From positions 18,910,001 to 18,974,000 of the forward strand of contig NC_090342.1 of NCBI RefSeq assembly GCF_035084215.1: a stretch of 64,000 nucleotides of DNA, written 5' to 3'. Source of the DNA: Heptranchias perlo. Lineage: Eukaryota. The notes beneath the pieces were generated by a model. It had not been told where the DNA came from. It made no database searches and saw only the letters and a list, made by a program, of their open reading frames with translations. Both the position numbers and the translations under genes were made by a program. Numbering within the stretch: position 1 is the stretch's first letter; the number at the start of each line of letters is the position of its first letter. This document shows, piece after piece, positions 1 through 64,000 of this stretch.

Positions 1-79
1 CCTGTAACCTGCCTACCATTTATTTCCATTCATTATATAACCAAATAAAATCTAGATCAAAGGACATCATAGTAATATA

Positions 80-712
80 GGGGGAGAAATTCAACTTACA
101 GATGCCCGCTTTGCACCAATAAAATGGGTATTGGGCCTCCAAATTTCACATCTGTCGCACCTGATCTGGATCGGAAATGCGCCGGACGCTATATTGCCTT
201 GGTTGACCTTTAGTCATCCACGGCAGCCCCTTGAAAATAAACTCTTAAATATGCAAATCGCGGTCGTATGCCGGTTGTAGAACCCCGAATACGAAATTCA
301 GGTACTAATGGGTGGAGCTTGCGCCGTGCAAGCTCTGCCTAGTTGTAGCATGTCTTCAGCGGCCTAACCAACGGTCCTTAAAGGGACCAAGTAAATTTCA
401 GTAATCTTCAGGAGAAACAGGAGTGATCGTCCTGGGCCCACAAAAGAACTCTGGCACTCTGACACATACGAGGTCCCCTCATCGGGATCGCCTCCCCGCC
501 AAGACCCGAGCTGCCGGCCGGCTACGCATGAGGACAGGCTGATATCCCAGACTGATTTCCTCAGTCCCTCCCCGACTGGTGGGCTGCAGTGGGGCATCTG
601 TTTGGCCATTAAATGAGGCCAAAAGTTGAATTTGGCTCAGGTGCAGGCCGGCACGAATTGGTCCATCCACCAACTTTGGGCCCCTTTTGGATGCAAGTTG
701 AATTTCTCCTCC
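80..712. mobile_element. Non-autonomous PIF/Harbinger-type MITE
   Basis: 18-bp terminal inverted repeats GGGGGAGAAATTCAACTT (80-97) / AAGTTGAATTTCTCCTCC (695-712, one mismatch), flanked by a 3-bp ATA duplication; GC-rich interior with no credible ORF. Confidence 0.8.
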
Positions 713-2424
713 ATAGTATCAGGATCTCAACTATGATACCTAGGTTTAAATCTGCACCTCCTCACCTGACATGATGATAGTGTGGATATAAGTCACTAAC
801 CTACAAGGAGCGGGGTTGTGGGGGGGGGAAATAGGGAAAAAAACAAATTTACAAAATTGATAGTTTTTCTTTAATAATTAAGCTGTTATTGTTTTGAATT
901 CTTATGCTTGCAGTATGCATATTTTACTATATGGGTGTTTTGATATTTTCGACGTCACAGTTCTCAGTTACTATACATGGACAACAACATCATAACCAGA
1001 ACTGCTTTTCTCTCTGTTCTCATAGGGGATAAGTGTAATTTTCAGATAAAATTAGACAGTAGCAGGGCCACACATATAGCCTGTCACACAAGGGAAGATA
1101 CCCCTCTTTCCATCTGGGGCAAAGATTCTGAAATGTGTTTTCTTGCTAAATTATATCAAGCCACATTTTAGTTCCCATAACTGTAGCTATATGAAGTAGT
1201 ATTTTTGACTGATCTGTCTCTCTGTGGATTTAATACTTGATCCCCACTTGAAAGATTTTCAAGATGGTGGCTAGTCATTTTAGGAGATGAAAAACAGCTT
1301 GTGGTATAATGGGGCGGGGGGGGGGAGCAGCAGAGGGTATTAAAGTTTCTTATATACTTGAAATACAGATGGGGGAAATGCTGTGAATGTGGTGTACATG
1401 GACTTTCGTGTACATGGGCTTTTGATGAAGTACCACACAGGAGACTATTGGGGAAGATTAAGGGTTATGGAATTAGGGAAATGATAGCAAACTAGATCAA
1501 AAATAAATAATACAAAGAAGAAATCAGACATTCTGAGAGAGGGTTAAAAGTTTGAAATTTGAAAAAGTTCAATAATGACAAATTAGGTCAGAACTTAATT
1601 TGTTTGAGATTAAAGGCAAGATGGTCAGATTGGACATCAGATTCTGAAAAAGAGGAGAATTGTGCTTTACAGAATTAACAGAGAAAATAAATGCAAATGA
1701 TTACAGGACTATAGCACAAGAATTAATGGATCATTTTAATTCTAGAGTGGGGGCTCACTTAAATAATTCATCAAATGGATGGTGATGTGCAACGTATTGC
1801 TCATATCATACAGTCACATTTAGATTGGGTCTTGTTTAAAGGGGAAGTTTAAACATTAAAAAATATAATTTTTTAATATTTAATTGCACTGAGCAGCACT
1901 TTTGAATTATATGTAAATGTGGCTCCTGATGCTCTCCAGCAAAAACAGTTAGTTTAAGTGTCATACTGAGAGGCCCGTGCCGATAGGTTAAAGGGGACGG
2001 TATGCATTTAAGGGGAAGCCAGATAAGCACGAGGGAGAAAGGAATAGAAGGATATACTAATAGGGAGGGAGGAGGCTCGTGTGGAGCATATAAGCCAATT
2101 GGCCTATTTCTGTGCTGTTGTTTCGATGTAACTCGATGTTTTAAGCAGGCTATACCAGAAACAGAGTCATTTTGCAACCTTCCACGCACCATTTAAATTT
2201 ATTGAACTATCCAAAAAAAAGGATATGATTAAATTAGCACCAATAAACAAAGGAACAAGCTCATTTGACAGCATCAAATGGTTATGACACCAGAAATTAT
2301 AGTCCAATACTATAAGTGTGGGTATTTTTCAGTTTCCGATCTTCACATTTTACAGTATATTTGCCAAAAGTTGTTCAGCTTTTATGTGAATGATCTTTCC
2401 CTGTCCTTTTTTAAATGTATTACA

Positions 2425-4445
2425 ACACTTGGAGTACCATGCACAGTTCTGGTCTCCATATTATAAAAAGCATATAGAGGCACCGGAGAAGGTGCAAAAA
2501 AGGCTTACAAGGATGATACCAGAACTGAGAGGTTATACCTATCAGGAAAGATTGAACAGGCTGGGGCTCTTTTCTCTAAATACAGAAACAAAGAAAATAA
2601 GAGCAGAAGTAGGCCATTTGGCCCTTCGAGCCTGCTCCGCCATTCAATATGATTATGGCTGATCTTTATCTCAATACCATATTCCCACTCTTTTCCCAAA
2701 CCCCTTGGTACCTTTTGTGTCTAGAAATCTATCTAGCTCCTTCTTAAATATATTCAGTGACTTGGCCTCCACAGCCTTATGTGGTGAAGAAATTGCTCCT
2801 CATCTCATTCCTAAATGTCCTACCCCGTATCCTGAGACTGTGACCCCTCATTCTGGACCCCCCAGCCAGGGGAAACATCCTCCCTGTATCCAGTCTGTCT
2901 AGCCCTGTCAGAATTTTATATGTTTCAATGAGATCCCCTCTCATTCTTCTAAACTTGAGTGAATAGGGGCCTAGTCAACCAATCTCTCCTCTTACGACAG
3001 TCCTGCCGTCCCAGGAATCAGTCTGGTGAACCTTCGCTGCACTCCATGTATGGCAAGTATATCCTTTCTTAGGAAAGGAGACCAAAACTGCACACAATAA
3101 TCCAGGTGTGGTCTCACCAAGGCCCTGTATAACTGCAGTAAGACATCCTTGCTCCTGTACTCAAATCCTCTTGCAACGAAGGCCAACATACCATTTGCCT
3201 TCCTAACTGCTTGCTGCACCTGCATGTTTGCTTTCAGTGACTGGTGTACAAGGACGCCCAGGTCCCTTTGTATATCAATATTTCCCAATCCATCACCATT
3301 TAAATAACACTCTGCCTTTCTGTTTTTCCTTCCGAAGTGGATAACTTCACATTTATCCACGTTATACTGCATCTGCCATGTATTTGCCCACTCACTCAAC
3401 TTGTCTAAATCGCCTTGAAGCCTCTTTGCATCGTCCTCACAACTCACGATCCCACCTAGTTTTGTTTCATCAGCAAACTTGGAAATATTACATTTGGTTC
3501 CCTCATCCAAATCAATGATATATATTGTGAATAGCTGGGGCCCAACACTGATCCCTGCGGTACCCCACTAGTCACCTCCTGCCACCCCAAAAAAGACCCA
3601 TTTATTCCTACTCTCTGTTTCCTGTCTGCTAACCAATTTTTAATCCATGCCAATATATTACCGCCAATCCCATGTGCTTTAATTTTGCACACTAACCTCT
3701 TATGTGGGACTTCATCAAAGGCCTTCTGAAAATCCAAATAAACCACAAATCACTGGTTCTCCCTTATCTATTCTACCAGTTACATCCTCAAAAAACTCCA
3801 GTAGGTTTGTCAAACACAATTTCCCTTTCATAAATCCATGTTGACTTTGTCTAATCCCATTGATATTTTCCAAGTGTCCTGTTATCACATCCTTTATAAT
3901 AGACTCTAGCATTTTCCCTACTGCTGATGTTAAGCTAACCAGTCTGTAGTTCCCTGTTTTCTCTCTCCTTCCTTTTTTAAATAGTGGGGTTACATTTGTC
4001 ACCCTCCAATCTGCAGGAACTGTTTCATAATCTATAGATTCTAGAAAAGAGAAGGCTGAGGGGTGACCTAATAAAAGTCTTTAAGATTATGAAAGGGTTT
4101 GATAGGGTAGACGTAGAGAAGATGTTTCCATTTGTGGAGGAGACCAAAACTAGGGGCCATAAATATAAGAAAGTCACTAATAAATCTAATAGGGAATTCA
4201 GGAGAAACTTCTTTACCCAGAGAACAATTACAATGTGCAAACTACAACAAGGAGTAGTTGAGGCGAATAGCATAGATTCAATTAAGGGGAAGCTCAATAA
4301 ACACGTGAGGGAGAAAGGAATAGAAGGTTAAGCAGATAGGGTTATGTGAAGGGGGGGGGGCAGTGGGAGGAGGCTGATGTGGAGCCTAATGCCTGGCATA
4401 GACCGAATGGCTTGTTTCTGTGCTGTACATTCTATGTAATTCCAT
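2425..4445 (+). mobile_element. 5'-truncated CR1 LINE (pieces 2425-2580 and 4040-4445) split by a nested antisense CR1
   Basis: HLEYHAQFWSPYYKK...RLNRLGLFSL resumes after 4040 as EKRRLRGDLIKVFKIMKG and ends in a TTCTATG-type tail. Confidence 0.8.
2581..4025 (-). mobile_element. Nested, decayed CR1 LINE (RT and 3' end)
   Basis: Frameshifted ORFs 3715-4002, 3456-3746 and 2992-3510 carry GNYR.VSLTS, YLDFQKAFD, GVPQGSVLGP and KFADE motifs. Confidence 0.9.
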
Positions 4446-4496
4446 GTAATATGTGCTGTAGTCCACATTCCATTAAAAAAACACTCAATACAGAAC

Positions 4497-4664
4497 CTAT
4501 GATTTCCACACCTTTTTGTTTGTCTCCCCACACCTCCTGCAGCAGGTCATCCAGCAGTGTGCACACTCCAAGGTTTGGCAGAGAATGATCTTGAGTGACT
4601 CTCATGTAGGCAGCCACATCTCGAAGTTTTTGGGACTGGTCCCATACGGAGACACCTATTCCTT
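4497..4664 (-). CDS. METTL25: METTL25 coding exon 2
   Basis: Acceptor ttttctttattcatgaccag, phase 1 matching exon 1. Encodes EGIGVSVWDQSQKLRDVAAYMRVTQDHSLPNLGVCTLLDDLLQEVWGDKQKGVEII, resembling the recalled METTL25 SQKL...S..NLG.CT segment. The donor (gttctg) is weak, so the 3' boundary is uncertain. Confidence 0.8.
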
Positions 4665-6101
4665 CTGGTCATGAATAAAGAAAATGTTTAAGTAATATCT
4701 AAATCTGACCTCTAATTACTGGTGCTTACCATTATGGCCTAGAACAGAAAAAGTAAAATCTTAAAAAAAAGTTTCTTAATTCTTTGAGCACACAGAATCC
4801 ATAATGGCTTTCAAAGTACCAAATACACATTTCTGCTACACAGGAGTCTGAAAAAAAATCTTTACGTACCTAATGGAGATTATAAAGTACAGGTCACTAA
4901 AAAACTTTAGAGGCAATTTCAAAGGCACTAAGAGTGGTTTTAGTGCTCAGCGTGAAATACCCTATAATATTATTAAAACAAACATTTGACGAAATTGACA
5001 ATATTTTGGATTAACCAATTTCAGTGAATACTTGCTTCTTATAACTCATTAGTGCATGTGAGAGGGGGACATGAAGCTAACTGACACTAACGGGCAGGAA
5101 GTTTCTCAGGAAGTCTGCAAATTATTCCCAATCAAAGCATAAATGGATGATGAAAGGAAGGAAGGAAGGAGGTGGATTTTGCCCCAAAATGGTAAAATGT
5201 GGGGACTTTTTTTAAAAATGTATTCATTAGGATACAGTCTCACTAAAGAATAACTCAACAAAATGTAAATTTTAAAAAATAAATCATAATGCGGTCTGTA
5301 CTTCTTCAAATCAATTTTTAAAAGCATTTATTTGTTTTTAAGTGGATATTTTAAGTCCATCATGGTGAAAGAGTCATGAGCTGATTGGTGAAACAATTTT
5401 TTTATATCCAGTGTCAGTAGCAAGACTCATCCACATATATTTTCACTGCCCAAACAATATACCTATAACTGAACAACAGGGATCAGAAGAGCATCCCTTA
5501 CTTTGGCTTGGAATTTGCTAGAAATCTTCGGCGTAACTACAGCATAAAAGCGTCATTTTTCCCAAAAAAATGTATATATAACTGATTTACACTAGTTTTA
5601 TGCTGAAACATCGCTAAGTGCGAATTTCCACAATCCAAGATACATCCGACGAAACCGCCTGCCACTCATTTACGTAGCTCCATGCAAAAGATTAGCTCAT
5701 GCGAGTTTCCTAGAGTTATGCAAATAATGCGCTGACGTAGATTTAAGACCAAAAATTTAAGCACAGCTCAGCCTGACGTCACCTGATATCAGTGTAACTT
5801 AGATTTCTGAAGTTGCATGGGTGATTTTCTTGGCAATTTAAAACATTTTTTTATTGAGACCTGCACTATACTTAACCAAACTGCTGACATTCTTAGTGCA
5901 CCCGACATTTTTCAGACCCCTTCCACTCCCAACTCCACTCCCCGTTCAGGAGGACTAAGCAGCTTTTAAGAATGGACAGGTCAAGGAAGATTCGAGCAAG
6001 AGCCCATGAAGATATCTTGTACACTTAATTTTAATGATGCTGCCTGGCAATGAAACAGTTAAAACTAAAATGCTGCAATAACCTGTGCTTAGCATAGCTG
6101 C

Positions 6102-6623
6102 TGTAGTCCTATGTAATGTCTTTAAAAGAACTTAGTAAGAATGCTTTGTTAAGATAAGCTGCTCATGGTGGACCAGCCTTCTCTTAGTCACTTTGGCTCT
6201 GGACAATACCAGTCTCTTAAAGAATTTAGTCTGTTGAGATAAGCCACTCATGGCGGATCGACTTTGTCCCCCCTCCAGTCTAAACTCATCAAGCTGACAA
6301 TAGCCAATCAACCTTATCTTCCCTGACCTTGTTATGTTGGAAAAACATCACATTTCAAGGCTCCAGGTGCAAGTGTCAGGGTCACCGATTACAAGACCAG
6401 TATAAGTACAGTTGATTGTAAGAGGTCAGTAGTAGAGGTAAAGCTACAGAGGAGAAGAAAATATTGGTTGGGTTATGGCGCTACTCAAGAAGGGAACGGG
6501 GTAATATCTTTCTGTTCTTATAACTATTGTCCGACCATTGTATTTGTCTTAATTTGTGCTTGGTTTGATCACCTCAATAAAGAAACTCATCACCACCCAT
6601 GTGTTAGAGTTGGATTTATTACA
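6102..6623 (+). mobile_element. Probable solo LTR
   Basis: TGTA...TACA ends, an internal ~50-bp direct repeat (aagaa.ttagt...gataagc..ctcatgg.gga) resembling a U3 enhancer duplication, TATAA at ~6401, AATAAA at ~6576; the TSD is imperfect (agctg offset by one base). Confidence 0.5.
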
Positions 6624-6665
6624 AGCTGGAATGGCCTTCCCAATGGACGTACCTCTCTTCTATAT

Positions 6666-6881
6666 ATGATGTGGAGATGCCGGTGATGGACTGGGGTTGA
6701 CAATTGTAAACAATTTTACAACACCAAGTTATAGTCCAGCAATTTTATTTTAAATTCACAAGCTTTCGGAGATTTTCTCCTTCCTCAGGTAAATGTTTCA
6801 AGATCTCCTTGAAGCCTACGCATTTATACATATTGAATAATACATGGTGTTTACAGACTGCCTCTGCAACTGCCCGTTGCC
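6666..6881 (-). mobile_element. Penelope-like element terminal (pLTR) fragment
   Basis: Homologous to the 3' end of the GIY-YIG element at 22860-23078 (shared ...ccccagtccatcaccggcatctccacatcat terminus). Confidence 0.8.
6754..6794 (-). ncRNA. Minimal type I hammerhead ribozyme motif
   Basis: Minus strand reads auuuac CUGAGGA a ggag-aaaau-cucc GAAA gcuu gugaau: conserved core, 4-bp stem II, 6-bp stem I, palindromic AAGCUU in place of stem III. Confidence 0.7.
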
Positions 6882-7524
6882 TATATAGTAATATAATATA
6901 TAGTATATATAGTAATAGAAAAGGAATATAGTAATAGAAAAGGAAGAAGAGCAGCAGAAGGAGGAGGCTTTAAGAATGAGTTGCCATGGCAGAAGAGACT
7001 GACAGAGTAGTCATTACACAGCAAAACAACCAAACCTGAAGCTACATCTGGTAGGGATATTAACCTCAAAGGTAATTCTGAATAATTCACACTTTAACAA
7101 TGTTAACAATGGCTTTTTAACACAAGTTTTGGATGCTGCCTAAAATGACACCATGGCGCAAATTAACCTTTGTTACTCGACATAGCAATGGAACCACTGC
7201 CTTTTTCAGTTGCATTTAGAAATGAGAACCTAAACCAGAAATAGGTTCCTCTCCAGTAGGCCTGGTGATAAAATGTCAGTGATCACAACTGTGAGTTCAA
7301 ACCCAGATTTAACTGAGTTTTGGTGGTTCTTGCCAGACCAGCAAATGATGCGGTGTTGCTACTGTGAAGGATCAGAATCCTCTATTTCACATTCCACACA
7401 CACAAATTTCCTGAATTTACAAAAAGGTCCACTAAACAGCAATGGAGACACAAACTACAGTCTTTATTTTACACATTCCCACGAGGGGGAAAGGAAGGGC
7501 ATCCAAAGTTAGAGTTCCCTGGAT

Positions 7525-9495
7525 GAATAAAGATATAGAGATTAAAATGAAACAAAAAAAAGGAGACTTATGACAAATGTAAGGGTAATAATACAGTAGA
7601 GAACCAAGCTAAATACAGAAATTACAGAGGAGATCTAAAAAAGGGAATAAGAGGGGCAAAGAGAGAGAATGAGAATAGATTAGCAGTTAACGCAAAAGGG
7701 AATCCAAAAGTCTTTTATGAACATAAAAATAGTAAAAAGGCAGTCAAAGGAAGCCCAATTAGGGACCAAAGAGGAGATCTTCTTGTGGAGGCAGAAGGTA
7801 TGGCTGAGGTACTTTGCATCAGTCTTCACTAGAGAAGAGGACGCTGCCAATGTAGCAGTAAATGAGGAGGTAGTAGTGATACTGGACAGGATAAAAATAG
7901 AGGAGGTACTTAAAAGGTTGGCAATACTCAAAGTGGAATAGTCACCCGGTCCGGATGGGATGCATCCTAAATTACTGAGGAAAGTAAGGGTGGAAATTGC
8001 GGAGGTGCTGGCCACAATCTTCCAATCCTCCTTAGATATAGGGGCGGTGCCAGAGGACTGAAGAATTGCAAATGTTACACCCCTGTTCAAAAAATGGGAG
8101 AAGGATAAACCTGGCAGGTACAGGCCAGTCAGCCTAATGTCAGTGGTGGGGGAACTTTTAGAGACAATAATCTGGGACAAAATTAATTGGCACTTGGAAA
8201 AGTATGGGCTAATAAATGAAAGTCAGCACAGATTTGTTAAAGGCAAATTGTGTTTTACTAACTTGTTTGAATTCTTTGATGAAGTAACGGAGAGGGTTGA
8301 TGAGGATAGTGCAGTTGATGTTGATGGACTTTCTAAAGGTGTTTGGTGAAGTACCACATGATAGAATTGTTAGCAAAATTGAAGCCCATAGGATTAAAGG
8401 GACAGTGGCAGCGTGGATATGAAATTGGCTAAGGGACAGAAAACAGAGAGTAGTGATGAACGGATGTTTTTCAGACTGGAGGGAAGTTTACAGTGGTGTT
8501 CCCCTGGGGTCGATATTAGGACCACTGCTCTTTTTGATATATATTAATGACCTGGACTTGGGTATACTTGGAATAATTTTAAACTTTGCAGATGACACGA
8601 AACTCGGAAATGTAAACAATGAGGAGGATAGTAACAGACATCAGGAGGGCATAGACAGACTGGTGAAATGGACAGACACATGGCAGATGAAATTTAACGC
8701 AGAAAAGTGTGAAGTGATACATTTTTCGTAGGAAGAATGAGGAGAGGCAATATAAACTAAATAGTACAATTTTAAAGGGGGTGCAGGAACAGAGAGACCT
8801 GGGGGTAAATGTACACAAATCTTTGAAGATGGCAAGACAAGTTGAGAAGGTTGTTAAAAAAGCACATGGGTTCCTTGGCTTTATTAATAGAGGTTTAGAG
8901 TACAAAAGCAAGGAAGTTATGCTAAAGCTTTTAAAAACACTGGTTAGGCCTCAGCTGGGGCATTGTGTTCAATTCTGGGCACCACACTTTAGGAAGATGT
9001 CAAGGCCTTAGAGAGGGTGCAGAAGAGATTTACTAAAATGGTACCAGGGATAATTATGTGGAGTGACTGGAGAATCTGGGGTTGCTCTCCTTAGAGCAGA
9101 GAGGGTTAAGAGGAGATTTGATAGGGGTGTTCAAAATCATGAATGATTTTGATAGAGTAAAATAAGGAGAAACTGTTTCCAGTGGCAGAAGGGTTGGTAA
9201 CCAGAGGACACAAATTTAAGATGATTGGCAGAAGAACCAGAGGCGACATGAGGGGGAAACAAATTTATACAGAGAGTTGTTATGATCTGGAATGCACTAC
9301 CTGAAAGGCTGGTGGAAGCAGATTCAATAGTAACTTTCAAAAGGGAATTGGATAAATACTTGAAGGGGAAAAAATTTACAGGGCTATAGGGAAAGAGCAG
9401 GAGAGTGGGACTAATTTGATAGCTCTTACAAAGAGCTGGCACAGACATGATGGGCCAAATGGCCTGCTTCTGTGCTGTATCATTCTATGATTCTG
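7525..9495 (+). mobile_element. Decayed 5'-truncated CR1 LINE
   Basis: Frameshifted RT fragments (SGVPLGSILGPLLFLIYINDLD, NFADDTKLG, CVQFWAPH) and a CATTCTATGATTCTGT tail. Confidence 0.9.
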
Positions 9496-10472
9496 TATCA
9501 ACAGTTGTAACACAAATGAGCAACAATTGGTGGCACTGCATTTGCGCTTGGTTTACCGTCCGGTGCAGACAGTTGAACTCCTCAGGAAGTTTTGGCGTAA
9601 GTTCCCATCAGCAAGATAGCGAAATTTTGGCGCAATTTCTGCGTAAATGCAATCCAGGACCTATACCAGTAACTGAACAGCAGGAGTCAGAAGAGCAGCC
9701 ACACTGCACCTTTATGGCATCTCTATTTCCAGGCAGGCATCCTTGTAGCTTCTCTGAGTGAGACAGGTAACTGATATTGTAGATTTTCCCATTGGCCGCT
9801 GGTAACCTTTTTAAACAGGTGAGACACAGCTATGTATGCCTAACTAAGCCCAGCGTGTTACTATCGCAATGGGCCCTTCACGCACGTGCAATGTGTTTTA
9901 TATTCTTGTCCTTAGCTACCTTTCAAGAAAACAAGGTCAACGAAAAGAGCAAGAGGGGAATCAGTAAACAGATGGGAGGAGAAAAAGCCAATAACCACTT
10001 TGAGAAGCCGATTCCTTTCCTTGAACTCGTTTTTCTCAGTATGCACATCGTAAACTTCCATCTCTCCCCCTAATCTCACAGCCCAGACCTCTCTCTGGCT
10101 CTGGCCCCATTATTCCAGCTCTGAGCCAACCTGCCGCTCACCTGGCAGCCCTTCTTGTGGAATCCCACCACCACCATGTGGAGCACGGCCCTGCCACTTG
10201 GCTCCATCCTGCTCACCCAGAGCTCGAGCTACTGCCGACAGCGACAATGACTCCCCACTCGTGTGTGTACAGGCACAAAATTCTAGGTGAGGTAGTGCCT
10301 CATTCACCTCATCCGCTGAGCTGCCTCTGGATTTTCACCAACCAGGAACTGCACTGAGACTGTTCAAACTCCCTGTCATGCAACACTCTTAAAACTGTGA
10401 CAATGTTGAAACTCTCATGCAATCATCCTGGCTCAATTTGACCCCATACGGCAATGGTGGAAAATAGCGGTC

Positions 10473-10929
10473 AGCCTTATCTCAGTGGTAGCAATCTTGC
10501 CTGAGTCAGAAGGTTGTGGGTTCAATCCCCACTTCAAAGACTTAAGCACATAATCTAGGCTGACCTATCAGTGCAGTAGTGAGGGAGCTCTGCACTGTTG
10601 GAGGTGCCATCTTTTGAATGGGACATTAAACCGAGGCCCCGTCTGCTCTCTCAGGTGGAAGTAAAAGATCCCATGGCACTATTTGAAGTAGAACAGGGGA
10701 GTTCTCCCCGGTGTCCTGGCCAAAATTTATCCCTCAACCAACACTCTATAAAAAGACGATCTGGTCATTTATTTCATTCCTGTTTGTTCGACCTTGCTGT
10801 GCGCAAATTGGCTGCTGCGCTACCTACATTATAACAGTGACTACACTTCAAAAAGTACTTCCATGGCTGTAAAGCGCTTTGGGGCACCCTGAGGTCGTGG
10901 AAGCCGTTCTAGAAATGCAAGTTCTTTCA
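10473..10929 (+). mobile_element. tRNA-derived Deu-domain SINE (SacSINE1-like)
   Basis: tRNA-like head (A box ctcagtggta, B box ggttcaatcc), central taaaccgaggcccc...aaagatcccatggcacta domain and L2-like tail gtaaagcgctttggg...aaatgcaag; further copies at 20862-21540, 23344-23797 and 41235-41535. Confidence 0.75.
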
Positions 10930-11125
10930 TCATCTGGTATCCCAAAACTAGGGGCAATATTGAACAAAAAGACGTGGACCTGTCTAGATTTTCATCAGTG
11001 GAATGATAAAATCCAGATGTATGCTCAGCCTCTCGTGGAGATTGGGGAGGGGGTTGTACAGATTATTAACATTACTGCCAGTGCTGCTCATTTTACTGAT
11101 TGTCACTTGATCCAACCCTTCTTAC

Positions 11126-11327
11126 CCGTTGTGCTTCCACCCTGCTGACAGCGGAGTCGTGAGATCACGGTTTCAGGTGGCACGGCCACAAACTCATTCC
11201 AAACGTCTTTGGTATAAAAATCAACTGTGTGCACGTTTGCTATTCTGAGGTAAATGTCCAGGAACTCGGTGAGACATTTGATTTTGCTCTTCACCAGGTC
11301 TAAACCCACGTCACTGGCGAGCAGCAT
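11126..11327 (-). CDS. METTL25: METTL25 (probable methyltransferase-like 25) coding exon 1
   Basis: MLLASDVGLDLVKSKIKCLTEFLDIYLRIANVHTVDFYTKDVWNEFVAVPPETVI matches the recalled METTL25 N-terminus (I.N.HTVDFYT..VW.E.V..PPETV); donor cgg|gtaaga, phase 1; head-to-head with CCDC59 as in human. Confidence 0.9.
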
Positions 11328-11641
11328 TTTGTGAATGGGCTCGCGCTCCCGATGGAAAATAACCCGAAAGGAGACATTTACGGGGGCAGTGGCTCCAAAG
11401 GCCCAAGGCCGGGGAGGGTGGGCGATGTTGTCATTGAATCGGTAAGAATAGTCACAGAATCTTCCACTGATATATAATTTTAAAAACCCGACACAGCGAA
11501 ACGGGCAGCTTTAGATCGTGAACAGCGGCCACGTGCACATTGTCCAAACCGCGGAAGACGGCGGCCCGGTTTGACCTCCCCCGCCTGCCGTCGCCATGTT
11601 GTGATCAGTCGCACGTTGATGACCTCACCGGCCGAAGGAAA
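11328..11641. promoter_or_regulatory. Bidirectional CpG-island promoter shared by METTL25 and CCDC59
   Basis: 314 bp between divergent start codons; CpG-dense; GC box ccccgcc (~11578); YY1-like gccatgtt (~11593) and aaaatggcg (overlapping the CCDC59 ATG). Confidence 0.75.
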
Positions 11642-11798
11642 ATGGCGCCGAGCAACAGGTGGCGGGAGAGCGGCAGCGTTTCCTCTAAGGGGAAGCGTTC
11701 GAAGGGCCCGGCTCCTGGAAACGGTGCACGGATTTCAAAACAAAAGCACCAGTGGAAGGCCGATCATTTTAAGAAGGGCTGGGGCAGTGTTAAAGAAG
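11642..11798 (+). CDS. CCDC59: CCDC59 (TAP26) coding exon 1
   Basis: MAPSNRWRESG...KHQWKADHFKKGWGSVKE; donor aag|gtgagg, phase 1; joins exon 2 to give the conserved GSV.EGQGFAF motif. Confidence 0.9.
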
Positions 11799-11984
11799 GT
11801 GAGGACTAGACTTGTGCTTAACGGCTCGTTTTGCTGCAGCCCTGGGCTGAGTGATTAGAAACATAGGAATTTGCTGGATGTGAAAAAAAGACCGAAGTCC
11901 ATCCAGTTCGCCTCCTACCAGCCTGGTAATCGCAGGGTAAAACGATAATGGAGTTGTTGAGTAATCAATCTCTATCAATTAGCG

Positions 11985-12900
11985 TACAGGTTAACGATTT
12001 GGACTTGGGATTTGGAAGTACAATTTCAAAATTTTGTGGACAGCACCAAATTGGGGGTGTAGTTAATACAAAGGAGAAGTGTGTCAAAATGCAAGAGGAC
12101 GTTAATAAACTTGCAGAATGGGTGTGTAATTGGCAAATGAATTTCAATATAGATAAGTGTGAGGTAGTGTAATTTGGTAGGAAGAGTAAAGAAGCCACAT
12201 ACTGCTTGGATAATAATTGTTTATGGGTACAGATACACAAATCACTAAAAATAGCGACACGGGTTATTAAGGCCATAGAAAAGGCAAACCAAGTACTGGA
12301 ATTCATTTTTAGAGGGATAGAATTGAAAAGCGGAGAAATTATGTTAACCTTGGTTAGACCACACTTGGAGTACTGTGAACAGTTCAGGTCTCCATATTAT
12401 AAAAAGGATATAGAGGCATTGGCGAAGGTGCAAAAAAGAGGATGATACCTTAATTGAGAGGATATACTTATCAATAAAGGCTGAAGAGGCTGTGGCTCCA
12501 GAAAAAAAGGCTGAAGGGTGACCTGATAGAGGTCTTTAAGATAATGATAGGGTAGTAGTCGAGAAAATGTTTCCACTTGTGGGGGAGTCCAGAACTAGAG
12601 GTCATAAATATAAGATAGTCACTAATAAATCCCATAGGGAATTTAGGAGAAACTTCTTTACCCAAAGAGTGGTAAGAATATGGAACGTGGTACCACAAGG
12701 AGTAGTTGAGACAATGAGCATAGATGCATTTAAAGGAAAGCGAGATAAGCACACAAGTGAGAAAGGAATAGAAGGGTATGCTGATGGGGTTAGATGAAGT
12801 AGGGAGGCAGGAGGCTCGTGTGGAGCAAAAACACCGGCATAGACCAGTTAGGCCGAATGGCCTGTTTCTTTGCAGGAGACTTGACATAACTCGATGTACA
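11985..12900 (+). mobile_element. Decayed CR1 3' fragment in CCDC59 intron 1
   Basis: WQMNFNIDKCEV, LVRPHLEYC and RRNFFTQRVV fragments. Confidence 0.85.
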
Positions 12901-13447
12901 ACAGACCCCCAGACTTGGCATGAGGAAACCCACCAGTGTGGAGAGCTTTGGGTCCCATAGGTCCAAAGTCACCTGCTCCTCCCAACCATTCACCTCCTTA
13001 GTAACTCACCCAAAAAACCATTTTCACCCGTGAGCGTTGACAACGAATGTTTGCAGACTATTTCATTGGTCACCCCAGTTGAGTCCAATCCTACCCCCAC
13101 ACTTATTAGCACTGTTCCACCAGATAGCAGCCAGGAGCAAGAAACTTGGATAATTTTGTTTCCCACCGCTCCCCCCCCCCCCCCCTTCTCTTTAGCATGG
13201 GGGCCCCTTTGCTGGTTTAGCTAAAATAACCTAACTTACACAGACAAGAGCACCTGAACATTCCTGGTCTTTATAGCTCGGATTCTTAAAGGGCAGGGAA
13301 GCTACCTACTATGTCATCACAGGACCTTCTATGTAACACACAGACAGATGCATTGAGAGGATATGAATTAGTTTTACAGAGCATAATTAAAGTGAGTTGT
13401 AGGTAGGTTTCTCCCAAAACTAGCTTTTGACTGGGTAGTTTGGCTTT

Positions 13448-14540
13448 TACATAAGAACATAAGAACATAAGAAATTGGAGCAGGAGTAGGCCAATCGGCC
13501 CCTCGAGCCTGCTCCGCCATTCAATAAGATCATGGCTGATCTGATCCCAACCACAAATCTAAAGAACACAAGAAGTCGGAGCAGGACCCGGCCACATAGC
13601 CCCTGGGCCCTCTCCGCCACCCACAGGGCATTGACCGATCCGAACTCAGCTTCATGTCCAATTTCCTGCCCGCTCCCCATAACCCCTAATTCCCTTTACT
13701 TCTAGGAAACTGTCTATTTCTGTTTTAAATTTATCTAATGATGTAGCTTCCACAGCTTCCTGGGGCAGCAAATTCCACAGACCGACCACCCTCTGAGTGA
13801 AGAAGTTTCTCCTCATCTCAGTTTTGAAAGAGCAGCCCCTTATTCTAAGATTATGCCCCCTAGTTCTAGTTTCACCCATCTTTGGGAACATCCTTACTGC
13901 ATCCACCCGATCAAGACCCTTCACAATCTTATATGTTTCAATAAGATCGCCTCTCATTCTTCTGAACTCCAATGAGTAGAGTCCCAATCTACTCAACCTC
14001 TCCTCATATGTCCGCCCCCTCATCCCCGGAATTAACCGAGTGAACCTTCTTTGTACTGCCTCGAGAGCAAGTATGTCTTTTCTTAAGTATGGAGACCAAA
14101 ACTGTATGCAGTATTCCAGGTGCGGTCTCACCAATACCTTATATAACTGCAGCAATACCTCCTTGTTTTTATATTCTATCCCCCTAGCAATAAAAGCCAA
14201 CATTCCGTTGGCTTTCTTGATCACCTGCTGCACCTGCATACCAACTTTTTGATTTTCTTGCACTAGGACCCCCAGATCCCTTTGTACTGCAGTACTTTCC
14301 AGTCTCTCGCCATTAAGAAAATAACTTGCTCTCTGATTTTTCCTGCCAAAGTGCATAACCTCACATTTTCCAATATTATATTGCATCTGCCAAATCTCCG
14401 CCCACTCACCCAGCCTGTCTATATCCCCTTGCAGGTTTTTTATGTCCTCCTCACTCTCTACTTTCCCTCCCATCTTTGTATCATCTGCAAATTTTGATAT
14501 GTTGCACTCGGTCCCCTCCTCCAAATCGTTAATATAGATT
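13448..14540 (-). mobile_element. Young 5'-truncated CR1 with an open 290-aa ORF2 C-terminus
   Basis: ORF 13652-14524 (KFADDTK...RPHLEYC...RRNFFTQRVV); (TTCTTATG)n tail at 13448-13470; gttaatatagat triplication at the 5' junction. Confidence 0.92.
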
Positions 14541-15207
14541 GTTAATATAGATTGTTAATATAGATCTATTGTTGAAAAAATGGACATCAAAAGTCTGGTT
14601 TTCAAACTAAAAGTATGCATTCCCCATACTCTATGGAGTAAGTTTCCATCCGCTTGCATAGCCTTGATTGCCAGATGTGCATATTGTGAATTTGGGGTGT
14701 GACGATGAATTTGTGTTTCCTGCTACTTAAAACATAGATAATTTTATAAAATTAAAAGCATTTTTTAAGGTCACGTTGAAGCATGCTTCCCTCATTTTAC
14801 CCTTCACTTATTTACTTGATGCTTTTTATTTTGCTGCTTGTTCTCCCAGTCCATCCACATTCTGTTCAAACTGCAGAGATGGACTGTATAACCCACAGCA
14901 ACTGCCACTTAGAATACCAAATTGTTGGTTGCACAAAAAAGTACTACTTAAAAATATTAGCAATTAATCTTTTGTTCCTATTAATTTTTGTGTGGGTACC
15001 ATGAGTTAATTATGAAATTGTGAAATTATGTGTTGCTATGATGTGCTCCCATGTTTCTAATTACCTTTTGGGAAACAGTAAGATGTCACATTCATTTTAT
15101 AAATGGTTACATGATGACCTATTCAAAGTGAGTATAAATCCAATATTGCTATCGATTTGATGCTTGAGTCTAGTTTTTGATAAGGTTCTAATATTGTTCA
15201 CTTACAG

Positions 15208-15442
15208 GGCAAGGTTTTGCTTTCCAGCGAAAGGAAAAGATTAAGCATGAGTACAAGAAATTGCTGAGAAAAGAAAAGAAAGCTCAACATCCTCCAGAAG
15301 TACATCATACCGAGGATTACCCAGATCATTTGCGCCACCTGTATCTGGCTGAAGAAGAACTGCTTAAGAAACAATCAAAGAAAGCTAAAGATAACCGAAT
15401 TTTAACAGATCAACCAGATTCTCAAGCAGGAGGGACAAAAAA
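15208..15442 (+). CDS. CCDC59: CCDC59 coding exon 2
   Basis: Acceptor cacttacag; [25 protein letters not shown]...[14 protein letters not shown]; donor aa|gtagga, phase 2. Confidence 0.92.
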
Positions 15443-15929
15443 GTAGGAGATTTTGAACATTCTTTCAAAAATTGTGAAATTAATTTGAAAAGAAAGAAGG
15501 GACTTATTTTTATATCGAGTCTTTCACAACCTCAGGGTGTCCCAAAGCATTTCACAACCAGTTAAATACTTTTGAAGTGTAGTCACCGTTGTAATGTAGG
15601 AATAGTTTGTTTGATTGTTAGTTTAACCACTAGCATCTAAAAATTGGCTGTTAGTGGTTAGTAGTAACATATCATGGTGTTCACGTATTACTTCGCACAG
15701 TGAGTTAAACATGCCTGGAAGTTCCCATCCCAAGTACAGAATATGGTATTTGCCCAAATTGAAAGACATCTGCTACAAATGGGCCCATTCCACCAATCTA
15801 TCTAAAGCAAAGGCTGATTCATTAATTCGATCTAAATGACTTAACCTGTATACATTTTTGTGTCATCTGCAAATTTATAAATAGTTCTTCGACCACATAA
15901 GTTAGGACACTGAATATTTTCCATTTTGG

Positions 15930-16680
15930 GAGTCTGGAGGAGGACTTAGATAAATTAGTCAAGCATCAGGTATGTGTCAAATACAGTTCAATATAAATAA
16001 ATGTAAAGTACTTTTGGAAAAAAGAACAGAGACTGAAAATAGAACCCAAATATTAAAATTTGCTGGAGCTGAGGAACCGAAAGATCTGGGGCAACTGCTA
16101 AGATTTTTAAAAAGAAGATAGTATATAGAGAAAAACATAAAAAGGGCAAATGGAATTCTGGATTTTATTTATAGAGACACTGAATACAGAAGCAATGAGG
16201 TGATGAAGAATCTGTGCAATGTTATTGGAGTACTGTGTGCAGTTCTAGGCACCCTCTTACAGAAAGCACATTAAAGCCATGGAAAAGATGCAACATGAAC
16301 TCACTAGAAAGGTACCATGGATGACAGGATCTAATGAGAGGCTTGAGAAGCTGTATTCACTAGAACAGAAATGGTTAAGGGAGATCTATTAGAAGTTTTC
16401 AGAATTTTGAAAGGGTTTCAGAGGGTAAATAGTAAAAGAACTTTTGGTGAATAGATAACTAGTGGCATAAACTTAAGATTAGTATTAGAATCATAAAGGA
16501 AAGGATTTTTTCATGCAAGAGTTATTAGATTATGGCTATTTGAAGCTAAATCACTCCCAACATTTAAAATGCAATAAGATAAACACTTATGGAGAAAACA
16601 GATGAGATTAGAATAGATAACTGATGTGGAGCTAGCAGAATGGGACAGATGGCATCCATCTGCTGAAATTTCCATGATTC
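15930..16680 (+). mobile_element. Old, highly decayed CR1 3' fragment
   Basis: ttggagtactgtgtgcagttct and ttaagggagatctattagaagtttt segments align with the CR1 ORF2 C-terminus. Confidence 0.65.
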
Positions 16681-16856
16681 TGTAATTGAGCTGTGGCTCT
16701 GTGTGTCAAAGCTGTGAAATTGCAGTGTTGACTTCAATCACATCATTATAAATGAGTACGTTCTGGAAGATAAATCTGCTGTGATGCCTCGCTGCTGAAG
16801 ATACTTACCAAAACGCAAATGATATCCTGTGCATTCATTGCATTTTATGATTTTAG

Positions 16857-16935
16857 GAAAAAGAATAAGTCATCATATCAAAAAACTAAAGAGGAATATG
16901 AAAAAATACAGGCAGAGCATATAAAGCAGAAAGAG
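16857..16935 (+). CDS. CCDC59: CCDC59 coding exon 3
   Basis: Acceptor gattttag; KKKNKSSYQKTKEEYEKIQAEHIKQKE; donor gag|gtaagt, phase 0. Confidence 0.9.
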
Positions 16936-17196
16936 GTAAGTTTCCTGCAGTATGTTTTTGGAATTGAAATGTGATTCTATGAGATCTATTAGATTATTTC
17001 TAATGGCATATATTGTAGTTTTAGAAATGCAAATTGTATACAAGAGTACATACTTCAAGATTTTAATGTGTGGCGTCAATGACAAACTTTCATTGCTATA
17101 AACAGCAAGGATTTAGTGAAATAATTAAATGATAATTAGAAATGGAATTTGAATGTTCTGAATTAACCAGCAATATTTTTATTTGCAGTTCAAATA

Positions 17197-17910
17197 TATA
17201 AGAACATAAGAAATAGGAGTAGGCCATATGGCCCCTCAAGCCTGCTCCGCCATTCAATAAGATCGTGCCTGATCTTCTACCTCGACTCCAGTTTTCCTGC
17301 CCTATCCCCAAATTCCCCTAGTATCCACAATGTACGGACTTAAAGTTCTGGTGCTGAAAAATGATTTTGTACATTCTGATTGCAAAAATGAATCTATTAA
17401 TGTCTGCTGAAAGAAAGTAGTCAATACCGTAACTAATGTAGTCAACAAAATATTTTCTTTATGTATAAATGTGGCCCTGCATTGTAGTCTGGCAAATCTC
17501 CTTTGCACCCTTTCCAAGGCCTTGACATCCTTTCTAAAGGGTGGTGCCCAGAATTGGACACAATACTCCAGCTGAGCCTTAAACAGTGATTTATAAAGGT
17601 TTAGCATAACTTCCTTACTTTTGTACTCTATGCCTTTATTTATAAAGCTAAGGATCCCATATGCTTTTTTAACAGTCTTATCAACTTGTCGTGTCTCCTC
17701 CAAAGATTTGAAGACCACCCCCCCTCAGATCTCTCTCTTCCTAAACCCTCTTCAGAATGGTACCATTTAGTTTATATTGCCTCTCCTCATTCTTCTATCT
17801 AAAACGCATCACTTCACACTTCTGTGCATTAAATTTCATTTATGCCCATTTCACCAGTCAGTCCATGTCCTCCTGAAGTCTGTTACTATCCTCCTCACTG
17901 TTTACTACTT
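17197..17910 (-). mobile_element. CR1 fragments (tail 17197-17315; ORF2 piece 17487-17910)
   Basis: IEYKSKEVMLNLYKSL..QLEYCVQFWAP; ataagaacataagaa tail. Confidence 0.8.
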
Positions 17911-18737
17911 TTCATAACATTTTGTTGTTGCCCATATCTACAACTACTTAATACCATTTCTACCCCCTTGTCCCATCTAATCATCTACTCCTATGAGGTG
18001 CTCCCCAAATAAAATGAGGTTAAGTGGTGCGTGGCTGAGATGGTCCCTTGGAGCCTGTGCCAAAGAATCCAGCTGGCAGCTTTCTATTGCAATGGCAAGG
18101 GGTGGCAAGTCCATGCCTGAAGCTCCCTCATGTAGGCATTGGAGGGGACCTTAAGGCAGAAAGCCCAGTGCAACACTCCATACTGCAATGATGACAGATG
18201 GATTCCCTGCCTCTTCTTCCTTCCTCCTCCCCCTAACCAAGTTCTATGTAGATTAAGGCAGAATAGAAATTAGCTCACACTGAGAAAATAACATACTTAT
18301 TCAGGTTGAACCTGGAGAAGCTCTCAAATTCAATTCCCATTATTGCCCTACTGCCAATGGCTGTCTGACACACTGACGACATCTGCCATATAACTCAGAT
18401 TGATCTGTGCCAACTCACCTGTGCCTGGAAGTTCATAAAACTATAGTAACACAGGTAAAAAGATCCAGTGTACATCAACATTGCTACAACAGGTCGCCAT
18501 AACTGATATCACTGCCCAGAAATGGCCATCAGTAAACTATTATTTAAGACTCACTCTCCATCACTGTGAATTATGCCCATATGCTGTGCCAATGAAGTGT
18601 GAGTGTGTTGTATCTGAGAGTAATTGCAAAGGATTATCAGAAATTTCTTTAATCCCATTGAATTAATAATTAATGTTCCAGAGTTTATCTATTCTAAGTG
18701 TACTTATTAACTTCTTTCTAATTTTTTTTTTAAAAAG

Positions 18738-18908
18738 GCGGCTGAGAAAAGTCAACGAGAAAAAGAAGAGGCTCAGAGGAAATACAAGGAGCAAAAACTA
18801 GAGAAGTACAGAATACTCAGCAAAAAAACAAAAAAAGGACAACCAAACCTGAATATACAGATTGAATACCTGCTTAAGAAAATACAAGAGAGTCAGGGCA
18901 CTAAATGA
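18738..18908 (+). CDS. CCDC59: CCDC59 coding exon 4 (terminal)
   Basis: [56 protein letters not shown]-stop carries the conserved [18 protein letters not shown] motif; the spliced CDS totals 642 nt (213 aa). Confidence 0.93.
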
Positions 18909-20861
18909 GATCACATACAACCGATCTCATCATTGGCACTATTTTGATCTCTTGTGTATCTCATTTTGTTAGTGCCTAAAAATTCTCATTTAATTGCCAT
19001 TGGTCCCTGAACTTGAGTAACTGTAATATTGCATACAGCTTGACTCCTGATACTCCTAGAAAAATTGTTCACTTTTAAGGATCAGTGTAGATGCAGATCC
19101 CAGGTGGTCGGTGTAATTGGTCCAGTGCAAACAAGGTGCAAATCGAACATGACAAAAGTACACCTGGAAAAATACGTTGTCCATTTGTAGTCTTGAAATA
19201 TAACTCGCTCTGCTCATCAAAATAGCCTGCTTGAACTTTGAAATGTACAGAATATGACATTTTGTGTTTGTAAGTTTTGAAGTATTCACTTTAAATATTT
19301 AACCTAAAGGAGCGATGATTTCTCTAGCCCTTTTGAGGCCTTGCTCAAGGAGTCTTTTCCTATGGAAAGTATTATTGATTTTGTTTTTAAAAATGACCAG
19401 TGGGTGTGGGGAATTCTCTTTAGTTATCCGATATTAAACTATTTGAGATATGATACAAATTTTGTTAATCTTTCTTGTGTTTGTCAAGTTGAATTATGTC
19501 AATGTTGGCATAGTGCATTTGAAAGTCAGCTTTACCATGGCTAGATGCAGAGTGCGGTTCCCTTTGCTGTACCCAAAAGTGTAATTTAGCCCCAACCTCA
19601 GAGCATCCCCCTAGTGCACTAGTCTGAATTTTCCCATTTCCCATCCTTGCAACTCTGCTGATTGAGATTGCCAATTTGAACTGAACTGTAGCCAGTTCTT
19701 TTGCTGTGGGTTAGTGTCTACTAAGAACTGAATAAGACCATTCAAACTCATCTTGTATAGAACCCTTACAGCCCCAAAAGACTTCCATTCCATCCATCTG
19801 GACTGGATTTTGATCTAGGTTTGAGTTGAAAGGGCAGTTTGCTAACTTGTGAAACCTCAGGATACCACCTAGTCTCTTTTGCTGTTTAACATGAAGACCA
19901 TTGCCCCTCCAGGCTCAGATTCTGTCCTCCATGACCCATCACTTTTTTTAATGATACAGAGCAAGAGTTGTTGATACAAAATGCAGGTTTCAAATCATTA
20001 AGATTTGTATCAGTGTCTATACTCAAAAGCCTTAAGTCTGCATGTCCTGTTTAGTAACCTATTGGGATCAAATGTTTGTTTTAACCTAGGCTAGAAATCC
20101 AGACACTATTTTTGATTTAATTTAGGATTTTTTGTGCCCATAAACATAAGTGATATCAATGATTGACAATGAAACACATTTCCACTTTTTGTACCCATTG
20201 TCAGCATCAAACATTAGGAAACTTTCCTTTGTTTCTATCCTAACTTAATGCCAAATGCACTAGAGTACCTGTGTGACATTTCCATCTCCTGTACCAATCT
20301 TTCTTATTTTTCTGAACAAAAATACTGGTTGTTGTCAGTTTTGTGCTGTGGACTTGCATTCATTGGAAAAGCGTTGGAACTTTAAAATACATTTTGCTTT
20401 GGACTAGTTCAGCCAACAAACGTGCAAGTCATTAAAATTTAAGTGGGCTCTACCCACAATTTTCCAATTGTTCAAATTAATGCTTTGCATTGCTAGCAGC
20501 TTTCACAAGGAAAGTTTTGTTTCAACTTAAGAAAATGCACTAACATTTGTAAGAGCCCATTGATCCTATACTCTCGGCAAAGATGTTGGAATGCACACAA
20601 TCAACCAGAATATGTTCTGGTTCAATGCCAAATGGAAAGCCCAGACTCTTAAGATTGACTTGAACATGATATCTTTGACATGTAAAAATGTATCGAACCA
20701 GGGAGGGGTTTTGCCGAAAATATATATTCCTTGGCAGTGCACAGTGTGTTTAACGTTGCCCGAACAAGAAGTTAAAACACCTCGCCTGCTGACATTTTGG
20801 CATTCAAAATTTCAGTGCAGCATGCACATTGCTGCTAAAAGCTACTAACACACATTCTTGA

Positions 20862-21540
20862 AAGAAAGGACTTGTATTTATACAGCATCTTTCATAACAT
20901 CATGATGTTCCAAAACACTTCAAGAAGTGCAGTCACTGTTGTAATATAGGGAAACACAGCAGTGAATTTGCACACACTACAGCCTAGATCCTGTGCTCAA
21001 GTCCCTGAGTGGGAATTGAGCACAAAAACTTCTGATGCAGAGACAAATGCTACCATTGAACTAAGTCCTTAGAACTTTCTCCGTTAGAGACTTGAACACA
21101 CAAACAGCAATGAAATAAATTACATAGAATTTACAGCACAGAAACAGGCCATTCAGCCCAACTGGTCTATGCTAGTGTTTATGCTCTGCACAAGCCTCCT
21201 CCCACTACTTCATCTAACCCTATCAGCATATTCTTCTATTCCTTTCTCCCACATGTGCTTATCTAGCTTCCCCTTAAATGACCAGATAATCTGTTAAGTG
21301 ATGTTGTTTGAGGGATAAATGTTCAGGAGAACTCCCCTGCTCTTCAAAACGTGCCAGGGCATCTTTTATGTCCACCTGAGAGGACAGATAGGGCCTCGGT
21401 TTAACATCTCAGCAGAAAGACGGCACTTCTGACAATGCACCACTCAGTATTCCAACGAAGTGTCAGCCTAAATTACGTGTTCAAGTCTCGAGTGGAGCTT
21501 GAACTCAACTGTTGACCTAGAGGTAAGGGTGCTATCACTA
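20862..21540 (-). mobile_element. Deu-domain SINE interrupted by an inverted insert (20981-21089) and a CR1 tail (21122-21280)
   Basis: Reverse-complement similarity to 10473-10929 resumes on both sides of each insertion. Confidence 0.7.
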
Positions 21541-22002
21541 TCATTGTAATTTGCTTTTTGAATTACAATTTAAAAACATTTACAACACTGATTAGACCTG
21601 ACTCCCCAGAGCCTTTCCACCATCTACAAGGCACAAGTCAGGAGTGTGATGGAATACTCTCCACTTGCCTGGATGAGTGCAGCTCCAACAACACTCAAGA
21701 AGCTCAACACCATCCAGGACAAAGCAGCCCGCTTGATTGGCACACCATCCACCACCCTAAACATTCACTCCCCTCACCACTGGTGCACAGTGGCTGTAGT
21801 GTGTATTGCAGCAACTCGCCAAGGCTTCAACAGCACCTCCCAAACCCGTGACCTCTACCACCTAGAAGGACAAGAGCAGCAGGCACATGGGAACAACACC
21901 ACCTGCACGTTCCCCACCAAGTCACACACCATCCTGACTTGGAAATATATTGTAAACAATTTTACAACACCAAGTTATAGTCCAACGATTTTATTTTTAA
22001 TC

Positions 22003-22039
22003 CCACAAGCTTTCGGGGGCTTTCCCCTTCCTCAGGCGG
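22003..22039 (-). ncRNA. Minimal hammerhead ribozyme motif (inverted pLTR copy)
   Basis: Exact reverse complement of 22951-22987. Confidence 0.65.
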
Positions 22040-22194
22040 TGTGGAAGTGACAATTTCGAATCCTTCGCATTTTAAGATCACATAACAAAGCCTGGTGATT
22101 ACTGCCCGTTGCCAAGGCAATCACAGTGAGCAGACAGAAAGGTGTCATCTAAAAGGCCACTGAATATACAACCCCCCAAAAAAAAAACCTCGCT

Positions 22195-22734
22195 ATGGCC
22201 ATCCCCACACCTCCACTACTCGCCTTTAAACAGCCACCCAACCTCAAACAAACCATCGTTCGCAGCAAATTACCCAGCCTTCAGGAGAACAGCGTCCACG
22301 ACACCACACAACCCTGCCACGGTAACCTCTGCAAGACATGCCAGATCATCGACACAGATACCACCATCACACGAGAGGACACCACCCACCAGGTGCACGG
22401 TTCATACTCCTGTGACTCGGCCAACGTTGTCTACCTCATACGTTGCAGGAAAGGATGCCCCAGAGCATGGTACATTGGCGAGACCATGCAGACGCTGCGA
22501 CAACGGATGAACGGACACCGCGCAACAATCGCCAAACAGGAGGGTTCTCTCCCTGTCGGGGAACACTTCAGCAGTCATGGACATTCAGCCACCGACCTTC
22601 GGGTAAACATACTCCAAGGCGGCCTTCGAGACACACGACAACGCAAAATCGTCGAGCAGAAATTAATAGCCAAGTTCCGCACCCATGAGGACGGCCTCAA
22701 CCGGGATCTTGGGTTCATGTCACACTACACGTAA
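22195..22734 (+). CDS. Penelope-like GIY-YIG endonuclease domain (C-terminal fragment; RT missing)
   Basis: PLLAFKQPPNLKQ, Cys cluster CHGNLCKTC, NVVYLIRC...WYIGET...LRQRMNGH, EHF, E..LI..F....DGLN. Confidence 0.88.
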   Translation: MAIPTPPLLAFKQPPNLKQTIVRSKLPSLQENSVHDTTQPCHGNLCKTCQIIDTDTTITREDTTHQVHGSYSCDSANVVYLIRCRKGCPRAWYIGETMQTLRQRMNGHRATIAKQEGSLPVGEHFSSHGHSATDLRVNILQGGLRDTRQRKIVEQKLIAKFRTHEDGLNRDLGFMSHYT

Positions 22735-22950
22735 CCCCACCAGCGAACAAATGTTATCTGTTTTTAATATCACGGGTCATTGACTGTCTTCGTTCTGTCT
22801 CTCTTTTTTTGGGGGGGGTTGTATATTCAGTGGCCTTTTAGATGACACCTTTCTGTCTGCTCACTGTGATTGCCTTGGCAACGGGCAGTAATCACCAGGC
22901 TTTGTTATGTGATCTTAAAATGCGAAGGATTCGAAATTGTCACTTCCACA

Positions 22951-22987
22951 CCGCCTGAGGAAGGGGAAAGCCCCCGAAAGCTTGTGG
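22951..22987 (+). ncRNA. Minimal type I hammerhead ribozyme motif in the Penelope 3' pLTR
   Basis: ccgc CUGAGGA a gggg-aaagc-cccc GAAA gcuu gugg; stems I and II covary with the copy at 6754-6794. Confidence 0.7.
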
Positions 22988-23343
22988 GATTAAAAATAAA
23001 ATCGTTGGACTATAACTTGGTGTTGTAAAATTGTTTACAATTGTTAACCCCAGTCCATCACCGGCATCTCCACATCATGGAAATATATTGCCGTTCCTTC
23101 ATCGTTGCTGGATCAAAATCCTGGAACTCCCTTCCTAACAGCACTGTGGGAGAACCTTCACCACACAGACTGCAGCGGTTCAAGAAGGCGGCTCACCACC
23201 ACCTTCTCAAGGGCAATTAGGGATGGGCAATAAATGCTGGCCTTGCCAGCGACGCCCACATCCTATGAACAAATAAAAAAAATACATAAACATTCCAACA
23301 ACTTACTCTTTTTTAGAGCTCTAACTGAGGAAGTTCTAAGGAC

Positions 23344-23797
23344 TTAGTTCAGTGGTAGCATTTGTCTCTGAATCAGAATTTGCTGTGCTCAATTCCCACT
23401 CCAGGGACTTGAGCACAGAGATCTAGGCTAGTCCTTCAGTACAGTACTGAAGGAATGCTGCACTATCTGAGGTGCCACCTTTCACATAAGACATTAAACC
23501 GAGTTCCTGGCTGCCTATTTAGGTGGTCAAGAAAGATTCCATGGCATTATTTGAAAGTGAAGAGGAGAGTTCTGGTGTGCTGCCCAACATTCATCTCTCA
23601 AACAACACCACTAAAACAGATCATCTGGTCATTTATCTCATTGCTGTTTGTGAGACCTTATTTTGCACAATTGGCTGTCCTGTTTGATTATAAAACAACA
23701 GTGACTATACTTGAAAAAATAATTCTTCAGCTATGAAGCAGATTGGGATGTCTTGAGGATGTGAAAGATGCTTTTATAAATACAAGTTAATTCTTTA
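23344..23797 (+). mobile_element. Deu-domain SINE copy
   Basis: Colinear with 10473-10929. Confidence 0.7.
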
Positions 23798-23859
23798 TAT
23801 TTAAATGTGGAATGAAATCTAGTTCATGCCTAAATAAATTGCTCCCTCCGCTCGGCTCG

Positions 23860-24280
23860 GCTGAGAGGAGCCGAGCCGAGCGGAGGGAGCGTCCGATAAA
23901 AGGCGGGATTTCAGAGCGCTGAGTACAGCTGAGAGGAGTCGAGCCGAGCGGAGGGAGCGTCCGATAAAAGGCGGGATTTCAGAGCGCTGAGAGGAGCCGA
24001 GCCGAGCGGAGCGGAGGGAGCGTCCGATAAAAGGCGGGATTTCAGAGCACTGAGGACAGCTGAGAGGAGCCGAGCGGAGCGGAGGGAGCGTCCGATAAAA
24101 GGCGGGATTTCAGAGCGCTGAGAACAGCTGAGAGGAGCCGAGCGGAGCGGAGGGAGCGTCCGATAAAAGGCGGGATTTCAGAGCGCTGAGAACAGCTGAG
24201 AGGAGCCGAGCCGAGCGGAGGGAGCGTCCGATAAAAGGCGGGATTTCAGAGCGCTGAGAGGAGCCGAGCCGAGCGGAGCT
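23860..24280 (+). repeat. Tandem array of six ~68-bp GC-rich monomers in the CR1 5' UTR
   Basis: Core gtccgataaaaggcgggatttcagagc at 23891, 23959, 24022, 24090, 24158 and 24226. Confidence 0.95.
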
Positions 24281-24596
24281 GCGACCGAGTTCGAAGTGAC
24301 GTCAGGAATCAGATCGGGACGCGACACAGGGGAGGCACCTGATTGGTGAGTAGGTTCAGGTGAGTATTTCTACTTATCTACAGTAACTAAAGTAAAAGGA
24401 AAGGGAAGGTCTGCAGGTCTTATCGGAAGTAGCGTTTATTTTTTAGTGAATCAAGGTCCCTAGTGTAGTTAACATTCTCTAAATTGAGAACAATTTAAAG
24501 GAGTAAACTCCTTAAAGGGAGTGGTAAGTAGTTTTTCTTTCCTTTTTTTTTCTCTTGACATTGTAGTTGTTCTTAAGCTAATTTAAGGGTTAAGTC

Positions 24597-25544
24597 ATGG
24601 CAGGAGATCCCAGCGCCGTGTCATGTTCCTCTTGTGGGATGTGGGAATTCAGGGCTCCTTCCTGTATCCCTGATTCCTTCACCTGCGGGAAGTGTGTCCA
24701 GCTGCAGCTATTGTTTGACCGCTTGACGGCTCTGGAGCTGCGGATGGATTCCCTTTGGAGCATCCGCGATGCTGAGAAAGTCGTGGATAGCACGTTCAGT
24801 GAGTTGGTCACACCGCAGATAAAAATTACTGAGGGAGATAGTGAATGGGTGACCAACAGACAGAGGAAGAGTAGGAAGGCAGTGCAGGGGTCCCCTGCGG
24901 TCATCTCCCTCCAAAACAGGTATACCGTTTTGGATACTGTTGGGGGAGATGGCTCACCAGGGGAAGGTGGCAGTGGCCAGGTTCATGGCACCGTGGCTGG
25001 CTCTGCTGCACAGGAGGGCAGGAAAAAGAGTGGCAGAGCTATAGTGATAGGGGACTCGATTGTAAGGGGAATAGACAGGCGTTTCTGCGGACGCAACCGA
25101 GACTCCAGGATGGTATGTTGCCTCCCTGGTGCAAGGGTCAAGGATGTCTCGGAGCGGCTGCAGGACATTCTGGAGGGGGAGGGTGAACAGCCAGTTGTCG
25201 TGGTGCATATAGGCACCAACGATATAGGTAAAAAACAGGATGAGGTCCTACAAGCTGAATTTAGGGAGTTAGGAGTTAAACTAAAGAGTAGGACCTCAAA
25301 GGTAGTAATCTCAGGATTGCTACCAGTGCCACGGGTTAGTCAGAGTAGGAATGACAGGATAGCTAAGATGAATACGTGGCTTGAGAGATGGTGCAAGAGG
25401 GAGGGATTCAAATTCCTGGGCCATTGGAACCGGTTCTGGGGGAGGTGGGACCAGTACAAATTGGACGGTCTGCATCTGGGCAGGACTGGAACCAATGTCC
25501 TAGGGGGAGTGTTTGCCAGTGCTGTTGGGGAGGGTTTAAACTAA
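24597..25544 (+). CDS. CR1 ORF1 (zinc finger, coiled coil, SGNH/GDSL esterase-like domain), 315 aa
   Basis: CSSC...CGKC, heptad QLQLLFDRLTALELRMDSL, IVIGDSIVR, VVHIGTNDIG, DGLHL. Confidence 0.92.
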   Translation: MAGDPSAVSCSSCGMWEFRAPSCIPDSFTCGKCVQLQLLFDRLTALELRMDSLWSIRDAEKVVDSTFSELVTPQIKITEGDSEWVTNRQRKSRKAVQGSPAVISLQNRYTVLDTVGGDGSPGEGGSGQVHGTVAGSAAQEGRKKSGRAIVIGDSIVRGIDRRFCGRNRDSRMVCCLPGARVKDVSERLQDILEGEGEQPVVVVHIGTNDIGKKQDEVLQAEFRELGVKLKSRTSKVVISGLLPVPRVSQSRNDRIAKMNTWLERWCKREGFKFLGHWNRFWGRWDQYKLDGLHLGRTGTNVLGGVFASAVGEGLN

Positions 25545-28438
25545 TGTGGCAGGGGGATGGGAACCGATGCAGGAAGTCAGTGGGAAATAAAGTGGTGACA
25601 GAAACAAAAGGCAGTAAGGGAGAGTGTACAGAACATGACCGGACAGATGGTCTGAGAAAGCAGGGCAAAGACCAAGGGAAGTCTAGATTAAACTGCATTT
25701 ATTTCAATGCAAGAAGTCTGATGGGCAAGGCAGATGAACTCAGGGCATGGATGGGTACATGGGACTGGGATGTTATAGCTATTACTGAAACATGGCTACG
25801 GGAGGGGCAGGACTGGCAGCTCAATGTTCCAGGGTACAGATGCTATAGGAAAGATAGAGCAGGAGGTAAGAGAGGAGGGGGAGTTGCGTTCTTGATTAGG
25901 GAGAACATCACAGCAGTAGTGAGAGGGGATATATCCGAGGGTTCGCCCACTGAGTCTATATGGGTAGAACTGAAAAATAAGAAGGGAGAGATCACTTTGA
26001 TAGGATTGTACTACAGACCCCCAAATAGTCAACGGGAAATTGAGGAGCAAATATGTAAGGAGATTACAGACAGCTGCAAGAAAAATAGGGTGGTAATAGA
26101 AGGGGACTTTAACTTTCCCAACATTGACTGGGACAGCCATAGCATTAGGGGCTTGGATGGAGAGAAATTTGTTGAGTGTATTCAGGAGGAATTTCTCATT
26201 CAGTATGTGGATGGCCCGACTAGAGAGGGGGCAAAACTTGACCTCCTCTTGGGAAATAAGGAAGGGCAGGTGACAGAAGTGTTAGTGAGGGATCACTTTG
26301 GGACCAGTGATCATAATTCCATTAGTTTTAAGATAGCTATGGAGAAGGATAGGTCTGGCCCAAAAGTTAAAATTCTAAATTGGGGAAAGGCCAATTTTGA
26401 TGGTATTAGACAGGAACTTTCAGAAGTTGATTGGGAGAGTCTGTTGGCAGGCAAAGGGACGTCTGGTAAGTGGGAGGCTTTCAAAAGTGTGTTAACCAGG
26501 GTTCAGGGTAAGCACATTCCTTATAAAGTGAAGGGCAAGGCTGGTAGAAGTAGGGAACCTTGGATGACTCGGGAGATTGAGGCCCTAGTCAAAAAGAAGA
26601 AGGAGGCATATGACATGCATAGGCAGCTGGGATCAAGTGGATCCCTTGAAGAGTATAGAGATTGCCGGAGTAGAGTTAAGAGAGAAATCAGGAGGGCAAA
26701 AAGGGGATATGAGATTGCTTTGGCAGATCAGGCAAAGGTGAATCCAAAGAGCTTCTACAAATACATAAAGGGCAAAAGGGTAACTAGGGAGAGAGTAGGG
26801 CCTCTTAAGGATCAACAAGGTCATCTATGTGCGGAACCACAAGAGATGGGTGAGATCCTGAATGAATATTTCACATCGGTATTTACGGTTGAGAAAGGCA
26901 TGGATGTTAGGGAACTTGGGGAAATAAATAGTGATGTCTTGAGGAGTGTACATATTACAGAGAGGGAGGTGCTGGAAGTCTTAACGCGCATCAAGGTAGA
27001 TAAATCTCCGGGACCTGATGAAATGTATCCCAGGACGTTATGGGAGGTTAGGGAGGAAATTGCGGGTCCCCTAGCAGAGATATTTGAATCATCCACCGCT
27101 ACAGGTGAGGTGCCTGAAGATTGGAGGGTAGCAAATGTTGTGCCTTTGTTTAAGAAGGGCGGCAGGGAAAAGCCTGGGAACTACAGACCAGTGAGCCTGA
27201 CATCTGTAGTGGGTAAGTTGTTAGAGGGTATTCTGAGGGACAGGATCTACAGGCATTTGGAGAGGCAGGGACTAATTAGGAACAGTCAGCATGGTTTTGT
27301 GAGAGGAAAATCATGTCTCACGAATTTGATTGAGTTTTTTGAAGGGGTAACCAAGAAGATAGATGAGGGCTGTGCAGTAGACGTGGTCTACATGGACTTC
27401 AGCAAAGCATTTGACAAGGTACCGCATGGTAGGTTGTTACATAAGGTTAAATCTCATGGGATCCAAGGTGAGGTAGCCAATTGGATACAAAATTGGCTTG
27501 ACGACAGAAGACAGAGGGTGGTTGTCGAGGGTTGTTTTTCAAACTGGATGCCTGTGTCCAGCGATGTGCCTCAGGGATCGGTGCTTGGTCCGCTGTTATT
27601 TGTTATTTATATTAATGATTTGGATGAGAATTTAGGAGGCATGGTTAGTAAGTTTGCAGATGACACCAAGATTGGTGGCATTGTGGACAGTGAAGAAGGT
27701 TATCTCGGATTGCAACGGGATCTTGATAAATTGGGCCAGTGGGCCGATGAATGGCAGATGGAGTTTAATTTAGATAAATGTGAGGTGATGCATTTTGGTA
27801 GATCGAATCGGGCCAGGACCTACTCCGTTAATGGTAGGGCGTTGGGGAGAGTTATAGAACAAAGAGATCTAGGAGTACAGATTCATAGCTCCTTGAAAGT
27901 GGAGTCACAGGTGGATAGGGTGGTGAAGAAGGCATTCAGCATGCTTGGTTTCATTGGTCAGAACATTGAATGCAGGAGTTGGGATGTCTTGTTGAAGTTG
28001 TACAGGGCATTGGTGAGGCCACACTTGGAGTACTGTGTACAGTTCTGGTCACCCTATTATAGAAAGGATATTATTAAACTAGAAAGAGTGCAGAAAAGAT
28101 TTACTAGGATGCTACCGGGACTTGATGGTTTGACTTACAGGGAGAGGTTAGACAGACTGGGACTTTTTTCCCTGGAGAGTAGGAGGTTAAGGGGTGATCT
28201 TATAGAAGTCTATAAAATAATGAGGGGCATAGATAAGGTCGATAGTCAAAATCTTTTCCCAAAGGTAGGGGAGTCTATAACGAGGGGACATAGATTTAAG
28301 GTGAGAGGGGAGAGATACAAAAGGGTCCAGAGGGGCAATTTTTTCACTCAAAGGGTGGTGAGTGTCTGGAACGAGCTGCCAGAGGCAGTAGTAGAGGCGG
28401 GTACAATTTTGTCTTTTAAAAAGCATTTGGACAGTTAA
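25544..28438 (+). CDS. CR1 ORF2 (APE endonuclease + reverse transcriptase)
   Basis: YFNARSL, IAITETWL, GLYYRPP, GDFN, SDHN endonuclease motifs; YMDFSKAFDKV, VPQGSVLGP, KFADD RT motifs. Likely start is the ATG overlapping the ORF1 stop (the frame is open from 25388). Confidence 0.95.
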   Translation: MWQGDGNRCRKSVGNKVVTETKGSKGECTEHDRTDGLRKQGKDQGKSRLNCIYFNARSLMGKADELRAWMGTWDWDVIAITETWLREGQDWQLNVPGYRCYRKDRAGGKRGGGVAFLIRENITAVVRGDISEGSPTESIWVELKNKKGEITLIGLYYRPPNSQREIEEQICKEITDSCKKNRVVIEGDFNFPNIDWDSHSIRGLDGEKFVECIQEEFLIQYVDGPTREGAKLDLLLGNKEGQVTEVLVRDHFGTSDHNSISFKIAMEKDRSGPKVKILNWGKANFDGIRQELSEVDWESLLAGKGTSGKWEAFKSVLTRVQGKHIPYKVKGKAGRSREPWMTREIEALVKKKKEAYDMHRQLGSSGSLEEYRDCRSRVKREIRRAKRGYEIALADQAKVNPKSFYKYIKGKRVTRERVGPLKDQQGHLCAEPQEMGEILNEYFTSVFTVEKGMDVRELGEINSDVLRSVHITEREVLEVLTRIKVDKSPGPDEMYPRTLWEVREEIAGPLAEIFESSTATGEVPEDWRVANVVPLFKKGGREKPGNYRPVSLTSVVGKLLEGILRDRIYRHLERQGLIRNSQHGFVRGKSCLTNLIEFFEGVTKKIDEGCAVDVVYMDFSKAFDKVPHGRLLHKVKSHGIQGEVANWIQNWLDDRRQRVVVEGCFSNWMPVSSDVPQGSVLGPLLFVIYINDLDENLGGMVSKFADDTKIGGIVDSEEGYLGLQRDLDKLGQWADEWQMEFNLDKCEVMHFGRSNRARTYSVNGRALGRVIEQRDLGVQIHSSLKVESQVDRVVKKAFSMLGFIGQNIECRSWDVLLKLYRALVRPHLEYCVQFWSPYYRKDIIKLERVQKRFTRMLPGLDGLTYRERLDRLGLFSLESRRLRGDLIEVYKIMRGIDKVDSQNLFPKVGESITRGHRFKVRGERYKRVQRGNFFTQRVVSVWNELPEAVVEAGTILSFKKHLDS

Positions 28439-29159
28439 ATGGGTAAGATGGGTATCGAGGGATATGGGCCAAGTGCAGGCAATTGGGACTAGCTTAGTGG
28501 TATAAACTGGGCGACATGGACATGTTGGGCCGAAGGGCCTGTTTCCATGTTGTAACTTCTATGTATGATTCTATGAAATTCAAAAGTATGCCTCCACGTA
28601 ACGTAAAATACATATATCTGTATGTTATTTATTCCTATTAGGTCACATTTAAAATTAAATGCAAGCGCTGAAGTAGCTTGGATAGAAAATTATAAATTAA
28701 TGTGAAAATTGCCATTGACCTAGAGGACACGGGCAGTATGTATACTCGCAGCTGGTGCTAGCAGTGAAATAGACGCACAATTGAATAAAACTAGCGCATA
28801 ACATTTAAAACCAAAGCTTTAAAATCTGGGCGTAATGTCATGGCAATAATCTAATCTATTTTAAGATGAAGTTTATAAACCATTGAAGCTTTGATCGTTC
28901 AAGATGTCACCTGAATCCCTCCAGATTACTACTTTATAATCCCAAATAGCCATTATTGTCTATAAATTATCCCTGCTGTAAGAATACTACAGTTTTTTTC
29001 TTCTGGTATCAACAACGGGCACAAGTGTGTATGTAATTCACTAATGGGGATGTGAGGGAGGTAATGACAACCGGTGCAAGAATTGAATGGAACAAAGGAT
29101 AGAAGGAGGGAGAGCGAGAGTGAAACTATGTCGTAGTCATAGTAACCGCACACAACGCT

Positions 29160-29348
29160 CCATCTATCTCTGTGACGCATAAATCATAGGGATGTGCACC
29201 AATCGGAAGGGCAGAAGCCGCCGCCGTTGCCAGGAGGCTGCGAATGTTGCCTTTTTGGGAAGGGTGCGAGTTGCTCCGGGTCCCGTCTCCGGATACTGCA
29301 GCTTCCAGAGCTCAGCAGCGAAGGTCGAGAGTTTCATATATTGAGACC
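29160..29348 (+). promoter_or_regulatory. CpG-rich promoter and probable first exon of the unnamed CH/ankyrin gene
   Basis: Local CpG island with CCAAT (29199), CGGAAG (29204) and a GTTGCC half X-box (29226); donor acc|gtaaga at 29349, 2 kb upstream of the ATG-containing exon. Confidence 0.55.
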
Positions 29349-29649
29349 GTAAGAGTGCGACACGAACGTTAACTGACCGCTCCATCATCATACATGTTCT
29401 TTCAGTTGGTCATTAAAGGTCAATGCGATGTTTAAGTTGAATTACTGTCAAGGGAAATGATGAAAGATTTTGTTTTTGTGAAAAGAGAATAGGAAACATT
29501 GGGATGGAACATTCATAATTGGTAGGTAAGAGGCTCACTGTACAGGGAGCACTGAGCCCACGGGACTGCTCAAGGCATTGCGTACCCCGGTGGATCAGGA
29601 AGAAATAACCAAGATCTTGTTTGCAAGTAAGAAATTCCTCACAAAATAA

Positions 29650-30190
29650 TTACAGATGAGGATTGCCATTCGATTCATCTTAATACATCCATCCAGCGAC
29701 CTCCCTCCCATTGTAGCATCTAGTTGCATCTTAAATGATTCTGTTCTTTTTTTGAATACCCTATAAGATCACCTCTCAGATGCCTCCTTTCGGGCTGAAA
29801 AGCCAAAGCCTATCCAATCTTTCCTCATAACACAGACCCATGACACTAGGAATGGGTTGCATGGCTATTCTACGCACGCCTTCAGTATTTAAATGTCCCT
29901 CTTGTTTCTCGGTGACCAGAACTTGACACAATACTCCAGGTATGGTCTGGCCTGAGTACTATACTGTTTGATCATTACCTCCTCTGACTTATATTCTACT
30001 GTTTTGGCTATGTAACATACTATTAGCTTTGTTGATTGTTGCTCTGTATTGTTTGGACATGTTTAGTGTCAAGTCTAAGACTAGGTATCCTTCAGCTTCA
30101 TCCTTAGCTATTTCAAGACCATCCATGGAGTACACGTGTTGTCTATTTTTCCTTTCTATACACTCCTCTACATTAAATTTCATCCGTCAT
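29650..30190 (-). mobile_element. Old CR1 fragment
   Basis: MKFNVEEC...INKAN.ML and tggagtattgtgtcaagttctgg remnants. Confidence 0.65.
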
Positions 30191-31427
30191 TGTCCTTCCC
30201 GCTTGTAGGCTGGATCAGCATCTTTCTTTGCCAGGGGCTCAGATCAGACAGTGGGAGGGAAAACAGGAGGGACAGAGGTCTCGGGCAATGGATATTGTTG
30301 TCTGTGGAAGGTTGGCGTGTGATGGGGAACTATGACTTTCCCACTCAGTGGTTGCAGTTGGGATTTCTTCAGCAGTGAGGGCCTGGGATGAGTGAGTAGT
30401 GGGCCTGCAGGAATAGGGCACCTACCCTCTAGCACTTTCCTAGCTTTAGGTGCATTATTTGCTCTGATTGTTCCACAGGTACTTCAACCACATTTGGCAT
30501 GAGGATGTTGGGTTGCACTAAAGATGAGGAATGAGCCATTTGGCTACTAGAAGCAAAAGATAAGGAAGCAGAGGATAGATCCAAAGGAATGGCAAGGTTC
30601 CAGTGACCTCCAAGATGGGCTGGAAGTAAAGGCATAAACAAAGTATGCTCTGGGGCATGCTCTTTTGGTCACTGTTCCATTAATAATCATTTGTCAGGTT
30701 TGGAATTTGTGTACAATTAGATATATATGATGAAACATTTTGAACTGGCCCACTCTTCTGCTGCAGTTGGAAGTTCTGCTGGTCAGCCTTAGTGCCTTAA
30801 TCCAACAATCTCCTACGATTGAGTGGCCCAAGTCATGTTCCCAAGGTTTATGAAAGTTTCGAATGTCATCTGATAATATGGATAACAGTATCAAATAAAA
30901 TGAAGAGATGTTCCTGTGGGGGATTTATATGTTGTGTGAAGACAGTTCTAATCGGGTTGGTTTGTACTTGATTTTAGAAAGCACAGCAGGGTCCTGGAAA
31001 CAGCAAAAGATACCGTGTTTTGAGATCTTGAATTTGTCAGCAAGTTGCACGAAGGACATGCTTTGGACCTTGAGGAGCAGTTTTCTTATTTTGATGATTA
31101 TCAGTTGCAGTGACACCTCAGGAGAATTGCAGCTGCGCCATATTAGAAAGAGGGCTGATAAGTCCGTTGCCGTTTTCACTCCAGTGCATGCTTCCCTCCA
31201 GGCTACCAAGGTCTGTGATAATATCTAGTGTTGTGGTTACGGTCTATGGATTGGATTATCTGACCCTGCTGACCAAGGAGAATAGCTTGGTTACAGAGGG
31301 TGAACTTGGGAAGTGGGATGATAAATGGATAACATTTATTTCTTTATTTTTAAGTTAATTAATTTTTGCTTTTATTTGCAGATATTGGAGGCATTTCAGA
31401 CTAATGATTTGGAGAATATTTGATTAA

Positions 31428-31557
31428 ATGCCTCTACAGTCAAGAATAAGAGGCTACACAGCCTGGGCAAATGTGCGATGTTCATCATTTAACCAGCAGC
31501 TCAATAATGTGTTTACAGATCTATTCTCAGACACTCATTTGAAATCCTTGTTAGAAA
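31428..31557 (+). CDS. Unnamed CH-CH-ankyrin protein, coding exon 1 (exon starts at 31382)
   Basis: Acceptor tttatttgcag; MPLQSRIRGYTAWANVRCSSFNQQLNNVFTDLFSDTHLKSLLE resembles CH helix A and the DL.DG..L..LLE motif; donor a|gtaagc, phase 1. Confidence 0.75.
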
Positions 31558-31842
31558 GTAAGCTCAAATAAATCTACTTTAAAAAAAAACTCTGTAGCAT
31601 TTGACTGTAGGAGATGGTGGGTCCCTTGTTTTTCTATATATGCTGGGTTTATACCTTTCACTGGTCAAATATTTGTGTGGAAAATCTTAAGTACAACTCC
31701 GCAATGGTTTTTGCAAAGCTGTTAGAAACAATAACTATCAAATCAAATTTAATCAGCTACGTAACTGTGTCTAGTGTATAGATCACACCATCATGTAGGT
31801 TTTTGTGAGCAGTAAATTGGAATGGCAGGTTGCAGTGTAATT

Positions 31843-32230
31843 CATAGAGTCATAGAGTCATACGGCACGGATAGAGGCCCTTCGGCCCATCGTGTCCGCG
31901 CCGGCCATCAAGCCCTGTCTACTCTAATCCCATATTCCAGCATTTGGTCCGTAGCCTTGTATGCTATGGCATTTCAAGTGCTCATCCAAATGCTTCTTGA
32001 ATGTTGTGAGGGTTCCTGCCTCCAGAACCCTTTCAGGCAGTGAGTTCCAGACTCCAACCACCCTCTGGGTGAAAAAGTTCTTTCTCAAATCCCCTCTAAA
32101 CCTCCCGCCTTTTACCTTGAATCTATGCCCCCTTGTTATAGAACCCTCAACGAAGGGAAAAAGCTCCTTAGTATCCATCCTATCTGTGCCCCTCATAATT
32201 TTGTACACCTCATCATAATTTTGTACACAA
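31843..32230 (-). mobile_element. 5'-truncated CR1 3' end
   Basis: EVYKIMRG...KNFFTQRVVGVWNSLP...GYGPNAGIWD; (catagagt)n tail; tcataattttgtacac duplicated at the 5' junction. Confidence 0.88.
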
Positions 32231-32430
32231 TTCATAGAAATAACTTTGAAAAATAAAGATGGAGTCAGAATGTGCTGATAATTCCCACGGTTGCCTGAAT
32301 ATTGAACATATAGCATTTTATATAATTGTTCCTGGCACTTTTTTGTACAGAAGTACATAAAGAATATCTGAAGTACAGCAATAGAAGACATGACTTTTGT
32401 TTGTGTAATATTGTGACAAATACTCTAACA

Positions 32431-32492
32431 TTCGGTAAAGCCAACACAGCAGCTAAACAACGTTGTTTACTTGCTGCGTTGGCTTTACCGAA
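32431..32492. repeat. 62-bp loopless palindrome
   Basis: 31-bp arms, complementary at 28 of 31 positions. Confidence 0.9.
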
Positions 32493-32634
32493 GTAAGGAA
32501 ATATGTAATACTCCTGAAAGATCCATGTAATTGTTTTATATTTAATGAAAGCAAGCTTTTAAGCCGTATTTTCCATTTAACTGCTAATTACTGATTGAGA
32601 GTTACTGAAAATTTTCTCTGTGCTTCTTGGTTAG

Positions 32635-32804
32635 GTTTTACCGGACAGTCACCCAAGAATATGTACTGCATGGCTAGGCGACAGACATACCGGCAACTTA
32701 TTGCACAGTTTGAGTTGCTTTTAGTAGAATTGCGGACAGCTGGCATCATACCCGAGGACAGCGAAATTAACTGTGACATGATTGCCAAGAAAAATACTAA
32801 ATGT
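32635..32804 (+). CDS. Unnamed CH-CH-ankyrin protein, coding exon 2
   Basis: Phase 1 to 0; SFTGQSPKNMYCMARRQTYRQLIAQFELLLVELRTAGIIPEDSEINCDMIAKKNTKC; donor gtatgt. Confidence 0.75.
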
Positions 32805-33739
32805 GTATGTATAAGGGTCTCTTTCAACTTTACCTCTCTTGCTCGGATGACACTACATGAGGATTGTCTGAATAATTGATCTTTTGATAATTCTAATAAT
32901 CATATTATGTTACCTTTCAGTGCTGTTGGGTTGTTTAAAATAGTGCGTAATAAGCAAGTTATACCTGAGAGGGTTAATTGCGCAGCCTGTGCAATTCATA
33001 GTGATCGTGGATCAGGAAAGCGGGACTACAAACTCGGAAAAGTAGTAAACAGTGAGGATAGTAGCAGACTTCAAGAGGACATAGGCAGACTGGTGAAATG
33101 GGCAAGTTATAGCTGAGAGGGGTAATTGCGCATCCTGCGATCCCAGTGTAGGAGCTGAGTTCACAGGGATGGTGGATCAGGGAATCGGGATTACAATACT
33201 GCAGCTCTGTTCCCTGTGAGCGCGGCTCCCCTCTGGGGGTACGGGACCGTGGAATTACCCGTCAGATTTTCAATATCAATTTGATATCAGATTTGGGATT
33301 GGCTCTATAACCGTAGTGATCTCTGCGATTTGAACAGTGTGGGAGCAACTCAAAGCAATAGTTTGGCTTTGCACCACTTGCAGTATAATTGTGCAATGTA
33401 AAATTAAATTAAGTTTTAAAGTTTCAAAACTACCTTTGCTTTAAGGTTTTATGTTCCACTGGTTCTTTTCTAACAGTAAGAATTTCACTGGCATTGAGAT
33501 TCCATGATTGAGACGGTATATGTAAATGTAAATTGACGCAACTCTAACATTCCCTGACTGGAAAACAGTGCAAAGGCAGCTCACACCACTATTAGTTTGT
33601 AGCTTTATCACCCCATTTGCTTCCATGTGAAGCTGCTTCGAGTTGCATCAACTGGAAAGTCTTCGTATTCCTCAGAAGTTAGATCCATTCTGACTCTTGA
33701 GTGCACTGAAGCCAGGAGATGGAAGATTCCCTTCAGACC

Positions 33740-34100
33740 AGTCATTGTGTTCAAATCCCTCCATGGCCTTGCTTCTCCCTATCTCTGTAACCTCCTCCAG
33801 CCCTACAACACTCAAAGAACTCTATATTCCTCCAATTCTAGCCTCTTGTGCACCCTCAATTTCCTTTGCCCCACTATTGGTGGCGGTATCTTCAGCTGTC
33901 TAGGCACTAAGCTCTGGGATTCCCTCCCTAAACCTCTCTGCCTCTCTAACTCTCTTTCCTCTTTTAAGACGCTCATTAAAGCCTGCCTCTTTGACCAAGC
34001 TTTTGGTCAGCTGTCCTAATATTTCCTTGTGTGGCTCGGTGTCAAACTTTGACTGATAACACTCCTGTGAAGCATTTTAGGAGTTTTACTACATTAAAGC
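33740..34100 (+). mobile_element. L2-type LINE 3' fragment
   Basis: VFKSLHGLASPYLCNLL...LWDSLP...FKTLIK..LF and a ctacattaaag tail; similar copy at ~51215-52025. Confidence 0.75.
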
Positions 34101-34170
34101 TGGCACAGGCACGATGGGCCAAATGGCCTACTTCTGTTCTGTGAGATTGTATGATTATTTAAATGCAAAC

Positions 34171-34203
34171 TGTTGTTGTTGTTGTTGCTGCTGCTGCTGC
34201 TGC
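34171..34203 (+). repeat. Compound microsatellite (GTT)n(GCT)n
   Basis: tgttgttgttgttgttgctgctgctgctgctgc. Confidence 0.9.
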
Positions 34204-36104
34204 ATTAGCTGCACTATATCTCCAGCCTAATGCAAAGCCACATTTTAAAAGTGCCCCGGCAGTCCATTGGACCGTAAACTTAATGTTAGGAGAAAGTGAA
34301 TGCTTCCCCAGCATTGAAAATTAGCTGCTCAGGGAACGGAGCTCTGGGCTTACATTCAAGCGAACATGCAAAGTGCTCTTTTATGGCTGACCCCAGTGTG
34401 ACCCACAGCAAATGTATAGTCTGCAATGTATCTCTGGTCTGCCAACTGTACATCATACTCCACAGTTACCAATCTGAGACTGGTGGCTGCAGTACAGTTG
34501 CAGCCAAAAGAGGTAGTGATGTCAAATCAGCACCTGGATATAACAGACATCACAGCCTATGAGAAAAGGGTCATTTAGTGCTTCTATTTTTGCTTGGTTC
34601 ATTCCCTAGTGCTATGTAGTTAGGACAACTCCCAGATATTACAAACCTTCATTTTGATTCCCTCCTAAGTTCTCATTCTTTAAATTCACATTTTCCGTCC
34701 AGAATAGGGCTGGAAGGCTGCTGGTTCCATTTTTCAATTAATTCTTTATATTTTAAAGAGCTGGTATTTAATTTTATAAGCAGCTTTAATCAGCTAATGA
34801 AGGAGAGAAGAGACCAACAAATAGATTGATTAGACTGTAAAATGTCCAGAATTGGAATTGCCAGGTCATTACAAAGATGAGATAAAGGTGCTGAGAATGG
34901 CTAAGGGAAGCTGCACTTGTGGCCCATCATAGATTTTTCAACGGAGTCATTGGTATTTACTTGAAGTATCTGCAATTTATGCAGTCCATCACTCCAGCTG
35001 GAGGGAATATGATTCTTGAATTACAATCCCGTAGGACATTTTGTATTATGATGTTATCCATCTGTCACAAATCAAATGAACTCCCACAAGTTACTTGAAA
35101 CTACAACAAGCTCCACTCACCTACTGTGCTTCATAATTGACTTCCTCCCATCAGACAGTGTTCCATTTGTAAGGTACTTTTGTGGGAACTATCTTCCATC
35201 TGCCCATGAACATTAGTCTTTTTCATTAACCCTTATTTCCATATTACCATAGCATATTTTTATACTTATAATACAATCATTCATTCTTATAAGCTTTCTG
35301 AAATGGGGGAATCTTGGATGTAACTTTACAAACTGGAGTTTCAAGAATTTTTATTCATTTTCAGGATTACAATTTGAACCAAAACCCAGTAAACACAGGA
35401 ATAAATCAGTGTTAATTAGCAAATAATTCCCATTTTTTAAAATCATTGTTCTGACATACATGAATCTTTAATGATTCACATATTTTTGAAGTTAAAGTTA
35501 AAAGGTAATCTGGTAAACAGGGTACAGCAGATTTGCAAACAAATGGATTTGTTTATTTGCACATCTCTGTTCACATTTTGCTTTCTGACTGATTCCCTCT
35601 CTCAATCTTATCTGCCAGCTGGCAAATATATTGTTTAGTTTTGTGATTTAGTCTCTTCCTCATCCTACTTGGTTTTCCAAAGAATAAAGCAACAGTTCCT
35701 AAGGTCAGTTGCAATTTTAAAAAATAAAACTTTACAACCATCAACATCCTCTTAGGTTTTAATTTTAGTAAGATTATGATGGATTCTTATTGTGTGATGA
35801 CATTTCTTGTTGGCTAAATTATGTTCAAATAAATGGATAGATTTCACATCTGTACCAGTTATGTCTGCTTCAACTTTGGAAAAGTGGTGATGAACCAGAG
35901 TTATTTTGTGCTTCAGTTTTGCATTACAGAAAATGTAATTTAATATTAATATTTTATTGATGGCAAGTTATTAAAATGATTTATTGTATTATTTTTCTTC
36001 AATGAATCACCTGATAACAGTGTTATTTACTGATTATTGACAATGAATGCTTAGATTGCACAATGACTTACGCTGTGAGGAGTGCATTTTGATTTGTGCT
36101 CTAG

Positions 36105-36215
36105 ATAGCTGAACTGTTATGGAAGTTGATCGTTCATGACATCCGGTTCACCTGGGAACGATCAAGCCAACTGCAGCTCGATAACGATAAATTGGTCTGC
36201 TCTGTTTGTTTCAAG
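36105..36215 (+). CDS. Unnamed CH-CH-ankyrin protein, coding exon 3
   Basis: Phase 0 to 0; IAELLWKLIVHDIRFTWERSSQLQLDNDKLVCSVCFK supplies the CH terminal helix (L.LLW.LI); donor aag|gtacaa. Confidence 0.8.
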
Positions 36216-36729
36216 GTACAAGAGGACTATTCACACTTTCCAAGTGCTCACAGCTACACATTCAACATATTGTTACTAGACAAAAGGGATATAATCTTTT
36301 TGTTCTGGAATATCTAATCTATTCATTTTTAATGGATTTTTAAATTTGGTTCAATGAGGTTTGGAATTGCTCTTGAATATAATGTTGCAATATTTCTGTC
36401 TATTCCATCATTTTCTACTTGATACAAACTTTGTTGATGGCTTGAATCAAAATTAGTACATTTATTAAAATATCATTGCCAACAACATGCACATTACACC
36501 AAGAAAAATAGAATTTTGATACTTTTTGTCATTTTGTGGAAATCTCATATTTAAAAAAACTTTTTATATTTTACATGACAAAACATATATAAAAATAGCT
36601 TTGAAGCAATTCGCTGAATGCTGTTAAAGGCACAGTGATATATGAATCCTGTAATTACGTTATTATTTTCTGTGGTAATTGTGGAATAGTGATCCAGTTT
36701 AAGGAGATTGTGTTATGTTTTGGATTCAG

Positions 36730-36889
36730 TGGACCCCAAAGGTTCAATCACCAGAGAAGGAAAAACAACAAGCAAAAACACCTCTGTCCCTTTTTGCTGG
36801 TCTTGAAGCCTCATTAAGTGCTACAAAAAGATCTTCTGTCTCTTCTCTGATTGAATCATTATATTTGCAGGATTTTGAGCCTTTTCCAG
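36730..36889 (+). CDS. Unnamed CH-CH-ankyrin protein, coding exon 4
   Basis: Phase 0 to 1; WTPKVQSPEKEKQQAKTPLSLFAG...YLQDFEPFP; donor cag|gtaatt. Confidence 0.75.
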
Positions 36890-36989
36890 GTAATTAGTAG
36901 CAATATTAGATTTTAAGAAAGTTTACTATTTTTTTCTTGTTATTCATATTTTATTCATTGATAAATTGAAGTCTTCTTAACAAATTGAT

Positions 36990-37343
36990 GCTGGTTTTTA
37001 AAAATCCTGCTGTATTGTGCTTTATTAGAAACCGTTTGCAGCTTGTCAAAAATGCTGCAATCTGATTGTCGGAGGAGAGCGATCGATCCTCTCGCTTCTC
37101 CCCTGGATCTTAGCTTCGCTGGAGTTAACGCTGGGCTCTTCTCTGCTTCCTATAAGAGGAAGTGCCCGCAGTAAAGACCGCGGTAAGTTACTAGGTTAAT
37201 ATAAATCAATGGAGCGGCAAGCACCATTGGTTCGCCACTCAGAGCAATTTCTGGGCCGGTCATTCTCTCCCCTCGACCAACCAGATTGCAGCATTTTTGA
37301 CACGCTGTGAATGGTTTCTGCAAGCTGCAACATAAAATCCAGC
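36990..37343. mobile_element. MITE with long imperfect inverted arms
   Basis: gctggttttta...taaaatccagc ends; agaaacc...tgtcaaaaatgctgcaatctg is mirrored by cagattgcagcatttttgaca...ggtttct. Confidence 0.65.
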
Positions 37344-37647
37344 AAGTGAAAGGTACAGCACTAAAGTCATTTGTAAAAACAGTTATAGACAGCGAAAAAA
37401 AGAGAGGGTAAGAAATATTCGAATTAAATAAAAGAGACGGAAGGAAAAAGTAACAGTGGTGAACATTGTTGAGCTCACTGTTCTTTTTTAAGCAATTTCT
37501 GGGTGTGTTCAATGTCCAGGCGATAATTGGCACCAGGAGCAGAGCCTCACAAAAATTACCCTAATGCTCCTTTAAGAGAAATGCTAGTTGTCCAAAGGTT
37601 AAAAAAAGATATAAATTAATTTTTGTTTTATTCATTCTATCTCTAAG

Positions 37648-37754
37648 GTCGTGAGGTAGCTAAGGTCTTTAACAAGAAGATTCCTAAAGAAGGCTGGGAT
37701 TACTATCCTTCCGCTGTTGAATGCATTCTGGATCTCATTAATGTCCATCTACAG
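37648..37754 (+). CDS. Unnamed CH-CH-ankyrin protein, coding exon 5
   Basis: Phase 1 to 0; GREVAKVFNKKIPKEGWDYYPSAVECILDLINVHLQ (start of the second CH-like domain). Confidence 0.78.
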
Positions 37755-38368
37755 GTGCTTTTATTAAACACAGAAGGGATTGTTTTCTCATATAGTCACA
37801 GAATACAGTGTCAATACCATCACTGAATTGATATTGTAAAAAATAATTACTGTTGTAATATGAATGAGACTACAAAACTGAACATTGGTGTCCACTTTTA
37901 TAAAAAGGAAAGTTGATCCCAAGTCGATGTTAAATTGTAATAAGATTTCTCTTTTAATGTTCTTGATTATACCATTATATTAGTTGAGGCCAATTAAGGC
38001 ATTTTTTGGCAAAAATATGTGAGTTACTCATCAGTTTAAGCCTGCTCAAAAAACAGCCAAAGTCATTTTTAATTTTTATTTTTGTAGGGCCAAGGAGGTG
38101 CAGGAGTGCTCCTCCTGAGCCCACAAAAAACTCCTTCCTGCTGTCAGCCCATGCTGCTAGACTCTGCTCCTCCCATGTGCTCCCCAGTCCCTCCTCCATA
38201 ACATGACTTTTACCAAATTTATTATATGGAGTGTACCACATGCTTATGTAGCAATGGTTTGATATTGACCATATTAAAACATACATTATTGTAAATGAAC
38301 AGATATGGTATAACCAGATTCAGCACAAAAAGTTGGAGTTCACACCTGCTTTTCTGTCATTAATATAG

Positions 38369-38496
38369 ATAGCATCTGAAGGACAGAAACTCCATGTGAA
38401 AGAGCTAGCTGACTTGGTAGATAGTCATGTCTGGTGTTATCTGGTTAATTCCTTCATGCCTGGCACATTCATTGTGGAAGTACTGCCATATGACAG
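38369..38496 (+). CDS. Unnamed CH-CH-ankyrin protein, coding exon 6
   Basis: Phase 0 to 2; IASEGQKLHVKELADLVDSHVWCYLVNSFMPGTFIVEVLPYD (CH-like DL.D...C.LVN.F.PG). Confidence 0.78.
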
Positions 38497-38581
38497 GTCA
38501 GACTAGTCACTATAACTTACAGCTTGGCTTATTATTTCTCTCCACTCTTATTTTATTCTTCAAATATGATTAATTTCATAG

Positions 38582-38663
38582 ATGGACTACAAATCTTGCT
38601 TTAAAAACAATGGAAGAATTTCTTTGTACCTCAACCTCTTTTACGTCACAAGATCTTCTTGAG
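38582..38663 (+). CDS. Unnamed CH-CH-ankyrin protein, coding exon 7
   Basis: Phase 2 to 0; RWTTNLALKTMEEFLCTSTSFTSQDLLE; donor gag|gtaaca. Confidence 0.8.
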
Positions 38664-38772
38664 GTAACACATGAAAACTGTAAGGGAAAAAAGCAGAAAA
38701 CGTAATCTTTTTTATTGCTATCATTTCATGTTTTTTAAAAATTAACTTTTCATTTTTTTTTTCTTTTTAAAG

Positions 38773-38862
38773 GCAGATTCTAAGACTCTCTGTGCCTATA
38801 TGTGTTTTGTCTTTATGTGTGGCTACAAGTTCAAGCAGTCCAGAGCAGTTACAAACTGCACT
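38773..38862 (+). CDS. Unnamed CH-CH-ankyrin protein, coding exon 8
   Basis: Phase 0 to 0; ADSKTLCAYMCFVFMCGYKFKQSRAVTNCT (CH2-like D.K....Y); donor gtgagt. Confidence 0.8.
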
Positions 38863-38869
38863 GTGAGTA

Positions 38870-39500
38870 GAATCATAGAAATTAGTCATTTGGCCCATCG
38901 TGTCTGTGTGGGTTTAGTTAAAGGGCTATCTACTTTAATCCCATTTTCTTGTCCTTTCATTGTGAATTTTTATATTTTGCTTTTTCAAATACTTTTAATT
39001 ATATTCTAGTCTCTGCATCAATATCCACTTGTGATAAAGCATTCCATGTTCTAATGATCTTTAGTGTGAGACCTATCTCTTCTTAACTATTGATAATACT
39101 GAATCTATGCCGCTTATAACCAGTGGAAATGATCTTTAACAACTTACCCTGTGAAAATCTTTCATAGTTTTGAAAGCCTTTACTAGATCTTTCTGTTACT
39201 GTGAAAAAGCCCCAGTTGAGCTTTTCTTCATAACTGCAAACTCTCATTCCTTGTGTTCAAATGAATTTTTGCCATACCCTTTTTATGGCTCTGATATTCT
39301 TCCTATAGTAAGGTGCTCAGAGCTGCACACAACACTTTAACTGCAGCCTAACCAATAGCTGTACAAATTCAATGTCTTTTTTTTGCATTTATGTTCAGTG
39401 TCCATATATGTAAAAGACTCAGAATCCCATTTGCCTTTTTAACGACCTTTCCTGCCTGTACTCCAGCTCTTAAAGATCGATGTTTCTGCACCCCTACATC
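38870..39500 (-). mobile_element. Old CR1 3' fragment followed by a Harbinger-type MITE remnant (~39500-39986)
   Basis: KVVKKANGIL remnant; the MITE ends in gaatttctccccc like the 80-712 element. Confidence 0.6.
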
Positions 39501-40231
39501 TGACAATTTCCAGCCGGCTCCAACGCCAAGCTGGCCTGCTGAAAGGTCCTGGGGGACGGGGGAGGGGGTATGGGGGATGGGGGAGGTGAAGTCCAGGGGG
39601 GTGAGCCCAGGCCAGCAATGGCCCACATTACTTTTGTAGAACCAGCAGGAGCACTCCTGCATCTTTTGGATCCACAAAACTATAACTTTGAAAAAGTCTC
39701 ATGGCCATTTTTTGAGCGGCCTTCAGAGGTCCCTTTACGGACAGCTGGTTAGGCTCCTTAAGACCTGGTACAACTAGGCTGAGCCAATGTGGCACAAGCA
39801 TTGGGTTCATATAACCGCAATAGGACCCCGATTTGCATAGTAAAGCGTCCCTCAATATGGCATCAGGCAGGCCTTGGGCATCACTGGGGCAGCCGTGGTG
39901 CCCACCCTGTCCCACCCCAATTTTTAACTCCTGGCTGTCCGTTTTTCAGGCGCAAAATGGATGGCTGCGAGTAGAATTTCTCCCCCTATTAATCTTATGC
40001 CGGGAATTTCCTCTGGGTTCTCCCGATCGGCTGCTTTAGCTTTGGTGGAAATGCCGGGTAGACATATAAATGGGATCTGTATGAATCGTCATTAGGATGA
40101 CCCTACCCCCCCAGGAGATACCCAGCTTTTCTTTTTAGTGATTGAGCACAACTTGATTAACACTGTAAACATACTTCATACAAGTAATGGAAACTAAACA
40201 AATTTAAAAGAAACATAATAAATAATACTTA

Positions 40232-41203
40232 TAAGACCATAAGAGATAGGAGCAGGAGTAGGCCATTCGGCCCCTCGAGCCTGCTCTGCCATTCAATGAG
40301 ATCATGGCTGATCTGATTTTTACCTCAACTCCACTTTCCCGCCCATTCCCCATATCCTTTGACTCCCTTGCTGATCAAAAATTTGTCTAACTCAGCCTTG
40401 AATGTATTCAATGACTCAGCCTCCACAGCTTTTTGGGGTAAAGAATTCCAAAGATTCATGACCCTCTAGGAGAAGAAATTCCTCCTCATTTCCATCTTAA
40501 ACGGGCAACCCCTTATTCTGAGACTATGCCCCCTAGTTTTAGATACCCCCATAATGGGTAACATCCTCTCAGCATCTACCCTATCAAGTCCCCTCAGAAT
40601 CGTGTATGTTTCAATAAGATCTCCTCTCATTCTTCTAAACTCCAATGAGTATAGACCCAACCTGTTCAATCTTTCCTCATAAGACAACCCTTCCATACCC
40701 GGAATCAACCTAGTGAACCTTCTCTGAACTGCCTCCAATGCAAGTATGTCCTTCCTTAAATAAGGGCACCAGAACTGTACGCAGTACTCCAGGTGTGGTC
40801 TCACCAGCACCCTGTACAGTTGTAGCATGACTTCCCTGCTTTTATACTCCATCCCCCTAGAAATAAAGGCCAATATTCCGTTTGCCTTCCGGATTACCTG
40901 CTGCACCTGTATGTTGACTTTTTGTGTTTCATGTACAAGGACACCCAGATTCCTCTGTACCGCAGCATTTTGTAGTATTTCTCCATTCAAATGATATTTT
41001 GCTTTTTTATTTTTCCTCCCAAAGTGGATGACTTCACATTTTCCCACATTATATTCCATCTGCCAAATTTTTGCCCATTCGCTTAACCTGTCAATATCTC
41101 TTTACAGACACTTTGTGTCCTCATCGCAACTTGCTTTTCCACCTATCTTTGTATCATCAGCAAATTTGGCCACAAGACACTCTGTTCCTTCATCCAAGTC
41201 ATT
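40232..41203 (-). mobile_element. 5'-truncated CR1
   Basis: 197-aa ORF 40466-41059 (KCEVIHFG...RPHLEYCVQFW...MRGDLIETY); (taagacca)n tail. Confidence 0.9.
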
Positions 41204-41639
41204 GGTAAAGTCCCTTATTATGTTGAAATGTTTCAAATCATTTCACACAATGAATTACTTGTGAAATGCAGTGACTGTTGTCATGTAAGGAAATGCAACA
41301 GCCATTGCGCACCAGAAGCATCGCACACAGGGCAGTGGGAGAATTTCCCGCTCGTCTTTGAATAGCGTTTAACATTAAGGCTGAGACATAAGAACTGGTA
41401 CATGTCGTTGTCTCCAAAGTGCAACATTCTCTCAGTACGGCATAGGCATGTCAGCCTAGGTTGGGCACTCAATTCCTATATGGAAGCTTGAACCCACATC
41501 CTTCTAACAGAGGTAAAGGTACATTCAATTAAATCAAGATGACAATGGAAACCTTGGATATGAGCATTAGATTAAGGAATTCAGTGTGCTGTGTTTGTTG
41601 AGCTGTTTTTGGAATAAATTACTTTTTCCTTTGTATCAG

Positions 41640-41766
41640 AGAGAGATGTACCTTTCAATGAATAAGTTAGACTCACAACTGAAAACCTTCACTGTCCAAG
41701 CCCTGGAGCCAGATCAGTCTACTCAAAGGAGCGAGTTACAGAAGAAGCTGGAAGCAACTAAGAATG
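41640..41766 (+). CDS. Unnamed CH-CH-ankyrin protein, coding exon 9
   Basis: Phase 0 to 1; REMYLSMNKLDSQLKTFTVQALEPDQSTQRSELQKKLEATKN (coiled-coil-like); donor g|gtaaat. Confidence 0.78.
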
Positions 41767-42527
41767 GTAAATGGACTGTCCATTTACATCATAAAAGCAC
41801 AAACTGCATACTGTTCATCTTGTATATATCATTTTTGTGTACAGTATTATCTGCCGTTGTAGACTTTTATTCTGAGTTCTCAATAGTACAAAATAGGCAA
41901 ATTGAATTAAAAGGATTTGTAATTGTCAGACAGAGAAGTGTGAGGACTTGTGTATAGATTTGTTTAGCTGTGTATGTTATGATGTTTAGATTGTACAGTT
42001 CTTTGAGCATTATGCTAGATGACCATCTGCATGATTCTATGCCAATGCTGCTCAAAGTAAAAGTATGGAATTTATAACATTTGATATATGAAGTGAAGCA
42101 TGGATAAATAATATATAATTTGCCTTGCATATAGCGCATAGTTTCTGTAACACTTTCCCTCAGGCTTATTGTTCCCATATGACTGGCTCCACCTCTGTAG
42201 ATTCTCAGCTCCCAAAATATGTCTCCAAGGTGGGCGATGCTATTCTTCACAACACAACCCACTTGATCCCTGTGAAAATTGGTCCTCTTGCCTGACACAA
42301 GCTGCTCAGAGGCTCTCTTCAAATTATGACCAGATTTTCAGGCTCAACAGGAAACAAAATCATTTTTCTGGTGTTTTATTACAATTTTTGAGGATTTAAA
42401 AAAAAAATTTCCAGGCCAATATGTTGTACAATACATTGCATAGAATAGCATATCTGCTTACTGTCCATGGGCAATGGCACAGGAAATCCGCTGGTATTGA
42501 ATTAAAAATTAACCATTTGTGTTGCAG

Positions 42528-42666
42528 AGCTGAGCTGGCTTCATGCCTCATATGACGTGCCATTCTGTCAGAGTTGGAGTGAGCACGCCTACAAGATACA
42601 AAAACAGACCAAGGAGACTATTTCTCAGAAATTGACAGAGCGGTTTGAGACAGTTATTGTACCGAG
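42528..42666 (+). CDS. Unnamed CH-CH-ankyrin protein, coding exon 10
   Basis: Phase 1 to 2; ELSWLHASYDVPFCQSWSEHAYKIQKQTKETISQKLTERFETVIVP; donor ag|gtaatg. Confidence 0.8.
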
Positions 42667-43329
42667 GTAATGAATTACAAACTCAAAACAGTATTTTTTT
42701 GCTTTTCCTTCTACAATTAAAGTGTTTTCCCGATCCTTGATAGCTTACAGATGAGTTCATTCATTCACATACTGCAATTTGTTTATTATGTTGTGATGTT
42801 TACGATTTACAGAATGGAAATTCTGTGACCTACTCACTCATATAAACAATCTCTGTTATGGATGAGTACCTCCTCAAAATGAAAGTTTTGCATTGCATAT
42901 GTGCAAAAGCATCCTCCTATGCAGCAGTTGTTGATTTTATGGATTTTAATGGGCCAATGTCAACCCACTGTCTGGTTCAGTTCCCCTCTCACCCACCTGA
43001 GATGCTGCCACCTACATGATGTACAACACCAATCATCAATCCATTCCTTCATACAGAAATTCTGCCCCACTTTCTTGATGCTTCCCTATCTGAAGTGGCA
43101 GCAGCTCTGATTCACACCACAACAGCAAGGGACAGAATTTCCTGATCTTGCAAGAGTATGGAGTGGGCAGTTTATTGAAGTTGCAAAATTACTTTCTTGT
43201 GTCATTTGTCTACGTATCTTGTTTGCAAATGAGCTAGCACTGTTACCAGTAAAAGAGCAGTTTGGAAATTGGCTATAAGTTCCCCATCAAGGGAATGTGT
43301 GGGAAGGGGATGAAAAGAAATAAGGTTAG

Positions 43330-44076
43330 TAGAAATAAAAACAGAAAATGCTGGAAATACTCAGCAGGTCAGGCAGCAGCTGTGGACAGTAAAACAGAGT
43401 TAATGTTTCAGGTCACTGGCCTTTCATCAGAAATGGAAGAAGTAAAGATTTAACAGTTTTTAAGCAAGCAGAGCAAGGGAAAGGAGGGTGAGAGGGGAAG
43501 GAAGGAAAGAACAAAGGGGAAAGTCTGTGACAGGGTGGAGAGCAGGAGTGATCTTATAGAAGTCTATAAAATAATGAGGGGCATAGATAAGGTAGATAGT
43601 CAAAATCTTTTCCCAAAGGTAGGGGAGTCTATAACGAGGGGGCATAGATTTAAGGTGAGAGGGGAGAGATACAAAAGGGTCCAGAGGGGCAATTTTTTCA
43701 CTCAAAGGGTGGCGAGTGTCTGGAACGAGCTGCCAGAGGCAGTAGTAGAGGCGGGTACAATTTTGTCTTTTAAAAAGCATTTGGACAGTTACCTGGGTAA
43801 GATGGGTATAGAGGGATATGGGCCAAGTGCAGGCAATTGGGACTAGCTTAGTGGTATAAACTGGGTGACATGGACATGTTGGGCCGAAGGGCCTGTTTCC
43901 ATGTTGTAAACTTCTATGATTCTATAAATAACTAAAGGGATGATAGTGCAATGCAAAAGGGTGGTAATGGGACAAGTAAAGAAACAAAAGATGGGTCTAG
44001 AGTAGCTGTAAATGGCAACATCAGAACCATTACCAGCACCTACTGTTTGAAAAAATGGGAGCAGTGGTTCTGATCA
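43330..44076 (-). mobile_element. Second Penelope-like family remnant with a degenerate hammerhead (~43398-43434), interrupted by a CR1 copy
   Basis: Minus strand CUGAUGA a agg-ccaguga-ccu GAAA cauuaacu followed by gctgcctgacctgctgagtatttccagcattttc; related fragment at ~48000-48096. Confidence 0.55.
43547..43925 (+). mobile_element. 5'-truncated copy of the same CR1 subfamily as 23841-28575
   Basis: Nearly identical to 28195-28575. Confidence 0.93.
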
Positions 44077-46663
44077 TAACTAGAGCTTCATTAACTAGGT
44101 CAATTCTATTTAAATTGCATTTAAAGTGTTTTTTGTGTGATTTCTCAACCTTTACAATGGGTTCGTGCAAATCACTCAACACATTACATGGAGCGGGCAT
44201 GAAGGAAACCCCATGGTAGATTTTCAACTTGCTGCCCAGACATAAAAATGGCATTTCAGATTGGCTGCCTGTTATAGAAACAGCCCGATTTTCATTTTCA
44301 TTAAGGAGGTCTTAAAGGGGCAGAAGCTCTTTTGTGGGACTTCTTTTCAAAAGTTCTTATCAAGGTGTGGGTTGTTGCTGCTGAGGAATGAAACTTTTCC
44401 AATTTCAGGCACCCAGTGTCAGCATCAAGCACTCCCAGGCCAGGTGTAGCATCATCAAATGCAGAGTAAAGCTCCCTCTATTGTGAGACAACTAGGTTTC
44501 TCAGCCCCACCCCTGAAAAGCATTCCCCATTGATCCAGGATGACATTTATTCCATTTCTTTTGTAGGATTTTTATGCTTCCTTTGTATTTTTAGGGTGGT
44601 TGGTTAAGAACGTAAATAAAATATTAATATTAACACAAAATCACTGAAAAGCCAACTGCAAATGAAGCATTTGCAAAAGTGCAGCAAAAGATGTCAAAGA
44701 GGGGATCTGAAAAATGATTCTTAGAATACAAACTTAGCTCAAGGAGTGACAAGGTATCTAACTGCAAGTTATAGAGCTCATACCAGTTGGCACTCAATTT
44801 AAAATTAATGATGGGGTGACTTTTAAAGTGCTCCAATCACCATATTTAATGACAGATAGTACAAAATGAAGGATGGCAAGGCAGGGAGATATTTGGCAGC
44901 AACAGCCCCTGACAATGACCAAGAAGAACTACCTCTATAATTTCTGGTCACCTGGAAGGCAGTTACCAAGCTGTGAGATTTGGTGCAAGGATAACCGCAG
45001 CCTACCTGCAAAATACGAATACCACTGGCAGTCACAATCAGTCTCAACTCTACAGTTTTCTAACTCTCCTAGAGTAGCATAGGGATTATTTGCAGTATAA
45101 CGGTCAATTTGTTACCCACAGATGTATCAAACAAGTTATTGATGCATTGGTTAGCATGGCAAACACTTTCAGCTTCTTTCTAACTTTTATTTGGCCTGCA
45201 AGAATAGTCTGGCAACCATCATTTTGCTGCCTTTCACATTTGCCCTACAGTAATTTTGGGCGACTTGAAAAATGTTCCCCTTTATATGTGGCCGATTAGC
45301 TATTAAGTGGCCACAGCCCTTCACTGACTGCAGTAAACCTGGAAATGTTGTCCTCTTGTTGTGAAAATTGTCAGCAGGGTGCTACGAATGTGTAATTAAG
45401 GCTGGCCCTGGACATTGCAATGGGGCCAGTCGTGTGCAGCATGTAAGGATGCAAAGTTCCCAGCACAACATTTACACAAAGTGGCATCAACTTTGAAAAA
45501 TTAGTCCCATAAATTGGAGCCATTTGAATCAAAGAACTAAAAAAATAGCAGTCCACATGTTTAAAATTGAGTAGAGTGGGATGATATTTTCATGCATTGA
45601 ATAGGGATTTCTTTTCAACAGTTTTTTTTTTAAATGCCAGTGCCTAATTTCATGATGGAGAGAAAATTGAAGGGTGAGTAAACTTGAATTGCTGTTGTGT
45701 GTCTCCCAGCAGCTGGTTATTAAGCACCATTGGCAGAAGCCTGGAAATTGTTTTTAGCCTCCCCTCCCACCCTCCAAGCATGTGTTGTGTGGAGAGGTAA
45801 GGAGGAATTAGAAGAATATGCTGATAGGGTTAGATGAAGTAGGGAGGGAGGAGCGTAACCCCCGAATGGACCTGTTGGGCCAAATGGCCTGTTTCTGTGC
45901 TGTAAATTCTATGTAATTCTAAAAGCAATACATTGAAAAAAGAAATTAAAATATAAACATTGCAATGATCAAACATTTAAAATAAATCATGAAGAAAATA
46001 ATGCTATTATTCAACAAAAATTAATAAATAAAAAAAGAATATACCTTTAAAAAGTTCTACGATACAATAGCAGAACACTCGTGCAGTGGGAATGACAGCC
46101 TGCACCACAAGATGGTGCTGTTTTACACTCCAATACTATTATCCCCCATTCTTTTGATATTCTTGTTTGCAATTCTTTTTACAAATAAGAACAATAACAA
46201 CATCGCTCTGTATAAATGGTGTAGTTATACGGCACCAATAGTGGAATCAATGATGTGTTCTCGGTGGCTTGAAGACCCCATTTGCTAAATTCTAATCTCA
46301 ACTGTGTCACTATAAAGAGACAACAAGCATAAGGCAACAGACACATCTTCAATAGGCTGGTAAAATCAGAGGAAATATTAAACTAAGCACCGGCAGAGCC
46401 ATTAGTCATGACCACTGGTTAGAGGAAAAGATCTTTCTACACTAGGTGCAGATTTAGAATGCAGAATTTGATATAAATCAAATATTCCACATAAGGTATT
46501 GCCAAACTCAAGACAACTGAAGACATTCATGGAAACAGTCATACATAAAATGTGAAAAAGAAAGGCTGTCACCACATGGGTTTTGCCCAGCAAATTGTCT
46601 AAACTCTCCCCCACTTGTGTACTCATTTTACCCCTGACATGCATAAAATGAATGAAGGAAACA

Positions 46664-46810
46664 CGGTCCGGGAGTTTACTCGGAGCTGCTCCCGCTCCAC
46701 CGCCGTCACTTCTCCAGGAGTATGGTGGGAACCCCATATACGCCGGTAATCGGGGTTTCTGCCGACGTTATGGCGATGGAGCGGTAGCTGCTCCGAGGTA
46801 ATTGCTGGTC
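46664..46810. mobile_element. Short palindromic MITE
   Basis: ctcggagctgctcccgctccaccgcc is mirrored by ggcgatggagcggtagctgctccgag. Confidence 0.6.
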
Positions 46811-49214
46811 ATTATTTTGTAAAACAAACCTCAGGCTAGAACAATTACACTATTGTTTAATTGTGTTTGTTTACCTTATGGAGAAACCAATGAAGTGGGA
46901 AAGATGAAAAACTATAAATATCTTAAAGCTGAGTCCAAGCGTTTTCACTTCATGGGTGCATAAGTGCATACCATGGTTGCTCTAGTCTTTCTATTAATTT
47001 TATATATATTTTAGGTTATTGATACTAACAGATCTGGCTGTTCTAATTTAGGGTAAACCCATCAATGAGGCAACAGTACAACCCTTTCCAAACCTCCAGG
47101 CCAACAAAATTTCAAACAGCACAAACCAATGAACCAGAAATATCAGTGCAAGTGGGATTGAGTTGCCAGGGCTTCAAGGACCAGATTGCAGGACTCAAGG
47201 ACTGCAAGTGGCTCACAGGCCACAGTTAGGATGTTTATGTCTAAAAAAAGAGTCTTACTCTTAAAAGACACACAATTTTTACTAACACAAAGCTTTTAAA
47301 ATTATGTGGTTTTTTATTGCTTTTGGATGAGGACAAGATCAGACTTGGCTGTGATGACTCTATAGTCAAAAAGGTTGTCAACACTGTCCAAGCTCACATA
47401 TGAAGATTGGTCAATTGGACAAAGTACCAGAGAACTGACGGCAGTTGTAGAACCATACAGCATGATCAGTCAGCACCTTCAAGAAAGGCAGGGAGAAAAC
47501 TATGTGTGTACAGTTTTTGTTCAATTACCTTTTGGATCTCAGGAAGAAATTTCAAAGAATCAGGCAGATGCATATCCACCTCCCCACTAAATTACCAGAG
47601 ACTGGACAGAATCATGACCATTGCAAGGTTAGGAACATAGGATAAGGTGTATCGTGATTATTCTAATCCCGAAGATAATTCATGAAATATAGTTTGCAGG
47701 AATTGTTAGGGTATAAATCATTTTATGCATGTAATCTAAAACAATAATCAAATGAAATTGTCAATCTGTACCTGTTACTATTAAGATGTAATCTTGAACG
47801 TATAGTGCGTCAAAGTAATGTGTTGGTATTATATACCTGCAAACATCTAGTGCCGTCTATGGTGGTCTAATGCTCCAGTGCCTTCTTGCACAGCCAGCAG
47901 CAACATCAAAGTAAACTTTCTGCAGTCTAAGGCTGTGAAGAGCTGATTAACTGAATCTGCTTGATCACTGGCCTCAGCTATTCCGGCAAATTTACTTGGA
48001 ACAAAAAAAGAAAATGCTGGAAACATTCAGCAGGTCAGGCAGCATCTGGGCAAAGAACAGATAAGTTAATTTTTAAAATGTGGACCCTTCAGCAAACATA
48101 CGTTTACTTTGATGTTGATGTGAGCTGTGTAAGACCCATGCGTCAGGAGGCAGCAGCATTTTCATAGCACGAGGGCAAAATGTTATTTTAAACTGATTTC
48201 CCTCTCTCCTCCCCCACCTCCACCACCTCCTCCCACATGGCAAGTTTTTACTTTCAGTCATGCTGACTGGAGGTGATGACAAATGGAAACTGAAAACTTC
48301 CCACACAGTGGAAGGAATGGAGAGAAAATCTGAAGTGAGTAACCTGGACTACTCTCACATGCCTTCCAGTAGCTACTTAAATACCAGTATTGGCAGATGT
48401 CTGGGAGTAGATAATCTGGCAATCCCTTTAGGGAAATGATGCACATTTCTAGTGTAGGAATGGAGGGGGAAGGATTCTCAAGCAGAAAAAAAAGGAGAAA
48501 ATATAAATTGGAGAAAACAAAAATTAAAATGTTATCTGTTCGGCAGAGCCTATTTAAGGCAGTGTGCTTGCAGTGTATGGATGTCACAGTGATATCCTGG
48601 GGGGCATTCCCAACAGCAGGAATTGCTGTCAGCGCTGTCAAAATAATCTTATGCCTAGAATAAAAAGGATGGCGTAGTGCATCTTTTAGCACAGGACTCT
48701 CTGCTGACTGTAATAGTCTAACAGTAATTAAACCTTTCTGTAAATCAGAAAGGTTTATTGTGATGGTAAAAGGGTGTACTTTGCTCGCAGGCAAATGTTA
48801 ATTGTTACTGGTAATGCTTGAAGGCGTTTGAATAGATTTATTGAGTCTGGAGAAACCTGTGTTCATTTCCTGGGTATCTGTAATCTGCAATAAAAGCAAG
48901 AGAATCCATTTCATAATTTTTATCTTCATATGGGGATTTACAATTTGTTGTCTATGGCAGATATTGTCTGTTTCACTGAGAAACAAATTTCAATTACAGA
49001 AGTGTCTCCTATATTTGACAAGACATTTATTTTGTCCATATATCCATTGTTCATATGCAGAATTAGTGTTACTGTACATTGTAACTAGAACATTTCACTC
49101 CCTACCTAGCTTGGGGATGAGCTGAGAAGCAAAGCAATTTTCCAGCTTTGTGTAACATCATCATACTTATCCCTCCATCTCCAATCTTCATCTACTTTGG
49201 ACCTAAGAAAAATA

Positions 49215-49928
49215 GATCAGAATATTTTCTAAAGAGTGAGAAGCTAGAAACTGTGGATGAGCAGAGAGATTTAGGGGTCCAAGTGCAAAAATCACAAAAA
49301 GCTACAAAAAGTAATTAAAAAGGCTAATGGAATGTTGGCCTTTATCTCAAGGAGGCTTGAATACAAAAGGGTGGATGTTATGTTACAGTTATATAAAGCT
49401 CCGCTTAGACCCTAATTAGAGTACTGCGTTCAATTCTGGGCACCGCACCTCAGGAAGGATATGTGGCCTTGGAGGGGGTGCAGCGCAGATTCACCAGAAT
49501 GTGCTAAAGAGTTAAATTATTAGGACAGGTTGCATAGGCTAGGCTTGTATTCCCTTGAATATAAAGGATTAAAGGGTGATCTAATTGAGGTGTTCAAGAT
49601 GATTAAAGGAGTTGATAGGATGGATAGAGAGAAACTATATCCTCTGGTGGGGGAGTCCAGAACAAGGGGGCATAACCTTAAAATTAAAGCTAGGCTGTTC
49701 AGGGGTGATGTCAGGAAGCACTTCTTCACACAAAGGGCAGTGAAACTCTCTCCACCAAAAAGCTGTTGCGACTAGGTTAATTGAAAATTTCAAAACTGAG
49801 ATTGAAAAGTATTAAGAGTTATGGAACCAAGGCATGTGGATGGAGTTGAGATACAGATCAGCCATGATCTAATTGAATGGTGGAACAAGCTTGAGGGGCT
49901 GAATGGCTTACTCCTGTTCCTATGTTCT
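49215..49928 (+). mobile_element. Decayed CR1 3' fragment
   Basis: RLGLYSLEY..LKGDLIEVFKMIKG...KHFFTQR; tgttcctatgttct tail. Confidence 0.85.
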
Positions 49929-51214
49929 GTCTATTAATTCTTTATCTGCTACTCTGCTGTGTCTGATCCTTTGCAATCTGCTACCACTCTCACCTATACC
50001 AAGAACTGTTTCTTCCTCCGTGCCAAGATATCTTTTATAGATTTTTTTAACATAGATTTTCTCTGGTTAAAGTTAAAGGAACTATTTTTGGCCAGTAAAA
50101 AGTTAATTCAGACAAGTGAAATAAAATTTATGATCAATAAATCAACATAAAATAATCAGTATTGATGTATTGGCAAGGAAGTAATTTTGGGGTGAAGTGT
50201 GAATATTTTATTTGTACGTAGGATGTAGTGATGCTGCCAAGGCTGCATTTACGATCCATCCCCAATTACCCTGAGAAAGTGGTGGTGGGCCTTCTTTTTG
50301 GATTGTTGCATTCCCTCTGCTGAAGGTGCTCCCTATGATGATGGTAGATAGGGAATACCAGAATTGTGACCTAGCAACTATTAGGGAATGGCCGTATGTG
50401 TGCGAGTCAGGATATTGTGTGACTTGAAGGGGAACCTGGAGGTGATGTGTTCCTATGACATTGTAGCTCTTATCCTTCTTACTGGTAGAGGTGATGGGGC
50501 TGAGAGGTGCTGTCAAAGTAAGTTGGCTGAGTTGCTACAGTGCATCCTGTAAATAGTACATTCATAAAGGGCAAAGTTCACCCAGGCTGCTAGCAGCAGT
50601 GCCTGGGAAATTCATACCCCATTCCAGAAGATGGCTGGGCAATCCGGGAGGGTTGGTAACCCTAAAGATGCTGCTTCTGGCACGCACTTATACACTTCCC
50701 ATTGAACAAGGATTGGTTACTCACTTTGATGGTAATGGAGTGAGGGATGTGCCGGACCATGAGGCTACAGTTTGTGGTGGTGTACAGTCCTGCTGCTACC
50801 AATGGCCCGCAGCGTTTCATGGATGCCAATTTTTGGGCTGTTAGATCGATGACACTACACAATGGAGGGTGCCCTCATTGGTGTCATTATGATGCATCTA
50901 ATCATACATTGAGGAACATGATTTTACAGTACAGGGGCACATAGATTCACAGATTTGGGTCCAGCGTCTCCCCCCACCCCCTTGCCATTCCTTCAAAGGT
51001 TTTAATAAGGTTTCACTTGAACCATGTGATAGAAACCTTATTTTATACTCTGTGCTAGGAAATATCGTAAATTATTCTCAGATGTATATATTTTCACTGT
51101 TGGACTTAGCATTGAATTGTGTTTAAGGACTCTGTTAATGGGATGTTGACATAATGTAACTATAATGTTGTGCTGCAGACCTCCAATATACTTTATCTCA
51201 GCTTACTGCCGATT

Positions 51215-52025
51215 CGCTATTACCATGGATGAGCCAAAACTGTCACTAGTTAAATGCTGGGAAAACCAAAGCCATCATCTTCAGCTTCCAACAAAATTTA
51301 TATCCCTTTGTTCCTTTCTGTATCCTTCTTCCTGAGCTTTCATTCAGGCGAAACAGGGCAGTGTGCAACCTCAACGTCCCATCTGAGCCTGAGCTGAGCT
51401 TCAAAACCCATTTCCTATCTACCACCAAGACAGCATAATTTCGGTAACATTGTCTATCTTCACCCCATTTTACCCCTCTACTGCTGAAACCCTTAGTTAT
51501 TATTTTGTTCCTTTAAGACTTGACTTGTTGAATGCTTCCTTGTCAGCCTCCTGAGCTCCTCCCTATATAAATTCCAACTTATCTAAAACTTTGCTGTCTG
51601 CATTCTATCCTGTACTAGGTCTTGGTCATCTGTCATTCCTGTCCTCGCTGATCTCCAATTGCTCCTTGCCCCTCAGTGTACCAAATTCAAGTTCCTTGTT
51701 CTCATTTGCAAATCCTTCCGTGGCCTTGCCCCACCCTACCAGACCTACATCCCAGCCCATTCTACCATCTCCACCATGGTCTTTCAACTCTGAACTCCTG
51801 AGCATTGCTCACTTGGTGGCAGGGCTTTCACCAGTCATCTTGGCCCTGCCCTCCCTAAACCTCTTCACCTTGCTACTTCCTTCCCATCCTTTAAAAACCT
51901 TTTCAAAACCTACTTTTTGACTGTTTTTGGCCAAATTTCCAAAAGCCTCCATTTGTCTGTCTCCTGCATGAAGTGTCATAGAATATTTTTATTACATTAA
52001 AGGCAATATACAAATGCAAATTATT
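51215..52025 (+). mobile_element. Decayed L2-type LINE fragment
   Basis: LNAGKTKAIIF-like segment, aaatccttccgtggccttgcccc and a tacattaaaggcaatatacaaatgcaa tail. Confidence 0.65.
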
Positions 52026-52466
52026 GTTGGTAGCATAAAGGATCTGAGCCAAATGGTATTGTGTATCTCTGTTCTTCTAACTTCTTTAAAGTACAAGATT
52101 TATTCCGGAATATAAATTTTGCGCATAGTATAAACCCTGTAGTCTGTAGCTATATCAATGCAAAAGCTCACCTGTGAAGACTGTGGTTTCACACCTGTAT
52201 GACTTTGTGCTGGCAAAGTGTCAATGTGGGCATGAATTGCATTTGAATTCTCCTTCAAACACTGACATTCAGAGATACCTGTCCATGGACCACCCTTGTG
52301 GTAGTCATCTTGAAAGTGTTAGTTAGAGGCCTGGGAGAAAGTTGTGTGCTTTCTGTCTCAGTCAAGGAATGGTACATCTTATGGAGAAGACTTAAAAGAT
52401 AGGAGACAGAGGGAGAGCAGGAAGTGATTGGAATTTTTTTTGATTTTTGTTTCTTTTATCTTTAAG

Positions 52467-52636
52467 AAATATGTCCATGAATGATCTGTGCTTGTCGTTG
52501 GCAATTGCTTTCACCCAGACCAATGGTTTCTATCTTGCAACTGGGAAGGAGAGCTTCCCAGAAAGTAGAAAAATAGTTCTTCAAAATAAGAAGACTAAGG
52601 AATTTACTGAAGATTTTTCAGGGTATCAAACTAATA
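52467..52636 (+). CDS. Unnamed CH-CH-ankyrin protein, coding exon 11
   Basis: Phase 2 to 1; RNMSMNDLCLSLAIAFTQTNGFYLATGKESFPESRKIVLQNKKTKEFTEDFSGYQTN; strong polypyrimidine acceptor, donor gtaagt. Confidence 0.78.
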
Positions 52637-53189
52637 GTAAGTAATAGTCACAAGTCAATGTTTGCCTATATAATACATTTATACCTGTTGGTAGACAAAT
52701 GAAACCTGCACATTAAAGGACTTGCAGGATAACATGGAATATGCTTAATTTCTTTATTTTCCATTTCTCAGTTAGACATTAACATTTTATTGTATCTTGA
52801 TGGTACATAATTTAAGGTCTATAATTTAGTTTTAGTCTGGATCGTACTTAATTTATTGTTTCTGTACTTTCCAATCAGACAGATTAAAAAGGGCTCCAAC
52901 TCAAACTTGCAACGAATGCCGATTTCTAAATTAGCCAGTCACATTTCAAAAAGGGGCATATTATACTACTACGTAGGTACAGCTCAGGGATTTGTGCAAT
53001 ACTTTTGTAAAGATTTTTTTTGCAGTTTCATTTTGCAATATATGCATAACATATTGTCTGGAAATGTACAGTGCACCGTACCTTAAACTTTGAATGTCAG
53101 ACACTGATATCTGCTTACTCTCACTGGATGGAAGATCAAGGGATGAGCCTGTGCAATTTTCCAATATGTGCTCCCAGTGTGCAAGGCAC

Positions 53190-55176
53190 TATGCCAGGAC
53201 TGCAGAAGTAGAAAGTTTACCCTTATGTCCCTTTAATTGAGTGTTGCATCCTAACCTTCCCCCACACTGTGCTGATCATGCTTACCTGGAACCACAGCAA
53301 CTAAAGTACATGGGGCCTTTTATTCTACCGGCACAGGTTGGGGGGTTTCGTGGTGGAGCATCCTGAGAGAGGACAGCATGTGCCTCTCCAATGGCACTAC
53401 TGCCACTCGCACGGGGCTGTGCCTCAGCACTCCCGCTGCTCTGCGTGAGAACAGAATGTAGTTGTCATGTTTGGAAGCCCCTATCCATGCTTTCCTTCAC
53501 ACTTAGCAAGTTGGGGACGATGGTGGACGCCAGAACCTTAATGGCAGCAATCTGAACTTTCATTGAAGCTGTCAGAGCTGTCAGTAGAGGATCCATAAAT
53601 GAGGATCCTGCAGTACTGCACATAGGGGTGACGTCACGCTCCATAGTTGACTGCATTGATTCATGCCATGTGCAATGATCCCACACAAGTTGGAGGTGGA
53701 CTCCTCCACATTGCCTGACATTGTGTGCAGGCTTCCTGGCAGGCAATCCAATGCATCAAACAGTTGGTGCAGAACCACTAATCTTTTATAGGCTGGATCC
53801 AGGAAATTTTCATCTGTGCTCTCTGCAGCAGAGGTAGGATGTGAGTACACCCTCTGTCAAGCTGGTACCTGGGCCATCCTTTCCACCTGTCCTTGCTCCT
53901 GCCCACTTGTGCTGTGTGACTATCCCAGTGCAGACTCCTCTAACTGACTCTCTGAAGTACACGAGGTGCCAATTTATGAGCTGTGCTTATAATGGTAAGA
54001 TCGAGTGACAGTGCATCTTTGAAAGGACTGTCCTCCTCTTTCTTTTCTCCGACTGCGTCCATGATTTACAATGAACCTGGAAAGGGAAGAGAGGGATAAG
54101 GGTTAGCACTTAGTCACAAGGGTTAGCAGAAACAGATGAGTGCCAGCTCAAAGCAGCACCATGTTGTCATGCAAAGTGTGTGTGAGAGAGAGTTCAATCA
54201 GAAGAGCAAAGGAGGGAAAGATGGCCAAACACCCTGTGGAATTTATCTTCTGGCTTAGCCACTTGCCATGCATCTGGCCCACCCTCTGCCCACTACGTGA
54301 ATGGCAGCCTCTTCTATTGAGGACAACACTTGAAATGATGGTGGTCCTCCTCCTCTTTACATCTGTTCCCTCTTATTGTGTGCCAGCTTGTCTTACAAGA
54401 AGAAAGGGAGTGTGTTAGTGTGTGGCCTGCTGAATTGTGGTGAAGATGTGTGTGTTAGGGCAGAAGAGTTTGGATAGTGCATGAAAGAAGCTGCAAGTGT
54501 GTGAGAGTAATTGTGAGGACAGTAGCCGATGTGGAGAATTCAAGTAGCAGCAGAAGGAGGTACAGTGAAGTATGCTGCTTTGATCGGAGGAGAGTGATGG
54601 GAAGCAGGGGGAGGGTAGGCTTGTGATTGCTGGGGCTACAGTGATCCAGAGCTAAGCAGAGAGAAAGAGGTGTGTAGGAGTCTTACCTTAAATGCTCTGC
54701 TCAAATCATTGAATTCTTTTTGACACTGTTTCCAAATCCTGGGAGCAATGCTACATGCATTCGCCTGCTCAACCGCCTCTAATCACTATTGTGATTTGCC
54801 TTGCATCCTTCTTCTGTTAGCTGGAAATAGGTCCTCCTTCCTCCTGCATACCTTCTCTACAAGGACTTCTACAGCGTTGTCTGAAATCAAATCTCATATT
54901 AACTGTTATCTGTTCCAAGTTTTAAGTTTGAAGCATGCAGCATGGGCAAAGTACACTTCGCCTTTAAGAGGTGTAGGCTGTCTTTAATTGGGTCAATCCT
55001 GCCTGAATTCCCCCTCCCCACCCCACCCAATGGGTGAGCTGCCAATAACTAGCGCGAGTAGCTCTGGCAGCTCTCCTGAAAACGATTCTTGCCTCTCACC
55101 CACCTCACTGGCTGGGGGCCACGGATCCTCCATCCACTTCGCGCCTGTTTTGGGTACAGGTTGAAAATCTCCCCCC
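53190..55176 (-). mobile_element. Decayed PIF/Harbinger derivative with a Myb/SANT-like gene remnant
   Basis: Minus strand ISDNAVEVLVEKVCRRKEDLFP...PRIWKQCQKEFNDLSRAFK|gtaag (~54686-54890, with stops); gggggagattttcaa-type terminus at ~55161-55176; left boundary uncertain. Confidence 0.6.
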
Positions 55177-55436
55177 ACATATTCATAAGAAATAGGAGCA
55201 GGAGTAGGCCAATCGGCTCCTCAAGCCTGCTCCGCCATTCAATAAGATCATGACTGATTCTTTTTTAAAAACAAAAAAGTAATAAGTTTGATTATATGCT
55301 GTTTTGTCAATATTTTTTTATTGTTTTCATGTGTTTAGAAAAGTTAACATGTTGTATTTTTTGAAATTGTGTAAGAATTCTATGAAAAGAATTGATTATG
55401 TGCAATGGCTAACTTTCATTGTGTTTTTGTACTCAG

Positions 55437-55513
55437 TATCAGTTCGAAAGATCTTGAAACTTGCATTAACTGGTATGGTTGAGATTGACCCAATTGCTTA
55501 CCCAGATTATCAT
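55437..55513 (+). CDS. Unnamed CH-CH-ankyrin protein, coding exon 12
   Basis: Phase 1 to 0; ISVRKILKLALTGMVEIDPIAYPDYH; donor gtaagt. Confidence 0.78.
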
Positions 55514-55606
55514 GTAAGTACTATATTGAGTTAAACTCCTCATTTTTTGTTGCATATTAATTTTGTTATACTACATTGACTAAAGTTCATTTTGTTTTGT
55601 TGATAG

Positions 55607-55656
55607 TTATTTTTTGAAAGTAAAACAAGAAATAAGAAACTGAAGATGAACATGTG
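55607..55656 (+). CDS. Unnamed CH-CH-ankyrin protein, coding exon 13
   Basis: Phase 0 to 2; LFFESKTRNKKLKMNM; donor tg|gtaagt; needed to keep the frame between exons 12 and 14. Confidence 0.75.
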
Positions 55657-56837
55657 GTAAGTGCAATAATAATACTGGTAATCATTTGTATCTCAGCCTT
55701 GAATTGTAATTGAGATTAAACTTTCAAAGTATGTTCCTACATCAATGTACTTTTGTTTCATAGATAGGATAATAGGTGTTATATGGTTACTAATCACTTT
55801 AATGAAGGTAAAGGATGTTGGTGCTGAGAAGTGATACAGTTTTTCCACTTTTGTCAATGTGTGTTACCTTCAACCTTCGACTGTAGCATTCTAAATCTTC
55901 CTTTTTGCATATCAGCAATCCTTATGGCCTCACTGGGTTAGATTCCTAATTTAGTCAAAGTTTTGTGCTGTGCCTGTATTGACTAGGACTTGGGTTGAGA
56001 CTGCCTAAATTACTTTCACATGGAGCCTTCACAACCAACAGAGAGAGGAGACTTCTATCCCCTCATTCTAGGCTGGATTCAATCCTAGTTCCAAGAGGCA
56101 AAAGGCCAGGGTCTCACCCACTGCACCACCCATGTAGTTTCTAATGATGCACATCTGGCTTATCCAGATTAATCGAATGCAGAGTATGCCTGACCTCATG
56201 TCTTGGAATGTGATGCATTGAGAATGGTAATTGATACAAGATGGGAAGGTCTGGACATTTCCCTCCATGTTCTTTGGCAGTGGTTGAAAAATTCTCCCTT
56301 TTGCAGAGTTTATTGCCACCACAAAATATAAATTACTCCAAACTAAAATTTGTCCATTGGCATTGGATTGGGCATGATGACTCTGAATGCCATGTGGAAT
56401 ATTATATTATCTACCATTACTTAATGACTTTCTGCCCATTGATTATGAATGAGTGGTAGAAGAGTGAAGAGTCCCTGAGAATGCCACATAAATTGCAGGG
56501 TCTGCAGGGGTTGGAATAACATCATAAAGTTTGAAAAAGATTAATAGTGTTGAATTCCTGGAATGAGAGAAAGGGAATATGCAGACTTGATAGGCTGAAT
56601 GGCCAGTTTCTGAGCTGTAACAATGTATGAAAATATTTCCCAAGGTTACCAGATAAATATGGATGAGAAGGCCATTTGGTCCATCTTTGTTCATCCATCC
56701 AGAAAGACGACATAATCATTGTGGCATATAATCATTTTTAAAGAAATTCCAGGGTTTTCATTTCCTCAACTCTCCTTTGAAATCCTTTCCTCCTTTGTGT
56801 GAAAAAAGGCTTCCTAAAATCAGTAGTAAAATTGTTG

Positions 56838-57018
56838 GCCCTGAAATTCCACAGGGCTTTTCTCGAAGTAACGATGGGAGATTGACGGAGCCACTAGAGA
56901 GATTGTGTAAATGGCTGTTTTTGGCCAATTCTGCTGTTTCTTTTTCTCTGTGGATTCCACTGATCTCTCACTGAAGTTATGGTGGGAAGCGGGGAGAGTC
57001 CCAATGGAATTTCAGGAC
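56838..57018. mobile_element. Short MITE inserted in an old CR1 fragment
   Basis: gccctgaaattcca ... tggaatttcaggac terminal inverted repeats. Confidence 0.6.
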
Positions 57019-57713
57019 TGTCTTTTACTAGTTTGAATCTGTAGTCCCTTGCTCTACTCTCGCAATTTAGTTTGAAGTAATTTTACACTTTCCTTCCTGT
57101 TTACTATCTCTATACCTAAAAGATCACCTCTCAGTCCTCTTTGTTCCCAGGTTTCTCCAGCCTTTCCTCGTACCTCAGATCTCTGGAACTTGGGATCAGC
57201 TTCATCAAGCTGGATGCAAACTCAGTTGATTTTATTTTGTTTCTCTCCCTTTGATTTTCTTCTCTTATCCCTCGACTCCTGAAGACTCATACTGCGTGTG
57301 TATGAGAGTCTGGAGAGTCTAGTCCAATCCTGCCCTCATTCAGCGCTGATCCATATTCAATAACACCAGGAGGTTACTGGGTAGCGTCTAGGAGCAGGAA
57401 CCATGGCTAGTTCATCCATCCCATCCTTAACCTGAAGAGAATGGAAGACTTTCTGTTTTTTACTGCTCAGTACCATACTATGAGTGCATTTAATCAATGG
57501 GTTATTGGGAATCCTGGCTAGATTTTTTAATCTGTTCTTTAAAAGGACTGGGTCAGGATAGATGAATATGTTGCTTATTAATACATGGATCTGTGTATCA
57601 GGTGCATAATTTATGTACACTCTAAGGTATTGTGGGGGATTTGAAGTTTACCCAATACCTTTATTAAAAAAATTGTGCTCTTATGAAAAAACTAAAAGTA
57701 ATTTTTCTAACAG

Positions 57714-57909
57714 CTTTTTGTACCAAGTATTTCCTGGGAGCCCAAGCCACTGGCAACGAACTTTCTTCCAAGCTGTGAGAAATGGTGACTTCCAAGTTGT
57801 TAAAAATATGGTTCAGTTTTTCAAGGATTCACATCTTGATGTTATCCATTCAAAAGAATCAGCCTCTGGCAATGGAACTTTGCACTTGGCATGTCGAAAG
57901 GGCCATTTT
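57714..57909 (+). CDS. Unnamed CH-CH-ankyrin protein, coding exon 14 (ankyrin repeats begin; gene continues past the window)
   Basis: Phase 2 to 0; CFLYQVFPGSPSHWQRTFFQAVRNGDFQVVKNMVQ...SGNGTLHLACRKGHF shows the ankyrin consensus (G.T.LH.A...GH); donor gtaagt. Confidence 0.82.
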
Positions 57910-60900
57910 GTAAGTATTGGCATAATGTTTCCATTCATCTGCATTTTATATTCATTTTTTAAAAAATCCTTTTAAATAGTTTTTTCCATGGTGTCTTTCT
58001 ACCATTTTATTTCCATTTATGCCCGACATAGACCATTTATTAAGAGGAGTAAACAGGTTGTAGATTCCTCTTTTGTTTTCAAAAGTTATGATCTTCTGCA
58101 ATTGCTAGCAGATGCATAATGTACTTTAGAGAAACAGTAATATTAATTGCTCTACTTAGTGGGTGTATCTTTTTATTTACTAGCTGAATAGTAACTAAAC
58201 CCGCCAAATGCCACAAGTATGTTCTTTTTTAATGCCTTTATAATGTTACCACACTTAGTAGCCAGAGGAATTATTTCATGTCATGAAAAAGTACAAGTGT
58301 TACATTCATCTGCATTATTTTACTTATTGCTAACTTTTTTGTGGTTATAATGTCCTTTATAAATCTTTCACTATATAACTTTGAATTCAATAGAGAGTTT
58401 AGAACAAGAATTAGTGCATCAAAAGAAATTTCACATTGTGTAATTAAACCTGGATATTAATGTATAAAATGGCTGCCAACCATTTTGTGCATTAAAATCC
58501 AGCACCCACCCTCTCTCCCTCTTGATTGACCCTTCTCCCCCTCTCGACCATGCCCGTCTCTCCCTCCCAATCGTTCCTCCCTTTCTCATTATTGGCCCCT
58601 CCCTCTCGATTGCCTCCACCCCTTTCCAGTTCCCAACTGAAGGCCCAAAATTTATATCTGCTGCACCAGCGAGCTGCCTGGGCAAGTGCAACAGGACTCT
58701 TCAGCTCGCCGGTCTAATTTAAATGAGGCCTGATGCCCAATATTGAGTGTGCCTTAGGCCTACCCGTTCCGGTGCAGGGATCGTTCCCAGTCCAGTTTGC
58801 CAGCACTTTCCAATTTCACCCCCATTGTATCAAAACATCCAATATATAGTATGAGATAAATCTTTTCTCTTTTTCCTAAATCAGAAACATCAGGAATTTG
58901 GATTGGGATCTACCATTCATGTCCAGAGTTTATAATTATATTGATAGTTAACTAAGCCAGATTAGTCACAGCAGGACCACAGTAAACACTGAATGGGGTA
59001 TAATTTACTTCCTACTTGAAGTTGAATTGGACACACAAGTGTATTATTTAGCAACATCTATGATAACAAATTTAGTACAGTCCCCACCGCTTATAACAGG
59101 CGGGCTGGTGTTAACACGATTTACCTGCTTTAAGTGGTGGACGGTAAAATCAAACTCCACTGATGTGAACCCTGCAGACTCTACTGGTCATTGAAATATG
59201 GATTGGTGTCTGAAGGAGCTTCCACTCAGTTCTTGTACTGACCTAGAGAAGTGCCAACAGAAAATGCAAGTCTGCCAGCAAAGAGAAAATTGTGGGAGAA
59301 ATATATGGCAGCACCGACACTTCCTGGAGTCCTGCAAACAATCTTTTTTATCCTAATAAAAATAGAGTGGGGAGCAACAAGTTATCGAGACAGACATTTT
59401 GTGACAAAAGTTTCTGAATCTGTATTTGGCCATTTTGGCTCTATTCCTACTAAATAATTAAAATGTCAGTCAGTTGTCTCTGGAGAGAGATGAGAGGCAA
59501 TTTGTAATACAAAAGGGAATATTAAAGTGCCCCTGACCACCTTCTTCTCACTATACTAAAAAAAGGTAAATATTAAAAAGTACGGGCAGAGTTTGAGATT
59601 GTACTACCTATGTATAGAATCATAGAATGGTTACAGCACAGAAGGAGGCCATCCAGCCCATCGAGTCCGTGCCGGCTCTCTGTAAGAGCAATCCAGCTAG
59701 TCCCATTCCCCCGCCCTATCCCCGTAGCCCTGCAAATTTTTTCCCTTCAAGTACTTATCCAATTCTTTTTTGAAAGCCACGATTGAATCTGCCTCCACCA
59801 CCCCCTCAGGCAGTGCATTCCAGATCATAACCGCTCGCTGTGTAAAAAAGTTTTTCCTCATGTCGCCTTTAGTTCTTTTGCCAATCATCTTAAGTCTATG
59901 TCCTCTGGTTCTTTACCCTTCCGCCAATGGGAATAGTTTCTCTCTATCTACTCTGTCTAGACCCTTCATGATTTTGAATACCTCTATCAAATCTTCTCTC
60001 AACCTTCTCTGCTCTAAGGAGAACAATCCCAGCTTCTCCAGTCCATCCACATAACTGAAGTCCCTCATCCCTGGAATAATTCTAGTAAATCTTTTCTGCA
60101 CCCTCTCTAAGACCTTCACATCCTTCCTAAAGTACAGTGCCCAGAACTGGACACAATACTCCAGTTGTGGCCGAAACAGTTTTATAAAGGTTCATCATAA
60201 CCTCCTTGCTTTTATACTCTATGCCTCTATATATAAAGCCCAGGATTGCGTATGCTTTTTTAACCGCTTTCTCAACCTGTCCTGCCATCTTCAACGATTT
60301 GTGCACATATACCCCCAGATCTCTCTGTTCCTGCACCCCTTTTAGAATTCTACCCTTTAGTTTATATTGCCTCGTTCTTCCTACCGAAATGTATCACTTC
60401 ACACTTTTCTGCGTTAAATTTAATCTGCCACGTGTCCGCCCATTCCACCAGCCTATCTATGTCCTCTTGAAGTCTATCACTATCCTTCTCACTGTTCACT
60501 ATACTTCCAAGTTTTGTGACATCTGCAAATTTTGAAATTGTGCTCTGTACATCCAAGTCCAAGTCACTAATATAGGTCAAAAAAAGCAATGGTCCTAGTA
60601 CCGACCCCTGGGGAACACCACTGTATACCTCCCACCAGTCTGAAAAACAAGTGTTCACCACAACTCTGTTTCCTATCACTTAGCCAATTTCATATCCATG
60701 CTGCCACTGCCTCTTTCATTCCATGGGCTTCAACTTTGATGACAAGCCTATTATGCGGCACTTTATCAAATGCCTTTTGAAAGTCCATATACACTACATC
60801 AACCGTATTGCCCTCATCCACCCTCTCTGTTACCTCATCAAAAAACTCCATCAAGTTGGTTAAACATGATTTGCCTTCAACAAATCCGTGCTGGCTTTCA

Positions 60901-61969
60901 TTAATTCATCCACACTTGTGCAAGTGACTGTTAATTTTGTCCCGAATTATCGTTTCTAAAAGTTTCCCTACTATTGAGGTTAAACTGACTGGCCTGTAGT
61001 TGCTGTGTTTATCCTTACAGCCTTTTTTGAACAAGGGTGTAATATATGCAATTCTCCAGTCCTCTGGCACCACCCCCATATCTAAGGATGACTGGAAGAT
61101 TATGGCTCGTGGGAATGTATCTAGACTGTACCCAAAACTTCTCCTCCTAAAAGGCTGCCCATTGTTCAATTCCAGTTTTGCCTGGCAGTCTTTGATTCCA
61201 ATTTACCCGGGCCAGATCCGTTCTCACCCCATTGAAATTGGCCCTCCTCCAATTGAGTATATTTACTTTAGAGTGGTCCGTGTCCTTTTCCGTGGCTATT
61301 ATAAACGTTATGATGCTATGATTGCTGTTCCCTAAATGTTCCCCCAGTGACACTTGCTCCAGTCAATTTCCACCCTTACTTCCCTCAGCAACCTAGGATG
61401 CATCCCATCTGGACCGGGTGACTTATCTACTTTAAGTATAGCTAGCCTTTCTAGTACCTCCTCTATCAATTTTTAGCCCATCTGAACTACCTCTTCATTT
61501 ACAGTGACTTTGGTAGCATCTTCTTCCTTGGTAAAGACAAATGCAAAGAACTCATTTTGTACCCTAGCCATGCCCTCTGCCTCCATGCGTGGAACTCCTT
61601 TTTGGTCCCTATTTGGTCCCACCGCTTCTCTTACTACCCGTTCACTGTTTATATGTCTATAGAAGACTTTTGGATTCCCTTTTATGTTAGCTGCCAGTCT
61701 ATTCTCATGGGGCTCGATGTTAGCAGGGCTGCGGGTTCGCGGCGGGGGGGCTATTGGGTGAGTGGGTAACGCGCCCAGTGAAATTAGTCAGCCACCCGCG
61801 CGATTGCAGCCCAATTGGATCCACTTACCTTGTCCTCCGGGTTCCCCACTGCTGATCTGCGCGTCGGGCGGGCTGCGCATGCACAGTAAGATCTGTCAGC
61901 TGGAGGAGCTCTATTTAAAGGGGCAGTCCTCCACTGACAGATGCTGCAACAAATAGAAAAAATTACAGC

Positions 61970-62214
61970 ATGGAGCAGCCCAGGGGGAAGGCTGTTCCCA
62001 GTTTAATGATGCCTCACTCCAGGTATCAATACATGGGGTGAGGAGGAGGGGTAGGACAGAGATCTTCCCCCCGGTGGGCGGGAGGAAGCGGCCTGCCTCT
62101 GCCACCAGGAAGGTCTGGCTCGAGGTGGCAGAGGAGGTCACCTACACCACCAACATATCGCGCACCTGCATACAGTGCAGGAGGCGCTCCAATGACCTCA
62201 GTAGGTCAGCCAAA
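61970..62214 (+). pseudogene. Harbinger Myb/SANT-like DNA-binding protein, first exon (frameshifted)
   Basis: MEQPRGKAVP...RRRGRTEIFP..GRKRP....RKVWLEVAEEV.....SRTCIQCRRRSNDLSRSAK followed by donor gtgagt. Confidence 0.7.
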
Positions 62215-62649
62215 GTGAGTTCACTTACTCATTCCCCTACACTCCATCTGCCACATCACCGCCCCCACCCCACACCTCCTTCTGCACTGCCAACACTACT
62301 CTGTCACATCACTCCTCATACCCACTCAAACCTCATCCTCATCTTACCTGCACTTACTCACCTCACCAGTACTCATCCCACCACTACCACTCAACCCAAT
62401 CCTCATACAATCTCATGGCTCTATCTCATACTCACCCTCTCGTGCATCTCTTTCACGGTCAGCCTCACTCAACCTGCCACTACCTGTGCTGCTGCCACAG
62501 GGCATGCATCACATATGTGCAGTAGGCAGCGTAAGGCAAATGTGTCGTGAGCATGAAGGGGATGCACAAGGGTGTTTGAGGGTTTGTCATGGTTGTTACT
62601 TATATTGAATTTCTGATCAACTCACATTACATATTATATTGGCACCACT

Positions 62650-63010
62650 ACTGCCACGTCTTTGCGAATCTTGTCTGGTTTGTGCAATAATGCCCTTTCC
62701 TGAGGATCACTATGAAGACCCACAACTGAGAGTGGGTGTAGGTGTATTTGCAGGGCTCTTTTGTGCAGACGTCGGCGATGTCCCCGGTGGCACCCTGGAA
62801 GGATGCGGAGGAGAAGTTGTTGAGGGCAGTGGTGACTTTGACAGCGACAGGTAAGAAGATGGTACTCGGGCCAGCCGGGAGCAGCTCGGCATGAAGGAGG
62901 CTGCAGATGTCCAAGATGACATGTCGAGTGACTCTGAGCCTCCGTGTGCACTGCTGCTCAGAGAGGTCCAGGAAGCTGAGCCTCGGTCTGTGGACCCTGT
63001 GCGACGCATC
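62650..63010 (-). pseudogene. Harbinger (HARBI1-like) transposase N-terminal remnant
   Basis: RVHRPRLSFLDLSEQQCTRRLRVTRHVILDICSLL...LPVAVKVTTALNNFSSASFQGATGDIADV resembles the HARBI1-family HTH region; catalytic DDE part absent. Confidence 0.78.
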
Positions 63011-64000
63011 TCTCTCTGCGGTAGCCCTCCCTCCTGCTGTACAGGTGGATGTGTCACAACGCTCTGTTGTGGAGCTCCACGTGTCAGAGGTGGACGGCGT
63101 GGATGGCGAGGCTGGTGATGCTGTTCGCCCTCCGAGGAGGTCATGACTGCAGCTACGGCGGCCCCCATCCGGAAGATGTGCATCTGAGGGGGTCCGCAAG
63201 GTAGGTACATGTCTCTGGACCCCGGGGTAAGTGTGCAAGTTGGTGACTTTGATTGTCAGGAGGAGAATGGTGGAGGCCAAACTTTGTCCCAAGTGACAGA
63301 GTGGCCTCCTGCAATGAGTGAGGGTCCCCCCCCCCCACACCCCGCACCTGTCAAATGGACCTTTGCAGCTGCCACAGGCTGACAGCTGCAGCACATCCAT
63401 TTGAACTGGGAGTGTTTCCCCCAGTATGGGAAGCAGTCCCAGTTTTCTATAAAATCCCACCCCTCCTCACATAATCCCTTAATCAGGTCAGTTAATGACC
63501 TGAACAAGCAAGATAAATACTTTTAAGTGGCATCCCGCTGGCTTTAATTGCCTGCGGGATTCCCACCAGCGGGGGCTGTGCGCGCACGCCGGCGCGTCAG
63601 TGGGGAACCCGGAAGTGGGTGGGTTGGAGCCGGGCTCCGGTCCCGCTCCGGGATTCTCCGATTTTCGGAGCCCCCCCGCCAGGAACGCACCAGATAGCGG
63701 GTGCTAAAATGATGCCCATGGTCTCTCTTTGCCCCTCGTATTTGCTTTTTCGCTTCCCCTCTAAACTTCCTATATTCAGCTTGGTTCTCACTTGTATTAT
63801 CAACCTGACATCTGTCACACGCCTCTTTTTTTCTGCTTCATCTTACTTTCTATCTCTTTTGTCATCCAAGGAGCTCTGGTTTTAGTTGCCCTACCTTTCT
63901 CCCTCGTGGGAATGTATCTAGACTGTACCCAAAACATCTCCTCTTTAAAGGCTGCCCATTGTTCAATTTCAGTTTTGCCTGCCAGTCTTTGATTCCAATT

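What the first reader, a model, noticed from the sequence alone, without database searches (positions are those of the whole stretch)
31428..57909. Unnamed intact multi-exon gene: tandem calponin-homology domains fused to ankyrin repeats
Seen: 14 exons with canonical AG/GT sites join with fully compatible phases (130+170+111+160+107+128+82+90+127+139+170+77+50+196 = 1737 nt, 579 codons, no stop). The ORF track shows only scraps of them. Known: the segments RGYTAWAN...FTDLFSDTHLKSLLE...IAELLWKLI and CILDLINVHL...DLVDSHVWCYLVNSF.PG...NLALKTMEEFL...QDLLEADSKTLCAY follow the CH1/CH2 pattern of actinin/parvin-type actin-binding modules, and exon 14 has ankyrin consensus. Inference: a CH-CH / coiled-coil / unknown ~130-aa domain / ankyrin architecture matches no named vertebrate gene I recall. 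I also recall no protein-coding gene directly downstream of human CCDC59 (towards PPFIA2). It may be an ancient cytoskeletal or ciliary adaptor retained in cartilaginous fish and lost in mammals.
Basis: partly seen in the sequence, partly recalled or inferred. Interest (0 to 1): 0.85.

Follow-up and report, generated by a model that had tools for sequence, protein, structure and literature searches.

The report
Ancient unnamed actin-anchor gene in sharks
This is a real, spliced, unstudied shark gene with relatives from a choanoflagellate and sponges up to frogs (none turned up in mammals, birds, reptiles or teleost fish), and its protein likely ties actin filaments to other proteins through ankyrin repeats, possibly in ciliated cells.

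Summary
All 14 exons exist with the stated lengths and join into 579 open codons. They are the 5' half of an intact gene of 26 coding exons and 1043 aa. Transcript contigs of a related species join exons 3-14. Orthologues are in RefSeq/UniProt, mostly as 'uncharacterized'. Their tree broadly follows animal phylogeny, from a choanoflagellate to amphibians; no named hit was an amniote, teleost, arthropod or nematode. Architecture: a utrophin/actinin-type CH1-CH2 pair with an ~80-aa disordered linker, a helical hairpin weakly like the Enkurin domain, a family-specific ~115-aa domain with a weak beta-grasp-like core, ankyrin repeats and a conserved C-terminal module. An exact RFX X-box lies ~100 bp upstream of the transcripts. 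Best reading: an F-actin-to-partner adaptor, probably of ciliated cells; binding and location are untested. In sharks CH1 is eroding and is skipped in some transcripts. No paper was found. Verdict: a new variant of the CH1-CH2 actin-binding kind.

The parts
29133..29146 (+). RFX X-box-like site, ~100 bp upstream of the 5'-most transcript contig end
   Evidence: Only exact match to the strict consensus in the 64-kb window (shuffle mean 0.44); 2 in 184 kb; consensus as printed; CpG o/e 0.83-1.04 at 29.0-29.5 kb
29245..29525 (+). Non-coding first exon (5' end approximate), donor GTAAGA; the spliced 5'UTR holds 7 upstream ATGs with short uORFs
   Evidence: Transcript contigs X1-X4; donor and uORFs
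31382..31557 (+). Coding exon 1 (ATG at 31428), start of CH1
   Evidence: X1 contig over 31380-31557; CH1 profile
32635..32804 (+). Coding exon 2, CH1 core
36105..36215 (+). Coding exon 3, last helix of CH1 with the conserved Trp106
36730..36889 (+). Coding exon 4, disordered CH1-CH2 linker
   Evidence: pLDDT < 50 at residues 142-190 of the orthologue model
37648..38862 (+). Coding exons 5-8 (37648-37754, 38369-38496, 38582-38663, 38773-38862): CH2 and neck helix
   Evidence: Pfam CH on this domain; actinin CH2 and neck alignment
41640..42666 (+). Coding exons 9-10 (41640-41766, 42528-42666): helical hairpin weakly like the Enkurin domain, plus a third helix
52467..55656 (+). Coding exons 11-13 (52467-52636, 55437-55513, 55607-55656): family-specific alpha/beta domain of ~115 aa with a weak beta-grasp-like core
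57714..57909 (+). Coding exon 14: end of the middle domain and first ankyrin repeats; 12 more exons follow outside the window (G000:C21:18,974,864-19,026,572)

Best explanation
The locus encodes an intact, spliced 1043-aa member of an ancient, mostly unannotated gene family whose protein likely works as a one-chain adaptor, predicted to grip F-actin with a utrophin/actinin-type CH1-CH2 pair and to hold partner proteins with its ankyrin repeats, probably in ciliated cells under RFX control. Shown: gene structure, splicing in a related species, orthology, domain order, and CH1/CH2 type by profile. Inferred: (a) CH1 binds F-actin, and the long disordered linker plus the lack of a latch cation in CH2 of most members would favour the open, higher-affinity state. 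(b) The ankyrin repeats and the conserved C-terminal module bind a membrane or ciliary-base partner. (c) The Enkurin-like hairpin and the X-box point to the ciliary base or apical actin of ciliated cells. In sharks the actin-binding end seems to be under weakened constraint and can be spliced out.
For: Gene intact, 26 exons; spliced contigs. CH1-only profile: the first 42 of 51 PDB hits are CH1 domains of utrophin, plectin, dystrophin, MACF1, filamin, actinin and spectrin (best E 3e-7, aligned over profile positions 8-110); parvin is 43rd (0.035); no EB1/Ndc80/SPEF1-type CH is listed. N-terminal profile: 36 of 39 hits are CH proteins, with CH1 then CH2 in order and the actinin neck following (best E 2e-7). 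Pfam CH in 25 of 29 members, above the curated cut-off in several invertebrate members. AF2 model mean pLDDT 84 with helical bundles at both CH positions. In invertebrates CH1 (62-79% identity) and the C-terminal module (70-87%) are the most conserved parts, as expected for surfaces binding conserved partners. CH1 Trp106 is kept in 93 of 96 rows; the position aligned with the CH2 latch cation is Met in 53, Lys or Arg in 22. Median linker 80 aa; an unstructured linker raised utrophin ABD affinity in PMC6938246 (passages). Ciliary hints: X-box (chance of lying in a given 300 bp about 0.002-0.003). Hairpin profile: best PDB hit is an Enkurin-domain protein (E 0.03, first of 18 hits); Pfam Enkurin in 4 of 19 members (best E 0.0014, below cut-off); this genome's second Enkurin-family gene (ENKD1-like by my reading) scores 23.2 bits with 0 of 2000 heptad-preserving shuffles reaching it, the first scores 11.4 bits with 6 of 2000. 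The ENKD1 enkurin fragment localises to the centrosome in bioRxiv 2021.07.20.453048 (passages).
Against: No binding or localisation data exist. The shark CH domains score below the Pfam cut-off (15-20 bits against 26; one of four full-length sharks gave no CH hit). The DGN and KTFT positions of the actin-binding sites are changed in the family consensus. In sharks CH1 is among the least conserved folded parts (69%, equal to the hairpin, against 76-82% elsewhere; 38% to invertebrates). Contigs of X3 and X4 splice the first exon straight to exon 3, removing most of CH1 and leaving a first in-frame Met inside CH2; X3 also appears to skip exon 6; intron 13 is covered by contigs. Exon against intron difference to the RNA species is only 25/925 against 135/2754 (my count from the listed X1 pieces), and 6 of the 7 listed exon substitutions are non-synonymous: purifying selection looks moderate at best. 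The X-box is one site in one genome, and 29 of 100 shuffles contain such a site somewhere in 64 kb. The Enkurin likeness is weak, and coiled-coil hairpins inflate scores. No named hit came from ciliated protists other than one choanoflagellate, and mammals keep motile cilia without an apparent orthologue.
Confidence: 0.5

Rival explanations
1. A general cortical actin-membrane linker with no special tie to cilia: a single chain combining a spectrin-family actin-binding domain with ankyrin repeats that bind membrane proteins.
For: The strongest evidence (CH1/CH2 type, ankyrin repeats) concerns actin and scaffolding only. The ciliary hints are each weak.
Against: An X-box in the proximal promoter, the Enkurin-like hairpin, and no named hit in arthropods or nematodes, which lack motile somatic cilia (recalled).
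Confidence: 0.22
2. In sharks and other vertebrates the CH pair no longer binds actin; the gene persists mainly as an ankyrin scaffold or is drifting towards the loss inferred for amniotes and teleosts.
For: CH1 erosion in vertebrates; CH1-skipping and intron-13-covering contigs; 7 upstream ATGs and a weak start context; many non-synonymous changes among those listed; an ankyrin-only isoform annotated in another shark (P0002).
Against: All 26 exons are open, and Thr11, Trp13, Asn15 and Trp106 are kept; full-length proteins are annotated in 5 other cartilaginous fishes; exon 1 is present in contigs of X1 and X2.
Confidence: 0.15
3. A microtubule- or centriole-associated protein, binding through its CH domains or the Enkurin-like hairpin.
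For: Enkurin-like hairpin and X-box; several ciliary CH proteins are RFX-dependent in choanoflagellates (supplement of PMC10530576).
Against: The CH1 profile lists no microtubule-type CH among 51 PDB hits. The middle-domain profile has 0 PDB sequence hits at E up to 10, so no orthologue is among modelled axonemal proteins in that PDB copy. In ENKD1 only the N-terminal part binds microtubules.
Confidence: 0.1

Closest known systems
Spectrin-superfamily tandem CH1-CH2 actin-binding proteins (utrophin, dystrophin, alpha-actinin, plectin, filamin)
   Same: N-terminal type-1 CH followed by a type-2 CH and an actinin-like neck helix; conserved CH1 helix-A Thr/Trp/Asn and last-helix Trp
   Different: CH1-CH2 linker about 80 aa and disordered; altered DGN position; no Pfam spectrin-repeat, Ig or EF-hand rod; carries a hairpin, a family-specific domain and ankyrin repeats instead
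Parvins (CH-CH adaptors)
   Same: Two CH domains in an adaptor-type protein
   Different: Parvin is only the 43rd hit of the CH1 profile (E 0.035); parvins have no ankyrin repeats (recalled)
Enkurin-domain proteins (ENKUR, ENKD1)
   Same: Helix-(L/F)P-helix hairpin of about 50 aa aligns with the Enkurin domain
   Different: Below the Pfam cut-off, internal rather than C-terminal, covers about half of the Pfam model; homology is not established
Ankyrins, tankyrase and other ankyrin-repeat scaffolds (source of mis-annotations such as 'tankyrase-2-like', 'Ankyrin-3', 'Ankycorbin')
   Same: C-terminal half of ankyrin repeats
   Different: No PARP, SAM, ZU5 or death domain hit of significance; the names come from fragments of this family

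Membership tests
Actinin-type CH1-CH2 actin-binding domain | Type-1 CH followed by type-2 CH, in order | tested here: met
   Profiles hit CH1 then CH2 of actinin, utrophin and relatives; Pfam CH in 25 of 29 members
Actinin-type CH1-CH2 actin-binding domain | Conserved actin-binding sites ABS1/ABS2 | tested here: inconclusive
   Helix A T-x-W-x-N and the LLW of the last helix are kept, but the KTFT and DGN positions differ
Actinin-type CH1-CH2 actin-binding domain | Trp(CH1)-cation(CH2) latch | tested here: inconclusive
   Trp in 93 of 96 rows; the aligned CH2 position is Lys/Arg in 22 of 96 (Lys in this gene), Met in 53
Actinin-type CH1-CH2 actin-binding domain | Binds F-actin | not testable with these tools
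   Needs co-sedimentation
Alpha-actinin / spectrin / dystrophin family proper | Rod of spectrin repeats after the actin-binding domain | tested here: not met
   The helical-region profile gave no spectrin-repeat structure among 18 PDB hits; one member of 19 touched a spectrin-like Pfam model at E 0.025; only three helices lie between CH2 and the middle domain
Parvin family | CH domains closest to parvin CH | tested here: not met
   42 spectrin-family CH1 chains outrank parvin
Enkurin domain (PF13864) | Score above the curated cut-off | tested here: not met
   Best 19.5 bits against 23.6 in the hairpin scan; the reverse test is suggestive
Beta-grasp / ubiquitin-like fold | Structural match of the middle domain over most of its length | tested here: inconclusive
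Ankyrin-repeat proteins | Tandem ankyrin repeats above the Pfam cut-off | tested here: met
   PF00023 6-8 stretches, E about 1e-40
RFX-regulated ciliary genes | X-box near the transcription start | tested here: met
   Exact strict consensus, one mismatch to the vertebrate consensus, about 100 bp upstream of the 5'-most contig end; the true start site is not mapped
RFX-regulated ciliary genes | RFX-dependent expression or ciliary localisation | tested here: inconclusive
   No row with both CH and ankyrin labels among the rows seen of the S. rosetta RFX-mutant table, which is cut as stored; the orthologue could not be identified there

The most novel reading that the evidence does not exclude
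An overlooked gene family as old as the common ancestor of animals and choanoflagellates: a spectrin-family actin-binding domain fused to an Enkurin-like hairpin, a new beta-grasp-derived domain and ankyrin repeats. It is an RFX-controlled link between the cilium base and surrounding actin (collar or apical network), kept for over 600 million years and lost independently in arthropods/nematodes, teleosts and amniotes, so every standard genetic model missed it.
Probability: 0.3. Interest if true: 0.85.

Novelty: new variant of a known kind. Interest (0 to 1): 0.62.

Why it matters
Tandem CH1-CH2 actin-binding proteins are a small, well-catalogued set. This family adds an architecture that predates animals and is among the better conserved uncharacterised proteins of invertebrates (about 40% identity from shark to cnidarian over 1000 aa). 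It seems absent from mouse, human, zebrafish, fly and worm, which would explain why it has no name. If it links actin to the ciliary base, it is a direct test object for how the ancestral collar or ciliated cell was built, and for what teleosts and amniotes dispensed with. It is testable in Nematostella, sea urchin, Ciona or frogs. The middle domain has no family or clear fold match and is a structural target in its own right.

Tried and rejected
Homodimer of residues 208-530 (complex prediction): no verdict, neither support nor evidence against. Foldseek of the full model returned only ankyrin proteins, and VIA-align on the full model never ran, so the CH fold was tested by profiles and the AF2 helix pattern, not by structural superposition. 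Foldseek of the middle domain: no match; Pfam and PDB sequence searches with it: nothing meaningful. ESM Atlas: no usable hit for either part. Spectrin-repeat reading of the three helices: not supported. CH1 against CH2 profile-profile: not significant. Runs X5 and X6 (organism B) showed no exon cover; no run is on record as RNA and tissues are coded, so expression sites are unknown. Literature: 10 full-text searches; searches on 6 LOC ids, 6 accessions, the CCDC59/METTL25/PPFIA2 trio and the architecture found no paper on the family. The journal version of the sea urchin/anemone/choanoflagellate ciliome paper was not held; the bioRxiv text has no mention of ankyrin or calponin and its supplements are closed, so presence in those ciliomes is unchecked. 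Earlier findings of this scan: none. Pseudogene or artefact: rejected. Fragment of tankyrase or ankyrin: rejected (no such catalytic or adaptor domains; own clade). The tree is the quick IQ-TREE run; the careful search did not finish. No proper dN/dS was computed, as no other coding sequences were available.
Full report
1. The observation. The 14 exons exist with the lengths given, all 13 introns are GT..AG, and the join is 579 open codons. The window is G000:C21:18,910,001-18,974,000. tBLASTn of shark homologues against the next 120 kb found 12 more exons; the whole gene has 26 coding exons and gives 1043 aa with a single terminal stop, 79-84% identical to five other shark proteins. One exon of the family-specific domain matches one place in the genome, consistent with a single copy.

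2. Expression. Four runs of one study from a related organism (labelled 'RNA?', contigs only) join exons 3-14: nine introns at GT..AG ends, 8/9 with imprecise ends, and 10/11 through one 1276-nt contig seen in both calls. They add a non-coding first exon (about 29245-29525). Exon 1 is covered in X1 and X2. In X3 and X4 the first exon is joined straight to exon 3, which removes most of CH1; X3 also lacks the exon 6 joints; intron 13 is covered in X1 and X3. Two runs of another organism showed no exon cover. Tissues are unknown.

3. Family and distribution. Word-based searches (26 and 99 hits, each from about 7,990 scored candidates) and a full HMMER scan of 50% representatives (20 of the 28 new family representatives were looked up by name) gave 95 near-full-length members. 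Named sources: a choanoflagellate (UC4), sponges, cnidarians, an acoel, Macrostomum, rotifers, molluscs, annelids, nemerteans, a brachiopod, a bryozoan, echinoderms, hemichordates, amphioxus, tunicates, lampreys, sharks and a skate, sturgeons, gar, coelacanth, caecilians and frogs. Most are 'uncharacterized' or 'hypothetical'; a few carry borrowed ankyrin names. A 38-row quick tree broadly follows animal phylogeny, with this gene inside the cartilaginous fishes. No named hit is an amniote, teleost, arthropod or nematode. This is absence from hit lists, not a genome search: Xenopus, lungfish and chimaera did not appear either, and 8 representatives stayed unnamed. Synteny: a CCDC59/TAP26-type gene lies upstream (Pfam rRNA_processing), a METTL25-like first exon faces it (ORF; identity recalled, no Pfam hit), and a liprin-alpha gene lies about 260 kb downstream on the same strand. 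This is the human CCDC59-PPFIA2 order as I recall it.

5. Mechanism. I commit to an actin-anchoring adaptor, probably of ciliated cells (0.5). Actin binding is inferred from CH type and from CH1 being, with the C-terminal module, the most conserved part in invertebrates. The long linker and the mostly missing latch cation would favour an open state, by analogy with PMC6938246 (passages read). The ciliary tie rests on one X-box about 100 bp upstream of the transcripts (consensus from passages of PMC10530576 and bioRxiv 2020.08.21.260547), on the Enkurin-like hairpin (bioRxiv 2021.07.20.453048 passages) and on the distribution; each is weak. Against: altered actin-binding-site residues, CH1 erosion and skipping in sharks, seven upstream ATGs, and only moderate constraint in exons. 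Rivals: non-ciliary cortical linker (0.22), vertebrate copy that has lost actin binding (0.15), microtubule or centriole protein (0.1).

6. Comparison with what is known. It works like a spectrin-family actin-binding adaptor by prediction, but it is not an actinin, spectrin, dystrophin or parvin, and not a tankyrase or ankyrin. Ten full-text searches found no paper on the family. Subscription journals and bioRxiv supplements were not searchable; the ciliome tables of bioRxiv 153437 (main-text passages only) could bear on the ciliary claim. In the S. rosetta RFX-mutant table (supplement of PMC10530576, cut as stored) no row seen carried both CH and ankyrin labels.

7. Verdict. A real, intact, expressed gene, already predicted in public annotation but apparently never described as a family; a new architecture within the CH1-CH2 class, older than animals and apparently missing from the main model organisms. 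Novelty: new variant of a known kind. Interest 0.62.

Noticed in passing
window 11103-11327 (-) and 11642-18906 (+): Head-to-head pair: a METTL25-like first exon (identity recalled, no Pfam hit) and a CCDC59/TAP26-type gene whose last exon matches Pfam rRNA_processing.
   Followed up: partly
window about 23850-28530 (+): Apparently intact CR1-like LINE: tandem repeats at the 5' end, ORF1 of 315 aa with a GDSL esterase domain, ORF2 of 1016 aa with endonuclease and reverse transcriptase. It sits between CCDC59 and the promoter of the gene studied.
   Followed up: partly
window about 21960-23040: Penelope-like fragment: a 179-aa ORF with a weak GIY-YIG match, flanked by inverted terminal sequences seen by eye.
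   Followed up: partly
window 55657-57713 (intron 13): Covered by transcript contigs in X1 and X3, running into exon 14; intron retention or an internal start that could give an ankyrin-only product.
   Followed up: partly
residues about 966-1015 of the protein (exons beyond the window, G000:C21 about 19,009,800-19,026,570): C-terminal module after the ankyrin repeats is the most conserved part of the family in invertebrates (70-87%) and loses conservation in vertebrates together with CH1; it may contact CH1 or share a partner.
   Followed up: no
window about 61700-63700: GC-rich repeat-like stretch with ORFs of 170-270 aa and no Pfam match for the two scanned; probably a decayed DNA transposon.
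   Followed up: no
G000:C21:19,285,363-19,306,353 (+): One of four liprin-alpha loci in the genome, about 260 kb downstream of the gene.
   Followed up: partly
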